NCBI RefSeq assembly: GCF_001194135.2 | Contig: NC_068982.1 | Coordinates: 41,847,398 to 41,911,397 of the forward strand | Reading direction: 5' to 3' | Length of the DNA: 64,000 bases | From: Octopus bimaculoides | Lineage: Eukaryota | Part shown: positions 1-64,000 of the stretch, piece by piece | How the letters are laid out: every line of letters starts with the position of its first letter | Position numbering within the stretch: the first letter of the stretch is position 1 | Translations under genes and position numbers: made by a program | The notes under the pieces: model-generated | What the model was told of the DNA's origin: nothing | The model's database searches: none | The model's input: the letters and a program-made list of their open reading frames with translations, nothing else

Positions 1-1554
1 GTGTGTGTGTGTGTGTGTGTGTGTGTGTGCCACCTTGTTTTGACATCATGTAACAATTGTAATTGAATGTTACCATCATACAAATGGTGTCATTCGTCTC
101 CAATCTACTGTAAAAACTTGTCTGGTCATGAGGGAAATATTACCTTCCTTAGAAAAAATTGGGGGTTGACCACAAGAAGGACATTTGACCATAGAAAACT
201 TATGTGAATGAATTCTGACTGAACCATGTGAGCATAGAAAAGTGAAGGCCCGTTAAAATGATGATGATGATGATGATGATGATGACAATGACGATGATGA
301 TGACGACGAGGACGATGATGACGATGATGATGATGATCTAACAGATTTGGCATTTCAACCATAATTCTGAAATGTTATTATAAATTTCAGTTGTTCAAAA
401 GTTAAAAAGAAGGAAAAGAAATCCAACAAGATTTCCAAACACAGTAAAAAAAAAAAGAAAAAATAATAATGTGGTCATTATTGTATTCCAATCTAAACAG
501 CATATTGAAACCAGCTGTCACACAAAGTTGAGCTTCAGCTAGAAATTTATACTTAGGAAATGTGAAATCTTGTTCTTGAAGAAAAAAAAAAAAACCCTAT
601 TTACCAAATGGTATCTACAATGACAGTTGATTAAGTGTACTGTTGACACTCTATATATTAGGTAAACTGGAGACAATATACTTTTAACAATCATTGTCAA
701 TGCCAGATGTACACATCTATAAGATAGCCTATAATTGAAACTGCAATTCCTTATAATAATGGATTTTGTGTCTTGCAACAGAGTACATTTTCATGTAACA
801 TTTTGCAATATTTGACAGAAGAGAAGTATAGTGCTGAAATGAAAACATGTCAACAAACATATTGTTAACTTTTTAGCACATCTAAGCTAAATATTCTACT
901 TGTTTTATGTTCAAACCCATCAGATTCAGCCTCTCACACCTGCCCTGCAATGTCATTCTAAAACTAAACAAACAACATTGAAATCTTAAAGCTATAAGAT
1001 AATGCTTGATTAATTCAAAACAATGTGAATAAATAAGCTTTACATTTGGCAGAGTAATCTGAATGCTAAAGAGTTAAAGGGCCTTTTCAACTAAAAGCAG
1101 AACAGAATTCTACTTGGTGCTTTTAAAGCATTATGTTGGCTGTAGTGAAGCAGACCAATGATCAAAAGGCATTCCAGCCATGACCATTGTATCTAATTTT
1201 GCATCTCAGATACAGTATATCTAAGCTCATATTTTCTCTTTCCTTCAGGGTGTGGTTTGTGAGAGAATTGACTACTATTTTTAGCAGGCCAACTGACCAC
1301 ATAGAATGTTCTTTGTTAGCTTAGAATTCCACTTGTAGCAGGAACTGGTTGTTATAGTACTTCTGGTGCCAACATCTAATTATAGCAGTGACACCAAAAC
1401 ACTACACTTGACCAATAACTGACCACTGCATTCAGACAAGCAAACACACAACTGCTGCAATAATGTTTAAACAACAGTAAACTCAGAGTAATAAAAGAGT
1501 GTAGTCTCAACTTTAAATAAATTAATAAACTCTGTTATATGTATTTAGGGCATA

Positions 1555-2095
1555 GCTACAGATGTGTGCCTCTCTACTAGTTAACTTGCTTTATAATTTC
1601 CTGAAATGGATATTTTTTAATAGAATTTTCCAGAGATACAATTTAGACAGTGTAAATAAGGGTTGTATTGAAATTTGTTATGGAAATTGTTTTTGAGAGA
1701 TGGAGAGAAGTTTCAGATAATTCACACATCTCAACTTATTTCCTCATAACATTTTGAAAAATAGATATTTTTAAATAAAATTTCCTACAAACATGTTTTA
1801 GATGGTGAAGATTATGATTATATCAGTATTTGTTATGTACGAAAATTTGGGAGTGGGGTTAGATATTTATGTTTCTCCATATATTTTGGTGAGGTGTGCG
1901 AATTATCTATCCCCCATCCTCCATCGGCCAGTTTTTTTTTTTTTTGTTGCTCACATCAAATTCCAATATAATTGTAATGTACACCATCTGAAATGTATTT
2001 GTTGAAAATTTCATCAAAAAAATATCCATTTTTCAGAAAGTTATGAGGAAACAAGTTTCGGCTGTAGGGTGGGATGAACATACATCTATAGTTGT
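1555..2095. mobile_element. Foldback/MITE-like family, compound copy; related copies near 32700-33050, 33965-34250 and 44123-44455
   Basis: About 130-bp imperfect inverted arms sharing gttatgaggaaacaa / ttgtttcctcataac and tggatatttttt motifs. Confidence 0.6.
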
Positions 2096-3780
2096 GCTGT
2101 ATTTTGTACAGTTTATCTCTGAATTTTTTTACTTTCAAATTCTCTTCTCAGCTGGAAAATAAGGCCTTGGCAATTCAGCATTATCCAGACTATAATTTTA
2201 CCATTCTGTCTTTTATTCTATGCTACATGTATTTGTATTTCAGCTATCTCTTAACTGTTCTTTAGAAAGCACACTGCTCAGTGGTTAGAATGTCAGGCAC
2301 ACAATCATGAGGTAGTGAGTTTGATTCCTGGACCAGGCTGTTTATTGTGTTCTTCAGCAAGATACTTTATTTCACATTGCTCCAGTTCACTCAGCTGTAG
2401 AAATGAGTTGTGATGTCACTGGTGCCAAGCTGTATCAGCCTTTGCCTTTCCCTTGGATAACAACAGTGGCATGGAGAGGAGAGGCTGGTATACATCAGTG
2501 ACTGCTGGTCTTACCTAAATAACTTTGCCCGGACTTGTGCTTTGGAAGGGAACTTTTTAGGTGCAATCCCATGGTCATTCATGACTGAAGGGGTTCTTTA
2601 CCTTACATAACTGTTCTATACCAGGTGTTCTTTGTCTGCCCAGGCATCCAATTTCCATACATGTACATAAATTGCTCAGAATGTTTATCATTCATATTTC
2701 AACTATTTCAAGATCCATTCTCCTGTACTGGCATAGGTTGGACAAAATACTTCGTCTGTGGTAAATGAGGTGACATCACATATGGTGTCTACGAAAGATA
2801 ATGTTGTGTTTCCATTATTTCAAGTATTATATATTTTTTATCTTTTATCTTTTACATTTTTCAGTCATTAGACTGTGACCATGCTGGGGAACCGCCTTGA
2901 AGAATTTTTAATTGAATGAATTAACTCCAGTATTTATTTTTCGCTAAGCTTGGTACTTATTCTAGCAGTATCTTTTGTTGAACCACTAAGTTACAGGGAC
3001 GTCAAGTGGTATGGGGGTGGGGTGAACACAGACAAAGGCACACACATACACATACACACACATGACGGGTTTCTTTCAGTTTCTGTCACAAAGCTTTGGT
3101 CAGCCTGAGGCTATAGTAGAAGACACTTGACCAAGGTGCCACACATTGGAACTGAACACAGAACTATGTGGTTGGGAAGCAAACTTCTAACCACACAGCC
3201 ACACCTGTACCTACATACAAAAACTAAAGAAAAGTTCCACATTTTCTCTTTTCTATGAAAATTGTGATAGTTTTATGGAATTACAAAATGGAAACTTACA
3301 TGTAAAAGTCCAAAAATCAGAATAATGATAAAAGCAAAATAAATGGGAAAAAATAGCTTTAATATTTTACAGTATATTAAGGTGGCAAGCTGGCAGAAAT
3401 GTTAGCATGCTGGGCAAAATGCTTAGCGGTATTTCATGTCTTTACATTCTGAGTTCAAATTCTGCTGAGATCAGCTTTTGCCTTTCATCCTTTCGGGGTC
3501 GATAAATTAAATACCAGTTGTGTACTGGAGTTGATCTAATCGACTGGTCCCCTCCCCCAATATTTCGAGCCTTGTGCCTAGAGTAGAAAAGAATATTTTA
3601 CATTATAGATACACAAGTTAGTTCATAAAATCAATTTTTTGTGAAAGTGCAAGTATGGCTATGTGGTTATGAAGTTTGCTTTGTAGCTGTATGGCATCAG
3701 GTTCAGTCCTACTGAAGGGCCATGTTGTGTCTGCCAAAGTTTTATAAGTTGATTTGGTGGCCAGAACAGAAATAAGTCAG

Positions 3781-3830
3781 TCTTGAATACAGGTGTGTCT
3801 TGAATACAGGTGTGTCTTGAATACAGGTGT
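3781..3830 (+). repeat. 17-bp tandem repeat (TCTTGAATACAGGTGTG), 3 copies
   Basis: Direct inspection. Confidence 0.95.
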
Positions 3831-4019
3831 ATCTTTGCAGGTATGCATAAGTGTGTGTCTTTGTGTCTCCCTTTGACACATCTTAGTTGTAATCAGATGT
3901 TACCATCATATAAGCAGTGTCATTCATTTACAGTCTCCTATGGAATAATAAGTGGCCATTATGTTGTTGTTTTGTGTGTGAACAGGGCAAACGGAAATAT
4001 CAACTTATTTTGAAACAGG

Positions 4020-5410
4020 TGAGGGTTGATTATATCAAGAAGAGCATCCAAGGCATAGAAAATCTGCCTCAATAAATTTTGTTCAGACGGAGACGAATTG
4101 GAGTGAGGTGGCAGACAGGGTGGCCAGCCTAACTTGGACCTGGTCCGGAAGGGCGCTATCCCTGAAAGGGAGGGTGGAGGTAGTACAGGTGTATATTGCA
4201 TCTGTTATCACCTACTGTCTGACTGTTGTCCGTTGCTCTGATTCATGGTTAAACAAGTTGGAATGTCTTCTCTTATGCTTTTTGTGGAGGGGAGGGAAAC
4301 CGCTTGTGAGGTGCTCCATCTGCTGCTAAAAACCACTAAAGGGTGTGTTAGGGATGCTGTGGCTGATGATGTGTAGACATGTGCTGAGACTGAGGCACCT
4401 CTGGCTCTACCTGGAAGGTGAACAGGTGTGGAATCCGCTGGCAGAAACGTTCTTTCCATGATGGGCCTCAGACAAGTTTAAACCCAGTTTCATAAAAAGA
4501 CATAACCTGACTGAATGGCAAAAAGAGTGCCGACAAGTACTCATGCTAATCCACAATGTGGGCAAGGCCAGCAGCGGGCGGGAGTACCACCTCAATACTC
4601 TATAGCGGGCTAGTAGAGTTTAAGAGGGATGACATCCTAGGAGAGGCTCTAGGGCTCAATGAGGGCCAGTTAGCCAACCTGTTCAAAAGAACTTTTGGGC
4701 CAGGGTACCTGGATAACTACCTGAAGTCTCTGGCCTGGCAGTGCTATAGAAGTACTTTACCTGTTTGCGATAAACCATCTAGGCATGGAATGTCTGTGCC
4801 ACCGGCATGCTCAAGGTGTGGGCAGGATGATGAGACTGTTCTGCATTCCTTTGTTCAGTGTCTGGAGCTTTCGGGCTTAATAATTTACGCAGAACACATC
4901 CTGTCGCATCTGGGAAGAGTACAGCTATCAGCTGAGTCCATGATTAAGATTACGCTGCCACCCAGACTGTCAAAGGAAGGTAAGGCGTGTTTCTTATGCA
5001 CAATTGCAGTACTGAAAGAGTGTATATGGAAATCTAGAATGAAAGGAGTAGCGACGGGAACATTCATCTCTGGCCCTGGCTTGCTATACTACTTCAGATA
5101 TCATCTGAAAAGTAAGATAGGGCTGGAAAAAAGACACATGTCACAAAGTGGGAAAAGACATCTGTTGCAAAGTGGAAAAAGATGGAAGGATGTGGAAAGA
5201 AAGTTGAAGGTGAATGACCCTGCTTAATCTCAACCATAGTAAAATAGTATGGTGTAGCCAGTGGACTTGATGGCCAAGGTTTAAAAATTTTTAATTAGAT
5301 TTAAATATGTCATCATATTTTTAAAACTCATTTATGAACCCATGAACACTTTTTGTTTGTGATGTCCTGTATTTTCCTCTCTATGTCCAATAAATATTAT
5401 CATAATAAAG
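4020..5410 (+). mobile_element. 5'-truncated Tx1/L1-clade LINE, ORF2 C-terminus with zinc-binding region
   Basis: WSGRALSLKGRVEV..., FLWRGG and LAWQCY...CSRCGQDDETVLHSFVQC motifs; frameshifts; AATAAA at the 3' end. Confidence 0.85.
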
Positions 5411-8400
5411 AATATATCTTTAGCAGAGAAAGTGTTCAGTACTGAAGCGAGGCAGAAATAGCCTGAAACCAGGCTGGTCTGCTGGTCCTGTTGCTAGAAG
5501 ATGGCAGGGGTTTACTCCCCTGCTTGCAATATCTCAGAAGCAGCTGTGTTTTGTTAACCAGTTAGAGGTTAAAAAATCACAGTAAGGTCTGTTCGAAAAG
5601 ACAGCCATGTTGAAGTAACTACGAACATTACTTATATATATACANNNNNNNNNNNNNNNNNNNNNNNNNNNNNNNNNNNNNNNNNNNNNNNNNNNNNNNN
5701 NNNNNNNNNNNNNNNNNNNNNNNNNNNNNNNNNNNNNNNNNNNNNNNNNNNNNNNNNNNNNNNNNNNNNNNNNNNNNNNNNNNNNNNNNNNNNNNNNNNN
5801 NNNNNNNNNNNNNNNNNNNNNNNNNNNNNNNNNNNNNNNNNNNNNNNNNNNNNNNNNNNNNNNNNNNNNNNNNNNNNNNNNNNNNNNNNNNNNNNNNNNN
5901 NNNNNNNNNTATATATATGTACAGTTCAGGCAAGGTTGTTTTGTGGAAAACCAGCAGTCACCCATGTGTACCAATCTCTCCTCTCTATGCCACCAATGTT
6001 GTCCAAGGGAAAAGCAAAGGCTGATACAGCTTGACACCAGTGACATTGCAATTCATTTTCTACAGCTGAGTGAACTGGTGCAATCTGAAATAAAGTGTCT
6101 TGTTTGAGAACACACAGTCCAGTCTAGGAATCAAACTTATAACCACTGAGCCATGCACTTAAATAAGAAATAAAACCTTGAAGTATACTTGTTATTTTAG
6201 CTTAATTTGTTTTGTCTGGTTTATATAATTTTTACATGACTAACAACATTGGAAACAATTTATTTCTAGATTAATAGTTAAATTGTATTTAATGAGTCTT
6301 TTATATAATCTTAATACTGGTGTACTTGTTAGCTTGACATATTTCAAACATAAATTCAAATTAGTTCTGCTTGAAACAAACTTCTTTATCTAATATAAAA
6401 GAAAATTAGATACAAATTTGTTTTATATATTTTTCTGAGATAAGTTTACACCACAATTACTATGTTTCTTCATCACCAGGCAGTGTTTTCTTAAAGCAAG
6501 GACACATTGGGCAGTCACCCAGGAGCTTCACAGGTCCAGGGATCCAATTCTGATCTATGTATGTTGTGACTTGCTGTCATTAAATAAATACTATATGGCC
6601 CTATGCATTGATTTGCCCAGGGCAATAATACTTCTGTAATATACCAGTGATTAAATCTAGAACCTTTATGTAACCAACTACATCTGCTGTTCTACTAAAT
6701 GACTTTTTGCCCGAAGGGATATTTTGTCCATTTAAGATACTCAAGCATTTGTCTTCATAATTTTTATGAGGTTTATACCAAAGCATTGTATTTTTCTGAG
6801 ATGAGTTAGCAACACAGCATATATATATGAATAGCTTTTACTTGGAGATTTAGAGTTCTTCTAAGAGAAACAAAACACCAGACTCAGATAACATAGCAAT
6901 CATCTAGAAAAGTCTACTTTTCCCACAAACATCAGTTTGAGATTACAGAGATGTACTTGTATAGCAAGTCTTTTAATCTGAGATTGTGTACTGAAACTAA
7001 AGCGATTACAATGTGGAAGATGTAAGTTAGTCATTCAGAAAAACACAACACATTTATTATATAATATCGTCTCAAAATTTTTGTTACTTGAAACTGTGAC
7101 CTGTTCACCGCCAGAAAAAAAAAAAAAAAAAAATTAAAATGTTGACACCATTGCAAATAAATGTTTAATTGAAGCCTTTGTGTATTTCTGAATGGCTAAC
7201 TTATGTCTTCCACACTGCAATTGTATTTGTTTGAGATTTATAAAGGAAACAAACTAACAGCCTTCTTAAAGCTTTCAATTATTCTGCTTCCAAAGAAAGA
7301 TGCTCCTGCCTCTGAACTACACCCAGAACCACACTAATAGATTAGGAGTGAAAATTAGGATTTCTCAGTTTTCTGTGAATCGATTTTGGTTTGTACACTA
7401 TGGCAATGCCATTGTTATGTTTTCATTATTCTTCGTAAAGTCCTTTCTTTTTTATTTCAGATTCTTTAGTTTTTGGGTGAACCACGCTAATAGCTTTTGA
7501 ATGAAAATAACCCATCTAGACATTTTTTTCATAAAATGAAGGGTAATGATACATATTAAACATACATTGTGTATATATTTAACAGAAAACCATCATAATT
7601 TTGTAACATTTATTGACATAATGAATTATTTAGCCACATGAGTGCCATTTTGATGGATAACTTCAAAACCCCTATTAGTTATGGAGTCTGTCAATTTCTT
7701 AATAGTAGCACTGTTTCTCAGATGGCTAAGTTATCTTCTGATATAAGGTATTTAAGACAAAAATTGACTGCTAAAATTATATCAAACTAATTTGTTTTCC
7801 TTTTTGTTTTCGCTTTCACTATTTTCCATTGGCTTTATTCAAAAATGAATCCCAATTTGAACAGAATATTTAGGTATTAGAATGTGAAAGTTGATAAGTA
7901 TATATTTTTAGATAAATTCTTTAATTTTAGATAAATAAAAAAGAGCTCACATTTATTCACATGCTAATAATTCATGTTGCTATAAACTGAAAAATATTTT
8001 CATTTGTCTTGATTATTTTAAATTTAAAACTCAGCTTAATTATAATTTATTTTATTGAATTTTGCAATAGAGATTTCAATAAAAATATATGTATTTCTTA
8101 CATAGTTATAAAGAAGGACAACTCAGTTTCAATAACATTCTTGACTTTTTCAAGGGTATTTTATGAAATAAGCAATATCATATAAATATAAGCAAGAATT
8201 AAAATTGAGGATGCCTTGACTTATCAATGTTACATTTACATTGAAAATATTAACATATAAAATATATATTCACCTTATGTACATGTACAATAATTAGAAT
8301 CAACTGCTTGACCTTTGATCAAGAGAAATTCCATCTATATGCGAGTGTTTCTATTGATCACAAGGAGTAGAAGTGGAGCATTTGTAAATTAAGTAAAATA

Positions 8401-8846
8401 GCTATGTTTATGAATCGAATTTAGGTTACAGTCTCAATTTATTGGGAGCTTACTATCTCTCCATTGCACTTAACATTAATTTTAAATAAAGCATTAAAAA
8501 TATAATTAGAACTAAGATTAAATTTGATATGGATATTAAAATAATTGAGATATATTTCATTGATTTTAGAATAAATTCTAAACTTGATTTAGAGAAAAAA
8601 AAAAGAAAGAAAAAGAAAAAAGAAAAGCTGTTTTCCTTTATGAATATTTTGAAGTTAATAGAAGTTGAAATATTCAAGTCATCACAGATGCTGCAAAAGT
8701 TCGTAATGGTTACAGATAATCTTGCTTTAGTTCAAGAGAATAGGGTAACAGGAAAAAAATGTATATATTAAATCAAATTTGGATATAATTTTAAGTGCTG
8801 TTGATAGCTCTGATCTTTTATCAAAGGTAAAATTTTAGACACTGTC

Positions 8847-9009
8847 AGCAGGAGTGGCTGTGTGGTAAGTAGCTTGCTTACCAACCACATGGTTCCGGGT
8901 TCATTCCCACTGCGTGGCACCTTGGGCAAGTGTCTTCTGCTATAGCCTCAGGCCGACCAAAGCCTTGTGAGTGGATTTGGTAGATGGAAACTGAAAGAAG
9001 CCCGTCGTA

Positions 9010-9054
<45 letters not shown>

Positions 9055-9168
9055 NNNNNNNNNNNNNNNNNNNNNNNNNNNNNNNNNNNNNNNNNNNNNN
9101 NNNNNNNNNNNNNNNNNNNNNNNNNNNNNNNNNNNNNNNNCATATATACGACGGGCTTCTTATATATG

Positions 9169-9206
<38 letters not shown>

Positions 9207-9390
9207 TGTGTCTGTGTTTGTCCCCCCCCAACATCGCTTGACAACTGATGGTGGTATGTTTATGTCTCCGTAACTTAGCAGTTCGGCAAAAGAGACCAAT
9301 AAAATAAGTACTAGGCTTCCAAAGAATAAGTCCTGGGGTCGATTTGCTCGACTAAAGGCGGTGCTCCAGCATGGCCGCAGTCAAGTAAAA
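8847..9390 (+). mobile_element. tRNA-derived SINE, family A, with internal (TA)n/(TG)n
   Basis: Box A/B-like head (gtggctgtgtggtaag...ggttccgggttc), accttgggcaagtgtc core; multicopy in the window. Confidence 0.85.
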
Positions 9391-9499
9391 GAAAAAAAAG
9401 AAAAAAGTTGTAGAACTGAAATAAATAACACTAAAGTCTGGCTATTATAAACCTAACTGTTTCTTGAAATAATTTCAATTAAAATCGATATTCTTACCA

Positions 9500-9790
9500 T
9501 ACATAATGAGATAATTTGAGAATGAAACAGAGTGACTGATGTGATTGCAGAGTACTTGAAGCATAAGTTCCACTGAACTGGACATGTCACAAGGTTCACA
9601 GACAATAGGTGGACCTGTGCAGTTGCCATGTGGTATCCAAGAGATCAGGAAAGGCCCCTATGATGATGGGAAGAAGATTTGGTTAAGCAATTTGAGTTAA
9701 GATGGAAAAGAATGGCTCAATCAAGATAAAATAGGAAGTGCATTGTGACTAGCAGTGTGTAACAGCATCTGATGGCTTGGTTGATACCGT
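9500..9790 (+). mobile_element. Degenerate RTE-clade LINE 3' fragment
   Basis: Residual GHV.R..D.RWT...W.PR motifs. Confidence 0.55.
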
Positions 9791-10194
9791 GATAAAATGA
9801 ATGAAATATATGAAAGAAATAAACAATAGAATTTAAGTAAGAAAAGAATATATTGTAACTAAAAAAGAAAAAAATGGTGAACAAATGTTTTTTCCTTCTA
9901 TACACTTCTGTACACTTTCTGTCTGTAAAATTTCAATCACACTTAATAGGTCAACTCAAGGCTGTAGTAAAAACACTTGTCCCTGGTTCCAAGGAGTCAG
10001 ATCAAACTCAAGACAAAGTGATTGCAAAGGAAACTTTGTAATTACTCAGCCTTTAGCCCCGGGTCGACTGAAACCCTGTGAGTGGATTAGATAGATGAAA
10101 ACTGAAAGAATCCAGCATGGAAAAAATGGACTCTAAGCGTTAATGAAGATGACTTTCCATTAATTCTTCGTCAAAACATTTTCTGCTATGAACT

Positions 10195-10610
10195 CAAAGT
10201 GGATGGAACATGTGGGAGTGGGAGACCCAGGAAGACATGGGACGAAGTACTGAAGAATGACTTCAGGAAGATGAACCTTTTAGGCAAGATGACAAAGGAC
10301 TGAGATACTTGGTGCCTGGCTGTACTCAAGAAGACCCATACCCTGCAGCAGATGTGTTAAGACTGATCCTTGTGGTGGTGTAAAGCACTTGTGGCGGTGC
10401 CACATAAAAGCATCCATGTGGTGTCATGTAAAAGTGCCCATGCAACACTACATAAAAGCACCCAGTACTCTGGTGTTAGGAAGGGCATCCAGCATTAGAA
10501 ACCGTGCCAAATCAGACTGGAGTCTGGTGCAGCCCCACCAGGTTGCTAGCTCTGGTCAAACCATCCATCCCATGCCAGGACGGACAACGGATGTTAAATG
10601 ATGATGATGA
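10195..10610 (+). mobile_element. RTE-clade LINE 3' end followed by an RTE-type tail
   Basis: GRPRKTWDEVLKND motif; ends ...gatgttaaatgatgatgatg. Confidence 0.6.
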
Positions 10611-10906
10611 GATATACATGCATATACATATATATATATATATGTGAGAAATAAACAAACTTATAATTGCTACATGTGGTAATCTACAGAAAATAAGGGA
10701 ATTCCTGAATGCAGGAAGGCTGTGAGGATTATTTGAGCTGTCTTCACAGCCTGCCTGCATTCACGAATTCCCCTTATATTTTGTGTGTACACACACACAC
10801 ACACACACACACACGCATATATATATATATATAATAAAAAATGGAAAATGCACACACTTTACATAGTTCTGATATATTTTTTAATATATTTTACTATATT
10901 ATAGTT

Positions 10907-10939
10907 TGTCGACCAGTTTCGCTTTCGCTAATCATGACA
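10907..10939 (-). ncRNA. Minimal type I hammerhead ribozyme motif with an A3-U8 core pair
   Basis: Minus strand reads UGUC AUGAUUA GC-GAAA-GC GAA AC-UG-GU C GACA: stem I, core, stem II with GAAA loop, 2-bp stem III, GUC site; inside a Penelope terminal repeat. Confidence 0.65.
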
Positions 10940-11872
10940 CTGAAATTATTGTAATTTCATATTTTCGTAAGAAGATTTTAGTCCATGTTGTGTGTGGAGA
11001 AGTTTCTGAATGAGTGATTCAACAAACAGAAAAATCTAAGGGGAGGTAATTGGTGATTGCTAGTATTGGGGACAGGGGAGGTAATTGATCATCTTTCGGA
11101 GTGGGGATAAATATAAACAAAAACTCAAAAGCTAAAGTAGTGAAACAAATATGTACAGTGATGGGTATGTGATCATGAATCAAAATATATACTGAGATCA
11201 AAGTTGGTTGTGCATTCATATTTAGACATGTTTTGTATTTTTTGATGAACAAATTTTCTTTATTTAAATGTTCTTGTATACATATTCTTTTTGCACTGGG
11301 AAAACTGAGAAGTTTGAGAGTATATTACCTGCACATGTCTCTATGTATACACTCAAAGGAATCTCTGTATTGCGGGAACCAGATCTGTTCCTTATGAAGT
11401 GTGGTTCTCTGTCTCAGTGTCATACTTGTCTGTCCTATATAGTTATGTCCACAACTTGAGCAAGTTATAACATAAATTAGATTCTCAGAAAGATAAGCGA
11501 AGTTGGTTTTAATTGTGAACCTCACTCCTTGTTTGAACAGGAATTCCGAGCCTTCCAGGAATGTTTAAATAAAGAAAATTTGTTCATCGAAAAATACATA
11601 ATATGTCTAAATATGAATACATAACCAACTTTGATCTCAGTACGTATTTTAATTCATGATTACATACCCATCACTGTATATATTTCTTCTCACTACTTTA
11701 GCTTTTGAATTTTCGTGTATATTTATCCCCTCCCCGAAAGATGAACAATTACCTCCCATGTCCCCAGTAATAACAATCACCAATTACCTCCCCTTAGATT
11801 TCTCTACTTGTTGAATCATTCATTCATAAACTTCTCCACACACAACGTGGACTAAAATTACAATAATTTCAA

Positions 11873-11905
11873 TGTCATGATTAGCGAAAGTACAACAAGT
11901 CAACA
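11873..11905 (+). ncRNA. Degenerate inverted copy of the same hammerhead motif
   Basis: TGTC ATGATTA GC GAAA GT ACAAC AA GTC AACA; the GAA core and stem I are disrupted. Confidence 0.4.
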
Positions 11906-11918
11906 AACACAATACACG

Positions 11919-11959
<41 letters not shown>

Positions 11960-12239
11960 TTATATATTTATATATATCTATGTGTGATTGTCTCCAGTCA
12001 GTATTGATTTGTCTATGTTCCTGTGACTTAGTGGTTCAGTAAAAGTGACTGATAGAATAAATGCAAAGCTTAAAACAAATAAGTACTGGGGTCAATTGTT
12101 CAACTATAACTTTCAAGTAGTGCCTCACCATGGCCGCAGTCTAATGACTGAAACAAGTAAAAAGATTAAAAGAGAAAAAAATGGCTTTTTAAGAAATTCA
12201 TAGAAGTGGCAAAATTGGTTAACTTTCTGGGTAACTCTT

Positions 12240-12626
12240 TTGCTCTTTGCTCTTTTGCTTATTTCAGTCATTTGACTGCAGCCATGCTGGAGCACTGCCT
12301 TTAGTCGAGCAAATCGACCCCAGGACTTATTCTTTGTAAGCCTAGTACTTATTCTATTGGTCTCTTTTATCGAACCGCTAAGTTATGGGGATGTAAACAC
12401 ACCAGCATCGGTTGTCAAAGCGATGTTGAGGGGACAAACACAGACACACACATATACATATATACGATGGGCTTCTTTCAGTTTCCGTCTACCAAATCCA
12501 CTCACAAGGCTTTGGTCGGCCCGAGGCTATAGTAGAAGACACTTGCCCAAGGTGCCACGCAGTGGGACTGAACCCAGAACCATGTGGTTGGTAAGCATGC
12601 TACTTACCACACAGCCACTCCTGCGC
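12240..12626 (-). mobile_element. SINE family A, near full length
   Basis: Reverse complement of the 8847-9390 element. Confidence 0.85.
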
Positions 12627-12780
12627 TTATAATAAATTTGAAAATGTTATAATAGACATGATGACAACAGTAATATGATTACAACTCTTATTAAATTTAT
12701 AGTCATTGTTTTGCATCTCTGAGTCAACTTTTATCATACAAACCATTCTGTATTTTTAGGCTGTATATGGCCATATTTTT

Positions 12781-12846
12781 GCTTTTAAAATGGTAGAGGG
12801 TGATTTGATTGCTTTTAAAATGGTAGAGGGTGATTTGATTGCTTTT
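12781..12846 (+). repeat. 30-bp perfect tandem duplication
   Basis: GCTTTTAAAATGGTAGAGGGTGATTTGATT twice, plus a partial third copy. Confidence 0.95.
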
Positions 12847-15355
12847 TATAGGAGATTGAGCAATAATGTAGAAGCTCAGTCATTGGTTCATAGTCATCAT
12901 TTTTACACCTGTTTTTCACTTGTAGTATAAAGTAAAAATTTTACTAATTTATCAATTTTTAAAAAGTCATTTTCAAATTTCATTGTAGGTGACCTGCAAA
13001 ACTAATTTATGAAACAACAAAGAAAAAATTTCAAGTTTACATATTTATTTATTTATTTATTACAAAATGATTTATTCAAAATATATGGCAAATTCAATAT
13101 TTAAAAAAAAAAAACAGTCAGCCTGCTACTGGAATTTACAATCTAGCCAACCTACCATTAAATTAAAGGAAACATGGACTGCCATAATTTTTATAAATAT
13201 TTCCGATCACATTGAAATAATTGCATTTTATGGTTGGCTGCAAAAACTGCAATTTTCCCATTTTTAATGCATATTTTTATTTCCCTTCCATTCTTCTGCC
13301 CTTTTCATTGCCTAATTTTATTCTACATAATTGATGTTTTATAAATAATTGCATTTACACTTTGAGATGACAGAAGATGAAAAGTTATGATTTCCTTTGT
13401 TTTTATTTAAGCATTCTGTTGCTATGTTTCTAATGAAATGCATTGCTGATGTTTCAAATAATTTTCTAAATAATCAAGAATTTGGAGGAATTCAGAAGAA
13501 TAACCAACTATTTCATCATTAACACCCTTTGGTCATGATGTTTCTGTTGAAATACATTACTAGTCTTTGAATTAATTTTGAAAATAATGAAAAATTTATC
13601 AGTATAACATTGCAATTATTATGCTGGTGTTTGGAACATAAATTAACATAAAATTTTGAATAAGTATTTTATTTTTGATCTCTATAAAACAAAATTTTGG
13701 CAATAAGAAACATTTGCACTGGTTCTATTTTACTTCTTTTTATTAAATCAACTAGTTAACAAATTAAGCAATTAACAAATTGTTTGATTAATGATTTGAT
13801 CCCTCAATCAATATGTTAGTTTGTCAGAGTTTGATTGCCGCTATTTGTTATCTTATCAATGACATTGGATACAAGACAGGTCGGGAGTAACAAGGGATCA
13901 TCACTGAAGAGGTTGCAAGTGATGACAACTGGACTGACAAACTAACTAATTGATTGATTGAATGATTGATTGAATGATTAATCAAGTAGATGATTAGTTT
14001 ATTAGTTAATGAGTTAATCAGTTGACTAATAACATTAAAAAATGTACAACAGAATGAAAGCAAGTATTTCTTATTGATAAAATGACTCTCTCAAGAAACA
14101 ATAAAGTAAAGTACAAAAATTGTTTAACCCTTTTACTGCAGAAATCAGATATATCTACTCAAAAATTTCATTACTTTAACTGTGGAAAGCAGTTTTATAT
14201 ACCAATTGTCTTTTGTTGAGGAATATCATGTTTTGAAACAATTTTTATTGAATTTATTGAGGCAATGTGAATTGCAGAAAATACCAATCTGTTTCTGGGT
14301 TGATAACCAAAATCAATACAGGAATAACCATGAAATTTAATTTTGCAGTTGAAGGATTAAAAAAAAAAATCATAAAGACAGATTTTCATGACCACCTCAA
14401 TAAATTAATAGTTTTAAAGGTAGAGAAAGCTAGCTAACCATAAATCCTTCCATAATTTACGATCATAAAAAAAGGAAGGACATATGATAATGCAGCTCTA
14501 GATATGGAATGAGATGACTAAGTATAGCTGTTTGAAGGCTGATGATTTGACATGGCTGACTGGACACTCAATCTGTATTGGGAACAATATTTTTTGGTGT
14601 TGGAGGCAAACATAAACACACACGTGCATATGGAGAGAGAGAGAGAGAGATTACAATTTATTTATGGGACATGATTGACATAAACACTTTCCCTCTCTTC
14701 ATACACATCAAGAGAAATATACTCACACACATAAAGTGAGAGAAATAAAGACAGAGGGAAGGAGAGAGAAGAAGAGAGGAAGGGAAAGAGGAGGAGGAGA
14801 CCAAGAGAACGATTAAAAGGTCTGATGTCAAATAAGTCAGTGTTGATTCAGCAAAATGTCTTTGCCAAAATGCCTCATACTTCATTAGATACTCAGTAAC
14901 TGAAAAAAATAGATAGGATGGTCGCAACTGAAATAACTTTTATTCATAAGTCTGATTGATCATGAATGAGCAGGAGTTAAACAACAACATTGATCAATTA
15001 CATTGTCTGCTCTTGAGGAGTTGTACTTGTTGAAAGTTTGAAACATGGTATTTTTTTTAAGATGTCAAAAAACCCCAAATATGTGACTGTCGTTGTTTTA
15101 AATACATAAGGATATTACCACATGGTGATATGGGATGAAAAATGTTAAGAAAGTCATTGGTTTCATCAAGGAAAATGTTAAAAGGTGTTGGAATTAGCAA
15201 ACTAATGTTTAACATTTTCCATTAGACTTTTTGACCAAACACATTCAAAGAATGAGAAGGAGATACTTAGAAGTCATTGGCCTGGTCAAAATATAACTTA
15301 GGATTATTAGAATGTAAGCATTCAAGAGCATACACAAACACACACACACACACAT

Positions 15356-15408
<53 letters not shown>

Positions 15409-15454
15409 GATGGCTCCGTACAAATTTTCTTGAAAACTTTATTTCCTAATGGCT

Positions 15455-15559
15455 TCAGGTTAGGGAACCATATCCAAATAAAGGATTTGTCCAAACTTTT
15501 GTTCCATCAGGTTTCATGTTGATCATTGATCCATAAAAGGCCAGTTGACTGCAATTTTT
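15455..15559 (-). CDS. FERM-only protein terminal coding exon 9 (KNCSQLAFYGSMINMKPDGTKVWTNPLFGYGSLT*)
   Basis: Acceptor attctctttcag|, phase 0 matching exon 8, 34 open codons then TGA; candidate AATAAA on the minus strand near 14938-14943. Confidence 0.72.
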   Translation of the reverse strand, partial: KNCSQLAFYGSMINMKPDGTKVWTNPLFGYGSLT

Positions 15560-15984
15560 CTGAAAGAGAATGCATACATTAATAAAAACAGCAATAGTAA
15601 TTATAACAATATCACATTAATAATATTGATTTTTAATTAGTAATAACAACATCTGAGATAACTGTTAATTCTTTTCAAAACTACTTAACAATTAAATTGA
15701 TGATATTCATCATCATCATCATCATCATCAACATCGTTTAACGTCCGCTTTCCATGCTAGCATGGGTTGGACGACTTGACTGAGGACTGGTGAAACCGGA
15801 TGGCAACACCAGGCTCCAATCTAAATTTGGCAGAGTTTCTACAGCTGGATGCCCTTCCTAACGCCAACCACTCAGAGAGTGTAGTAGGTGCTTTTACGTG
15901 TCACCTGCACGAAGGCCAGTCAGGCGATACTGGCAACGGCCATGCTCGAAATGGTGGCCACGCTCAATAATTGACAAGTTTCTG

Positions 15985-16730
15985 TCATTCTGTCGAGATG
16001 ATTTTTTGGGGGACATTTACTGCAGTCTTAGGCATTCTAAACAACACATCCAAGTTATGCTGTATGTGCTTATAAATATTCCTTACAAGAATGCTTCTAT
16101 TGCTAATAGCTAATCTAAACACATCCTGCCAGCTTTGGTGCTATATTATATCAGTTTTGGATGATTTTCTGACTGGAATTTGGTGTTTGGCTGTCTGTTA
16201 CTGATGATCTGAAACACGGTGAAATCCTGTGATACAACAGTTCCATCTACCAGTGTCGACGAAATATTGTCAACTAATATAATCAGTGCTTTTCAGCATT
16301 TATTGTCTACATGAGAAGATTTCTCAGGATGTTTATTGCAGACTTAGGTGTTACAAACAACACACCCAATTTTGGTTGGATGTGCTAATTAATATTTGTT
16401 ACAAAGGCTGCTTCTGTTGCTAATAGGTAATTTATACACAGCCTGCTAGTTTTTCACATTACTGGTTGCTGAGTTGATGCTAAATTATATTGGTTTGGAT
16501 GATTTTCAGTCTGGCATTCAGTGTTGGCTGTCTTGTTGATGATCTGTAATATTGTGAAATCATGTGATACAACAGTCCCATCTACTGGTACTGACAAAAT
16601 ATCATCAACCAATATTACCAGTGCTTTGAAGCATTTGTCATCTACATTAGATGATTTATTGGGATGTTTACCGCATCCCAAGATGTTATAAACAACACAT
16701 CCAATTTAGGCTGGATGAACTAATTAATAT
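15985..16730. repeat. Diverged tandem duplication, period about 316-335 bp, about 2.3 units
   Basis: Anchor acaacaca(t/c)c at 16041, 16357 and 16692; the units align throughout. Confidence 0.8.
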
Positions 16731-18199
16731 TTTAAAGACTTTCAATATGGCATGAGAAGTTCACTATGTTAGAATACATGTCTAACTGCATTAGGATTTT
16801 TACTGCCATACTTAGCAAGAGAATTTGTTAAACATAAAAAAAGAATAGAATTAAAAAAAAAACTAATGATGGGCTTGTGTTGATAATAAGTAAGTGTAAG
16901 TTTAAAGTGGAATTAATTTGGTTTGTCAGGAGGAAAAAGAAAAGTTTAACACTTTATCATTCAGCTATGAAGGATCTTGTCTGAAATACTAGATTTATCT
17001 TTTTTATTTTACAGCAAACAAATTTGTTACTCCATTTTGACCCACTTAAGGACATAAGAAAAATTGCTTTATATCAAAAATGCTTTTAACTCTTTCATGA
17101 TATTTCTAATTAGATATACATTACCCATGTGTTTTAATTCATTTTGAAAATAATCAAGAATTTGGAAAGATTTAGTAAAATGAATAATTTTAACATTATC
17201 AAACTGGTATTTGAAATATAACGTAACAAAAGTTTTGACATAAATTTATGTTGGAAAATTTTATTTAGATACAAATAATTTGTGCCATTGAACCAGAAAC
17301 AATCTCAGATGGTCTGACATAAAAAAAAAGTTGAAAAACAAAGGTGTGAAAAAAATATTTTAAAACAGGACTGGTGAAGAAAAGGAAAATTTTAGGTGTT
17401 GAAAAGAGATATAAACAGAAATGATATGAAGCAGTGAAATCAAAATCTTTAAAATTTCATTGTTGCAAAATATTTCAGCAGCAATGTAGTATGAGAGTTA
17501 AGACAAATCTTATTGTAGAGTAGAATGTTAGGGGATTAATTTGGATCATATATTGGAGTGTCAATGAACAAAATAAGTAAATTCATTCTTGAGACTTACA
17601 GTTAATCTGGACATTAACTGCAAATTTGCATATGGCACAATGACAGTGATAGGGACAAAGGAGAACAAGTTCTCCCAGAGTTACACTTCTACATAGTTGT
17701 TCAGCCTGCTAGAATTAGCAGTCAAATCTCCCTTAAATCACACCCTACCCTCTCAAAAAAAAAAAAAAAAAGACATATCGGATAATGTAGTGTCAGGTAC
17801 ACTTATTAGCATACCATGTTATTCTACCCATAACCATCTTAAAGATGAGATGGTTATGGGTTGAATGCTTTTGATCATAGTTTCACTGAACCAGGGCTGA
17901 TTAGGGTTAAGTAATAACAACAATGACACATTAACTCTTTTGATACCATATTCCTGTTGAAATATCACTCTTTAATTCAGTTAATTTTGGAAATAATGAA
18001 GAGTTTAGAAAAGTTAAAATAACTTTGTCATTAGTAAGATGATGTTTGAAACAGAAATGAACATGAAATTTTGAAAGAAGGCTTTAATTTAGATCACTTT
18101 AAAACAGGAAGTTTGTATCAAAGGGCCAGGGACAGTCTCAGGTGGGCTGGTACTAAAAGAGTTAATTAAACGATATAAAAAAGATAACTCTCTATTTAC

Positions 18200-18399
18200 C
18201 TGGATACTTTTAACAATGTCATGGGTGGTAGATAAAAGGTCATCAAGCTGCTTGCTCTCAACACAAATGCGTTTTTCTTCTCGAAACATATTATTTGCTT
18301 GATCATCTTTATGTAACACTGTGTAGGTGAATATTGCTCCAGAATGATCTATAGACCACTGTTTAACACTACTCCATGAGACAGAAACTGAATCTTCGT
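18200..18399 (-). CDS. FERM-only protein exon 8 (EDSVSVSWSSVKQWSIDHSGAIFTY...DIVKSIQ), F3/PTB-like lobe
   Basis: Acceptor ttactttcag|, donor CAG|gtaaat, 200 nt, phase 1 to 0; WxxxxxW pattern matches SNX27 FEWDEMQRWDTD. Confidence 0.9.
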
Positions 18400-20321
18400 C
18401 TGAAAGTAATATGAATTAAATCTCACTGAACATAATCTGTATCCATGATAATTATTTTCCTCAATTTAAAATTATTACTGTATTTTCCAGCATACAAAGT
18501 GAACTTTTCAAACCAAAATTTACAGCCAAAAAATGTAGGTGGATTTATACCTCAAGACAACTTTGGAGGACCCAAAGTTCCCTGTGAAATGCAGTAGGAT
18601 TTGGGAAGATAGTGACAATGTTTAAATGTTTACAGTACATGTTTACACTATCTGCTGCATTGACTTGTATACCAGAAAATCTGAAAACACATTTTTGATA
18701 GCACAAAAAAAATGCATAACATTAGTTTAAAATTTTGGCACAAAGACAGCAAGTTTTAGAGGAGGGGGTAAGTCAATTACATCGACCCCAGTGCTCAACA
18801 GGTACTTATTTTATTAACCCTCAAAGGATGAAAGGCAAAGTTGAACATGGCAGAATTTGAACTCAGAGTGTAAAGACATGAAATGCCACTAAGCAGTTTG
18901 TCTGACATGCTAATGATTAATTATGCATAATATTGTAAAATGAGCAATTAAACACAAAATAAATGTTTCATAGGATTTTGATAGATACAATTTGCACACC
19001 TACAAAACACCATAGAATAACAGATTAATACATTTTGTAAGTGTAAGCATTTATTTTATAATTGGTTGTAAGGCAACAACAGGTAGAAATTTAGAGTGAT
19101 GGAAAAAATGCTCAATGGCATTTTTTCCAACAATTTATGTTCTGAGTTCAAATCCTGCCAAAGTCAACTTTGCCTTTCATCCTTATGGGGTCAATAAAAT
19201 TAAAGTACCAGTCAAATGCTGGGGGGTTCAATTGTATAGACCCAGTACTCACTAATCACATGCCTAAATCAGAAACACTAATACACTATTTATTGATTGT
19301 AGATGAATGTATTTGATAAAAGGTCAAATTACATTCTTTCACAGCACACAAATGCATTTAATTTTGTGGATATATTACCTGATGATCTACCAATACCAGT
19401 GATGATCTGTAGATCATTGCTAGTTTTCATGGAGCTGAGCTGAGTTATTCCTCTTATTTTATATGGCATGAAATGTATTGCACTTTCTGAATGAGATGTT
19501 TCTACTTACTTTGCAAGAAGTACTGAGAAAGTGTTGAAGTGGAGCAAGATTATCTTCTACTACCACCATGGTTAAGATAATAGCATTTATTCTGCTTAAA
19601 AGCTATTGCCTGACTAGCTATAAATGTTGTTGATAATGAAAGTGTCAAACAGAGAGAGCCTCAACATGGTCACTTGAATTGTTAGAAGTAATAGCTAAAT
19701 CTTCCTCACATCATACCCTTCAGTTTAAAAAATATCAGCCATCACTAGTTTTTTTGGAGTGAGCTTTATTTACTATCCTTTCATTAATAATAGTAGTTTA
19801 GTTGAGACATTTCACTTATTCTTCATGGTATAAAAATGTATTCCACCATTTGAAATAAAATCATAACCCTATGTATACAATGCTTAAAAGTAAGATGAGA
19901 TGACCATAGTTGGAACTCCTTCACTGATAGGTCTACCTGATCAGGCTGACTTTAAGTTAAACGACAACAGTGAAACTGTTTCTCATTGGTGATTTTCAAC
20001 AACATTATTTATACATTCTTAAACATTTTCTGAACTATTTGTCGATAAAGTGTACCACAATTTAAACATGTGTTCATTTTATAAAATGATGTCTACATTA
20101 AATGTTCAATTTATATTATTTCTATATTTAAAGTATGTCATTTTAAGTTGCCAGAGCAGATAGTAGATGTAACTCATTTCAAAACCTACTGAAATTCTCA
20201 ATAGGTTAAAAAGCAAGTCAGTTTAACAAAAGCCTCTACATTTTTTTTTTTTGTATTTCTGTGACAGATCAACCTGAGTTTTTCTGCCCTTCAAAATTAA
20301 AATAATGATATAAATTCTTAC

Positions 20322-20382
20322 CTGTTATTATGCACAAACCTTTCTGTGATAGTGTGACTTTACAGGGGTTTCCTAAATGATT
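20322..20382 (-). CDS. FERM-only protein exon 7 (NHLGNPCKVTLSQKGLCIIT-D)
   Basis: Acceptor cttcttttctag|, donor CAG|gtaaga, 61 nt, phase 0 to 1. Confidence 0.88.
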
Positions 20383-21282
20383 CTAGAAAAGAAGTAAAGA
20401 AGAAACTAAATAAAGAATTTGGGAAATCACAACTTAAGAAACTGAATAAAGAATTCTGGGAAATATTTAAGTTCTAGTTCTTTATTAAATAACTTTATAT
20501 TAATTTTGGGAAAGACTTTCTTTCCTTCTCTACTGTCCTATCATCCTATTTGCATTACTTTTGCTGCCAAAGGCACCCCTTCTATATGTATCACATCAAA
20601 TTTCTCTCTCATTATAAACAACTATCTCTCTGTTTGCCTTCCTCTGATATCTTGTCTACAACCTTTAATTACATTCCTTGACAAATTCTCTGTTCTTTCA
20701 ACTCAACCAACTCAGAAGCTGAAAGGATATTCTGCATATCTTAAAAACACATCACAAAATTATGGATTTTCTGGCATACAAGTTGACATAGTATATCAAG
20801 TAAACATTTAGTATAAGCATTCAAACATCACCACTATCTTTCCAAATCCTGCTGCATTTCATAAAGAACTTTTGTCCCTCAAAATTATCTTGGTGTATAA
20901 ATCAACCTTCCATTTTGGGATGTAAATTTTGGTCTGAAAAATTTGACTTGTGTGCCAGAAAATATACTAACTTTTTCTTTAACAAAACAGTTCAGTTTTC
21001 CTAAGTTCATCTTTTTAAATCACAATAACATGCATTCATATATCATATGCATTTATTTCATAGTAATATGCATTCATCAAAATTAATGAAAAAAAAAAAA
21101 AACTCTTGCAAATATATCATGAAGCTTACATTATATTTAGTAGTTCTAAACAGCGAGGTCCATTAATCTCAAATCTTAGAAAATTATGATGAAACCAAAA
21201 TTGATGTAAAAGAGTAGCATTCATCCCTCCCAGCTATACCAAATACTAGACCTAAAAGATGTTAGAAATAACAATGAGTTAC

Positions 21283-21401
21283 CGTGAAAACAGAAGACTG
21301 CTTGGACAGAAAACAGTTATCTATGACAACGATATTATAACCAGCAAGGCGTTGACAAAGTCTCACAAAAGCTGATTTAGAACAATTCAAACTGGATAAC
21401 T
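21283..21401 (-). CDS. FERM-only protein exon 6 (LSSLNCSKSAFVRLCQRLAGYNIVVIDNCFLSKQSSVFT), F2/F3 junction
   Basis: Acceptor ttctattttcag|, donor ACG|gtaact, 119 nt, phase 1 to 0; RLAGYN corresponds to SNX27 TCEGYN. Confidence 0.9.
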
Positions 21402-22430
21402 CTGAAAATAGAAGCAAAAAGAAATGTGTTCAGAATGTTATATAGTATAAGTATACAGCAGTGTATGGAGTGGAATGAAAACATCATGTATTGTCTGTGA
21501 AAGGTTTGTGAGTAGTGTGGTGGTTGAGTATAGACTGAACTGATATTGTGATCTGTGGAGAAGAGTGTGTGGGTTAGTGATATCAAAGATGAGGGTTTCT
21601 AAAATATTTTATGGAGTGCATAGAAGACAAATTGGTTTTGGGGATCTTACTCCACTTGGGCTTTTACTGGGCTTTAGAAATGTGATGAAAATATTATCAG
21701 TTTCCAGATTCTCATATTTGAGAGTATCAAAGCAAACAACTGATGTTGGTGAGTGCAGAAATTCCTTTAAGCCTAACGTATTTCAAGTGAATACCTCTGA
21801 TTTCATTGAGATCCTGAAACTTCTAAACTTTAGAAATTTTCTACTGTTTTTTCTAGTATCTGATAGAAGGAAGAAATCTCAGCTAAGATCTTGGTGTAAG
21901 ATGCATATTATGTGTTTTGTATTCCTGTTTTTTTTTCTTCGTGTGATTTCTTTTTTTGCTGGCTGATTATTTACAAAAATGTTTTATAAAGATGTTTTCT
22001 TCTTCTTGAAGTGTTGTTATGTTATTCGAAGTTGTTATAGCAACAGAAGGTGTGGATAGTATTGCAGCAGGTGCTGCTATAGCAACTACACATATATAAC
22101 ATTGACAAAACTGCATCCCAAAGTTTAGGGTTCCTCTAAGGGGCCACAAAATACTTCAGCACCGACATACTTCAGTACTGACAGTATACAAAACTCCAGT
22201 AAAATTGACATTCAAGAACTGCTCACACATCTAAGATAGTGGTAGTACTATTACCGCTCCTCACCATCACCACACCAAAAGGAAAACTATTTGCTTCACC
22301 AAGGTTCACTCACCAGCATGCTACAATCACTGCATCACTTTAAGAGGGTATAATGAATATACAGACATTGTTTCTTTGACAAACAAACAAGCAAGCATGT
22401 ATAGAGAGAGAAACACTTAAATGAACTTAC

Positions 22431-22472
22431 CATCTAGAGCAATCTGTTCCTCAATACTTGCAGTTAAGTGAC
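22431..22472 (-). CDS. FERM-only protein exon 5 (HLTASIEEQIALD-E)
   Basis: Acceptor ctgtttttcag|, donor ATG|gtaagt, 42 nt, phase 1 to 1. Confidence 0.85.
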
Positions 22473-22512
22473 CTGAAAAACAGTGAAATATTTATACCAG
22501 TTGTGACAGAGA

Positions 22513-22605
<93 letters not shown>

Positions 22606-23386
22606 GTGGGGGGAAATAAATATTCGTACATGTCAAAATTCTTTATTCATTTAATTTCTAATGAAGGCTCTCAACACTTAAGATTTTGGTGACCCCATAT
22701 ATATATAATCCAAAATATAAACAGTAAGAAACCATACAATATTGGTTGGCGTTAGGAAGAGCATCCAGCTGTAGAAACTCTGCCAAATCAGATCGGAGCC
22801 TGGTGTAGCCATCTGGTTCACCAGTCCTCAGTCAAATCGTCCAACCCATGCTAGCATGGAAAGCAGACGTTAAACGATGATGATGATGATGATGATGATG
22901 ATGAAACAAAGCTAACAGTAAAATGATAAACAATGTTTATTTTTGTATACCTTCACTTTATTTATATTTGAAAAGTTTTCTTCTACATTTTTTAATTGCA
23001 AAGTCTTTGATTGGATTCTTACTATGACACCATAAATACTTTGAAATTATATTTCTGATCATATAAACCACTTCAAATATTATTTTAGCAAATTTGAAAT
23101 AATTTCTTTTGTGTTGCAAGCCATTTACCATTCCTGTGGCGCTTCCACTTCCCTTGATGCTTTAAGCACATGCTTATTTTGCTTAATGGTTAATCCAACA
23201 CTGATCCAACTCTAGAAACTATGCCAAATGAAACATCTGAGTAAGACTTGTTCCTCTGGCTTGTTGGTGTCTGTTAAAATGTCCAACCTATCCAGCATGG
23301 AAAGCCAACCCAAAATGATGATGAAGACGATATTAAGTTCCATGCTTCCTGAAATTCCCCAGCACTACTCCAGCTGTACCTTTTCC

Positions 23387-23465
23387 ATGTTTATGGCTTT
23401 TCTATGTTTATGGCTTTTCTATGTTTATGGCTTTTCTATGTTTATGGCTTTTCTATGTTTATGGC
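23387..23465 (+). repeat. 17-bp minisatellite (ATGTTTATGGCTTTTCT), about 4.7 copies
   Basis: Direct inspection. Confidence 0.95.
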
Positions 23466-23635
23466 TCTTTTAATGTTCACTTTTCTGTCTTTCTGTATTT
23501 TATTCTATATACTGAGCAAGCACTTTTGGCTATCATTACTTTCTTCCTTATTTCTGCTTTCTGTCCCCTCTTTACCCTTCTTCCATGACTATTAGTATAT
23601 CTGAATACTGTAAATAATAAACTCAGTCAATCAAT

Positions 23636-23674
<39 letters not shown>

Positions 23675-24384
23675 CATCATCATCATTTTTAACATCCACT
23701 TTTCCATGCTTACATGAGTCAAACAGAATTTGAGGTAGACTTTCAATGGCCTGATTCTCTTTCCATTTCTAAACAAGGTAATATTTTTCTGTGACCAGAC
23801 ATGTTTTTCTGGCATGTTTTCACAAAATGTTGGAAATGAGTGACACTGCTTGTGTGACAGTGACAATCATTTACAATTATCATGCAATGTCAAGACAAGG
23901 ATATACACACACAGACACACACACACATACAGATACATACACATGTAATGGGCTTCTTTCAGTTTCTATCTATTAAATTCATGAAACTGTTGGCAATTTT
24001 CTATGCTTGAGAAGACATATCAAGCTTAGTAAAATCATAGTTGTGGCCAGTGACAGATTAAAGGCACCCATGCTGGTAACACATTAAAGGCATCCGGTAC
24101 TTTAAGGAGTGGTTGGCATTCAGAAGAGCATCCACCTGTAGAAACTGAGCCAAAACAGACTAGAGCCTGGTGCAGCTCTACAGTTTACCAGTTCCAGTCA
24201 AACTGTCTAACCTGAGTCAGCATAGAGAAGGGATGTTAAATGATGAGGATGAAGACAAGGCTTCGGTCAGCCCGGGACTACAGTAGAAGATACACACCCA
24301 AGGTGCCACACAGTGGAACTGAAACCATAACCATGTGGTTGGGAAGCAAACCACACAACTATGCCTGTGCCTTATATATCGTCA

Positions 24385-25008
24385 TCATCATCATCATCGT
24401 TTAACGTCCGCCTTCCATGCTAGCATGGGTTGGACGATTTGACTGAGGACTGGTGAACCAGATGGCTACACCAAGCTCCAATCTGATTTGGCAGAGTTTC
24501 TACAGCTGGATGCCCTTCCCAACGCCAACCACTCCAAGAGTGTAGTGGGTGCTTTTATATATATATATATANNNNNNNNNNNNNNNNNNNNNNNNNNNNN
24601 NNNNNNNNNNNNNNNNNNNNNNNNNNNNNNNNNNNNNNNNNNNNNNNNNNNNNNNNNNNNNNNNNNNNNNNNNNNNNNNNNNNNNNNNNNNNNNNNNNNN
24701 NNNNNNNNNNNNNNNNNNATGAAAAGACATTTGAGTGAGGTCGTTGCCATTGCTGCTGGACTGGCTCCTGTGCAGGTGGCATGTAAAAAACACCACTTGA
24801 GCGTGGCCATTGCCAGTACTGCCTGACTGGCCCTCGTGCCGGTGGCACGTAAAAGCACCCACTACACTTTCGGAGTAGTTGGCATTAGGAAGAGCATCCA
24901 ACTGTAGAAACTCTGCCAGATCAGATTGGAGCCTGGTGCAGCCATCTGGTTTGCCAGTCCTCAGTCAAATCGTCCAACCCATGCTAGCATGGAAAGCGGA
25001 CGTTAAAC

Positions 25009-25055
<47 letters not shown>
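24385..25055. mobile_element. Two inverted copies of an RTE-tailed non-autonomous element, family D; others at 15710-15965 (-), 22745-22905 (+) and 26056-26305 (-)
   Basis: Shared ...catgctagcatggaaagcggacgttaaacgatgatg tail; high identity among copies. Confidence 0.85.
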
Positions 25056-25056
<1 letters not shown>

Positions 25057-25451
25057 ACACACACGTATACGTACGTTGAACAGATCATATTTTCCTTCAA
25101 GTGTCACTAATGAGTAAAGCGATCTAAACACTCATTACAAGGATAATTCTTGAAATCGTCATGACGTGGAAAAAAAAAAATAAATAAACAGCCAAATAAA
25201 CCTGCTTCACTATTAATTTAATGGTAAATTCAATTAACAGATACAAATTAAGTCTGATGTACTATGCTTGTAATTTAAAAAAAAATAGAAGTGAAGACAA
25301 ATTTTAATTGTTGAAATGAACAGAAAAATTCTTGGAAAATAATGAGTAATGGATAAAACTCATTTAGTGAATGTTACAAAAAAATGTAAAAAGGAAACAC
25401 ACGCACCCACGTTTTAAAAGGTGAGAAAGATAGCGAAGGGAGATAACTTAC

Positions 25452-25562
25452 CAATTTGTAAGTCGTGAAGCGCTTGGTAATAAATAAGATCACAAGTTAC
25501 GTCATCTTCCAAAAGTTGGTTTTCTATGTCCAAATCAAAACACCATTTATAGAGGAATAAAT
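25452..25562 (-). CDS. FERM-only protein exon 4 (LFLYKWCFDLDIENQLLEDDVTCDLIYYQALHDLQI-G), F2 lobe
   Basis: Acceptor tgtttcag|, donor TTG|gtaagt, 111 nt, phase 1 to 1; aligns by eye to SNX27 IRKWLFTTEEE...FFHQAVDDVKKG. Confidence 0.9.
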
Positions 25563-26852
25563 CTGAAACAGAGATACAATAACATATACAAGTTTTCCAA
25601 TTTTTCCGTTTCCATATTTGCACGTGCGCATATGTAAAGGTGCAGGGATGTGTGTGTGTGTGTATGTGTGTGCATGTGTGATTGGGTGGCCATATATTTG
25701 TTATTTATTTCTATGCCAAGCCTAAAAGATATTTCGACTGTAATTAAACAGACTCTCATCCAGACTTTGTACATCTACGACTACATTATCTGGTGAATCA
25801 TTCCTTTCTTTAAAGTTAGAAGCATGTGATATAAAAAAAATTTGGCTTCTATTTCTAGCAACTGAATGATTATTTAGAGTAGGGGTACCATTCCTTTGTC
25901 CACACGTGTCAGAAACAAGATCTGTGAGGAACTAGCATGCCTCATTCATCTACTGAACTATTATATAGTAATTACATTCTGTAATTAACAAATAAAGATA
26001 ATGGTAATAATAATAAATTATACAGGCTCAAGGCCAGATATTTGAAGGGTGAGAACATCATCATCATCATCATCGTTTAACGTCCGCTTTCCATGCTAGC
26101 ATGGGTTGGACGGTTTGACTGAGGACTGGTGAACCGGATGGTTATACCAGGCTCCAATCTGATTTGGCAGAGTTTCTACAGTTGGATGCCCTTCCTAATA
26201 CCAACCACTCCGAGAGTGTAGTGGGTGCTTTTACGTGTCACTGGCACAAAGGCCAGTCAGGTGGTACTGGCAATGGCCACACCCAAAATGGTGTATTTTA
26301 CGTGAGTCCCCTGCCACGACTTGACTATTGGTATTGGTTTCTTTATGTCTTTGTATCTTAGTGACTCATATAATAAGTGTCAGGCTCCGAAAAATAAGTA
26401 AACCTTTCAATGTGATGCTCCATTATGGCAACAATCCAATGACTGAAACAAAAGATAGAAGTATAGTTCCATTCCAAATCAAACAGAATAAACAACCTGA
26501 AATTCCCTGGGTGAACATATTTAGGTCATTGCACAATGCTTAAATCATTGAAATTACCATTTAGCTAAAATAACATACTGAGGTGATAATGCAATGTTTT
26601 AATCACAACAATTATTAGTCACACTCAAAAATCAGCCAGTATTTTTTCCAAGATGTTATTGGCTGAATAATTTGCGCCAGTGAGTCAGACCCAGCACAAA
26701 GGCCATAGATTACTGACAACTGGTGTAGAGGCTCCAGTTACATAAGCTCACATCTATAATTGTCCTCTTTGTAGAATGGGGTTCATGTCATCAGGCCTTA
26801 GTAGAAAGGATTATTATTATTGAAATAAATAAATCATTATTATTATTATTAC

Positions 26853-27072
26853 AAAGGTGGCAAACTGGCAGAATCATTAACCTGCTAGGCAAAATGCCTC
26901 GTGGTATTTCGTCTATCTTTATGTTCAAATTCTGCCAAGGTTGACTTTGCCTTTGATCTTTTCGAGGTCAATTAAATTAAGTACCAGTCAGGTACTGGGG
27001 TTGATGTAACCAACTATCACCCTCCCCCAGGAGGCCTTGTACCTATTGTAGAAAGGATTATTATTATTATCA

Positions 27073-27114
<42 letters not shown>

Positions 27115-27560
27115 AAAGCGATGAGCTGGCAGAATTGCTAGCATACTGGACAAAATGCTTAGTGGTATTTTGCCTGTTGCTATGTTCTGAGTTCAAATTC
27201 CACCAAGGTTGATTTTGCCTTTCATCTTTTCGGGGTTGATAAATTAAGTACCAGTGAATCACTGGTGTTGATGTAATAGACTAATCCCCTCCCCTCAAAT
27301 TTCAGGCCTTGTGCTTATAGTAGAAAGGATTATTATTAAGGCAGCGAGCTGGCAGAATCATTAACATGCTGCGCAAAATGCCTAGTGGCATTTTGTCTGT
27401 CTTTACATTCTGAGTTCAAATACTGCCAAGGTCAACTTTGCCTTTCATCCTTTTGGGGTCAATAAAATAAGTACCAGTTGAGCATTGGGGGTCAATGAAA
27501 TCGACTTACCCCCTCCTCCGAAATTACTGGCCTTGTGCCAAAATTTGAAATCATTATTAT
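26853..27560 (+). mobile_element. Three head-to-tail family B SINEs separated by (ATT)n
   Basis: Heads at about 26853, 27115 and 27340; the first two end in tagaaaggattattatt. Confidence 0.8.
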
Positions 27561-27990
27561 TATAATTATTTAGTAGCCATGGGTTGGATGGTATGACAGG
27601 ATCCAACAGGACCAAAGACTATATCATGCTCTACTGTCTTATTTGGCAAGGTTTCCTAATGCGTAGCTAAAGGCATTCCGTCCTTGATCATCCAGTGTTT
27701 TTTATTCAGTCAGTGTGTTCAAAGACTATACGATTATCCAATATATCCTGCTATTACAAAGACATTTGAATGAGATTTAAGAGGGAACTGATTACTATTT
27801 CTAACAAGTTGAACTGCCATGCATGAAAAACAACTGGAAGATATATCATGATGAGAGCAAAGCTTCTTTTATGATAAAGAATGAATGAAGGGAAAAAGGG
27901 AGTTGTGTTATGAAGTTGTCTTTCTGAGTGACTTGCTCGCAAAGATAATGAATAGCAATTAATTCTAAAGATACATTGCAGTATCATGGT

Positions 27991-28380
27991 TGTTGTTGTT
28001 GGCACTCCGTCGCTTACGACGTTGAGGGGTTTAGTTGATCCGATCAACGGAACAGCCTGCTCGTGAAATTAACATGCAAGTGGCTGAGCACTCCACAGAC
28101 ACGTGTACCCTTAACGTAGTTCTTGGGGGATATTCAGTGTGACACAGTGTGACAAGGCTGACCCTTTGAATTACAGGCACAACGGGAACAGGAAATAAGA
28201 GTGAGAGAAAGTTGTGGTGAAAGAGTACAGCAGGGTTCACCACCATCCCCTGCCGGAGCCTCGTGGAGCTTTTAGGTGTTTTCACTCAATAAACACTCAC
28301 AACGCCCGGTCTGGGAATCGAAACCACGATCCTATGACCGTGAGTCTGCTGCCCTAACCACTGGGCCATTGCGCCTCCAC
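27991..28380 (-). mobile_element. tRNA-derived SINE, family C, with a 13-bp target-site duplication
   Basis: tRNA-like head gtggaggcgcaatggcccagtggttagg...ttcgattcc; (AAC)n tail; TSD GCAGTATCATGGT at 27978-27990 and 28381-28393. Confidence 0.9.
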
Positions 28381-29281
28381 GCAGTATCATGGTAACATGT
28401 CTTAATCAGACACCTTAGCAGATGAGATATGAGTACCATAGCTAACCAACCAATTAAGATTATTAGTACTGAACTACCTCAACAAATGTCATTTAATTCT
28501 CAATGGCTCAGCCCATGTGGTTTTTAAATAGGTACAACAATGAAACATAATTTAATGTAAACAGCAAAAAGGTTTATCTAAAATTTGAGCTTAATTACTC
28601 TTGTGGTGCTGGAGGAGATAATGAGAAACTATTCTAGAGTATCCTCCCTTAAATAAGGTATTTGGTTTGGATTCTTCTCTGTGACTTGTGGTTTAATCTC
28701 AAGTCAGCTTTGTTTAAGATGACCTATAGTGAAAATGTATTCTATCTTTGATTATCTCGTCTTTGGGGATATTTAGAACCACTTTACTTAAGTACTTGTT
28801 TGTTTTTTTGACCATGTAATGTAACTTGAGGGAAATTGGTTGCTATTGTTAACAGGGTGATTGATCATGTAGAGCAGGGACCCCAACTATCAGGATGCAG
28901 ACTAGTACCAGGCTGCACAGAAAGAATAAATTTCTAAATTCTATTTCTATTTTATTGATTATGGCAATTTGCAAGGTGTTTTTGTATCATATGTGTATTA
29001 TATATGTAACAATTAAATTGTATATTATGCACTTTGTGTTTTGTAATATGCATGATCCCCCAGTCTGAGGAAAAATTGTCTTGCATGAAACCAGTCCGTG
29101 GTACAAAAGAGATTGGGGGCGGCCACTCATGTAAAGGCCCCATTACTGGCTCATTTTGATAACATGTATTTAAAGGTTCTGTATGTATATTCAGTTTTTT
29201 ATTTGTGTGCTTTGAGGTTTCTGTACTGTTTTTGCTAGTATCATGATTCCAGGGATGAGGGATAAAATAAAAAAAAATTAG

Positions 29282-29665
29282 ATGCTGATGTCAGGATAGT
29301 GAGAACTCTGGTCTAAGCCTCTGGATGATAGAGAATTCATAAGACACTGATGGGGTGAAATTTTGAAAAGATTTAAAAAAAAAGATCCTTGCAGTTGGGG
29401 TAAGCTAAGCAGAATATTTCTTGCTGGCCAGGCAAATTTGGTAAGTCTGAAAACTTTGTTTTGGCTGCTTGCACTAATGATCATAATAACAAATTTTGAT
29501 CAGAAGTGCTCACATAATTCTGATGAATCTGCCTTGCTTACCCCAACTGCAAAGATTTTTAAAATCTTTTGAAATTTTGCCACAAAGGGTCTTACCAATT
29601 CTATATCATCCTGGGGCATTAGATCAGTCAATAGACTAGAGTTCTTACTGTGCTAATATCAGCAT
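29282..29665. repeat. Long imperfect inverted repeat (about 140-bp arms) in intron 3 of the FERM gene
   Basis: Perfect 17-bp core TTGCAGTTGGGGTAAGC (29389-29405) / GCTTACCCCAACTGCAA (29536-29552); the flanks align. Confidence 0.85.
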
Positions 29666-29732
29666 TTCAATTTTCGTTTTTTTTTTTGTCCCTATTCCCC
29701 ACAAATCATGGTAATCAAAAAGTTTAAATTAC

Positions 29733-29834
29733 CTTGGCAAGAAGATGGAACGTAATCAGTGAGTTTCAGTTTTTGAGTTGGTTTTCGTTTACCCATCATG
29801 ACAGCGAAATAACAGTGGTACTTCTTATTTACAC
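29733..29834 (-). CDS. FERM-only protein exon 3 (VNKKYHCYFAVMMGKRKPTQKLKLTDYVPSSCQ-D), end of F1
   Basis: Acceptor gttctattccag|, donor AAG|gtaatt, 102 nt, phase 1 to 1; YF and KL spacing resembles the SNX F1 lobe. Confidence 0.85.
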
Positions 29835-31390
29835 CTGGAATAGAACAACGAGTACATTAAATGAATTAATTTGGTATTAATGTTTTTGTTCTTGATGTTA
29901 TTGTAGTTGATTGGCCCAAAGCCAACTCTGGTTGAGCAGGCCGACCAGCAAAGGCATTCCAGCCTCAATCATCCTGTCAATTATTAACATATACTGTATT
30001 ACCTAAAGAATCCTTCTTTAAGAGTAGGTTGTAAGTTAGGGAGATTTAGCTGCTATTTCTAGCATTTCAAATGACACAAAGTGGCTCGAACATTACTAGA
30101 AAATAGAGAAAGGTAGCTAAGAAGTAATTTTCTAACTGAGAAAGAAAAAAAATCTCAGATCATAATTTTCTTTACTAGAGAATTTGTTTTGCAATCATAT
30201 TCTGTGTAATCAAAAACAATGTAAAAAAATATCAAGAGACTATGCTCGCTTCAAGATACATATCTTATAACAATAGTCACTTAATATTCTGCATGTTAAA
30301 AGGGGCGAGTTCTATAATGAGGGGGAAGGTACGATATCGTACAATAGATGACGGAGTGATTTCCCTTGATATGAAAACTATTACAAAAGAAGAGCCGTCA
30401 TTTTATTATAGAAACGGATTTGGTTCAAATTATCTAATGTTCATGCATTAAATTTCCAATTTATTTGGAACTGACATCAGATGTTAGGTTAAATATAACT
30501 ATTATTTAGAAAAAATTGTGATGACAGGCTACTTTTAAGTGAAAATATGCAATCGTCTGTGATTTGAAATACTGTAGAATTGTATATAAAAATATTTGTA
30601 TGATTCTAAATAAAGTTGCTGATTTCTACACCAAAAGCCATTGTTAGTACAAAGCATTCAATGCAGAGTTGACAGGCGCAGGCGTGGCTGTGTGATAAGA
30701 AGCTTGCTTCTCAACTAAATGGTTCCAGGTTCAGTCCCCCACATGGCACCTTGGGCAAGTGTCTTCTATTGTAGCATTTAAACCAGCCATATCCAACGCA
30801 AATATTCTATCTGCTTCAAGTTCAAACCAGCCAGATCCAGCCTCTCACATTTACCCTAAAATGTCATTCTAAATATAAACAATCACATCACTGAAATCTT
30901 GAGGCTACAAGGTAATGGATAATTAATTCAAAGCAATATGAATGAATATTATATTTGACAGTTAAATGGTTAAAGGCTTTAAAAATTATAAGTCATGCTA
31001 TTAAAGGGTTTAAAGGCTATAAGCAATACTGCTGTGGTTTGTTTTATATTATTTATTTAAAGAAAATTACAATTAAGTATAAGTCATAATTTATAAAAAT
31101 TTGAATAAAAAGGGACAGATTTTATCAAACAATATTATGAAGCAGAAGGATAAAAAAAGGACAAGAAAAATATTGGTTTCCAATTTTGGCACAAGGCCAA
31201 CAATTTCAGGGAGGGGGTAAGTTGATTACATTGACCCCAATGGTCAACTGGTACTTATTTTATCAACCACAAATTTGAACTCAGAATGTATAGACAGTCG
31301 AAATGCCACTAAGCATTTTGCTTGACATACTAATGATACCGCCAGCTCATTGCCTTTTAAAGTTTCTGTTGGGATTTCAAATACGTAAAT

Positions 31391-32506
31391 CAGTGGTTCT
31401 CAACCTTTTTACTCTTGCATAACCCTTAGTCTCAAGGAACCTCTGCACAAAAAAAATATACCATATCTTTCTCATATTTTTTCATCATAGTTCATGTGGT
31501 AAATATCATATATATATATATCATCATCATCATCATCATCATCGTTTAACGTCCGCTTTCCACGCTAGCTCTCTACCCCTGCTGGCGACAAAGGGACTCT
31601 CACTCAGAGTAAAAGGCAGACTGTATGACGCATGTGTACGAACAGCCATGCTATATGGCAGTGAAACATGGGCTGTAACTGCTGAGGACATACGTAAGCT
31701 CGCAAGGAATGAAGCCAGCATGCTCCGTTGGATGTGTATATNNNNNNNNNNNNNNNNNNNNNNNNNNNNNNNNNNNNNNNNNNNNNNNNNNNNNNNNNNN
31801 NNNNNNNNNNNNNNNNNNNNNNNNNNNNNNNNNNNNNNNNNNNNNNNNNNNNNNNNNNNNNNNNNNNNNNNNNNNNNNNNNNNNNNNNNNNNNNNNNNNN
31901 NNNNNNNNNNNNNNNNNNNNNNNNNNNNNNNNNNNNNNNNNNNNNNNNNNNNNNNNNNNNNNNNNNNNNNNNNNNNNNNNNNNNNNNNNNNNNNNNNNNN
32001 NNNNNNNNNNNNNNNNNNNNNNNNNNNNNNNNNNNNNNNNNNNNNNNNNNNNNNNNNNNNNNNNNNNNNNNNNNNNNNNNNNNNNNNNNNNNNNNNNNNN
32101 NNNNNNNNNNNNNNNNNNNNNNNNNNNNNNNNNNNNNNNNNNNNNNNNNNNNNNNNNNNNNNNNNNNNNNNNNNNNNNNNNNNNNNNNNNNNNNNNNNNN
32201 NNNNNNNNNNNNNNNNNNNNNNNNNNNNNNNNNNNNNNNNNNNNNNNNNNNNNNNNNNNNNNNNNNNNNNNNNNNNNNNNNNNNNNNNNNNNNNNNNNNN
32301 NNNNNNNNNNNNNGGTTGTTATATTTTTTTTGATAACACAAATAATAGGTTAGCTAGGATGATGTCTATGTTACAATATTACAATAACCAATAATGTGTT
32401 GTGCATGTATAGTAATATTATGGTCATGAAATTAGCATTAGCTTATCTCACTCTTTTTCACCGAACCCCTAGGAAACTTTTGCAGAACCCCGGTTGAGAA
32501 ACACTG
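31391..32506. mobile_element. hAT-type MITE ending 50 nt from the exon 2 donor
   Basis: TIRs CAGTGGTTCTCAACC / GGTTGAGAAACACTG; 8-bp TSD ACGTAAAT / ACTTAAAT. Confidence 0.8.
31520..31741. mobile_element. RTE LINE insertion with inverted structure, nested in a hAT-like MITE
   Basis: Minus-oriented tail (catcatcgtttaacgtccgctttccacgctagc) fused to plus-oriented RT sequence LSLRVKGRLYDACVRTAMLYGSETW. Confidence 0.75.
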
Positions 32507-32556
32507 ACTTAAATTGATGCTTTTTTATTGTGTTGAGAAAGAAAGCAATATATTAC

Positions 32557-32626
32557 CGATTTTGTCAAGTACTTTTTTATGCAGATCCTCAACAAGAACT
32601 TGGTTATCGATTTCACGTAGAACCAC
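32557..32626 (-). CDS. FERM-only protein exon 2 (VVLREIDNQVLVEDLHKKVLDKI-G), F1/RA-like lobe
   Basis: Acceptor ttttcttttag|, donor CG|gtaata, 70 nt, phase 0 to 1, open frame. Confidence 0.85.
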
Positions 32627-33119
32627 CTAAAAGAAAACCAAATAAACATTAGCGTATGCTAAATTTTACTGTTTTGTTAAAATAAGTAATTATTTTGTTA
32701 TATAAGTATAACTAAGAATATTTGGTATAACTACACAAGTGCTGCCTCCCCCCCATGCCCAACTTTGTTTCCTCATATCTTTCAGGAAAATGGATAAATT
32801 TTTAATGAAATTTTCAATGAATGCCTTTCAGATGGTATAGATTCTCATTATATAAGAATTAGTGATGGAAAATGTTTCTGGAGCCAGAGGGGAGAGAAGT
32901 TTTGGATAATTTACACAAGTTGTGTTTGTTTCTGCATATCTTGCATAAAAATTGGCATTTCTTAATAAAATGTTTTACAAATATCTTTCAGATGCTGTAG
33001 ATTAGATTATATCAGAGTTTGTTGTGGTAAAAAAAAAATGGTGGGTGCACACATACATACATACATGCATGCATGCATGGTGGTTGTCTACTCTTTATGC
33101 AGAATTTGACCACCTCCTG

Positions 33120-33720
33120 TACCTACACCTTAGCACCATCATAGCATCTGATGTGGCTTTTTAAACCAGACAATGTTCTGAAAAGACACCCAAATAGATT
33201 GCACCTCTGATATGGATCACCAAGAGCTGCAGATAAGTTCTGCTCTTTGTGGATCTTAAAATGTCTTCTTTTGAGGCCTCCATTGGATTTGCAAACCTTC
33301 TGGCATTCAAAGGTGTGCACAGACATATACACAGAATAGTTGGTGGAGGTTCGTTTTTCATGTGTTCACAGATGAGATTTGAGGCCAGCAAAAGACAGGC
33401 ATGGTCTGTCACAGACTGTGCACACAAAAAGGTCATTGTCATTCACATTCTTGATCGTTACATTCTTCCTTAGAATCTCTTTTGAGTCTTACTTGCATTA
33501 TCCTGGCCTCTTCAAATGATTTCACTCCACACCTTTGTTCGCCATCCAACTCAGTCCAAAGCAAGGGTTTCTATATCTTCTGGAACCATTCCAAGTGACT
33601 TCATAGTAGTCCTTATGCCATCCTTAAACCTTTTGTTTTTAGCTTTACACTGCAAGTTGCTTGATAATTTCAAGTTTGCAACATTTAACTTTTTGGGTTA
33701 TGCCAGGTCACTCTCGAGTG
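33120..33720 (-). mobile_element. RTE-clade LINE C-terminal fragment
   Basis: KRFKDGIRTTMKSLG...LALD*VGWR and C..C.S..GLK / TLSGLKSHIR zinc-finger-like motifs. Confidence 0.7.
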
Positions 33721-35112
33721 CTACTGGTAACATGTAATCCAGTACAACCTGTCGGATGGTCAGGTTGTTGGCAACTAAACTGGCAACCCCACCAGGCTTG
33801 CTTGGACACCTTTCGGGATGAAAAAATAAGACCTGTCAAAGGGCAGATGAACTCCTGAACAGTCAACGGCCATCCAACAAAATGTCAGTAAATATGTATA
33901 CATCATTTGTTTTTACATACATACATACCCACACACATCACAAAATATTTTTCAAAATTTCAAGTTTCATTTTGTAGATATATATATGTGATAACAGTAT
34001 GTATGTGTGCATATGCACTAAGTTTTTCTTTTTTATACATTAAATTGCAATATAATTGTAATCTGTATCATCTGAAAGGTACTTGTAGAAAATTTCATTT
34101 AAAAATATTCATTCATTGGAAAGTTATGAGGAAACAATGTTGGTGCGTGGTGGTGATAATATTTGTGGTGGTGGTGGGGGGGGGGGCACATTTGGGTTGG
34201 TATGCCAAATATTCTAGTTTTGAGAATATTACAGAGAAGGGTTTATATAGACCTAAAATAAACTAGTTTATAAAAGAGGAATTGTTGTCATGGAGAGAAA
34301 GAGAAGTGAGTGAAATAATTGCTATGAAAAATGTAACAGTCAGTCATGGATAGCAAGGAACATAAGCCTTTGTGGATAATTTAACAGAAAATTACAAAGC
34401 AAAGTAAAAAAAAAAAAAGAAACAAATGCGAAAGGAAACTAATACAAACGCAACACTGTTTACATAGTGCAGGCAAATAATGAGCTCAGGAAAGCCACAC
34501 TGAGATGTCTGCTTGACTGACAGGAAACTAGATTTCTAGGTGCATTAGTTACATGGCTGTAATTAACTGAACATGGTATTGTGAAGCAAAGGCTGTTGGC
34601 TATTTCAGTTGTCCACTGCTTGTAGTAGATAATTTCTCCAATACAGGTGATATAAATATTACTAGTGGTGGAGCAAGGGAAAGCAGGTAATGAATATAAC
34701 TGCAAGAACTATTGTTACTGTTGCTGTTGTTTAATCTCATAGAGGCCCTGGTTTAGCAAATTTATGCAAATTTATGATCAAAGGCATTTTAACTAGAATC
34801 ATTCCATCTTTTTATATAACCAAAGCTACGTAACATCACCACTGCCACCGACTGTAAATGCTGGATGAACATGAGTTCAGTATATTGCTAATTCTCTTTT
34901 TTTTTGTAATTTCTTCTGTATTGCTCAGAATCCCTAGGTTTCACCTGTTTCTTTCCATGCTTCCTTCTCCCCCCCCCCCCCNNNNNNNNNNNNNNNNNNN
35001 NNNNNNNNNNNNNNNNNNNNCTTCACCGACTGCCACCAGAATCACCATTGTCATCATCACTGTTGTCATTGTCGTTCTGTCATCCACTTTTCCATGTTCA
35101 TATGAGTCAGAA

Positions 35113-35343
35113 AGGCGGCGAGCTGGCAGAATCGTTAGCACGTCGAGCGAAATGCTGAGTGGTATTTCGTCTGCCGTTACGTTCTGAGTTCAAATTCCGC
35201 CGAGGTCTACTTTGCCTTTCATCCTTTCGGGGTCGATAAATAAAGTACCAGTTATGCACTGGAATCGATGTAATCGACTTAATCCCTTTGTCTGTCCTTG
35301 TTTGTCCCCTCTATGTTTAGCCCCTTGTAGGCAATAAAGAAAT
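35113..35343 (+). mobile_element. tRNA-derived SINE, family B (ggcggcgagctggcagaatcgttagc...)
   Basis: Multicopy: about 3380-3600, 18740-18910 (-), 19070-19260, 31180-31350 (-), 39600-39830. Confidence 0.8.
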
Positions 35344-36797
35344 ATATGTTCATATGAGTCAGAATTTATTGAGAAAGATTTCTTGTAGTCAGATGCCCTT
35401 CCTGTTACTACCCCTCACTTGTTTCCAAGAAAGGGAATACTTTCCCGTGGCCAGACATGTTTTTTCAAAGAAGACTGGAAATGAACATCACCTGTATAAT
35501 GGTGCTGCTTGTTTACAACTATCTCATGATGTCAAGACAAGGGTACACACAAACACGCACACAAATACACACACATACCTTTTATCACTTACATGTTTCA
35601 CTCATCTGACTGCGCCCATACTGGGGCACTACCTTGAAGAATTTTTAGTCAAATCAATCAACCTTAGTGCTTATATTTTTTTAAACCTGATACTTACTCT
35701 ATCGGTCTCATTTATCAAACTGCTGAGTTACAGGGATGTAAACACACCAACACTGGTTGTCAAGTGCTAGTGGGGAACAAACACAGTCACAAAGACACAT
35801 GCACACATGGGCTTCTTTCAGTTTCTGCCTACCAAATTCACTCATAAGGCTTTAGATGACCCAAAGCTATAGTAGAAGACACTTGCCCAAGGCGCCACAC
35901 AGCAGGACTGAACCTAAAACTATTTGGTTGGGAAGCAAGCTTCTTACCACACAGCCATGCCTGCACCTAAATAAATATATATATATATATAGGGTACAAT
36001 ATATATATGTATATNNNNNNNNNNNNNNNNNNNNNNNNNNNNNNNNNNNNNNNNNNNNNNNNNNNNNNNNNNNNNNNNNNNNNNNNNNNNNNNNNNNNNN
36101 NNNNNNNNNNNNNNNNNNNNNNNNNNNNNNNNNNNNNNNNNNNNNNNNNNNNNNNNNNNNNNNNNNNNNNNNNNNNNNNNNNNNNNNNNNNNNNNNNNNN
36201 NNNNNNNNNNNNNNNNNNNNNNNNNNNNNNNNNNNNNNNNNNNNNNNNNNNNNNNNNNNNNNNNNNNNNNNNNNNNNNNNNNNNNNNNNNNNNNNNNNNN
36301 NNNNNNNNNNNNNNNNNNNNNNNNNNNNNNNNNNNNNNNNNNNNNNNNNNNNNNNNNNNNNNNNNNNNNNNNNNNNNNNNNNNNNNNNNNNNNNNNNNNN
36401 NNNNNNNNNNNNNNNNNNNNNNNNNNNNNNNNNNNNNNNNNNNNNNNNNNNNNNNNNNNNNNNNNNNNNNNNNNNNNNNNNNNNNNNNNNNNNNNNNNNN
36501 NNNNNNNNNNNNNNNNNNNNNNNNNNNNNNNNNNNNNNNNNNNNNNNNNNNNNNNNNNNNNNNNNNNNNNNNNNNNNNNNNNNNNNNNNNNNNNNNNNNN
36601 NNNNNNNNNNNNNNNNNNNNNNNNNNNNNNNNNNNNNNNNNNNNNNNNNNNNNNNNNNNNNNNNNNNNNNNNNNNNNNNNNNNNNNNNNNNNNNNNNNNN
36701 NNNNNNNNNNNNNNNNNNNNNNNNNNNNNNNNNNNNNNNNNNNNNNNNNNNNNNNNNNNNNNNNNNNNNNNNNNNNNNNNNNNNNNNNNNNNNNNNN

Positions 36798-36840
<43 letters not shown>

Positions 36841-37169
36841 TAATCATCATCATTATTTAGTGTTCACTTTTCCATGCTTGTATGGGTTCAGATAGGATTT
36901 GCAGAGATGGATTTTCTATAGAAAGATGCCCTTCCTGTTGCCAACCCTCGCCTGTTTCCAAGTAAGGTAGTATTCCCCATGACCAAACATGTTTACATGG
37001 AAGGCTGGAAATGAAGGACACCACTTGCAACATGGTGACATTTATTTACAGCTGTCACATGAAGACAAGGCAAGGAGACAGCAGCACACACATGCAAGCA
37101 TACACACAAGCACATTATTTACATTTGACAAGATGAGGATAAATATCTGTCAAATGTAAATAATGTACA

Positions 37170-37470
37170 TAATTTCTCATCTCTCAAATATAGAACTGTA
37201 TTATCTAATCGGTACGGAGCCGATATAAGACATACAGAGAAACTCCATCAAAAACTAGCTCATCTTTCAAACCGTCTAACTTTCCTGTGTAAATGTAGAG
37301 ACTCAAAACTAATACCACCTGGCTTGAATGTAATGACATCATTGCATTCATATAAAGCTCGAAGAGTAACAGAAAGAGCAGGATGAAGGCTGGAGAGTAT
37401 ATCAGCTGAAATGTAGCGTGTTAACAACAAACAAGATAATTCCTCATCTCTCAAATATAGAACTGTATAC
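37170..37470 (+). mobile_element. Penelope-like element N-terminal ORF fragment
   Basis: YGADIRHTEKLHQKLAHLSNRLTFLCKCRDSKLIPPGL resembles the PLE N-terminal FL..C....LIP.GL motif; flanked by a 30-bp direct repeat. Confidence 0.6.
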
Positions 37471-38186
37471 ACACAAGCATATACGCACACACATGCAAGC
37501 ACACACACACACAATAGATTTCTTTCAGATTCTACCTACCAAATCCTCTCACATGGCTTCATTTGGCCCAGGGATATAGTAGAAGACACTTGTCTAAGGT
37601 GTCATGCAGTTGTACTGAACCTGAGACTATATGGTTGGGAATGAAACTTCTTACCACACAACCATGCCTGTGCCTATTATGTCTATATGCATATATATAT
37701 ATATGTGTGTGTGTGTGTGTCTATCTACCTGTATGTGTGTGTGTATGTAACCAAAAACTATCAAAACATACATATAAACATATAAAAAACATACATTGTT
37801 CCATCATTTAAATATTGATTTTTTTAAAACCTCTATCATTCATTAACCCTTTATCATTGAAACTGACCAGATCCAGCAACTCACACCTACCCTACAATGT
37901 CATTCTGAAAATAAACTATCACATCTTCAAAATCTCTAAGCTACAAAATGTATCAGTGTCTACCTACTTAATTATATCTCACTTTGTTTGTGAGAGCACC
38001 AGGACTAGTGGGTTAGAGTGTAGCACTCATGGTTGTGAGATCATGAGTTTGATTCCTGGACCAGGTGTGTTGTGGTGTTCTTGAGGCAAAGTGCTTCATC
38101 TCACATTGTTCTACAATCTCTTTGACATCTGACATGTGGAACAAGTTCGGAGGAGGGGTTGTTTTGAAACTGAAATCCATTCTGTT

Positions 38187-38255
<69 letters not shown>

Positions 38256-38639
38256 GTGTACCTCAATTTACATTGTTAATTGGCTCCAACATATGTGACT
38301 TGAAAAACAATATAACAAAAAAAATCATTAAAAAACATTTATAAGTATATATCTGTTTTAAATAACGGTTTGTACTTATTTTCACATCTATTTTATTTGA
38401 TTTTCCATTCAGTATTGATTTTTAGGTGTTTTTAGATTCCTATGCTTTTAAATATGTTAACTGAGATCAACATAAAGTTGGATAAATTGACGAAAGTTAA
38501 GGCTTATTTTTTCCATTAATTTCTTAAAAAAACTATGTAAAGTCAAAAAGGATGTAACTTAGAACAACATAAGTTGATTGACCAACAGACTGACCTACCT
38601 ATTTATCTAAACACACATTCACATGCATGTTGTTACTGA

Positions 38640-38900
38640 AAGAGACATAGCACAACTGGTATGTAAGAGAATTAACCGAGAGGAAAAGCAGTTTGAATTA
38701 GTGCTACTGATGTCCTCTGCCTAATGAGATAACTGTGGATGTACTTAACTAGGAGTAAATATTTATCTACCATATTTTGATTGACCTAACAAAGGTCTTT
38801 GACAGGGTTCCATGCTCTGTAATCAGTTGGTTGCTAAGGAAATGATGGGTAGATAATAGGTTATGAGAGCCATGAAAGCCAAGACAGAAGATGAGGTACA
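38640..38900 (+). mobile_element. Degenerate RTE RT fragment
   Basis: ttgacctaacaaaggtctttgacagggttcca encodes DLTKVFDRVP, resembling DLEKAFDRVP. Confidence 0.55.
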
Positions 38901-38904
38901 CTTT

Positions 38905-39101
38905 ACTCTCTTTTACTTGTTTCAGTCATTTGACTGCGGCCATGCTGGAGCACCGCCTTTAGTCGAGCAAACCAACCCCAGGACTTATTCTTTGTAAGCC
39001 TAGTATTTATTCTATCGGTCTCTTTTTGCCGAACTGCTAAGTTACGGGGACGCAAACACACCAGCATCGGTTGTCAAGCAATGGTGGGGAGACAAACACA
39101 A

Positions 39102-39177
<76 letters not shown>

Positions 39178-39340
39178 GACGGGCTTCTTTCAGTTTCTGT
39201 CTACCAAATCCACTCACAAGGCTTTGGTCAGCCCGAGGCTATAGTAGAAGACACTTGCCTAAGGTGCCACGCAGTGGGACTGAACCCGAAACCATGTGGT
39301 TGGTAAGCAAGCTACTTACCACATAGCCACTCCTGCGCCT
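38905..39340 (-). mobile_element. SINE family A, near full length; diverged or partial copies near 2830-3215, 35570-35960, 41560-41810, 44760-45050 and 47960-49040
   Basis: Near-identical to 12240-12626. Confidence 0.85.
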
Positions 39341-39834
39341 ATTCATTTCAATAGATGAAGCAGATGTGAAAAAATGCCACAGACTGAGAGATGGGAAACA
39401 GTGTGAGCAGGAGAGCTGAAGTGGCCTTTGACTGGTGATGTGATGCTGTTTATGTAGATGTAATGGAAATGTTCAGTGATATATGATTACCTAACCTATG
39501 GCCAGTTTTCCCAGTTATAGAAGACTACATAGCTGTTTTCATTGGTAAATAATGTTTTCATTGATGCAGGTGAAATGGTCTGAAATATATATGGAAGCAA
39601 TAAGGCAGTGATCTGGAAGAATCATTAGCACACCAAGCAAAATGTTTAGTGGCATTTCATCCACTCTTACATTCTCAGTTCAAACTCTGCTGTAGTTGAC
39701 TCTACCTTTCATCCTTCTGGGGCTGATAAAATAAGTACCTGTGTTGAACACTAGGGTTGAGATAATCAACTTAATTCCTCTCCCAAAATTGCTGACCTTA
39801 GACCAAAATTTGAAACCAGTATATAAGGAAGTGA

Positions 39835-41330
39835 TGCTGTTGGGTCCAAGAAGGGTAGTAGTGTTCTGAGTGTAAAGGCAAGTGTTACACTGGGTTCAGG
39901 AGTAGGGGAAAGGTATGGGTTGCATGTCAGGAGGGTTAGAGGAGCTGCAAGCAAAAAGATCACACAGATTAGGGATCCCTTTGAAGTAGGGGAGGGGGTG
40001 TCATTTATGGAATAAGGAGGAAGCAGTAGGATTTAAGTAGAGTAAGGGGAAAGTGCACAAGATGAAATGTTGAGGAGATAAGGTATTAGGGTGGAAGGCG
40101 AGACGGAAGGACACTTATGGGTGGGATAGGTGTGGGGCATGAGTGCCAAAATGCAATCAATGTTATGTGCATGAAAGGCATTATTGACAACAGTCTGAGG
40201 ATAACCTCAATGCACAAACTGGACAGCCATCAGATAGGACTGGGTTACAAAATCAAGATCATAGCTACAGAAGCAGTGAAGGAGTAGGATTTATGATGGA
40301 AGATTTAGAGTGGCTGGGGTGGGAAGAGGTGAAGCTGAGGAGTCAGGTGAATTATAGAAAATAGATGTGGAAAGGGAGAGTTTAGGTGATCAATGATGAC
40401 AGAGGAGGAGGAGATGGTTGAAGAGAACTTGAGGGCTAGGTGGAAATGATTGATGAAGTTAATGAAAGTAGTGAATTAAGTATGAGTGAAAGAGGTGGTC
40501 CTGATGCCATCCTCGATGTGTTTACTATAAAGTTCGGAAGTGGGACCTGTGAGCCAGGCAAAGACTTGAGCCCTGATGTAACCTACAAAGAGGTTAACAT
40601 AGCCAGGCCTATCCTAGTGATCTGCTGGTAAAATTTGCCATGGAAAGGAAAACAATAAATTCAGCAAGACAAAGGAAAGCAGAGGTGCTTGGTTTGAGGT
40701 TAGTGTGATGATCTTAAAAATACTCAAGGATGAGAAGATTAGCCTCGTGTCGGCTGATAACGTATAGGGATTTAACATCTAGAGTGAAGAGGTGTATGGA
40801 GGAACTAGATGAAAAGAGTGTGAGGAGGGCAGTAACTAAGGGTTGGAAGAGCAGTAATTGTTTGCTTCCCCACCAGTTTCAGTTTCCACACACATTCCAC
40901 GAACTCTGTCCTTCCATTCACTTCTCTTACAATGAAATGTATGCAGCCGTCAAGTGCAAAATGTTAAACCTTACAAAGTGACCAGTTCAGATAGTTTCCT
41001 GTCTATGGTCAACTGGAGAATATTTCGATGACTTTGTTCATGAAGACTGTGGAGGTATTGCATGAGGTACCTAGATAAAGATGTGGATGATGCTTGGTCG
41101 AGGAGGGTAATGGATAAAAGGTAGTCATATATTCAGTGAAGTCAATATTGATGCAGTTGACGCCAAGCAAGTCGTTGGTGCATAAGTGGGGAAGAGTGTA
41201 GGGGCAAAAAAACTGAACCTTGAGTATGGTTATAAATAACCAGCTCTTTGACAAGTCAGAACCTCTCTTTCCCTTTTTTGTGACCATTATGAAAGGTTTC
41301 ACACAGCTAGATCAATTAGGAGCTTTCTTG
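39835..41330 (-). mobile_element. Degenerate Penelope-like reverse transcriptase
   Basis: Minus strand YVNLFVGYI...LYSKHIEDG...FINFINHFHLALKFS resembles the PLE RT motifs ANLFMG, RYIDD and HPxLKF; many stops. Confidence 0.7.
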
Positions 41331-43745
41331 CTGTCATTACACACTAGTGATGTTTTGTTCCTGAAACTTTAAGGAAAACAAAGTCGTCGTTTTTGAGAAA
41401 CTTTCTTATCTGTCTGATTATGGATCAAATATCATATGTTACTCATATTTTATCAACCATTTCACCAGAAGATAGGAGGATTAAGGTGACAACATTGAGT
41501 CAGCTGTGTTTAGTTTGTTTTATTCCTATTTTCTCTGTACAAATTCACAAAATTTATTTCTTACTCGAGTCAGTCATTATACTGCAGCCATGCTGGGGCA
41601 CCACCTTGAAGCCATTAGTCAAATAGATCGATCCCAGCACTTATTTTTTTGAAAGTTCGGTACTCATTCTTTTGATCTCTTTTGTCAATCAGCTAAGTTA
41701 TGGGGACGCAAACAAACCAACACAGGTTGTCAAGCAGAGGCAGGGGACACACTCACACGCGCGCGCGCGATGGGCTTCTTTCTGTTTTCCTCTACCAAGT
41801 CCATTCAGAAGGCTTTATGAAAATAATTAAAACTAATTAATAGCTTCAGGAAAATAAATAAATAAATAAAAAACTTTAGATTAGGTCACTAGGACAACGA
41901 AAGAGTAGATTGAATATATACACTCATTCACCTGATATACAAGATAACATTCCAGTAATAGCAAAACGGTTATGCTATTTGTATTTTACCATTCCAACTA
42001 AGTTCCATTGACTATCTAAAATTTTTTTAAAAACGTAATTACATCCAATTAGATGATATGTTTGTATCAGAAATATATAAAAACCGTCTTTTATCTTGAT
42101 TAAATTCAAATACGTCATCTTAGCAATCAAAACTTAGTGTTACAAGAACTGCTGGAGTTATGTGGGCGGGTCAAATATGCAGAGAGAGTAAATTGTCACA
42201 ATCATTCAACTAAGAGAGAGAGAGAGATCCGCGAAACAAAAAAGGAATACAAACGCTTATGGGAAATAGCAAGCAAGCATCTGTTAAGTACGGAAGGGTC
42301 ACACAGCTCGTGCTATACTAAATACTCCGACACAGAAACACACACATACACACTCAATATATGTATTATGTACATATGGGGATGTACGTGTGTGTACATT
42401 ACACAACATATATTAAAAGCTAAGGACAGCTTCTGTGCGTTTATTTGACTAGAAGGAGCAATCAAATCCTTTCAAATCACACACTATCGTCCTGTATAAA
42501 GGAACGATACACTGGCTACTGTAGTCCTAGATATGCAAAAAAATGTGCAATGGTCGTGAGAGGAACGCCTTTCATCATACGTCTGCTCAATCAGGCTAAC
42601 TTGGGTGGGACTGAACAACATCAACACAATAATATTGCTTACGTGCGCAACAACATGTCACACACAAAGAATCTATTTTTGAAATAAGGAATACATCTTA
42701 TCGATTAAAAATATCAATCCAGCACGTCAAGGGAACAGACGTTCGTTATATTTTATTGGGATGAAAAGAAAGTGAAACGAGAGAAACGGCTGATGTAATT
42801 ATGTGCAATCTGGTTTACGCCTTGTTTAATTATTGAAAACCACTGGGTTCCTCAGTTTCAAGGTATTTATCAAATCGAATATTAACATTAATTTAATGTT
42901 GAAAAAACAAAACAAATGTGCTTGCATTAAAAAAAATCCGCCCACCGCAGAAAATTTGGGACACTGCTATATTTAAAATTAATTGAAAGAAACACACATC
43001 ATCTCAACAGAAATATTGTAANNNNNNNNNNNNNNNNNNNNNNNNNNNNNNNNNNNNNNNNNNNNNNNNNNNNNNNNNNNNNNNNNNNNNNNNNNNNNNN
43101 NNNNNNNNNNNNNNNNNNNNNNNNNNNNNNNNNNNNNNNNNNNNNNNNNNNNNNNNNNNNNNNNNNNNNNNNNNNNNNNNNNNNNNNNNNNNNNNNNNNN
43201 NNNNNNNNNNNNNNNNNNNNNNNNNNNNNNNNNNNNNNNNNNNNNNNNNNNNNNNNNNNNNNNNNNNNNNNNNNNNNNNNNNNNNNNNNNNNNNNNNNNN
43301 NNNNNNNNNNNNNNNNNNNNNNNNNNNNNNNNNNNNNNNNNNNNNNNNNNNNNNNNNNNNNNNNNNNNNNNNNNNNNNNNNNNNNNNNNNNNNNNNNNNN
43401 NNNNNNNNNNNNNNNNNNNNNNNNNNNNNNNNNNNNNNNNNNNNNNNNNNNNNNNNNNNNNNNNNNNNNNNNNNNNNNNNNNNNNNNNNNNNNNNNNNNN
43501 NNNNNNNNNNNNNNNNNNNNNNNNNNNNNNNNNNNNNNNNNNNNNNNNNNNNNNNNNNNNNNNNNNNNNNNNNNNNNNNNNNNNNNNNNNNNNNNNNNNN
43601 NNNNNNNNNNNNNNNNNNNNNNNNNNNNNNNNATATATATATATATATATACACATACATATATATATGTGTGTGTATACGTGTACAGACAGAGGGAGAG
43701 AATAGGGTGAAAAATAAACCAAACATGGGGACAGATATAACTTAC

Positions 43746-43811
43746 TTTAACACTGGCATCTTTTGCGGCAAAATATCCCACAGAAACTGATGTTAAACTA
43801 TCGAGCTCCAT
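43746..43811 (-). CDS. SNX17/27/31-type FERM-only protein, coding exon 1 (MELDSLTSVSVGYFAAKDASVK)
   Basis: ATG at 43811 with an in-frame TGA 12 codons upstream; strong donor AAA|GTAAGT; phase 0 matches exon 2; lies in a CpG-richer region. Confidence 0.75.
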
Positions 43812-43824
43812 AATCAGAATCAGT

Positions 43825-43848
43825 TTAGTCAACAGCACAACTTTTCAT
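43825..43848 (-). promoter_or_regulatory. Short upstream ORF (MKSCAVD*) ending 13 nt before the FERM gene ATG
   Basis: ATG at 43848 and TAA at 43825, out of frame with the main ORF; only relevant if inside the 5' UTR. Confidence 0.35.
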
Positions 43849-43849
43849 T

Positions 43850-44560
43850 TCTATTTTCCTGATCCAGGTTGTCGAACCCGACTGACTGTTTTTCGACACA
43901 ACAATTAGATTTACGAATGACAAAAATAGAAGAGTGCAAACCGCGCGAAGCTCACCCAACTGCTGTGTTCAACTTGCTAAGCCTTGCAGAATCGTAGTCA
44001 TATTGAGAGAATGGGAAAAAAGAGGTGAATGTTTCAACGCTTAGACACACACACACACGAGTATATTCGTATGTGTGTGTACACATACAAGCGCACCCTC
44101 GCACGCGCGCACAAGAGGCATAACTACACAAGTGTGTCTCGTCCCGCATTTGTTTTCTTCTATCTTTCTAAACAATGGATATCTTTTAATGAGATTTTCA
44201 ACAAACACCTTTCAGTCGGTCCAGATTACGATGATATCGAAAGTTAATGTAGAAAAAAAAGTTGGGTGAGGTGCGCATTCGCACATACACGCGCGTGCAT
44301 GTGCGAGCACCCACCGCATTTTTTCATATTAAATTCTTATATAAACGGAGTCTATACCAACCGAAAGGTATTTGTAGGAAATTTCATTACAAAAATAACC
44401 ATTTTTCTTAACGTTATGAGGAAACAATCTCGAAGGTGGGGGTACATTTGTGTAGACATGTGTGTGTGAGTGCATGAGACTGCACTTGTGCAGTACGAAG
44501 GAGCTTGTACGCTGAAGCTCGCCCTGCTTGAAATAGCAGCTAAATTTCTCTTAAAATCAC
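43850..44560. promoter_or_regulatory. CpG-richer putative promoter / 5' region of the FERM gene, possibly bidirectional
   Basis: Local CpG excess (ccgcgcg, gcacgcgcgc, acgcgcgtgc) against a CpG-poor background, directly upstream of exon 1. Confidence 0.45.
44123..44455. mobile_element. Copy of the foldback/MITE family upstream of the FERM gene
   Basis: Ends ctacacaagtgtg ... catttgtgtag; internal gttatgaggaaacaa motif. Confidence 0.55.
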
Positions 44561-44577
44561 AACACCTGTGTTATAAA

Positions 44578-44644
44578 ATGAAGGAAAGATTGGACAATGC
44601 AGTTTCTCGTATCAAAAACAAAGGCAATAAAAAAAGAGGATCGA
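44578..44644 (+). CDS. Candidate first coding exon of a divergent gene (MKERLDNAVSRIKNKGNKKRGS)
   Basis: aaaATG context, donor CGA|gtaagc, phase 1 compatible with 60602; adjacent to the CpG-richer region. Confidence 0.25.
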
Positions 44645-45074
44645 GTAAGCAGTCCAGCTATGATTATATCGTTTTTATGGTGAGGGATTTCTTTAAAAAT
44701 GATATATACATTCATACAGCCTTAAAGAAATTTTAGTTGAATGAATAGACACCAAAACTAATTTTTTTAAGCGTGGTACTTATTCTATAGGTCATTTTTG
44801 CTAAACCACTAAGTTAAAGGGATGTAAACATACCAACACCAGTTATCAAGTGGTGATAGAGGACAAACACAGACACAAAGACACATATACACACGTATAT
44901 ATATATTTACACATACAGTTTCAGTTTCTGTCTACCAAATCTACTGATAAGGATTTGGTCAGCCCAAGGCTATAGTAAAAGACACTTGCCCAAGGTGTCA
45001 TACAGTGGGAGTGAAACTGGAACCATGTGGTTAGGAAGCAAGCTTCTCTATTTCTTTTAAACTGCCATAAAGGC

Positions 45075-46823
45075 ATTACATAGAGAGGGACACTACAATA
45101 CATGTGGGGACATATAACAATTAAAATAAAAATATGATACTATGAATGACATGAAAATGAACATGAAAAACATTAAAATCAAAATATTAAAATAATGATA
45201 CATGACTGATAACTTGAGAAATGAGAATATGAAAAGTGTGTTACTCACCCCACACTGGGTAACACCACTTGCCAGCTCTGAGTCCTGAGTCCTCTTTAGT
45301 CTTTGATCTAGTCTTTCGTTTACCGTTTTCCCCATTACTGAGTGACAACACTCTCTCCTCCATCTACATGTAACCTTTTTCACCGGGGGAGGGGTCTTNN
45401 NNNNNNNNNNNNNNNNNNNNNNNNNNNNNNNNNNNNNNNNNNNNNNNNNNNNNNNNNNNNNNNNNNNNNNNNNNNNNNNNNNNNNNNNNNNNNNNNNNNN
45501 NNNNNNNNNNNNNNNNNNNNNNNNNNNNNNNNNNNNNNNNNNNNNNNNNNNNNNNNNNNNNNNNNNNNNNNNNNNNNNNNNNNNNNNNNNNNNNNNNNNN
45601 NNNNNNNNNNNNNNNNNNNNNNNNNNNNNNNNNNNNNNNNNNNNNNNNNNNNNNNNNNNNNNNNNNNNNNNNNNNNNNNNNNNNNNNNNNNNNNNNNNNN
45701 NNNNNNNNNNNNNNNNNNNNNNNNNNNNNNNNNNNNNNNNNNNNNNNNNNNNNNNNNNNNNNNNNNNNNNNNNNNNNNNNNNNGGGGAGGGTGGGTCTGA
45801 GTGGTCTTGGGTGGGATGGAATTGGTCTGGGGTCCCACATCTCACTGACTGTTCTTCCTCTTCTTTCTCTTTTTCCTTTTATTCTCTGTCACTGTTCCAT
45901 TCATTCTCCTTGTTTCTTCCATCTATCTGTACTTCTTCCTTTTTCTTCTCCGTCTCCAGCACCGCTTCTTCTGTTGTTTCCCTCTGTAGAGGGCAGTGAG
46001 CTCTAATGTGGCCTTTCTGGCCACATTTAAAGCCTCGCGGAACTCTGCCCTCTACCCATACTCTCAATACTATTTCTCTGCCAAATTTTCCAGCTGCTTT
46101 GCCTCCACTTGTATGATGATTTCCAATGTTTTTCCTTTATATCCTCCTTCCTCCGTCTCTGTGGCTTGGAGGACAGCCACCTCCTCCTCACTACCAACGA
46201 GGACGGTTGCCGCAACCCAAGCCACTTCTATATCAGGTGGGATTCTTCTACCTTCATCTTAGAAATCTTTCTTCCAAGGTACGTGGGTAGAAGTATCACT
46301 TCCTCTGTTCTCACCGTTATACTCGCCAGCCTCTTTGCCTCCTCTACTGTCCTAAACTGGACAACCACCGTCCCATATCCATTTCCTTTCGCTATGTATG
46401 TCACTTCCTTCGAAAGCCCCTTCAAAGCTTTTTTCTACTTTTCCCATTTCCATCTGCTCCACCTTCCTACTCTCCACTGAGTACACCTTGTAGGTAATGG
46501 TCTTCTTTTCCATATTTTCCATAACCCTTTTCGGGGATAATAACTTTACGTCACCCCACCCCCCTTCTGTGTCATCTTACACAACTCCTTCAGTCTGGCT
46601 AGATCCACCTCCCTTTCCTTCACCTCTGCAGCCTCAGCAAAACTCTTTACTCTTTTCAAATGCTCGTCCATTCTATTTACCGCCTTAATGAGGTCCTCTT
46701 CCACTGAGGACAGCTCATACGCACTAAGGCCCGAATACACTTACCAACAAACTGCTGCCAAGCAGCTCGAAAAATTCCGTCTGTCTCATCAAAAATCAAC
46801 ACAGCGAATAGACCGACACATGT
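45075..46823 (-). mobile_element. Tx1/L1-clade LINE: ORF1 remnant with zinc knuckle plus 3' end
   Basis: GFKCGQKGHIRAHCP (degenerate CCHC), RRM-like VVVQFRTVEEA; 3' tail resembles the end of the 4020-5410 element; gap at 45399-45783. Confidence 0.7.
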
Positions 46824-47423
46824 NNNNNNNNNNNNNNNNNNNNNNNNNNNNNNNNNNNNNNNNNNNNNNNNNNNNNNNNNNNNNNNNNNNNNNNNNNNNN
46901 NNNNNNNNNNNNNNNNNNNNNNNNNNNNNNNNNNNNNNNNNNNNNNNNNNNNNNNNNNNNNNNNNNNNNNNNNNNNNNNNNNNNNNNNNNNNNNNNNNNN
47001 NNNNNNNNNNNNNNNNNNNNNNNNNNNNNNNNNNNNNNNNNNNNNNNNNNNNNNNNNNNNNNNNNNNNNNNNNNNNNNNNNNNNNNNNNNNNNNNNNNNN
47101 NNNNNNNNNNNNNNNNNNNNNNNNNNNNNNNNNNNNNNNNNNNNNNNNNNNNNNNNNNNNNNNNNNNNNNNNNNNNNNNNNNNNNNNNTTCCACACCACT
47201 GTTGTTATCCAAGGGAAAGGCAAAGGCTGTTACAGCTTAGCATCAGTGATGCTGCAACTCATTTCTACAACTGAGTGAACTGGAGCAATGTGAAATAAAG
47301 TGTCTTGTTCAAGAACACATCATGCAGCCCAGTCCGGGAATCGAACTCACAACCTCATGATTGCAAGCTCGCACCTTCACATATATATATATTTTAAATA
47401 ATTGATAGGGAAGACAGAGTGTA

Positions 47424-47472
<49 letters not shown>

Positions 47473-48329
47473 CATACATACATACATATGTGGCTTAGTG
47501 GATAGGGTATTTGGCTGACAGTCTTGAGTTCGATTCCTAGCCAATACATTGTATCCTTCAGTAAGACACTTATTTGACGTTGCTCCAGTTCACTCAACTG
47601 GCAAAATTAGGTTGTACCTGTATTTAAAGGGCCAGTCTTGTCACATTCTGTGTCACACTGAATCTCCCTGAGAAATACGAAGAAGAAGAAGAAGAATCTT
47701 CCTTATGTTCAGGACTAGATTGCTATTTTATATATTGATCCCAAAAGAATGAAACAGTAAAGTTGGCCATGGTAGAATTTGAACTCAGAGTGCAGTGATT
47801 TGAAACAAATACCACAAAGTAAATTTGCTGATGTTTGAACATAACTGCCAACTTGCTGCCTATGTTATTACACACACACACACACACACATATTATGGAA
47901 CACCATACAGTATGCACATTATAAATTCCTGTTTGTGAATTCATATTTAATGTTTGTAATGTAAATCAACAAAGTTTCCCTATGTAGTGAGAAGTTTGCC
48001 TTCCAACCACATACTCTGCAACATCTTGGTCAAGTGTCTTCTACTATAGGCCTGTGTGAACCAGAGCTTTGTGAGTGGATTTGGTTGCCTCTTGTTTGTT
48101 TGTTGTATGTATCTATGTATGTGTGTGTGTGTGTGTGTGTGTGATTATTCAGTTTTATTTCAAGATTTCTTGTCAATAGAAAAAGAGCCAGTTTCTAACC
48201 TAGATCCAAGGCTCCTTCATTGCAATTTCAACAACATTAACAGGGTATTTTTGTATGTTTGTATTTATCCATGCAGATTTGTATGTTTTGTTTTATGTAT
48301 GTATTCTCATGCATATAGTTGCATATCTA

Positions 48330-48740
48330 AACATGCTCATATATATTTAAATGATAAATTTCTGGAAAGTTTTACGGTTCTAGTGATGGCTTGGATCTGT
48401 AGTCTTTGAATTAACTTTCTCTGTTCTGGTTTTGAGAAGCTTAATTTCTCATGATTGATATTTAGGCAGTGTGTTACATATCCCAGTGCCCCAATAATTA
48501 CAGGTATAAACCAGAATTTGTAATCTGGATAGAGTAACTGCAGATTTCTCAATAGTCCTGCGTAAGTATTCTATTTTTCCTTGATCTTCAGCCTTATATT
48601 AACATCCGCTGGGCAGCTAATTTCCCCAACTGTACACATTTTCTCTTCTCTTTCCCAAATCATTACATATCAAGTCTATTGCCTTTACATTCTATTGAGG
48701 TTTCACTGGGACTTTCTTTCAGTACTCCTTTTTATTATGA
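48330..48740 (-). mobile_element. R4/NeSL-type non-LTR fragment with a restriction-like endonuclease domain
   Basis: EISCPADVN..KIKEK...LRNLQLLYPDYKFWFIPVIIGALG...LQIQAITRT. Confidence 0.7.
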
Positions 48741-49777
48741 GTGACTATGTATGTATGTATGTATGTATGCATGCATGTACGTACGTATGTATGTATGCAT
48801 GCATGTACGTACGTATGTATGTATGCATGCATGCATGTGATTCTGTTTATCTCTCACTGCTATTTGACTACTGTTGCTGGTGTGTTTACATCCCCACAAC
48901 TTAGAGGTGTAACAAAGAGATCAATAGAATAAGTACCAGGCTTTGAAAAGTTAAGTACTGGGGTCGATTTTCTCGGCTAAGTCCTTCAAGGTGGTAACCC
49001 TAGCGTGACCGCAGACCATTAACCGGAAACAAGCAAAAGACAAAGGTAGGATCTATTTTAAAAGGGGGGGCCACATTTTTCATTAATGTTTTACGTAGTG
49101 TTTTTGGTATGGAAAGACTTTCAAACTTCGTATAATTATCTATTTTGTGTTATAGAACAGAAAAATATTTTTGTATTCGAATTTATTTCATGTAAAAAAT
49201 TGTCTTATTTCGATAATTTCAACCAATCACTGACAAGTATTCAGTTGTTTATACTTACTCCTTTGGCTGATTAAGCGATGTAAAGCGTATTTAATCTCCA
49301 TACCTTCGTTTTATTTGCTTTTTTCATTTTAAATTTGCTTTAACCCNNNNNNNNNNNNNNNNNNNNNNNNNNNNNNNNNNNNNNNNNNNNNNNNNNNNNN
49401 NNNNNNNNNNNNNNNNNNNNNNNNNNNNNNNNNNNNNNNNNNNNNNNNNNNNNNNNNNNNNNNNNNNNNNNNNNNNNNNNNNNNNNNNNNNNNNNNNNNN
49501 NNNNNNNNNNNNNNNNNNNNNNNNNNNNNNNNNNNNNNNNNNNNNNNNNNNNNNNNNNNNNNNNNNNNNNNNNNNNNNNNNNNNNNNNNNNNNNNNNNNN
49601 NNNNNNNNNNNNNNNNNNNNNNNNNNNNNNNNNNNNNNNNNNNNNNNNNNNNNNNNNNNNNNNNNNNNNNNNNNNNNNNNNNNNNNNNNNNNNNNNNNNN
49701 NNNNNNNNNNNNNNNNNNNNNNNNNNNNNNNNNNNNNNNNNNNNNNNNNNNNNNNNNNNNNNGTATATGTATATTCG

Positions 49778-49808
<31 letters not shown>

Positions 49809-49815
49809 ATATTCG

Positions 49816-49853
<38 letters not shown>

Positions 49854-49864
49854 CATCCATATGC

Positions 49865-49897
<33 letters not shown>

Positions 49898-50459
49898 CAT
49901 ATGCCCCCTCCCCAAAAATTTCAGGTCTTGTGCCTAGAGTAGAAAAGAATAGGTTGAACAACTGGAGAACTATTACTGGATGTTCCACTATCAGATGTAT
50001 TAAAATGATGATACCAACACGATGGTGAAATTCAAGACAAAACTAGTATAAAACATGTACATTTTGTTTTTCTTTTATTCTTTAGAGAAGAATATTTCTT
50101 TAGCAATTTACGTCAATCTTGTAGAGCAAGATTTAAGAAGAATTAATTCTCTAAAATGTATTTTCAATCTGATATCACTTAATCTCCATTAATCTGTAGA
50201 TATATCAGTTACACATGCACCTGTTAGTGTACACAAATATATATATATATATATAAGGTTGAGGAGGGTATTGGATTTAACCAAACCCCGGAGGATACAG
50301 GTAATACCGAGTAAGTGCTGTATACCGACTAGTTTGCCCCAGTCGTTGTATGAACAGGATTGGGTATTATAAGTCGTGTATTAGCGTGTGTATATGTAAA
50401 TATATAAAAACAAAAGGATAAAGAGAGCAAAGGTAAGGTTGAATAATTTTATGGATAGA

Positions 50460-50508
50460 GTCTTACAGCTGTTTCTGGGAAGATCCAATACTTCCCTTCA
50501 TCGGAGAC
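50460..50508 (-). ncRNA. Minimal hammerhead-like motif (C4 variant) with palindromic ACAGCUGU stem III
   Basis: Minus strand GUCU CCGAUGA A GGGAAG-loop-CUUCCC A GAA AC-AGCU-GU A AGAC. Confidence 0.55.
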
Positions 50509-51054
50509 AGAAAAAATAAAGTTATCTATTATTATATCCATAGGCGGATATTTTTAGTNNNNNNNNNNNNNNNNNNNNNNNNNNNNNNNNNNNNNNNNNN
50601 NNNNNNNNNNNNNNNNNNNNNNNNNNNNNNNNNNNNNNNNNNNNNNNNNNNNNNNNNNNNNNNNNNNNNNNNNNNNNNNNNNNNNNNNNNNNNNNNNNNN
50701 NNNNNNNNNNNNNNNNNNNNNNNNNNNNNNNNNNNNNNNNNNNNNNNNNNNNNNNNNNNNNNNNNNNNNNNNNNNNNNNNNNNNNNNNNNNNNNNNNNNN
50801 NNNNNNNNNNNNNNNNNNNNNNNNNNNNNNNNNNNNNNNNNNNNNNNNATTCGTGCAGATTAATCCTTGTGTGAATAATTCCGGATTATTCACACAAGGA
50901 TTAATCTGCACGAATTTCTACACGGACATTTACCACTGGAATGAAACTACTCTTCAAGTACTGTTCTCTCTTTTTTCAGCACATCACATTCTTTACCACT
51001 TCATACTAAAAATATCCGCCTATGGATATAATAATAGATAACTTTATTTTTTCT

Positions 51055-51103
51055 GTCTCCGATGAATGGAAGTACTGGTTCTTCCCAGAAACAGCTGTAA
51101 GAC
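51055..51103 (+). ncRNA. Second copy of the hammerhead-like motif
   Basis: GTCT CCGATGA ATGGAAG-loop-CTTCCCA GAA AC-AGCT-GT A AGAC; three differences from the 50460-50508 copy. Confidence 0.5.
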
Positions 51104-51880
51104 TCTATCCATAAAATTATTCAACCTTACCTTTGCTCTCTTTATCCTTTTGTTTTTATATATTTACATATATATATATAAATATTATCTATGTTCTGTT
51201 ATAAGCACAAGCATAGCTGTCAGTTAAGAACTACACTTTGCAACTATGTTATGTTTTTTGGTTTAATCCCATTGCATGGTAACTTGGGTAAATGTCTTCA
51301 ATTAAAGACCTTAGGCCAATGAATGCACTGTAAGTGAATATTGTAGTCAAAACCAGTACAGAAGCTTGCTGCGACTACTACTACTACAACGACGACGACG
51401 TCTGCTACTGCTACATTGTCGTCATCGTCCACGCTATCATCATCATCATCATTGTCTTAACATCCATTTTACCAAGCTTACATGGGTCAGATGGAAGGAG
51501 ATTTTCTATGGCAGATCCCCTTCCTGTCACCAGCCCTCAACTGTTTTCAAGCAAGGTAATATTTTGCCATGACCAGATATGTCTTTCCACAGAAGACTGG
51601 AAACAAACAACATTGTTTGTATGATGGTGATGCTTATTTTACAATCATGATGTCAAAACAAGGAAACACCACACACCCACACAGATATTCATACATACAT
51701 ACATACATGTATGCACATTATATATGCATGGGCTTCTTTCAGTTTCCATCTTCCAAATTCGCTTACAAAGCTTAGAGACTGGGGCTAGAGCAGAAGACAC
51801 TTGCCCAAGCTGAACCTGAGACCATATGGTTTGAGAGCAAGCTTGTTAACCACACAATTATGCTTGTAACCATGGAAAAC

Positions 51881-52011
51881 TACAGGGTGTCCACAAAATC
51901 TGGGTATATGGAGTAAATAAAATCATAACATAAACAATTAAATATAAGAAATAATAGTATCTTAAAGTATATGTTAATCCCCATGTACCCAGACTTTGTG
52001 GACACCCTGTA
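51881..52011. mobile_element. Tc1/mariner-type MITE (127 bp)
   Basis: 29-bp TIRs CAGGGTGTCCACAAA.TCTGGGTA.ATGG (27/29 match) flanked by TA on both sides. Confidence 0.9.
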
Positions 52012-52239
52012 GAAATGAACATCACCTGTATGATAGTAATATGCATTTACAACCAACATGTGACACCAAGATGAAGGCACACATAAACACACACACATGC
52101 AATGCTATATGACAGTGAGGCAAGGTTTCAGGTTTGATCAAGCATGATCAATATAGGTGAAATAAACAGCGATCTTTGCTCCACACAGAAACTGCAGGAG
52201 CTACTCAGGAGTATTGCAAATTCTTCTGAATCTCGACTA

Positions 52240-52690
52240 GTCATGTTTAATAAATAAATAACTTATTTACCTAAGTTTTAACATCATCTTTGAAATAGTC
52301 ACCTTGCACAGCAATATACCTGTCCCAGCATTCCTGCCACTTTTGGAATCTGGCTTGGAAGTTGTTTTCTGTGAGTTGAGGACCTTTGGTGATTCACCCT
52401 GGATCTCGACAACAGTGTTAAAACAGCAATGTCTGAGCTGCATTTGCCTGTTGGGGAAGAGATGAAAGTCCATAGGTACTAAATCAGGTGAATAGGGTGG
52501 GTGCAGAAGCGATACCATGTTGTTTTTGGCAAGAAACTCATGAATGAGGAGAGTTCAGTAACAGGGTGCTTTGTTGGCATGAAGAATCTTTACATTCCAC
52601 AGATCTGGTTGCTTTTGCCGAATGGCTTGCCTCAAATGCTTCAAAACATTGCAATAGGACTCTCAATTGACAGTCTGGCCTTGGGCATGC
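52240..52690 (-). mobile_element. Mariner transposase remnant
   Basis: GQTVN..YC.VLKHLRQAIRQK.PDLW...HPPYSPDL motif; stops and frameshifts; a short RTE-type tail at 52685-52725. Confidence 0.88.
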
Positions 52691-55600
52691 TAGCATGGAA
52701 AGCGGACGTTAAACGATGATGATGAATACCACATTTCCAGGGGTGACGTTTATGGCAGGTCTTTCAGATTACTCATCATCTTCCAGATGTTCCACTTTTG
52801 AAGTGCTTGTGCTACTCAGAACATTGCCTCATCACCGTAAGCTAACCATATATATATATATGTCTATGTGTGTCTTTGTGGTCTGTATTTGTTCCCCACC
52901 ACTGCTTGATAACTGCTGCTGTTGTTTATGTCCTTGTAACTTAGCAGTTCAGCTGAATAAGTACCAGACTTTAAAATGAGGTACTGGAGTCACTTCATCC
53001 GACTAAAAATTCTTCAAGGCAGTGCCCCAGCATGGCCATAGTCTAATGACTCAAATAACTAACAGTGCAGGAGTTCTTTTACGATTCTCACTTTTTTTAC
53101 AATTTGTTTATTTTTAGAATGACATTGTAGGGTAAGTGTGAGAGGCTGGAGCAGACCAGCTTGAACATAAAACAGGTAGAAAGTTAGGATGGAATATGGC
53201 CAGTCTAAATGCTACAGCAGTGGCTCTTAACCATTTTTTTGCCTATGGACCCCTTTGGTTTCTATTTTACTCAACTGGACCCTAACAAACATTTGATGCT
53301 TAAAAAAGTCTTATTATATTTCTATACTTAAATATTATTAATAATTATATAAAAAAAAATTTAAATGGGGAGTGTAATATTCACAGTATTAAATGGCTGA
53401 GATACGTTTCAGTCACTAGACATGAATATCACAATAATAGGGTTGCAGCCCATATTTTTTATTTTATTTGTTTCAGTTATTGAACTGAAGATATGCTGGG
53501 ACACTGCATAGAAGGCTCCAGTATTTATTTTAAGTCAAGTACTTACTCTATTTATCCCTTTTTGCCAAACTGTCAAGTTATGGAGATGTAAACAAACCAA
53601 CACTAGTTGTCAAGTGATGAAGCACCAACACACAAATTCATATATACACATATATATAATTATATATGTGGGGATACTGTTCATTTAGATGGCTCAGAGG
53701 ACACTCTATATCTCATAAGTTTCATTTTTGCTTTGGCTTCTATGGCTGGTTGTTCTTCCTTAAGGTTAACCACTTTACAGAATGTACTGGGTGTTTTTTC
53801 AAGGAACCAGCAATAAAGAGGTGTCATGTCCTTGACACAATTAAAGGGATCTCCTGCCATCATGTCTGCTTCCCTGGGCTTCTGCACAATTTCCATCTAC
53901 AAGATTTACTAACAAGGCTCTGATTAACCCCAGACTATAGAAGATTCTCAAGGTGCCATGCAATAGGACTTAACCTAAAACTACATAGTTGTGAAGTATC
54001 CTTCTTAACCATACAGCCATGTTGACAATTTGAACTTAATACTACCACTTAGACTGAAGTGCAGCAAGATAGTCTGCTACATCATGATAACCCTTCATAA
54101 TATTGTATTATGTCACTAAAAACCAAGGGCACTGTGGTTAGTATAAAGGCATTATCTTGCCCTTCTGACTATCAGGCATTGACACTGTAACTACTTGGTG
54201 AGCTGAGACTCATGATAATTATTATGAATCTCTTTGGTTAAAAAAAAATCTGGGAAAAGTAAGAATAAATTTTAAGCTTAGTTTGTTGCATAGTTGCAGC
54301 ACACACTTCAAATTGCTAAAAGCAACCACTGATGCTTGAAATGGAAAATGTCAGGACATTTATAAAGAAGAATTTATATAGGACGTATTTAAAAAAAATT
54401 TTCTGCTCATTAAAATGTTTCCATATCAACAAAAAGAGAAACAATTACTAGTAATATGATATCACTGAAAACTAACAACAGCATTTGTTAATTTTCCTCA
54501 GGCGTGTCTTTGCTACTGTTTGCTTTGAGTTAGAGTTCCTAGGTCAAAGCAACTTCTGATACTGAGAACAGAATTTCAACAGAGAAACTCCTCGGAATAG
54601 AATTAGCTAGGGTTCTACTGCAATTATAAAGATCTGATTTGTATAAATGACATTTAAATTTGGCAAGCAGTCATTATCATCATCATCCTCCTCATTGTTT
54701 CAACGTCCACTTTTTTATGCTTGCATGGGCTGGATGGAATTTGTTGAAGCAGATTTTCCACAGCCTGATACACTTTCTGCTGCCAGCCTCCAACTGTTTC
54801 AATGTAAGACCAGACATGTTTTCATGGAAGATTGGAATCAAAGGACACCACTTGCATGATGGTGACATTTGCTTACAACTATCAGATGATGTCAAAGCAA
54901 GGAGACAGTAACACACACACACACACGACAGGCTTCGTTAAGTTTCTATCTATCATATTCACTCAGAAGTGTTTGGTTGGCCCAGGGCTTTAGTAGAAAA
55001 CACTTGTCCAAGGTGGAACTGGACCCAAGATCACATGGTTGGGAAGCAAACTACTTACCACACAACCAAGTTATTAAAAACTTTGAAACCACAACTGAAT
55101 ACTGCAAAGATGGATAGCAGTCAACAGAATCTGAAGATCAGAGTCCACTATAGTGGTGAGTGAAAAAGCAGAGAGAGAGAGGATATAAGTAAATGATTTC
55201 TCAGTGATTAAAAATAGAGCAGTAATTATACTGTGTAACATGGTTTTCGTTCATGGGTAGCAACAATTATTTCTTATTTGCTTATCGCTAGAAAGTATGA
55301 AAAATGGCTAACATTTACTTCAAATTTTGCTTTTGTTACATATATTCAAACCCCCAAAGAAGCCCTCTCAATACATGGCTATGATGCTCTTCCACTACTT
55401 CTGCTCATGATCAGAGATGCACATATTGTCAGCCATTAAGGGACATGCTCAAGTGGTTAAGGTTAAGCAACTGACAAGCAAATTTGTGATATTGAGGAGA
55501 ATATTTACTATAACGATAACTTTGCTTCTGCAACTCAGCACTGAATCTGTTTGAAATGTAATGGAAAACAGGTCAGTTTCAAAACATTGATGCCCAAGCG

Positions 55601-58600
55601 ACAAAAAGCAAAGTCTGAAAGAATAATCATCATTTCCTTTGATTTGTAGATAGAAGCCAATAGGAAATAACACTGACCAAAGACAAAAAAAAAAAAAAAA
55701 TATTGGTACAGTGTTATCAAATAGATCCATACTGTATATTCTGGTATACAAGTTGACATGATATATAGTTTAACTCTTTAACATTTAAACTGGCCATATC
55801 CGGACGAAATATTCTACCAGCTTTATTTTCAAACTGGCCAGATTCAGCCTCTTATCCTAAAATATTATTCTAGAAATAAACAATCACGTCATTGAAATCT
55901 CAAAGCTACAAAGTAATGCATAACTAATTCGAAATAATGTTTATAAAAAAAGCATTATATTTGATAGAGAAATCTGAATACTAAATGTTTAAACATTCAA
56001 ACGCTGTCGCTATCTTTCCAAATCCTGATGCATTTCATATGAAATTTTTGGTCCTCCAAAGTCATCTTGGTGTATAAATCAACTCACCTCATTTTGGCTC
56101 TGAGTTTTGGTCTGGAAACTTTTGGCTTGTATGTTGGAAAATGTAGCTTTTTTTGTTCTTGTTTTGAATGTGATGAAAGTATGTTCAAGATCGAAGTCTG
56201 TTTCCATTTGGTATTCAAAACATAATTCTAAACAGCTGTTTAGTAGATAAAAGCAGCCTCATATTGGCATATGGCAGATAACGCAAACATGATTATAAAT
56301 TAATAAAGTAAGCCAAATTAAATCTATGATAAGCTAAATTAAGTCTATGTCAGTGCAATAATTTAGGTCCAACACAAAGCAAAGAAAAAGTAAATAGGTC
56401 AAACACAAGGCAAAATAGGCACAAAACAAAAGGAGGAAAAAGTTAATGCAGTTATGCTGTGGAGGAAGAAAATCAATGTTTTGAACAGTTGCTCTTTATC
56501 AAGACAGGAGAAATAAAAGAAAAAATATTGGAAGGTAAAAATAACACAATGTTAAGTCAGAGATGCAAAATGTTTGAATAGTAGGAAGTGAGAGGAGTAA
56601 GAATGTTTTTCAGCATAGAAAAATAAGCAGTAGGGAAAGTAAACATGACAGCCATGAGCGGGTGTAGTAGAGTAAAGTATGTTTATGTATATGTGAGAAT
56701 GAAATGTAATAAAGTATATTTAAAATTGTGTGAGCAAATATTGAGAGTAGTGTTTTAATATATATACACAATAGTGAGGAATAGATGTATGGTGGTGTGG
56801 TATGATGTTACTGGGTAGTGTGAGCAAGACATAGTGTATAGTGGACACGTATTACAGTGTGTCAGAGTGTATGAGTCTGCTCCTGTAACAACACTTGTTC
56901 TTTTATTCAGGACACCACCATCCTATCTGCACCTAGGTCAATTTTCCAGGTTATGGAATGCTTCACTAGCTTCTCCAAAAATGTCATGTACTACATTAAA
57001 AACCAACCTGGTAGCTTACTGCATATAGAGGAAATGATTGATCATTTTAATATTTGTTGGATGTCCAATGCAACAACATTAGGTCACTTAGGCCTGAGAT
57101 TTGTCACTTCCATTCTTGAAGACAGTTTCATGTCGCTGTTTGTAACATATAACACCATGGGGCTCCTATTTCTTGGTTTCATTATAAATAACAATGTTCT
57201 GCTGAAACACAGCTGCTGGCATTAATAACTTATATTTCTCTAAAACACTTTTCACACAAATAAATACCAATATCTGCACTTCACAACTTTTCTATCCATA
57301 TCCTTTACAACCCATCTCTATAGCCTACTCATATGGCTTACTACTATCACCACATCTATATTCCTTTCTATTGCATTCATACACACACATGTACATAAAC
57401 ATACTTCACCATATGTTTTCCATGCTTATTTTCCTTACCTCACAGCCACTCTTCTATGCTGAAAAATAACTTTTACTTCACTCACTTTCTGTCTGTCATT
57501 TAAAAATGTTGCATCTCTGACACCCAACATCATGTCTTTTACCAATTTTTTAGTTCCCATCTTCATCCTTTAGCTCTAACAAAGGGTAATTGTATGAAAT
57601 ATCCTTTCTTTCAAAGGAACAAAATTGAATTTTTATTCATTTTTGTTTTTCTGTTTTGCTCAAGATTTATCCACAAATTTACAAAATCTTGCAAAGCATA
57701 AACATGCATAAAACAATTATTTTTCAGCTGTGAATAGATTGCCAAAACAATTAGCCCAAATTGAGAATTGCTTACAGAGTTAAATAGCATTATGCAGTTT
57801 ACTCCCAACAAATAAATAACACCTGTATTTTGTTGCCATTAAACATTATTAGTTTGTCTTAACATAAAAAGAGATAAACAATAGAATCTGATGCCTGTTC
57901 TGAATTGCTAATTTTAGCATCAGACAAAGCATTGGATTTAAAACATACAAAAGAATTAGGAGTTGTGTCATTTGCACAAGGGTGAAGGGATTAGTAAAGA
58001 CTCTCATAAAAAGATAGAAAGATGACAGGTCTTAGGGAACAATAATGGTAATCTCTCAATCCAAGAAAGACAGTTCTGTAATTTCTGCAGAACAACTTGC
58101 ACAGATGATTTATTTATTGTGATCAAATGTTTGTGTTACACATAAGCATGTTACCTTCATCAAATTGACATTGCCTGTATAGGTACATGGTGTGCCACAT
58201 GTCAGATGTCAAAGTAATTGCAGAGCAACATGAGATGAAGTATTTTGTTCACCACAATGCACCGTCTGGTCTGAGAATCAGACCTACGATCTTGCAATCT
58301 TAAGTGCCACAACCTAATTACTAGGTCACATGTCCTCACTAAACAAACAAAAGAGTTGATATCCACTTTTAATATTAACATAATCATGAAATGATCATTG
58401 AAGACATTTTAAACCCATATAGACATTCTACAAAGAAAACAACAAAAACAAAATAAGCAGGCTACATTTAGTCAAAGGCTTTGCTATTATCAGATGTAAT
58501 ATAAAGCCTTCATTTTGTTGTAGTTTTCTAAAAGCATCATTATCCTCATCACCCTTGTTTCAATCTCTACTTTTCCATGCTTGCATAGGTTTGACAAGGG

Positions 58601-60601
58601 TATGTTGGGGCAGAGTTTTCTACAACTGGATGCCCTTCCTGTTACCAATTTCCACTGGTTTTCAAGTGAGGTAATAATCTCTCAGTCTATTGAACGACAA
58701 ACAGCCTAGACAAGCTTTCATGGAGGACTCCAAACAAATGACACCATCAGTAAAAACATCATTTACAAGCGAACACATTAAGATGAAGAAAATACAAACT
58801 CACACAAGCACACACATATTCAGTTTCTCTCAACCAAATCCACTCACAAGGCTTTGATCAGCCTGGCACTTCAGTAGATAACACTTGTCCGAGGTGTTAT
58901 GTGGTGGGACTGAACACAAAAGCACATCCCTAAGGAACCTCAGGGTATAGTAGAAGTAAATCATTCTTAATGATTGATTGCGTCATATTAGGAATGTTGG
59001 AAGAGACAAAAACTGTATATTACCTTAGGAAATCTGAAAGTTCTCTCTTGAGGTGAGAATGGAGCATAAAGTTGCAAGCTCATATGATTATAGACACAAG
59101 ATCAAAGAGTAAGAAGTTGAATGGCTTGATCCTGTAATCACTTTAAGGTAAACAGCTCTGTAGATTTGATGGTGTTGATGAAGGGAAATATGGCAAACTT
59201 AGTGCCTGAATAAACTAAGATGTGGATACCAATCCATGCCAAAAAAAAATGTAGATCAAGTATCTGTTGTTTTGAAAAGTGTTGGAAGCAAAAGTGTTTG
59301 GCTTAATAAAATATATAATGTATTATTACTAATGTGAAAAGAAATCAGTGTAAATGAAAAGTTGTACTGTAAATATATATTTTAATTATCAAAATAATTA
59401 CATACTTGCTGTATATTACATGTATATAACTGGTACACATTATGAATAATTGATAGTGAAAAGAGAACAACAATTTCCTAATACATTAGTAAATTCATTT
59501 AAATTTAGCTGATATTAAGTGAGGCAGCACTTTAGGAAAATTTTGGAATTAAATCATTATCTATAGCAACAAGCATATTCTTCAGAAGTTTAGGATAGTG
59601 ATATTGCCAAAATTATACTGTAATAGTAGTGAAGGAGGACTAGTCTTAATAAATTAATGAAAGTTGCTGAGTTTAACAGGTGAGATGGATGTAACAACCT
59701 GTAAGCATTGTATAATCAACAGCAGAAACCCAACCAGGAAATGTTAAGTGCTTTAACCTACAATAACCTTTAATAAGATAAAAAGGTTAACAGAAAACTG
59801 ATATGTTATGTTATTTATTAAAACACAGAATTTCAAACTGGTATAGTTATAATTTATGTGCAACAAATTGATTGTAAGGAAAAGCAACTTGTATGTTCAC
59901 TACTGACTGGGATTTGGCAACAGACGTTATAGTCGAACTGCAAAAGTGTAATGCAGCTAGTGGTACAACCCACTTTATTTTGTGCGAAATTTAGTACTCT
60001 TAACAATCACAAATATCATGGTTGAATGGTTAGAGCGCTAAGCTTCTGACTCACAACATTCATAGCCTTAATTTTGGCCAAGGCAGCTGGATTCACTTGC
60101 TTCAGAATATCTTGATGAAAATTAAAATTATCAGTGCCACTTGATGCTATACTAACAAGTGCTAAAAAACTGAACCAAGCATTAAAGAATCCTCTTATAA
60201 AAATACAATATAATTTCAAATCTATGCTACCTTAAAAATAGAGTGGAACAAAAAAATGAAACTAGGACTCTATTTTAATATTAATATGAGGAAATTTTGT
60301 TTTTATATCTCAAATTTACAAATAGATAATTTGGATATTTAGAAGAGAACAATTCCAACAAGTATGAATTTGGAGCTATCTTTGATATTTCTCTCTAACA
60401 ACAAGTAAACTTACTTAAAAAGATTTTTTATNNNNNNNNNNNNNNNNNNNNNNNNNNNNNNNNNNNNNNNNNNNNNNNNNNNNNNNNNNNNNNNNNNNNN
60501 NNNNNNNNNNNNNNNNNNNNNNNNNNNNNNNNNNNNNNNNNNNNNNNATATATATATCATCATCATCATATATATATATATATATATATATATTATTTCA
60601 G

Positions 60602-60821
60602 AAAAAACTTTACAAAGTAAGAAAACTGTGAAAGTTCTAAGTTTGTGTAAAGGTATCGGTCGTTCCAAAGTAATATGTGCAGAAAAAGGGGAAAGAAACA
60701 ACAGAAGCAAACAAATATGGGATGTTGATAAGGTGACATGTAGTGTTTGTCCTGAAGAAGTAACCATCACACATTCACACAAAAGGAAAGATATTCAGGA
60801 AGTCAAAATAATGTTAGAGAG
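60602..60821 (+). CDS. Candidate internal exon of an unidentified plus-strand gene (KTLQSKKTVKVLSLCKGIG...TCSVCPEE...EVKIMLE)
   Basis: Acceptor tattatttcag|, donor GAG|gtaatt, 220 nt open, phase 1 to 2; no family recognised. Confidence 0.4.
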
Positions 60822-60849
60822 GTAATTTTTACCATTATCCTCATTATCA

Positions 60850-60882
<33 letters not shown>

Positions 60883-61069
60883 TTTTTTTGCAAATTATTT
60901 GTTTTCATTTTGATTTTTGTTTTTAACATGAAAATAAATTACAAGAATTAGAGATAATTTCAAAAACATGACAAATGGATACAGAATTAGTAGAGAATAA
61001 TATATTAGGTTCAGAAACTGTTATCAGTCATGGTCAAACCATATCATCATACACACTGTTTAGTTTCAG

Positions 61070-61097
61070 ATATCACTGGAAAACAGAAACAGGCTGA
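61070..61097 (+). CDS. Candidate terminal exon of the same plus-strand gene (R-YHWKTETG*)
   Basis: Acceptor tttagtttcag|, phase 2 matches the previous exon; AATAAA at 61194-61199. Confidence 0.3.
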
Positions 61098-61237
61098 AAG
61101 GTCTAGAAGCTGCTCAAGACTTCCATTTGTTTTTTTTAGATTTTAGTTGAATTTTCAGAAGTTTATTTCAAAATAATTTTTATGTAAAAATTAAATAAAA
61201 ATGTATTTAATAGAAATATGTTTGAATTTAATATAAT

Positions 61238-61247
61238 TTTATTTATT
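61238..61247 (-). terminator. Two adjacent AATAAA polyadenylation signals for JAGN1
   Basis: TTTATT at 61238-61243 and 61242-61247, about 100 nt downstream of the stop. Confidence 0.5.
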
Positions 61248-61346
61248 AATTTTCTTTCATTTTTGTTTTCTGTTTTTTTTTTGTGTTCTTTTTACTTTTT
61301 TTTCCCTTTTCTTTCAAATTTCAAGTCGTATCATCTGCAATTAATG

Positions 61347-61827
61347 TCACTTCGTTTTCTTTTTCCTGGGTTTCCAGGCTTTGATTAATTGTATAGAGAA
61401 ATATAAGCCTAGCCCATGGATTTGTGCTGAGATAGCCAAAAACATAAACCAGATAAGAACAGCAGGAAAACCAAGCATCTTGGATGATTGTTGTTTATTC
61501 ATGATGTAATCATAAAAGTCATCTCCTTGATCAACAAATCCATATAGGACAGGTAAAACTCCAAACACAACACTACCAATAATGTATTGTTTAATGAGGA
61601 TTGTGTCGTTCTTAGCCATTGCTTTCCATCCCAAGTAGGCAGATAATGAGCTTATGAACCAGATGTATTCCCATGGTCTGGCATTTGGGACATCCCATTT
61701 GCGAATTGATTCTAGAGATGATGTCCCCAGGAAGGCAACCAAGCAGGGCAGAAGGCGTATAAACATGAGAATGGATAGCATCGAGTGTATAACAATATCA
61801 AACTTCAGCCGAGACTTATTTATGCAA
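61347..61827 (-). CDS. JAGN1: Protein jagunal homolog, last coding exon (CINKSRLKFD...PWEYIWFISS...QIHGLGLYFSIQLIKAWKPRKKKTK*)
   Basis: Recognisable jagunal motifs (WEY, QIHG..YF...L..AW, C-terminal KKxK ER-retrieval signal); acceptor ttttgtttttcag| with a phase-2 Ser codon; exon 1 lies outside the window. Confidence 0.92.
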
Positions 61828-63631
61828 CTGAAAAACAAAAAAAAAAAAAAAGCAAGCAAGTTAATTGGAGTAAAATTTGAAACATAAAAAATGATTTAGA
61901 AAAATAAGTTAACTCGTAATATATATTAAAAAAATGTGACAAAAGATTCTACCTCAGGTGAACTCAACTAAAACAATAAAGACAAATACATACATATATG
62001 CAAACAAACCCATTATCATTGGTCATCATTGTCTAAGATCCATCTTTCATGCTACCATGAGCTGGACGGTTTGATAGGAGTTGTTAGGCTAGAAGACTGT
62101 GCCAAGCTCTTCTGTCAGCTTTGGCAGGATTTCTATGGTTGGATGTCCTTACTAATGCCAACCACTTTACACAGTATACTGGGTGCATTTTCGAGGACAC
62201 CAGCACTAGCAAGGTTACCAAGTAACTTGCAAGTGATGAGAGGTTAGTGTATGACAGAGGCCTTGCAGTAGAGGAGGTACATGGCTACCTCATACACACA
62301 CACATATGCATGCACATGCTGGAGAGCTGTACCAGGTTGCAATTGTCTCTTTTGGCATGGTTTCTATGGCTGGATGCCCTTCCTAAAGACAACAACCTTA
62401 GAGTGGACTGGCTGCTTTTTACATGCCACTGGCACACACACACATATATGTATATAAATGAGAGAGAGAGAGAGAGAGGGGGGAGGAGAGAATGTAAATG
62501 TTGCATTCCAAATACTTTTACACATTTTTAAAGCATAAATTGCAATTAGGAGAAATGTGCATTGTAAAACTCAGCTACTAGTTTGAGATTTTGTGTCTTA
62601 GACTTTCAAATGCTGTAGATGTTAGCAAGATCTTTCTTTTCATATCTTCCAATCAATTTGGTACAACAGTCAGAAGACACAAATTGTGCAGCATATTCTA
62701 CTTCAGAGCAATCCAATGTGAACATTTCCTTGCAAAGTGACATATTCTTGCCTGATTGCATCATTTATTTTCATACTCCAATTATTATTATTTTTATTTA
62801 CATGCTTTACCTAATTGTTTAGTGGATATTTTCAATTTGTCAAAGATACTAAGGTTGCATCACCAACATATCTAATATCTACTGATAGTATTTATGAATG
62901 CCAGATTTTATCCACATCTTTTAGTTCATTTATGACAAATTCTAGGAAGATCTCAAAGTGGTTGGGAAAAGCATGCAACCCTATCTGAGATCCATATGTA
63001 CTTCAAATCAATCTGTTAGCGGATGTTCCATGACTACAGCAAACCTATATAATTTGCACTATCTTTAGGCGTAGATATTCTAGAGGGCCTTAGTTTCTTC
63101 TGCCATATTATTTGAAAGGGAGCTGTAATGCAGGAAAATGTGCACAATAATATAAGGCTCTTATTGCACAGGTATCTTCTGCAATGTTGATCTTGGACCC
63201 CTAAAATGTATGCCAACAGGAATATATCTGAATGTGCTTGAAAGCTTCTAGCTATGTTTCAGTAGCAAATGAGTGAGAAAATTAAATATAAACAATTCTT
63301 TCAACAATGCTAAAAGTAGAGAATAAAACAAAATAGATGATTGTTTGATGTCAAGCCTTTTTGATACCAACTCATTTGAGACTGCTTTGGGTTCTATGAT
63401 ACAAACTACCTGTTTTAAAGTTATCTGCGTTAGAAACTTGTATGAAAATTTAATATTTATGCTCCAATCATTGGTTTAATAACGACAAAGTTATTTTTAT
63501 TAAATTCTTTATTATGCTCAAAATTAAATAAAATAAAAAAAAAAAATTTCAGCAGGAATATGGCAATAAGAGGGTTAAGTCAGTGATATAACTTAGTACC
63601 AGACACTTTCCACTGAAAGACAAATAAGTTA

Positions 63632-63867
63632 TTTTACCCTTTAGCATTCAGATTCTTTCGTAAAATGTATTGCTTATTAATTCACATTGTTTTGAATTAA
63701 CCATGCATCATCTTGTAGCTTCAAGATTTCTCAAAGGTGTGTTTGTATACTTTTGGAATGACATTGTAGGGTAAGTGTAAGAGGCTGGATCTGGTCAGTT
63801 TTTTTTAAACATAAAGCAGGTAGAATATTTGGGCCAGATATGGCTGGATTAAATGGTAAAGGATTAA
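63632..63867. mobile_element. TTAA-ended, piggyBac-like MITE family; other copies near 870-1080, 30770-31010, 53100-53215 and 55770-55992
   Basis: Ends resemble (tt)aaccctttagcattcag...aaagg(g)ttaa; shared core ccagatccagcctctcacac. Confidence 0.6.
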
Positions 63868-64000
63868 ATGTTTGAGATTACAACAAATGTCCAAACAGTG
63901 GTTTTAGACATCTAAGGAATTTTGATTTTATGAAATACATACTGTAAACTCTTCATATGCTATCTGCACTGATGTTATTACAAATGGATATGATTGCTTT

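Follow-up and report, generated by a model that had tools for sequence, protein, structure and literature searches.

A nine-exon gene on the minus strand

The window, by which we mean the whole stretch of 64,000 nucleotides that was analysed, carries on its minus strand the octopus FERM gene LOC106880541. Spliced from the sequence, its nine exons run from 43811, the A of the ATG, to 15455, the final base of the TGA stop, and give a CDS of 876 nt coding for 291 aa plus stop; the phases agree and all eight introns have the form GT...AG. The exons and associated features are located as follows:

45249..45335, minus strand: alternative first exon 1b, MGKTVNERLDQRLKRTQDSELASGVTQCG; donor gtgagt; phase 0 splice to exon 2
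43746..43811, minus strand: exon 1a, ATG and 22 codons, MELDSLTSVSVGYFAAKDASVK; first F1-lobe strands; donor gtaagt; exact match to XP_014786013.1
32557..32626, minus strand: exon 2, 70 nt, VVLREIDNQVLVEDLHKKVLDKI; F1 strand and helix
29733..29834, minus strand: exon 3, 102 nt; end of F1; holds Met58
25452..25562, minus strand: exon 4, 111 nt, LFLYKWCFDLDIENQLLEDDVTCDLIYYQALHDLQIG; KWCFD strand and first F2 helices
22431..22472, minus strand: exon 5, 42 nt, HLTASIEEQIALD; F2 helix
21283..21401, minus strand: exon 6, 119 nt; end of the short F2 (LCQRLAGY) and start of F3
20322..20382, minus strand: exon 7, 61 nt; F3 strands
18200..18399, minus strand: exon 8, 200 nt; F3 strands with W199 and W205, groove helix with V253
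15455..15559, minus strand: exon 9, 105 nt including the TGA; conserved C-terminal tail, KNCSQLAFYGSMINMKPDGTKVWTNPLFGYGSLT, and stop
15476..15493, minus strand: codons of the proposed pseudo-cargo motif W280-T-N282-P-L-F285; Φ-x-N-x-x-[F/Y], N282 invariant in the family

An earlier sequence-only reading had proposed nine exons with GT-AG introns and matching phases that splice to a 291-aa ORF. This model is confirmed; the product is identical to XP_014786013.1 (UniProt A0A0L8FXJ9), isoform X1 of Octopus bimaculoides LOC106880541, a match far beyond chance. The in-frame stop that it had noted upstream of the ATG was found as well, as a TGA at 43847-43845 followed by a TAG, 12 and 14 codons upstream. 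The same reading had called the gene hidden, which it is not: the exact 291-aa model is present in RefSeq, EukProt and UniProt as an uncharacterized or FERM-domain protein. That it has no name is correct, RefSeq labelling it "uncharacterized". LOC106880541 is a real nine-exon octopus gene that was annotated before and never named; the gene model is already public, and new here are the PX-less family and its proposed mechanism, not the locus.

The diagnostic motifs of the sequence-only reading are present in the protein with two spacings misjudged; the real sequence reads KWCFDLDIENQ and LCQRLAGY. A plus-strand reading was rejected, as these motifs are absent there and the sole match to L..L.GY, at 28752, is due to chance. 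Enumeration of exon pairs by splice scores alone, before any homologue was brought in, returned only junk; the exons were settled when the homologue P0001 revealed a supposed alternative first exon to be part of exon 3. The annotated short isoform X2 comprises 234 aa and starts at Met58 in exon 3.

Exon 1b lies outside the range covered by the sequence-only reading. O. sinensis isoforms X1-X3 have an N-terminus that corresponds to it, and both the O. sinensis and the O. vulgaris locus contain it; in the Argonauta locus it was not found by tblastn. MGxxxS-type starts are encoded by octopus exon 1b and occur in sea cucumber and sea urchin proteins. N-myristoylation via exon 1b is speculative, because among Octopus species the flanks are as conserved as the exon itself and tblastn was blank in Argonauta.

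The FERM domain and its relatives

By definition SNX17, SNX27 and SNX31 combine a PI3P-binding PX domain with a FERM domain; SNX17 and SNX27 act in endosomal sorting and bind their cargo through FERM. To our knowledge the FERM module of all three has been studied only while attached to this PX domain. The top Pfam matches of the octopus protein were the models SNX17-27-31_F1 and SNX17-31_F2 (PF21273 and PF21271), which are shared by SNX31, itself a PX-containing protein. Both stayed under their gathering cut-offs: SNX17-31_F2_FERM matched residues 89-149 with an E-value of 2.4e-5 and 24.6 bits against a cut-off of 27, and the F1 model reached 15.1 bits against 26.7. In sequence and profile searches of the PDB the FERM domains of SNX27 and SNX17 ranked first. 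A profile of the family described below matched SNX27 FERM over F1-F3 with an E-value of 4.3e-22 and SNX17 FERM with 2.5e-15, whereas talin, KRIT1 and FARP gave no better than 2e-3.

AF2 models were confident for the octopus protein (pLDDT 91.4, pTM 0.86) and for a sponge member (90.6 and 0.88), and both contain four short F2 helices. The best Foldseek matches of both models were SNX27 (7ct1/8ttt) and SNX17 (4tkn/4gxb), with E-values of 8e-15 to 2e-12 and TM scores of 0.64-0.81; SNX17 (4GXB, 4TKN) shares the atypical FERM fold with E ~1e-13 to 1e-14 and TM up to 0.81. Merlin followed at ~1e-9, and classical FERM domains were generally weaker by 4-5 orders of magnitude. Merlin/ERM, protein 4.1, talin and KRIT1 show the same F1-F2-F3 layout, although their F2 is longer; the F3 lobes of talin and KRIT1 bind NPxY/F peptides. 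The domain is modeled in a SNX17/27-like fold, in which F1 is ubiquitin-like, F2 is short and built of four helices, and F3 is PTB-like. The earlier description of a stand-alone SNX17/27/31-type FERM is supported by Pfam, by the PDB profile (SNX27 at 4e-22) and by Foldseek, where the AlphaFold models (pLDDT ~91) matched SNX27 and SNX17 best.

SNX27 is the best sequence match (7CT1, 8TTT), its W471 and W477 corresponding to octopus W199 and W205. It has PDZ and PX domains, whereas the octopus protein has neither, and it lacks the N-x-x-F tail discussed below. R437, R438, K495, K496, R498 and K501 of SNX27 bind the acidic DLF motifs of SNX1/SNX2 (PMC9038204). None of these six positions is conserved as basic in the family, where they are acidic, polar or hydrophobic. 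We rejected ESCPE-1 (acidic-DLF) binding as in SNX27 because the basic patch is absent.

The family was revealed by an exhaustive HMMER search; a word-indexed protein search proved insensitive, returning 1 and 4 matches and missing isoform X1. Members were found in sponges, molluscs, annelids, nemerteans, echinoderms, hemichordates and amphioxus. About 25 named relatives from seven phyla, which are part of the matches, measure 279-335 aa and share the start MEL(D/Q)xL. Family members match the octopus protein over its full length with E-values of 1e-25 to 1e-10. Common traits are MEL(D/Q)xL at F1, a [QR]-[KR]-W-C-F strand, W..V..W in F3 and a C-terminal Φ-x-N-x-x-[FY]; the octopus protein shows all of them, its strand reading Y-K-W-C-F. 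Judged by these sequences, LOC106880541 is a member of an old family, found in animals, whose proteins lack PX and measure ~280-330 aa. By the matches listed, vertebrates, ecdysozoans and the classical invertebrate models appear to be without the family. One amphioxus hybrid record of the family carries the NCBI label 'sorting nexin-27-like'. Also among the matches are a third subgroup of greater divergence (P0035-38, P0047-50) and, from a metagenome, a repeat protein of 2904 aa (P0026). A 1289-aa 'VWFA' protein from Lottia (P0013) was considered as a multidomain form and rejected, as residues 5-291 alone match and the other members are short; it looks like a read-through gene model. A limited literature search found no paper on a PX-less SNX17/27-like FERM family, an absence which is not proof.

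The C-terminal tail and the F3 groove

An alignment of 30 sequences, sponges among them, leaves four invariant positions apart from Met1: L105, L129, W205 and, in the tail, N282. At the tail site 28 of the 30 sequences read [hydrophobic]-x-N-x-x(-x)-[FY], with WTNPLF in octopus. Φ-x-N-x-x-[F/Y] is the cargo consensus of SNX17, whose own tail, 459-NFAF-462, has been reported to occupy the cargo groove in an autoinhibitory manner and to work both in cis and in trans (PMC11339278). The groove residue W321 of SNX17 corresponds to octopus W205, which is W in all 30 sequences, and V380 to V253, a position occupied by I, C, V, L or F throughout. The M384 position is Gln in octopus and in most other family members. 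SNX17 and the octopus protein, at ~17% identity, both carry an N-x-x-F after the FERM domain. They differ in the PX domain, present in SNX17 and missing in octopus, and in the tether of the tail, which spans ~75 residues in SNX17 versus ~20 in octopus.

The C-terminal IGDEDL of SNX17 binds Retriever. The octopus protein ends in GYGSLT, without an acidic-Leu end or an IGDEDL-like Retriever motif; some sponge and deuterostome members end in FSSIEED, FTSLEDL or YTDLSA, acidic-hydrophobic ends that are reminiscent of IGDEDL.

In both AF2 models a beta strand with a pLDDT of ~91 or higher immediately precedes the Asn. This strand covers residues 278-281 of the octopus model, directly before N282, and pLDDT is high throughout 261-288. 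The sponge model differs in its linker, which is poorly predicted (pLDDT 59-73) ahead of a motif at 91, the pattern that docking of a tail by strand addition should produce.

Because the tail motif equals the SNX17 cargo consensus and parallels the autoinhibitory NFAF tail, we propose a self-capped groove. The reading we favor, and consider reasonably probable, is that of a functional, single-module cytosolic FERM protein of the SNX17/27 type with a conserved tail of 33 residues. As in SNX17, beta-strand addition would bind Φ-x-N-x-x-[Y/F] sorting signals to its F3 groove, and its own C-terminal W-x-N-x-Φ-[F/Y] motif would fold back into the groove as a built-in pseudo-cargo. The module would thereby stay self-capped or autoinhibited as long as no better ligand drives the tail out. 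Without PX the protein would be unable to read PI3P itself and would have to reach membranes via ligands or partners; a lipid anchor at the N-terminus may possibly serve in certain lineages or isoforms. We infer both that the tail is seated in the groove and which ligands the protein meets in the cell. Against this reading speak the Gln at the M384 position and the Pfam scores under their cut-offs, and the strand before the Asn could also pair with a different edge strand, such as one in F1. The sequence-only reading had suggested that the protein may serve NPxY cargo or Ras-family GTPases as a soluble adaptor or competitor; the analysis adds to this a conserved NxxF-type motif of its own.

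The tail could instead act in trans, either as a ligand of another PTB/FERM protein, for example canonical SNX17, SNX27 or SNX31, or in head-to-tail self-association, making the protein a decoy cargo or regulator. The fit of the motif to the SNX17 consensus suits this view, and the resemblance of some sponge and deuterostome ends to IGDEDL hints that tails can engage external partners. However, the confident beta strand was predicted from single chains for two distant members, which fits docking in cis, and the short tether favors intramolecular binding. The two modes are moreover compatible, as the SNX17 tail does both. A tail working solely in trans appears a less probable explanation, though one to be kept in mind.

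A somewhat less probable alternative follows from the linker. Since it is short (~20 residues) and partly conserved (F265, S/M, a DG turn), the tail may be permanently part of the structure and not a switch, a fixed strand that always fills the F3 groove. The high pLDDT across the octopus tail points in the same direction. The protein would then work via F1 and Ras-like GTPases or via basic or lipid patches of F2/F3, and would take no NPxY cargo. The contrast between linker and motif in the sponge model suggests, however, a tethered ligand and not a rigid extension, and of the cargo-groove residues of SNX17, W321 and V380 have conserved counterparts.

Absence of PX and PDZ domains and meaning of the family

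The protein could also be a truncated annotation of a canonical PX-FERM protein (SNX17, SNX27 or SNX31) with PX, and PDZ, exons lying upstream or in gaps. Intron 1 measures 11 kb, 1.4 kb of it N, a further N gap (45399-45783) is located just upstream of exon 1b, and look-ups for octopus transcript contigs gave genome records only, all of which would leave room for missed exons. The five N gaps that the scan program listed inside the gene all lie within introns 1, 2 and 4, and therefore no exon adjoins a gap. All nine exons recur in loci without gaps from O. vulgaris, O. sinensis and Argonauta hians; apart from a single GC donor in Argonauta the AG/GT boundaries agree, and translation of each spliced CDS yields precisely the annotated protein of 291/292 aa. 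Assembly gaps thus hide no coding exon of LOC106880541.

Pfam gave no match to a PX or PDZ domain within the 291-aa protein. In the stop-free ORF segments of at least 25 aa on the minus strand between 43812 and 64000 it found neither PX nor PDZ; the sole match was Jagunal at 61895-61350, the next gene, in the same orientation. Searching by tblastn with SNX27-like proteins did not find PDZ and returned the FERM exons as the only matches. Relatives from sponges to amphioxus share the MEL... start and a length of ~290 aa, this conserved N-terminus sitting where F1 begins. A spliced transcript contig, probably of another cephalopod, has an in-frame TAG 7 codons before its MELDSL start. Canonical SNX27-like proteins, with E-values of ~1e-4 in the HMMER search, are far more distant than the family members (1e-25 to 1e-10). 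The LOC106880541 protein has no PX or PDZ domain, so that the earlier expectation of no such exons upstream is borne out, and a truncated annotation is largely refuted and very improbable. A decaying or lineage-specific relic without function, for which only the truncation of the fold in several annotated isoforms (X2; O. sinensis X2/X3/X5) could speak, is the least probable explanation and is refuted by conservation: the ORF is intact in 4 octopods with dN/dS of 0.11-0.47 (0.14-0.16 against Argonauta, at dS ~1.1), values that show purifying selection, and the family persists from sponges to cephalochordates, its invariant residues lying in both core and tail.

In summary, the family of LOC106880541 represents a conserved FERM module on its own, with a cargo-type motif in its own tail, from sponges to amphioxus. 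Tentatively, and with clearly lower confidence than we place in the self-capped groove, it can be seen as an ancestral metazoan PX-less branch of SNX17-type adaptors, self-gated readers of Φ-x-N-x-x-[Y/F] in which the protein's tail serves as the gate. An SNX17-like acidic end that could couple to Retriever/Commander would be kept in some lineages, and others may use N-terminal myristoylation instead of PI3P. If so, autoinhibition of the SNX17 type would be a separable module of ancient origin, older than PX or independent of it. If the tail gates the groove, the pseudo-cargo autoinhibition described for human SNX17 in 2024 would be older and more general than thought, and could be studied in a minimal protein of 290 residues. 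For 'uncharacterized' genes of octopus, oyster, mussel, abalone, sea urchin, sea star and amphioxus, the family provides a name and a hypothesis that can be tested.

Gene model of LOC106880541 and its surroundings

The window is AT-rich (35% GC) and contains 12 runs of N. The coordinates of the sequence-only reading fit the minus strand only, with 43811 being the A of the ATG and 15455 the last base of the TGA. Using three exon peptides as query, the first protein search returned a single protein, P0001, which is "uncharacterized protein LOC106880541 isoform X2" of Octopus bimaculoides (234 aa). Exon boundaries were determined by mapping P0001 onto the window and reading the splice sites.

Coding exons of the FERM gene
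43811-43746, minus, exon 1a (ATG, 22 codons, gtaagt donor)
32626-32557, minus, exon 2
29834-29733, minus, exon 3
25562-25452, minus, exon 4
22472-22431, minus, exon 5
21401-21283, minus, exon 6
20382-20322, minus, exon 7
18399-18200, minus, exon 8
15559-15455, minus, exon 9

The proposed nine-exon structure is borne out: every intron is GT-AG, the phases agree, and the spliced coding sequence sums to 876 nt encoding 291 aa. The in-frame stop claimed 5' of the ATG is present as well: a TGA and a TAG lie 12 and 14 codons upstream. Five gaps were marked by the scan program, each within intron 1, 2 or 4. The orthologous loci of O. vulgaris, O. sinensis and Argonauta hians are free of N; the nine exons were found again in all three with identical boundaries, and their spliced coding sequences equal the annotated 291-, 291- and 292-aa proteins exactly, so that the gaps in the window are irrelevant to the reading frame. 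Pairwise dN/dS among the octopod orthologues ranges between 0.11 and 0.47, with about 0.15 against Argonauta at a dS of about 1.1, indicating purifying selection.

The gene had been described as hidden, which does not hold: its 291-aa product is XP_014786013.1 (isoform X1) and is also present in EukProt and UniProt (A0A0L8FXJ9, "FERM domain-containing protein"). Clustered with it at 90% are O. vulgaris CAI9718496.1 and five isoforms from O. sinensis. RefSeq isoform X2 starts at Met58, in the part of exon 3 at 29733-29799 (minus), and would therefore be without most of the F1 lobe. Several annotated O. sinensis isoforms cut short F3 or the tail; all these shortened forms, X2 included, may be real products or annotation by-products.

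An alternative first coding exon lies outside the range covered by the sequence-only reading:
45249-45335, minus, exon 1b (MGKTVNERLDQRLKRTQDSELASGVTQCG, gtgagt donor), 1.4 kb upstream of exon 1a

Exon 1b corresponds to the N-terminal sequence of isoforms X1-X3 of O. sinensis and is found in the O. vulgaris and O. sinensis loci; its product, MGKTVNE..., would stand in for the first F1 strands. An assembly gap (45399-45783) just upstream leaves the exon without a complete 5' UTR and promoter. N-terminal extensions with MGxxxS-type starts are found in the sea cucumber (MGMTESR...) and sea urchin (...MGGSQSR...) members of the family described below. These starts and the MGK... of exon 1b are similar to the N-myristoylation signals of, e.g., hippocalcin and NCS-1, and myristoylation could conceivably replace the missing PX domain in membrane targeting. 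This is a weak reading, since across the Octopus species compared exon 1b and its flanks are equally conserved, and the exon was not found in the Argonauta locus.

Other elements in the window
4550-5224, plus, transposon remnant, reverse-transcriptase zinc-binding tail (zf-RVT, E 2e-7)
11328-11564, minus, transposon remnant, GIY-YIG nuclease fragment of the type borne by Penelope-like elements (E 1e-4)
45882-46136, minus, transposon remnant, gag-like ORF with a weak CCHC zinc knuckle
52270-52554, minus, transposon remnant, fragment PPYSPDLVPMDFHLFP, mariner/Tc1-like by eye, no Pfam match
15741-15857, 22775-22870, 24447-24542, 24865-24960 and 26080-26175, both strands, copies of a short interspersed repeat
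33126-33488, minus, intron 1, ORF fragments spaced like C2H2 zinc fingers (FVCTVCDRPCLSFAGLKSHL; CNLFGCLFRTLSGLKSHIRC)

The short interspersed repeat, marked by the recurring pseudo-ORFs ...LVNQMATPGSNLIWQSFYSWM... and ...SPQSNRPTHASMESGR, occurs in many copies of either orientation in the introns and 3' flank of the FERM gene and is probably an abundant octopus SINE. A Pfam scan of the C2H2-like fragments gave no match; they may be what is left of a decayed zinc-finger gene, or a retroelement tail.

A stand-alone FERM protein related to SNX17 and SNX27

The best Pfam matches of the octopus protein are both sub-threshold: SNX17-31_F2_FERM (E 2.4e-5, 24.6 bits versus a cut-off of 27), followed by SNX17-27-31_F1_FERM (15 bits). 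A phmmer search against PDB sequences returned the FERM domain of SNX27 first (1.9e-6) and that of SNX17 second (2e-3). A family profile built from 20 members gave 4.3e-22 over F1-F3 for SNX27 FERM and 2.5e-15 for SNX17 FERM, whereas talin, KRIT1 and FARP scored 2e-3 or worse. AlphaFold2 models of the octopus protein (pLDDT 91.4, pTM 0.86) and a sponge member (pLDDT 90.6, pTM 0.88) were compared with the PDB by Foldseek. For both, the best five or six matches are SNX27 (7CT1, 8TTT) and SNX17 (4TKN, 4GXB), with E between 8e-15 and 2e-12 and TM of 0.64-0.81, the next being merlin at about 1e-9. Together, the Pfam, phmmer, profile and model comparisons make the predicted SNX17/27-type FERM fold a solid assignment, in agreement with the sequence-only reading.

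That reading had also held the protein to lack PX and PDZ domains. We translated all stop-free minus-strand segments of at least 25 aa from 43812 to 64000 and ran them against Pfam. Neither domain was found in these segments, the only match being Jagunal:
61350-61895, minus, Jagunal ORF, 182 codons (PF07086, E 1e-37 to 2.5e-40)

This upstream neighbour shares the orientation of the FERM gene and aligns to profile positions 30-187 of 187, its first ~29 residues presumably lying in another exon. Using four SNX27-like proteins as queries, tblastn detected the FERM exons only, and the public record has no further gene call closer than 10 kb to the FERM locus. An MEL(D/Q)xL N-terminus leading into the first F1 strand is common to the members from molluscs, an annelid and amphioxus, which makes it the ancestral start. 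Logan contig SRR24189501 (951 nt) represents a spliced mRNA whose source is probably another cephalopod; it carries an unbroken 289-aa ORF with 49% identity to the octopus protein and an in-frame TAG seven codons upstream of MELDSL. On the basis of ORF scan, tblastn, neighbouring record, start conservation and transcript contig, the octopus protein is truly PX-less.

Distribution of the family

Searching 1.84 billion representatives exhaustively with HMMER gave 47 matching proteins. The better matches are almost all about 280-330 aa long and align over the entire query at 25-32% identity; PDZ-bearing SNX27-like proteins come in only at E ~1e-4.

Named members of the family
Gastropods: Bulinus, Patella, Lottia, Haliotis, Batillaria
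Bivalves: Ostrea, Tegillarca, Pecten, Mytilus
Cephalopods: Octopus, Argonauta
Annelid: Owenia
Nemertean: Tubulanus
Echinoderms: Anneissia, Acanthaster, Lytechinus, Holothuria
Hemichordate: Glandiceps
Amphioxus: Branchiostoma
Sponges: Corticium; Amphimedon (second subfamily)

All are recorded as "uncharacterized" or "hypothetical", apart from an amphioxus hybrid auto-named "sorting nexin-27-like". The named matches include no vertebrate, arthropod or nematode, suggesting losses in these groups that are provisional because one divergent subgroup carries no organism assignment. In one Lottia gigantea record (P0013, XP_009044282, 1289 aa) the family member occupies residues 5-291 and is joined to a long extension that contains VWFA; read-through in the gene model is the most likely cause. 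Residues ~182-224 of the octopus protein are matched 14 times over in P0026 (2904 aa, JGI metagenome).

The conserved tail and the putative cargo groove

SNX27 binds acidic-DLF motifs of SNX1/SNX2 through six basic residues (PMC9038204). At these positions the family has acidic, polar or hydrophobic residues, so ESCPE-1-type coupling is unlikely.

In an alignment of 30 sequences from both subfamilies only L105, L129, W205 and N282 are invariant, Met1 aside. N282 is located in the tail, inside a W-T-N-P-L-F motif; the pattern [hydrophobic]-x-N-x-x(-x)-[F/Y] is kept at this site in 28/30 sequences, and N..[F/Y] in 29/30. The same consensus, Φ-x-N-x-x-[Y/F], is bound by the F3 groove of SNX17. 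The 459-NFAF-462 tail of SNX17 has been reported to sit in the protein's own cargo groove and to reduce cargo affinity, cargo in turn releasing the tail, and the groove is disabled by W321A, V380D and M384E (Butkovic et al., PMC11339278). In an alignment of the family with human SNX17 and SNX27, W321 corresponds to octopus W205 (W in 30/30), V380 to V253 (I/C/V/L/F in 30/30) and M384 to Q257 (Q in 19/30). AlphaFold2 places a beta strand directly before the motif Asn in both the octopus (278-281) and the sponge model (273-276), with pLDDT of at least 91; the linker ahead of it is predicted poorly in the sponge model (pLDDT 59-73). In the models, this is the pattern expected of a tail docked through strand addition, and we infer a contact between tail and F3 groove. 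The protein could then be an adaptor that gates itself and works independently of a PX domain.

SNX17 ends in the Retriever-binding IGDEDL, whereas the octopus tail ends in GYGSLT, which is nothing similar. Sponge and deuterostome members have a second conserved end past N-x-x-F (FSSIEED, FTSLEDL, YTDLSA, YIDLSTL; read from the C-termini of protein records P0046, P0087, P0110, P0018, P0076 and P0058). It resembles IGDEDL of human SNX17 and is lacking in the molluscan members, octopus included; these acidic-hydrophobic ends are a lead to a possible Retriever link.

While the locus itself was already annotated, the family, its breadth and its conserved, putative pseudo-cargo tail are new here, and the latter offers a specific, testable mechanism.

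Follow-up and report, generated by a model that had tools for sequence, protein, structure and literature searches.

In the F3 lobe, strand 5 and the C-terminal helix flank a groove in which SNX17 and SNX27 receive cargo tails of the form Phi-x-N-x-x-[Y/F]; in SNX17 this groove is also the site of NFAF, a sequence from the tail of the protein itself. Bound peptides of the Phi-x-N-x-x-[Y/F] type form a strand just ahead of the Asn, which augments strand 5 of F3.

In SNX17, NFAF is an intramolecular ligand of the groove and the last Leu of the protein is the anchor for Retriever (PMC11339278, PMC11589680). Replacement of NFAF by AAAA was found to increase cargo binding, and the substitutions W321A, V380D and M384E to decrease cargo binding and increase Retriever binding (PMC11339278). 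The Retriever motif of SNX17, SNX31 and LRMDA (RICT) was defined as [ILF]-x-acidic3-Leu over the last six residues (PMC11589680), and autoinhibition by an own NxxF tail was described in 2024 as specific to SNX17, SNX31 and LRMDA being without it (PMC11339278; PMC11589680). The NPLF sequence of another protein, KRIT1 (residues 231-234), binds the F3 lobe of SNX17 (PMC9309484; PDB 4tkn), in agreement with a first-pass annotation of the octopus locus described here, which had cited it as an SNX17 ligand. That annotation had also stated how SNX17 ends, and the ending N[FY]AFEGIGD[ED]DL is indeed seen in vertebrate SNX17: it was found in all 20 C-termini inspected (every sixth of 120) and is invariant in a 20-sequence alignment (A1), and [ILF]-x-acidic3-L was satisfied by 119 of the 120 sequences.

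Here we compare with these systems the protein encoded by LOC106880541 of Octopus bimaculoides, which carries an N-P-L-F motif in its own C-terminal tail.

Results and discussion

Gene model and terminal exon

The window, by which we mean the whole 64-kb stretch of DNA analysed and in whose coordinates all positions are given, has ~33% G+C and contains CA and TA microsatellites and assembly gaps. LOC106880541 lies on its minus strand and is annotated as 'uncharacterized / FERM domain-containing', the UniRef name of its product (P0122) being 'FERM domain-containing protein'. The product has 291 residues and the C-terminus ...DGTKVWTNPLFGYGSLT followed by the stop. A tblastn search with P0122 placed nine of nine exons on the minus strand at 100% identity. 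The exon boundaries were set by an exhaustive GT-AG search, which gave a single solution whose translation equals P0122, and the joined CDS of the nine GT-AG exons reproduces XP_014786013.1 / P0122 (isoform X1) residue for residue. The features of the gene are as follows.

43746-43811, minus strand: exon 1, with the ATG at 43809-43811; MELDSLTSVSVGYFAAKDASVK; unique GT-AG solution, tblastn 100%
32557-32626, minus strand: exon 2, in which the F1 lobe begins; VVLREIDNQVLVEDLHKKVLDKI; tblastn and GT-AG
29733-29834, minus strand: exon 3, F1 lobe; an internal Met (MMGKRKP) is the start of isoform X2
25452-25562, minus strand: exon 4, in which the F2 lobe begins; DLFLYKWCFDLDIENQLLEDDVTCDLIYYQALHDLQI; tblastn and GT-AG
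22431-22472, minus strand: exon 5, F2; HLTASIEEQIALD; tblastn and GT-AG
21283-21401, minus strand: exon 6, end of F2 and strand 1 of F3; tblastn and GT-AG
20322-20382, minus strand: exon 7, strands 2-3 of F3; NHLGNPCKVTLSQKGLCIIT; tblastn and GT-AG
18200-18399, minus strand: exon 8, strands 4-7 and helix of F3, with W199, W205, Q241, V253 and I256
15455-15559, minus strand: exon 9 (terminal), KNCSQLAFYGSMINMKPDGTKVWTNPLFGYGSLT and the stop at 15455-15457; tblastn and GT-AG
15476-15538, minus strand: conserved tail module F265-F285, F-x-x-S-M-I-x4-D-G-x3-W-x-N-x-L-F, from the column counts of the family alignment A4
15476-15493, minus strand: Phi-x-N-x-x-F motif W280-T-N-P-L-F285, with NPLF at 15476-15487
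15438-15443, minus strand: AATAAA polyadenylation signal, 12 nt past the stop codon

Exon 9 had been taken as the last exon from the letters alone, and it is the annotated terminal exon, ninth of nine, with a canonical acceptor (tgcattctctttcag / AAAAAT). Translation of 15455-15562 on the minus strand gives QKNCSQLAFYGSMINMKPDGTKVWTNPLFGYGSLT up to the stop codon at 15455-15457 and bears out the position first reported for NPLF, 15476-15487. The tail is thus confirmed as the end of the LOC106880541 protein. A long (CA)n microsatellite at 15325-15410 sets in ~45 nt past the stop codon, a little way after the AATAAA, and bounds a very short 3' UTR.

Isoform X2 of LOC106880541 (P0121) has 234 residues. 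The octopus tail VWTNPLFGYGSLT, up to the stop, is identical in O. vulgaris and in isoforms X1, X4 and X5 of O. sinensis, and the Argonauta hians orthologue (P0123; 292 residues, 72% identical to P0122) ends in VWSNPLFGYYLPT, which contains WSNPLFGY. The conservation of NPLF in orthologues, proposed earlier as a check on the tail, is thereby seen in three Octopus species and in Argonauta. A 49% identical cephalopod relative (P0179; Logan SRR24189501, a 951-nt contig) is a polyadenylated mRNA with the end IWSNPLNS before the stop; here the tail exon is transcribed, and Asn takes the place of the aromatic residue in the motif. In isoform X2 of O. sinensis (P0127), as annotated, exon 9 is replaced by a short alternative end, ILQVLGDPCK, and the tail is absent. 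This alternative last exon was not found in the 64-kb window, and the minus strand of the window holds no alternative terminal ORF with an acidic-Leu end. Isoform X3 of O. sinensis (P0125) is a read-through of intron 7 (window 20239-20322, directly after exon 7); in O. bimaculoides the same read-through reaches a stop after GKNLYHYFNFEGQKNSG.

Elsewhere in the window, the upstream neighbour gene of LOC106880541 on the same strand is a homologue of Jagunal (JAGN1), of which an ORF at 61350-61895 (minus strand) covers the C-terminal two-thirds (PF07086, E = 1.5e-34, profile 46-187). Retroelement fragments lie at 4550-5224 (plus strand) and at 45882-46740 (minus strand), the latter upstream of exon 1 and adjoining assembly gaps. 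One ORF contains zf-RVT (E = 2.3e-7), and Gag-like retroelement ORFs show a weak CCHC zinc knuckle (E = 0.004). Dispersed repeat copies were located at 20811-20966, 18482-18632 (inverted) and 55987-56145 and, as a matching pair, at 17931-18158 and 63359-63578, some of them within introns; the ORF of one repeat, (E/D)(G/D)QKF(F/H)MKC(S/I)RIWKDS, mimics the SNX17 F3 segment REGSFRVTRMRCWRVTSS. Self-comparison showed the ORFs of a supposed second paralogue at 55-64 kb (FMKC[SI]RIWKDS etc.) to be such repeat copies, and this candidate was discarded. Also rejected was an 'F1' exon at ~29300-29650 (minus strand), which could be assembled only by assuming a 40-nt intron and a frameshift, the true exons 2 and 3 lying elsewhere. 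The intronic ORF fragments of that interval align to the SNX17 F1 lobe above shuffled controls (p ~0.005-0.01), which may be due to chance and post-hoc selection. A candidate exon at 23020-22951 was picked after the fact with a shuffle p of 0.005-0.01 and was wrong, the true exon 5 being at 22431-22472.

A stand-alone FERM protein of the SNX17/SNX27 class

The LOC106880541 protein consists of an F1-F2-F3 FERM domain, about residues 5-258, with 22 residues ahead of F1, followed by the short conserved tail. Searched against the PDB, the profile of its family (alignment A4, 30 sequences) matched the SNX27 FERM domain at E = 1.1e-23 across F1-F3 and the SNX17 FERM domain at E = 2.7e-15, and hhalign of A4 with the vertebrate SNX17 alignment gave a probability of 98.5% (E = 2.5e-15). 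By sequence the FERM domain is therefore closer to SNX27 than to SNX17. In a Foldseek search with the AlphaFold2 model, the top six matches were SNX17/SNX27 FERM structures (E ~1e-13 to 1e-14, TM 0.66-0.80), including 4tkn (best), 7ct1, 4gxb and 8ttt, and all other FERM domains (ezrin, merlin, KRIT1, talin and the rest) followed at E ~2.6e-9 or weaker.

The F3 homology is visible only with the family profile, exons 8 and 9 as single sequences showing no similarity to SNX17. With P0122 alone, Pfam returned SNX17-31_F2_FERM for residues 89-149 (E = 2.4e-5) at 24.6 bits, below the curated cut-off of 27, and a human SNX17 query (99% identical to P0001) gave only weak colinear matches to the window, at 25.5 kb and 21.3 kb. 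No PX domain was matched by Pfam in P0122 or P0123, the SNX17 HMM found no PX-like ORF among those of the window (best E = 10), and the LOC106880541 protein contains no PDZ domain. We conclude that it is a soluble, stand-alone atypical FERM protein of the SNX17/SNX27 class, and that the lack of a PX domain excludes it from the sorting nexins. The profile and Foldseek results, together with retention of the groove Trp of F3, agree with the SNX17-class FERM proposed in the first-pass annotation.

An unnamed FERM-only family

The protein belongs to an unnamed family, most members of which have ~280-300 residues and are similar from end to end. A HMMER scan of 1.84 billion cluster representatives, with a two-sequence profile as the query, returned 50 proteins at E < 1e-3 and 28 at E < 1e-10, most of them spanning residues 1-287. 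Readable source names place members in the molluscs Haliotis, Patella, Bulinus, Tegillarca, Ostrea, Mytilus and Lottia (a fusion) and, outside the molluscs, in Owenia (annelid), the echinoderms Anneissia and Lytechinus, Glandiceps (hemichordate), Branchiostoma (amphioxus) and the sponge Corticium. ENA and Logan sequences are also included, and no vertebrate occurs among the members with readable source names. The protein names that could be read are all 'uncharacterized' or 'hypothetical', with one Branchiostoma label 'sorting nexin-27-like'.

One homologue, P0158 (304 residues; L002 3001-3915, ENA ERZ25069786), is a single intronless gene on a gene-dense, compact 826-kb contig, which suggests that it comes from a unicellular eukaryote. 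The tail of the P0158 group reads D-P-L-x-E-F-[VI]-N-x-x-L-F-G...F-S-[SA]-[IL], with an N-to-F spacing of four.

Many deuterostome and some other members (P0137, P0139, P0142, P0150, P0152, P0153 and P0156) carry a second short C-terminal motif, [Y/C]-x-[DE]-[LI]-[ST], ~15-25 residues past N-x-L-F. Examples, each ending at the stop codon, are YTDLSA, YIDLSTLT and YVEISMLR; the octopus proteins end before that position.

Conservation of the tail motif

All column counts given as x/30 refer to the 30-sequence alignment A4. In this alignment the tail has the signature F-x-x-S-M-[IV]-x4-[DE]-G-x3-W-x-N-x-L-[FY], and the conservation of this C-terminal module equals that of the domain core. The conserved positions, in P0122 numbering, are as follows.

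F265: 22/30
S268: 18/30
M269: 16/30
D/E275: 24/30
G276: 19/30
W280: 20/30
N282: 26/30
L284: 20/30
F/Y285: 27/30

The Pro of NPLF is not general: 4 of the 30 sequences have P in its column, whereas V and A are each found in 7. Exceptions to the motif are one family member with His in place of the aromatic residue and the group of homologues with N-x-x-x-F spacing. In random 33-residue tails of the same composition, Phi-x-N-x-x-[FY] arises in 3.6% and NPx[FY] in 0.16%. At a random rate of 3.6% a single occurrence of the motif proves little, and the weight of the argument rests on its conservation. That same rate is what could be said for a chance motif without function, but column-wise conservation across phyla contradicts this explanation, which we consider extremely improbable. 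In the aligned sequences the tail motif is confirmed to be conserved far beyond chance, from sponge to amphioxus.

The relation of this tail to that of SNX17 was a separate matter. Both proteins have an N-x-x-F sequence C-terminal to a FERM domain of the same class, and the G-Y-G of the octopus tail is loosely like the E-G-I-G of SNX17, so that the tail might be a degenerate homologue of the SNX17 NFAFEGIGDEDL tail whose Retriever-binding end was lost. We judge this very unlikely. Comparison of the tail profile with that of the SNX17 tail gave no similarity (P 0.3-0.85), and the positions past 285, after the Phe, are variable (G 8/30, Y 4/30, G 4/30); the 'NxxF-G-hydrophobic-G' resemblance to SNX17 initially put forward is not upheld by these results, and the likeness of G-Y-G to E-G-I-G is, as far as the sequences indicate, probably a coincidence. 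The full-length profile alignment pairs S-M-I...D-G of the family with SNX17 394-403, the segment that immediately follows the F3 helix, and the family motif, ~21 residues past that helix, corresponds to SNX17 394-412 and not to SNX17 459-462. Since the N-x-x-F motifs are ~50 residues out of register, that of the family is analogous, and not demonstrably homologous, to that of SNX17. The greater proximity of the FERM domain to SNX27 also speaks against descent of the tail from SNX17, as does the absence of the Retriever motif from every family member. The octopus end G-Y-G-S-L-T fails [ILF]-x-acidic3-L as well, and the lack of an acidic, Leu-terminated Retriever end had been recognised at first pass.

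Groove residues and predicted structure of the tail

By profile alignment, W205 corresponds to W321 of SNX17 and is present in 29 of the 30 family sequences, V253 corresponds to V380 in a column that is hydrophobic in 30/30, and the counterpart of SNX17 M384 is Q257. AlphaFold2 with A4 gave a model with a pLDDT of 92.8 and a pTM of 0.87. Within the tail the pLDDT was 87 for residues 261-270, 97 for 271-280 and 83 for 281-290, the internal loop 221-230 having a value of 61; this confidence derives from the 30-sequence alignment and is that of a prediction, a two-sequence alignment having given an unusable model (pLDDT 37.5). Strands were predicted at 270-272 and 278-281, the second directly preceding N282 and the N-P-L-F turn. 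A strand at 278-281 before N282 is the geometry expected for beta-augmentation. The sequence W-T-N-P-L-F also resembles F-T-N-A-A-F of P-selectin, which we take to be the peptide bound to SNX17 in 4gxb.

An ordered tail could, in principle, pack elsewhere on the FERM domain. It would then be an integral structural hairpin held off the cargo groove (e.g. on F1/F2 or the far face of F3), with N-x-L-F acting as a tight turn and a hydrophobic anchor. Such a hairpin would suit the very high pLDDT, the short tether and the conservation of the whole 21-residue module beyond N-x-x-F, and in the relative ending in WSNPLNS the aromatic residue appears dispensable. However, the motif is an exact Phi-x-N-x-x-[FY] consensus, the groove Trp is near-invariant, and the predicted strand stands immediately ahead of the Asn, as it does in bound cargo peptides; we therefore regard packing away from the groove as unlikely.

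The predicted order of the tail bears equally on whether the motif is read in trans by the F3/PTB domain of SNX17, SNX27 or a Dab/Numb-type adaptor, which would make the FERM protein a passenger, bridge or competitive decoy; binding of SNX17/27 in trans as a decoy had been the other option put forward in the first-pass annotation. Exposed linear motifs are normally predicted to be disordered, whereas this one is ordered at a pLDDT of 83-97, and a simple trans motif would not need the conserved hairpin upstream of it. We accordingly hold a role in trans to be distinctly unlikely, even though SNX17 binds soluble proteins via NPxF, for example through the NPLF of KRIT1 (PMC9309484; PDB 4tkn), the tail is placed at the extreme C-terminus, and a tail-less isoform is annotated in O. 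sinensis.

Proposed mechanism

The best reading of the evidence, and one that we consider somewhat probable, is that the tail is a pseudo-cargo which occupies or gates the protein's own F3 groove in cis. The tail would fold back as a small beta-hairpin formed by I270-M272 and K278-T281. This hairpin would add a strand to F3 beside strand 5 (V202-I207) and would bring N282-P-L-F285, as a turn, into the groove flanked by strand 5 and the C-terminal helix. Pairing with strand 5 and entry of F285 into the groove are what we infer from the predicted hairpin, and displacement of the tail by cargo, together with any cell-biological role, would be a further step of the same reasoning. With a tether of ~21 residues, against ~70 in SNX17, the closed state should be the default. 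As the protein has neither an [ILF]-x-acidic3-Leu end nor a PX domain, opening of the groove would not bring in Retriever, nor would it tether the protein to membranes that carry PI3P.

For the family as a whole we tentatively raise the possibility that it is an ancient group of soluble FERM-only relatives of SNX27 and SNX17, in which a tightly tethered pseudo-cargo hairpin gates the NPxY/NxxF groove, and which is possibly also present, as an intronless copy, in a unicellular eukaryote. If this is true, self-occupation of the groove arose independently of, or before, the NFAF switch of SNX17, and the family would read NPxY-type sorting signals, or compete with them, independently of Retriever and of membranes. 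If the tail sits in the groove, the protein would offer a natural minimal model, made of a FERM domain and its self-ligand, for competition between cargo and a built-in ligand, and might, as a soluble protein, regulate NPxY-dependent recycling in invertebrates. Should the tail sit elsewhere, a new and conserved protein family is still cleanly defined.

Comparison with known systems

The head-to-tail autoinhibition of ERM proteins, in which the C-ERMAD masks a surface of the FERM domain, follows the same general principle. Unlike the octopus protein, ERM proteins belong to another FERM subclass and their masking segment is long and helical; Foldseek matches to them were weak, with ezrin (8xz0) at E = 2.6e-9 and radixin and moesin at ~1e-7 to 1e-8. 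KRIT1 shares the tetrapeptide N-P-L-F with the octopus tail, and its complex 4tkn is the best Foldseek match of the octopus FERM model. Its motif, however, acts in trans on the FERM domain of another protein, and its own FERM domain is of another subclass (Foldseek E ~1e-8 to 1e-9).

To our knowledge, SNX27 has no C-terminal N-x-x-F tail. Its FERM domain (8ttt, 7ct1) is the closest relative of the octopus domain by sequence and one of the closest by fold, but SNX27 carries PDZ and PX domains, and the FERM complexes solved for it contain DLF and FAM21 LFa-type peptides.

SNX17 and the octopus protein are alike in having an N-x-x-F sequence C-terminal to a FERM domain of the same class and in the conservation of the groove Trp. 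The AlphaFold2 prediction of the octopus tail is, moreover, evidence of the same kind as that from which the mechanism in SNX17 was first proposed. The octopus protein differs in having neither a PX domain nor the IGDEDL Retriever motif and in its tether of ~21 instead of ~70 residues; its motif is preceded by a conserved predicted hairpin, lies at a non-equivalent alignment position and is known here from sequence and a model. The family is another lineage of this FERM class, with an organisation of its own and no named or studied member, in which a Phi-x-N-x-x-F motif is held on a much shorter leash.
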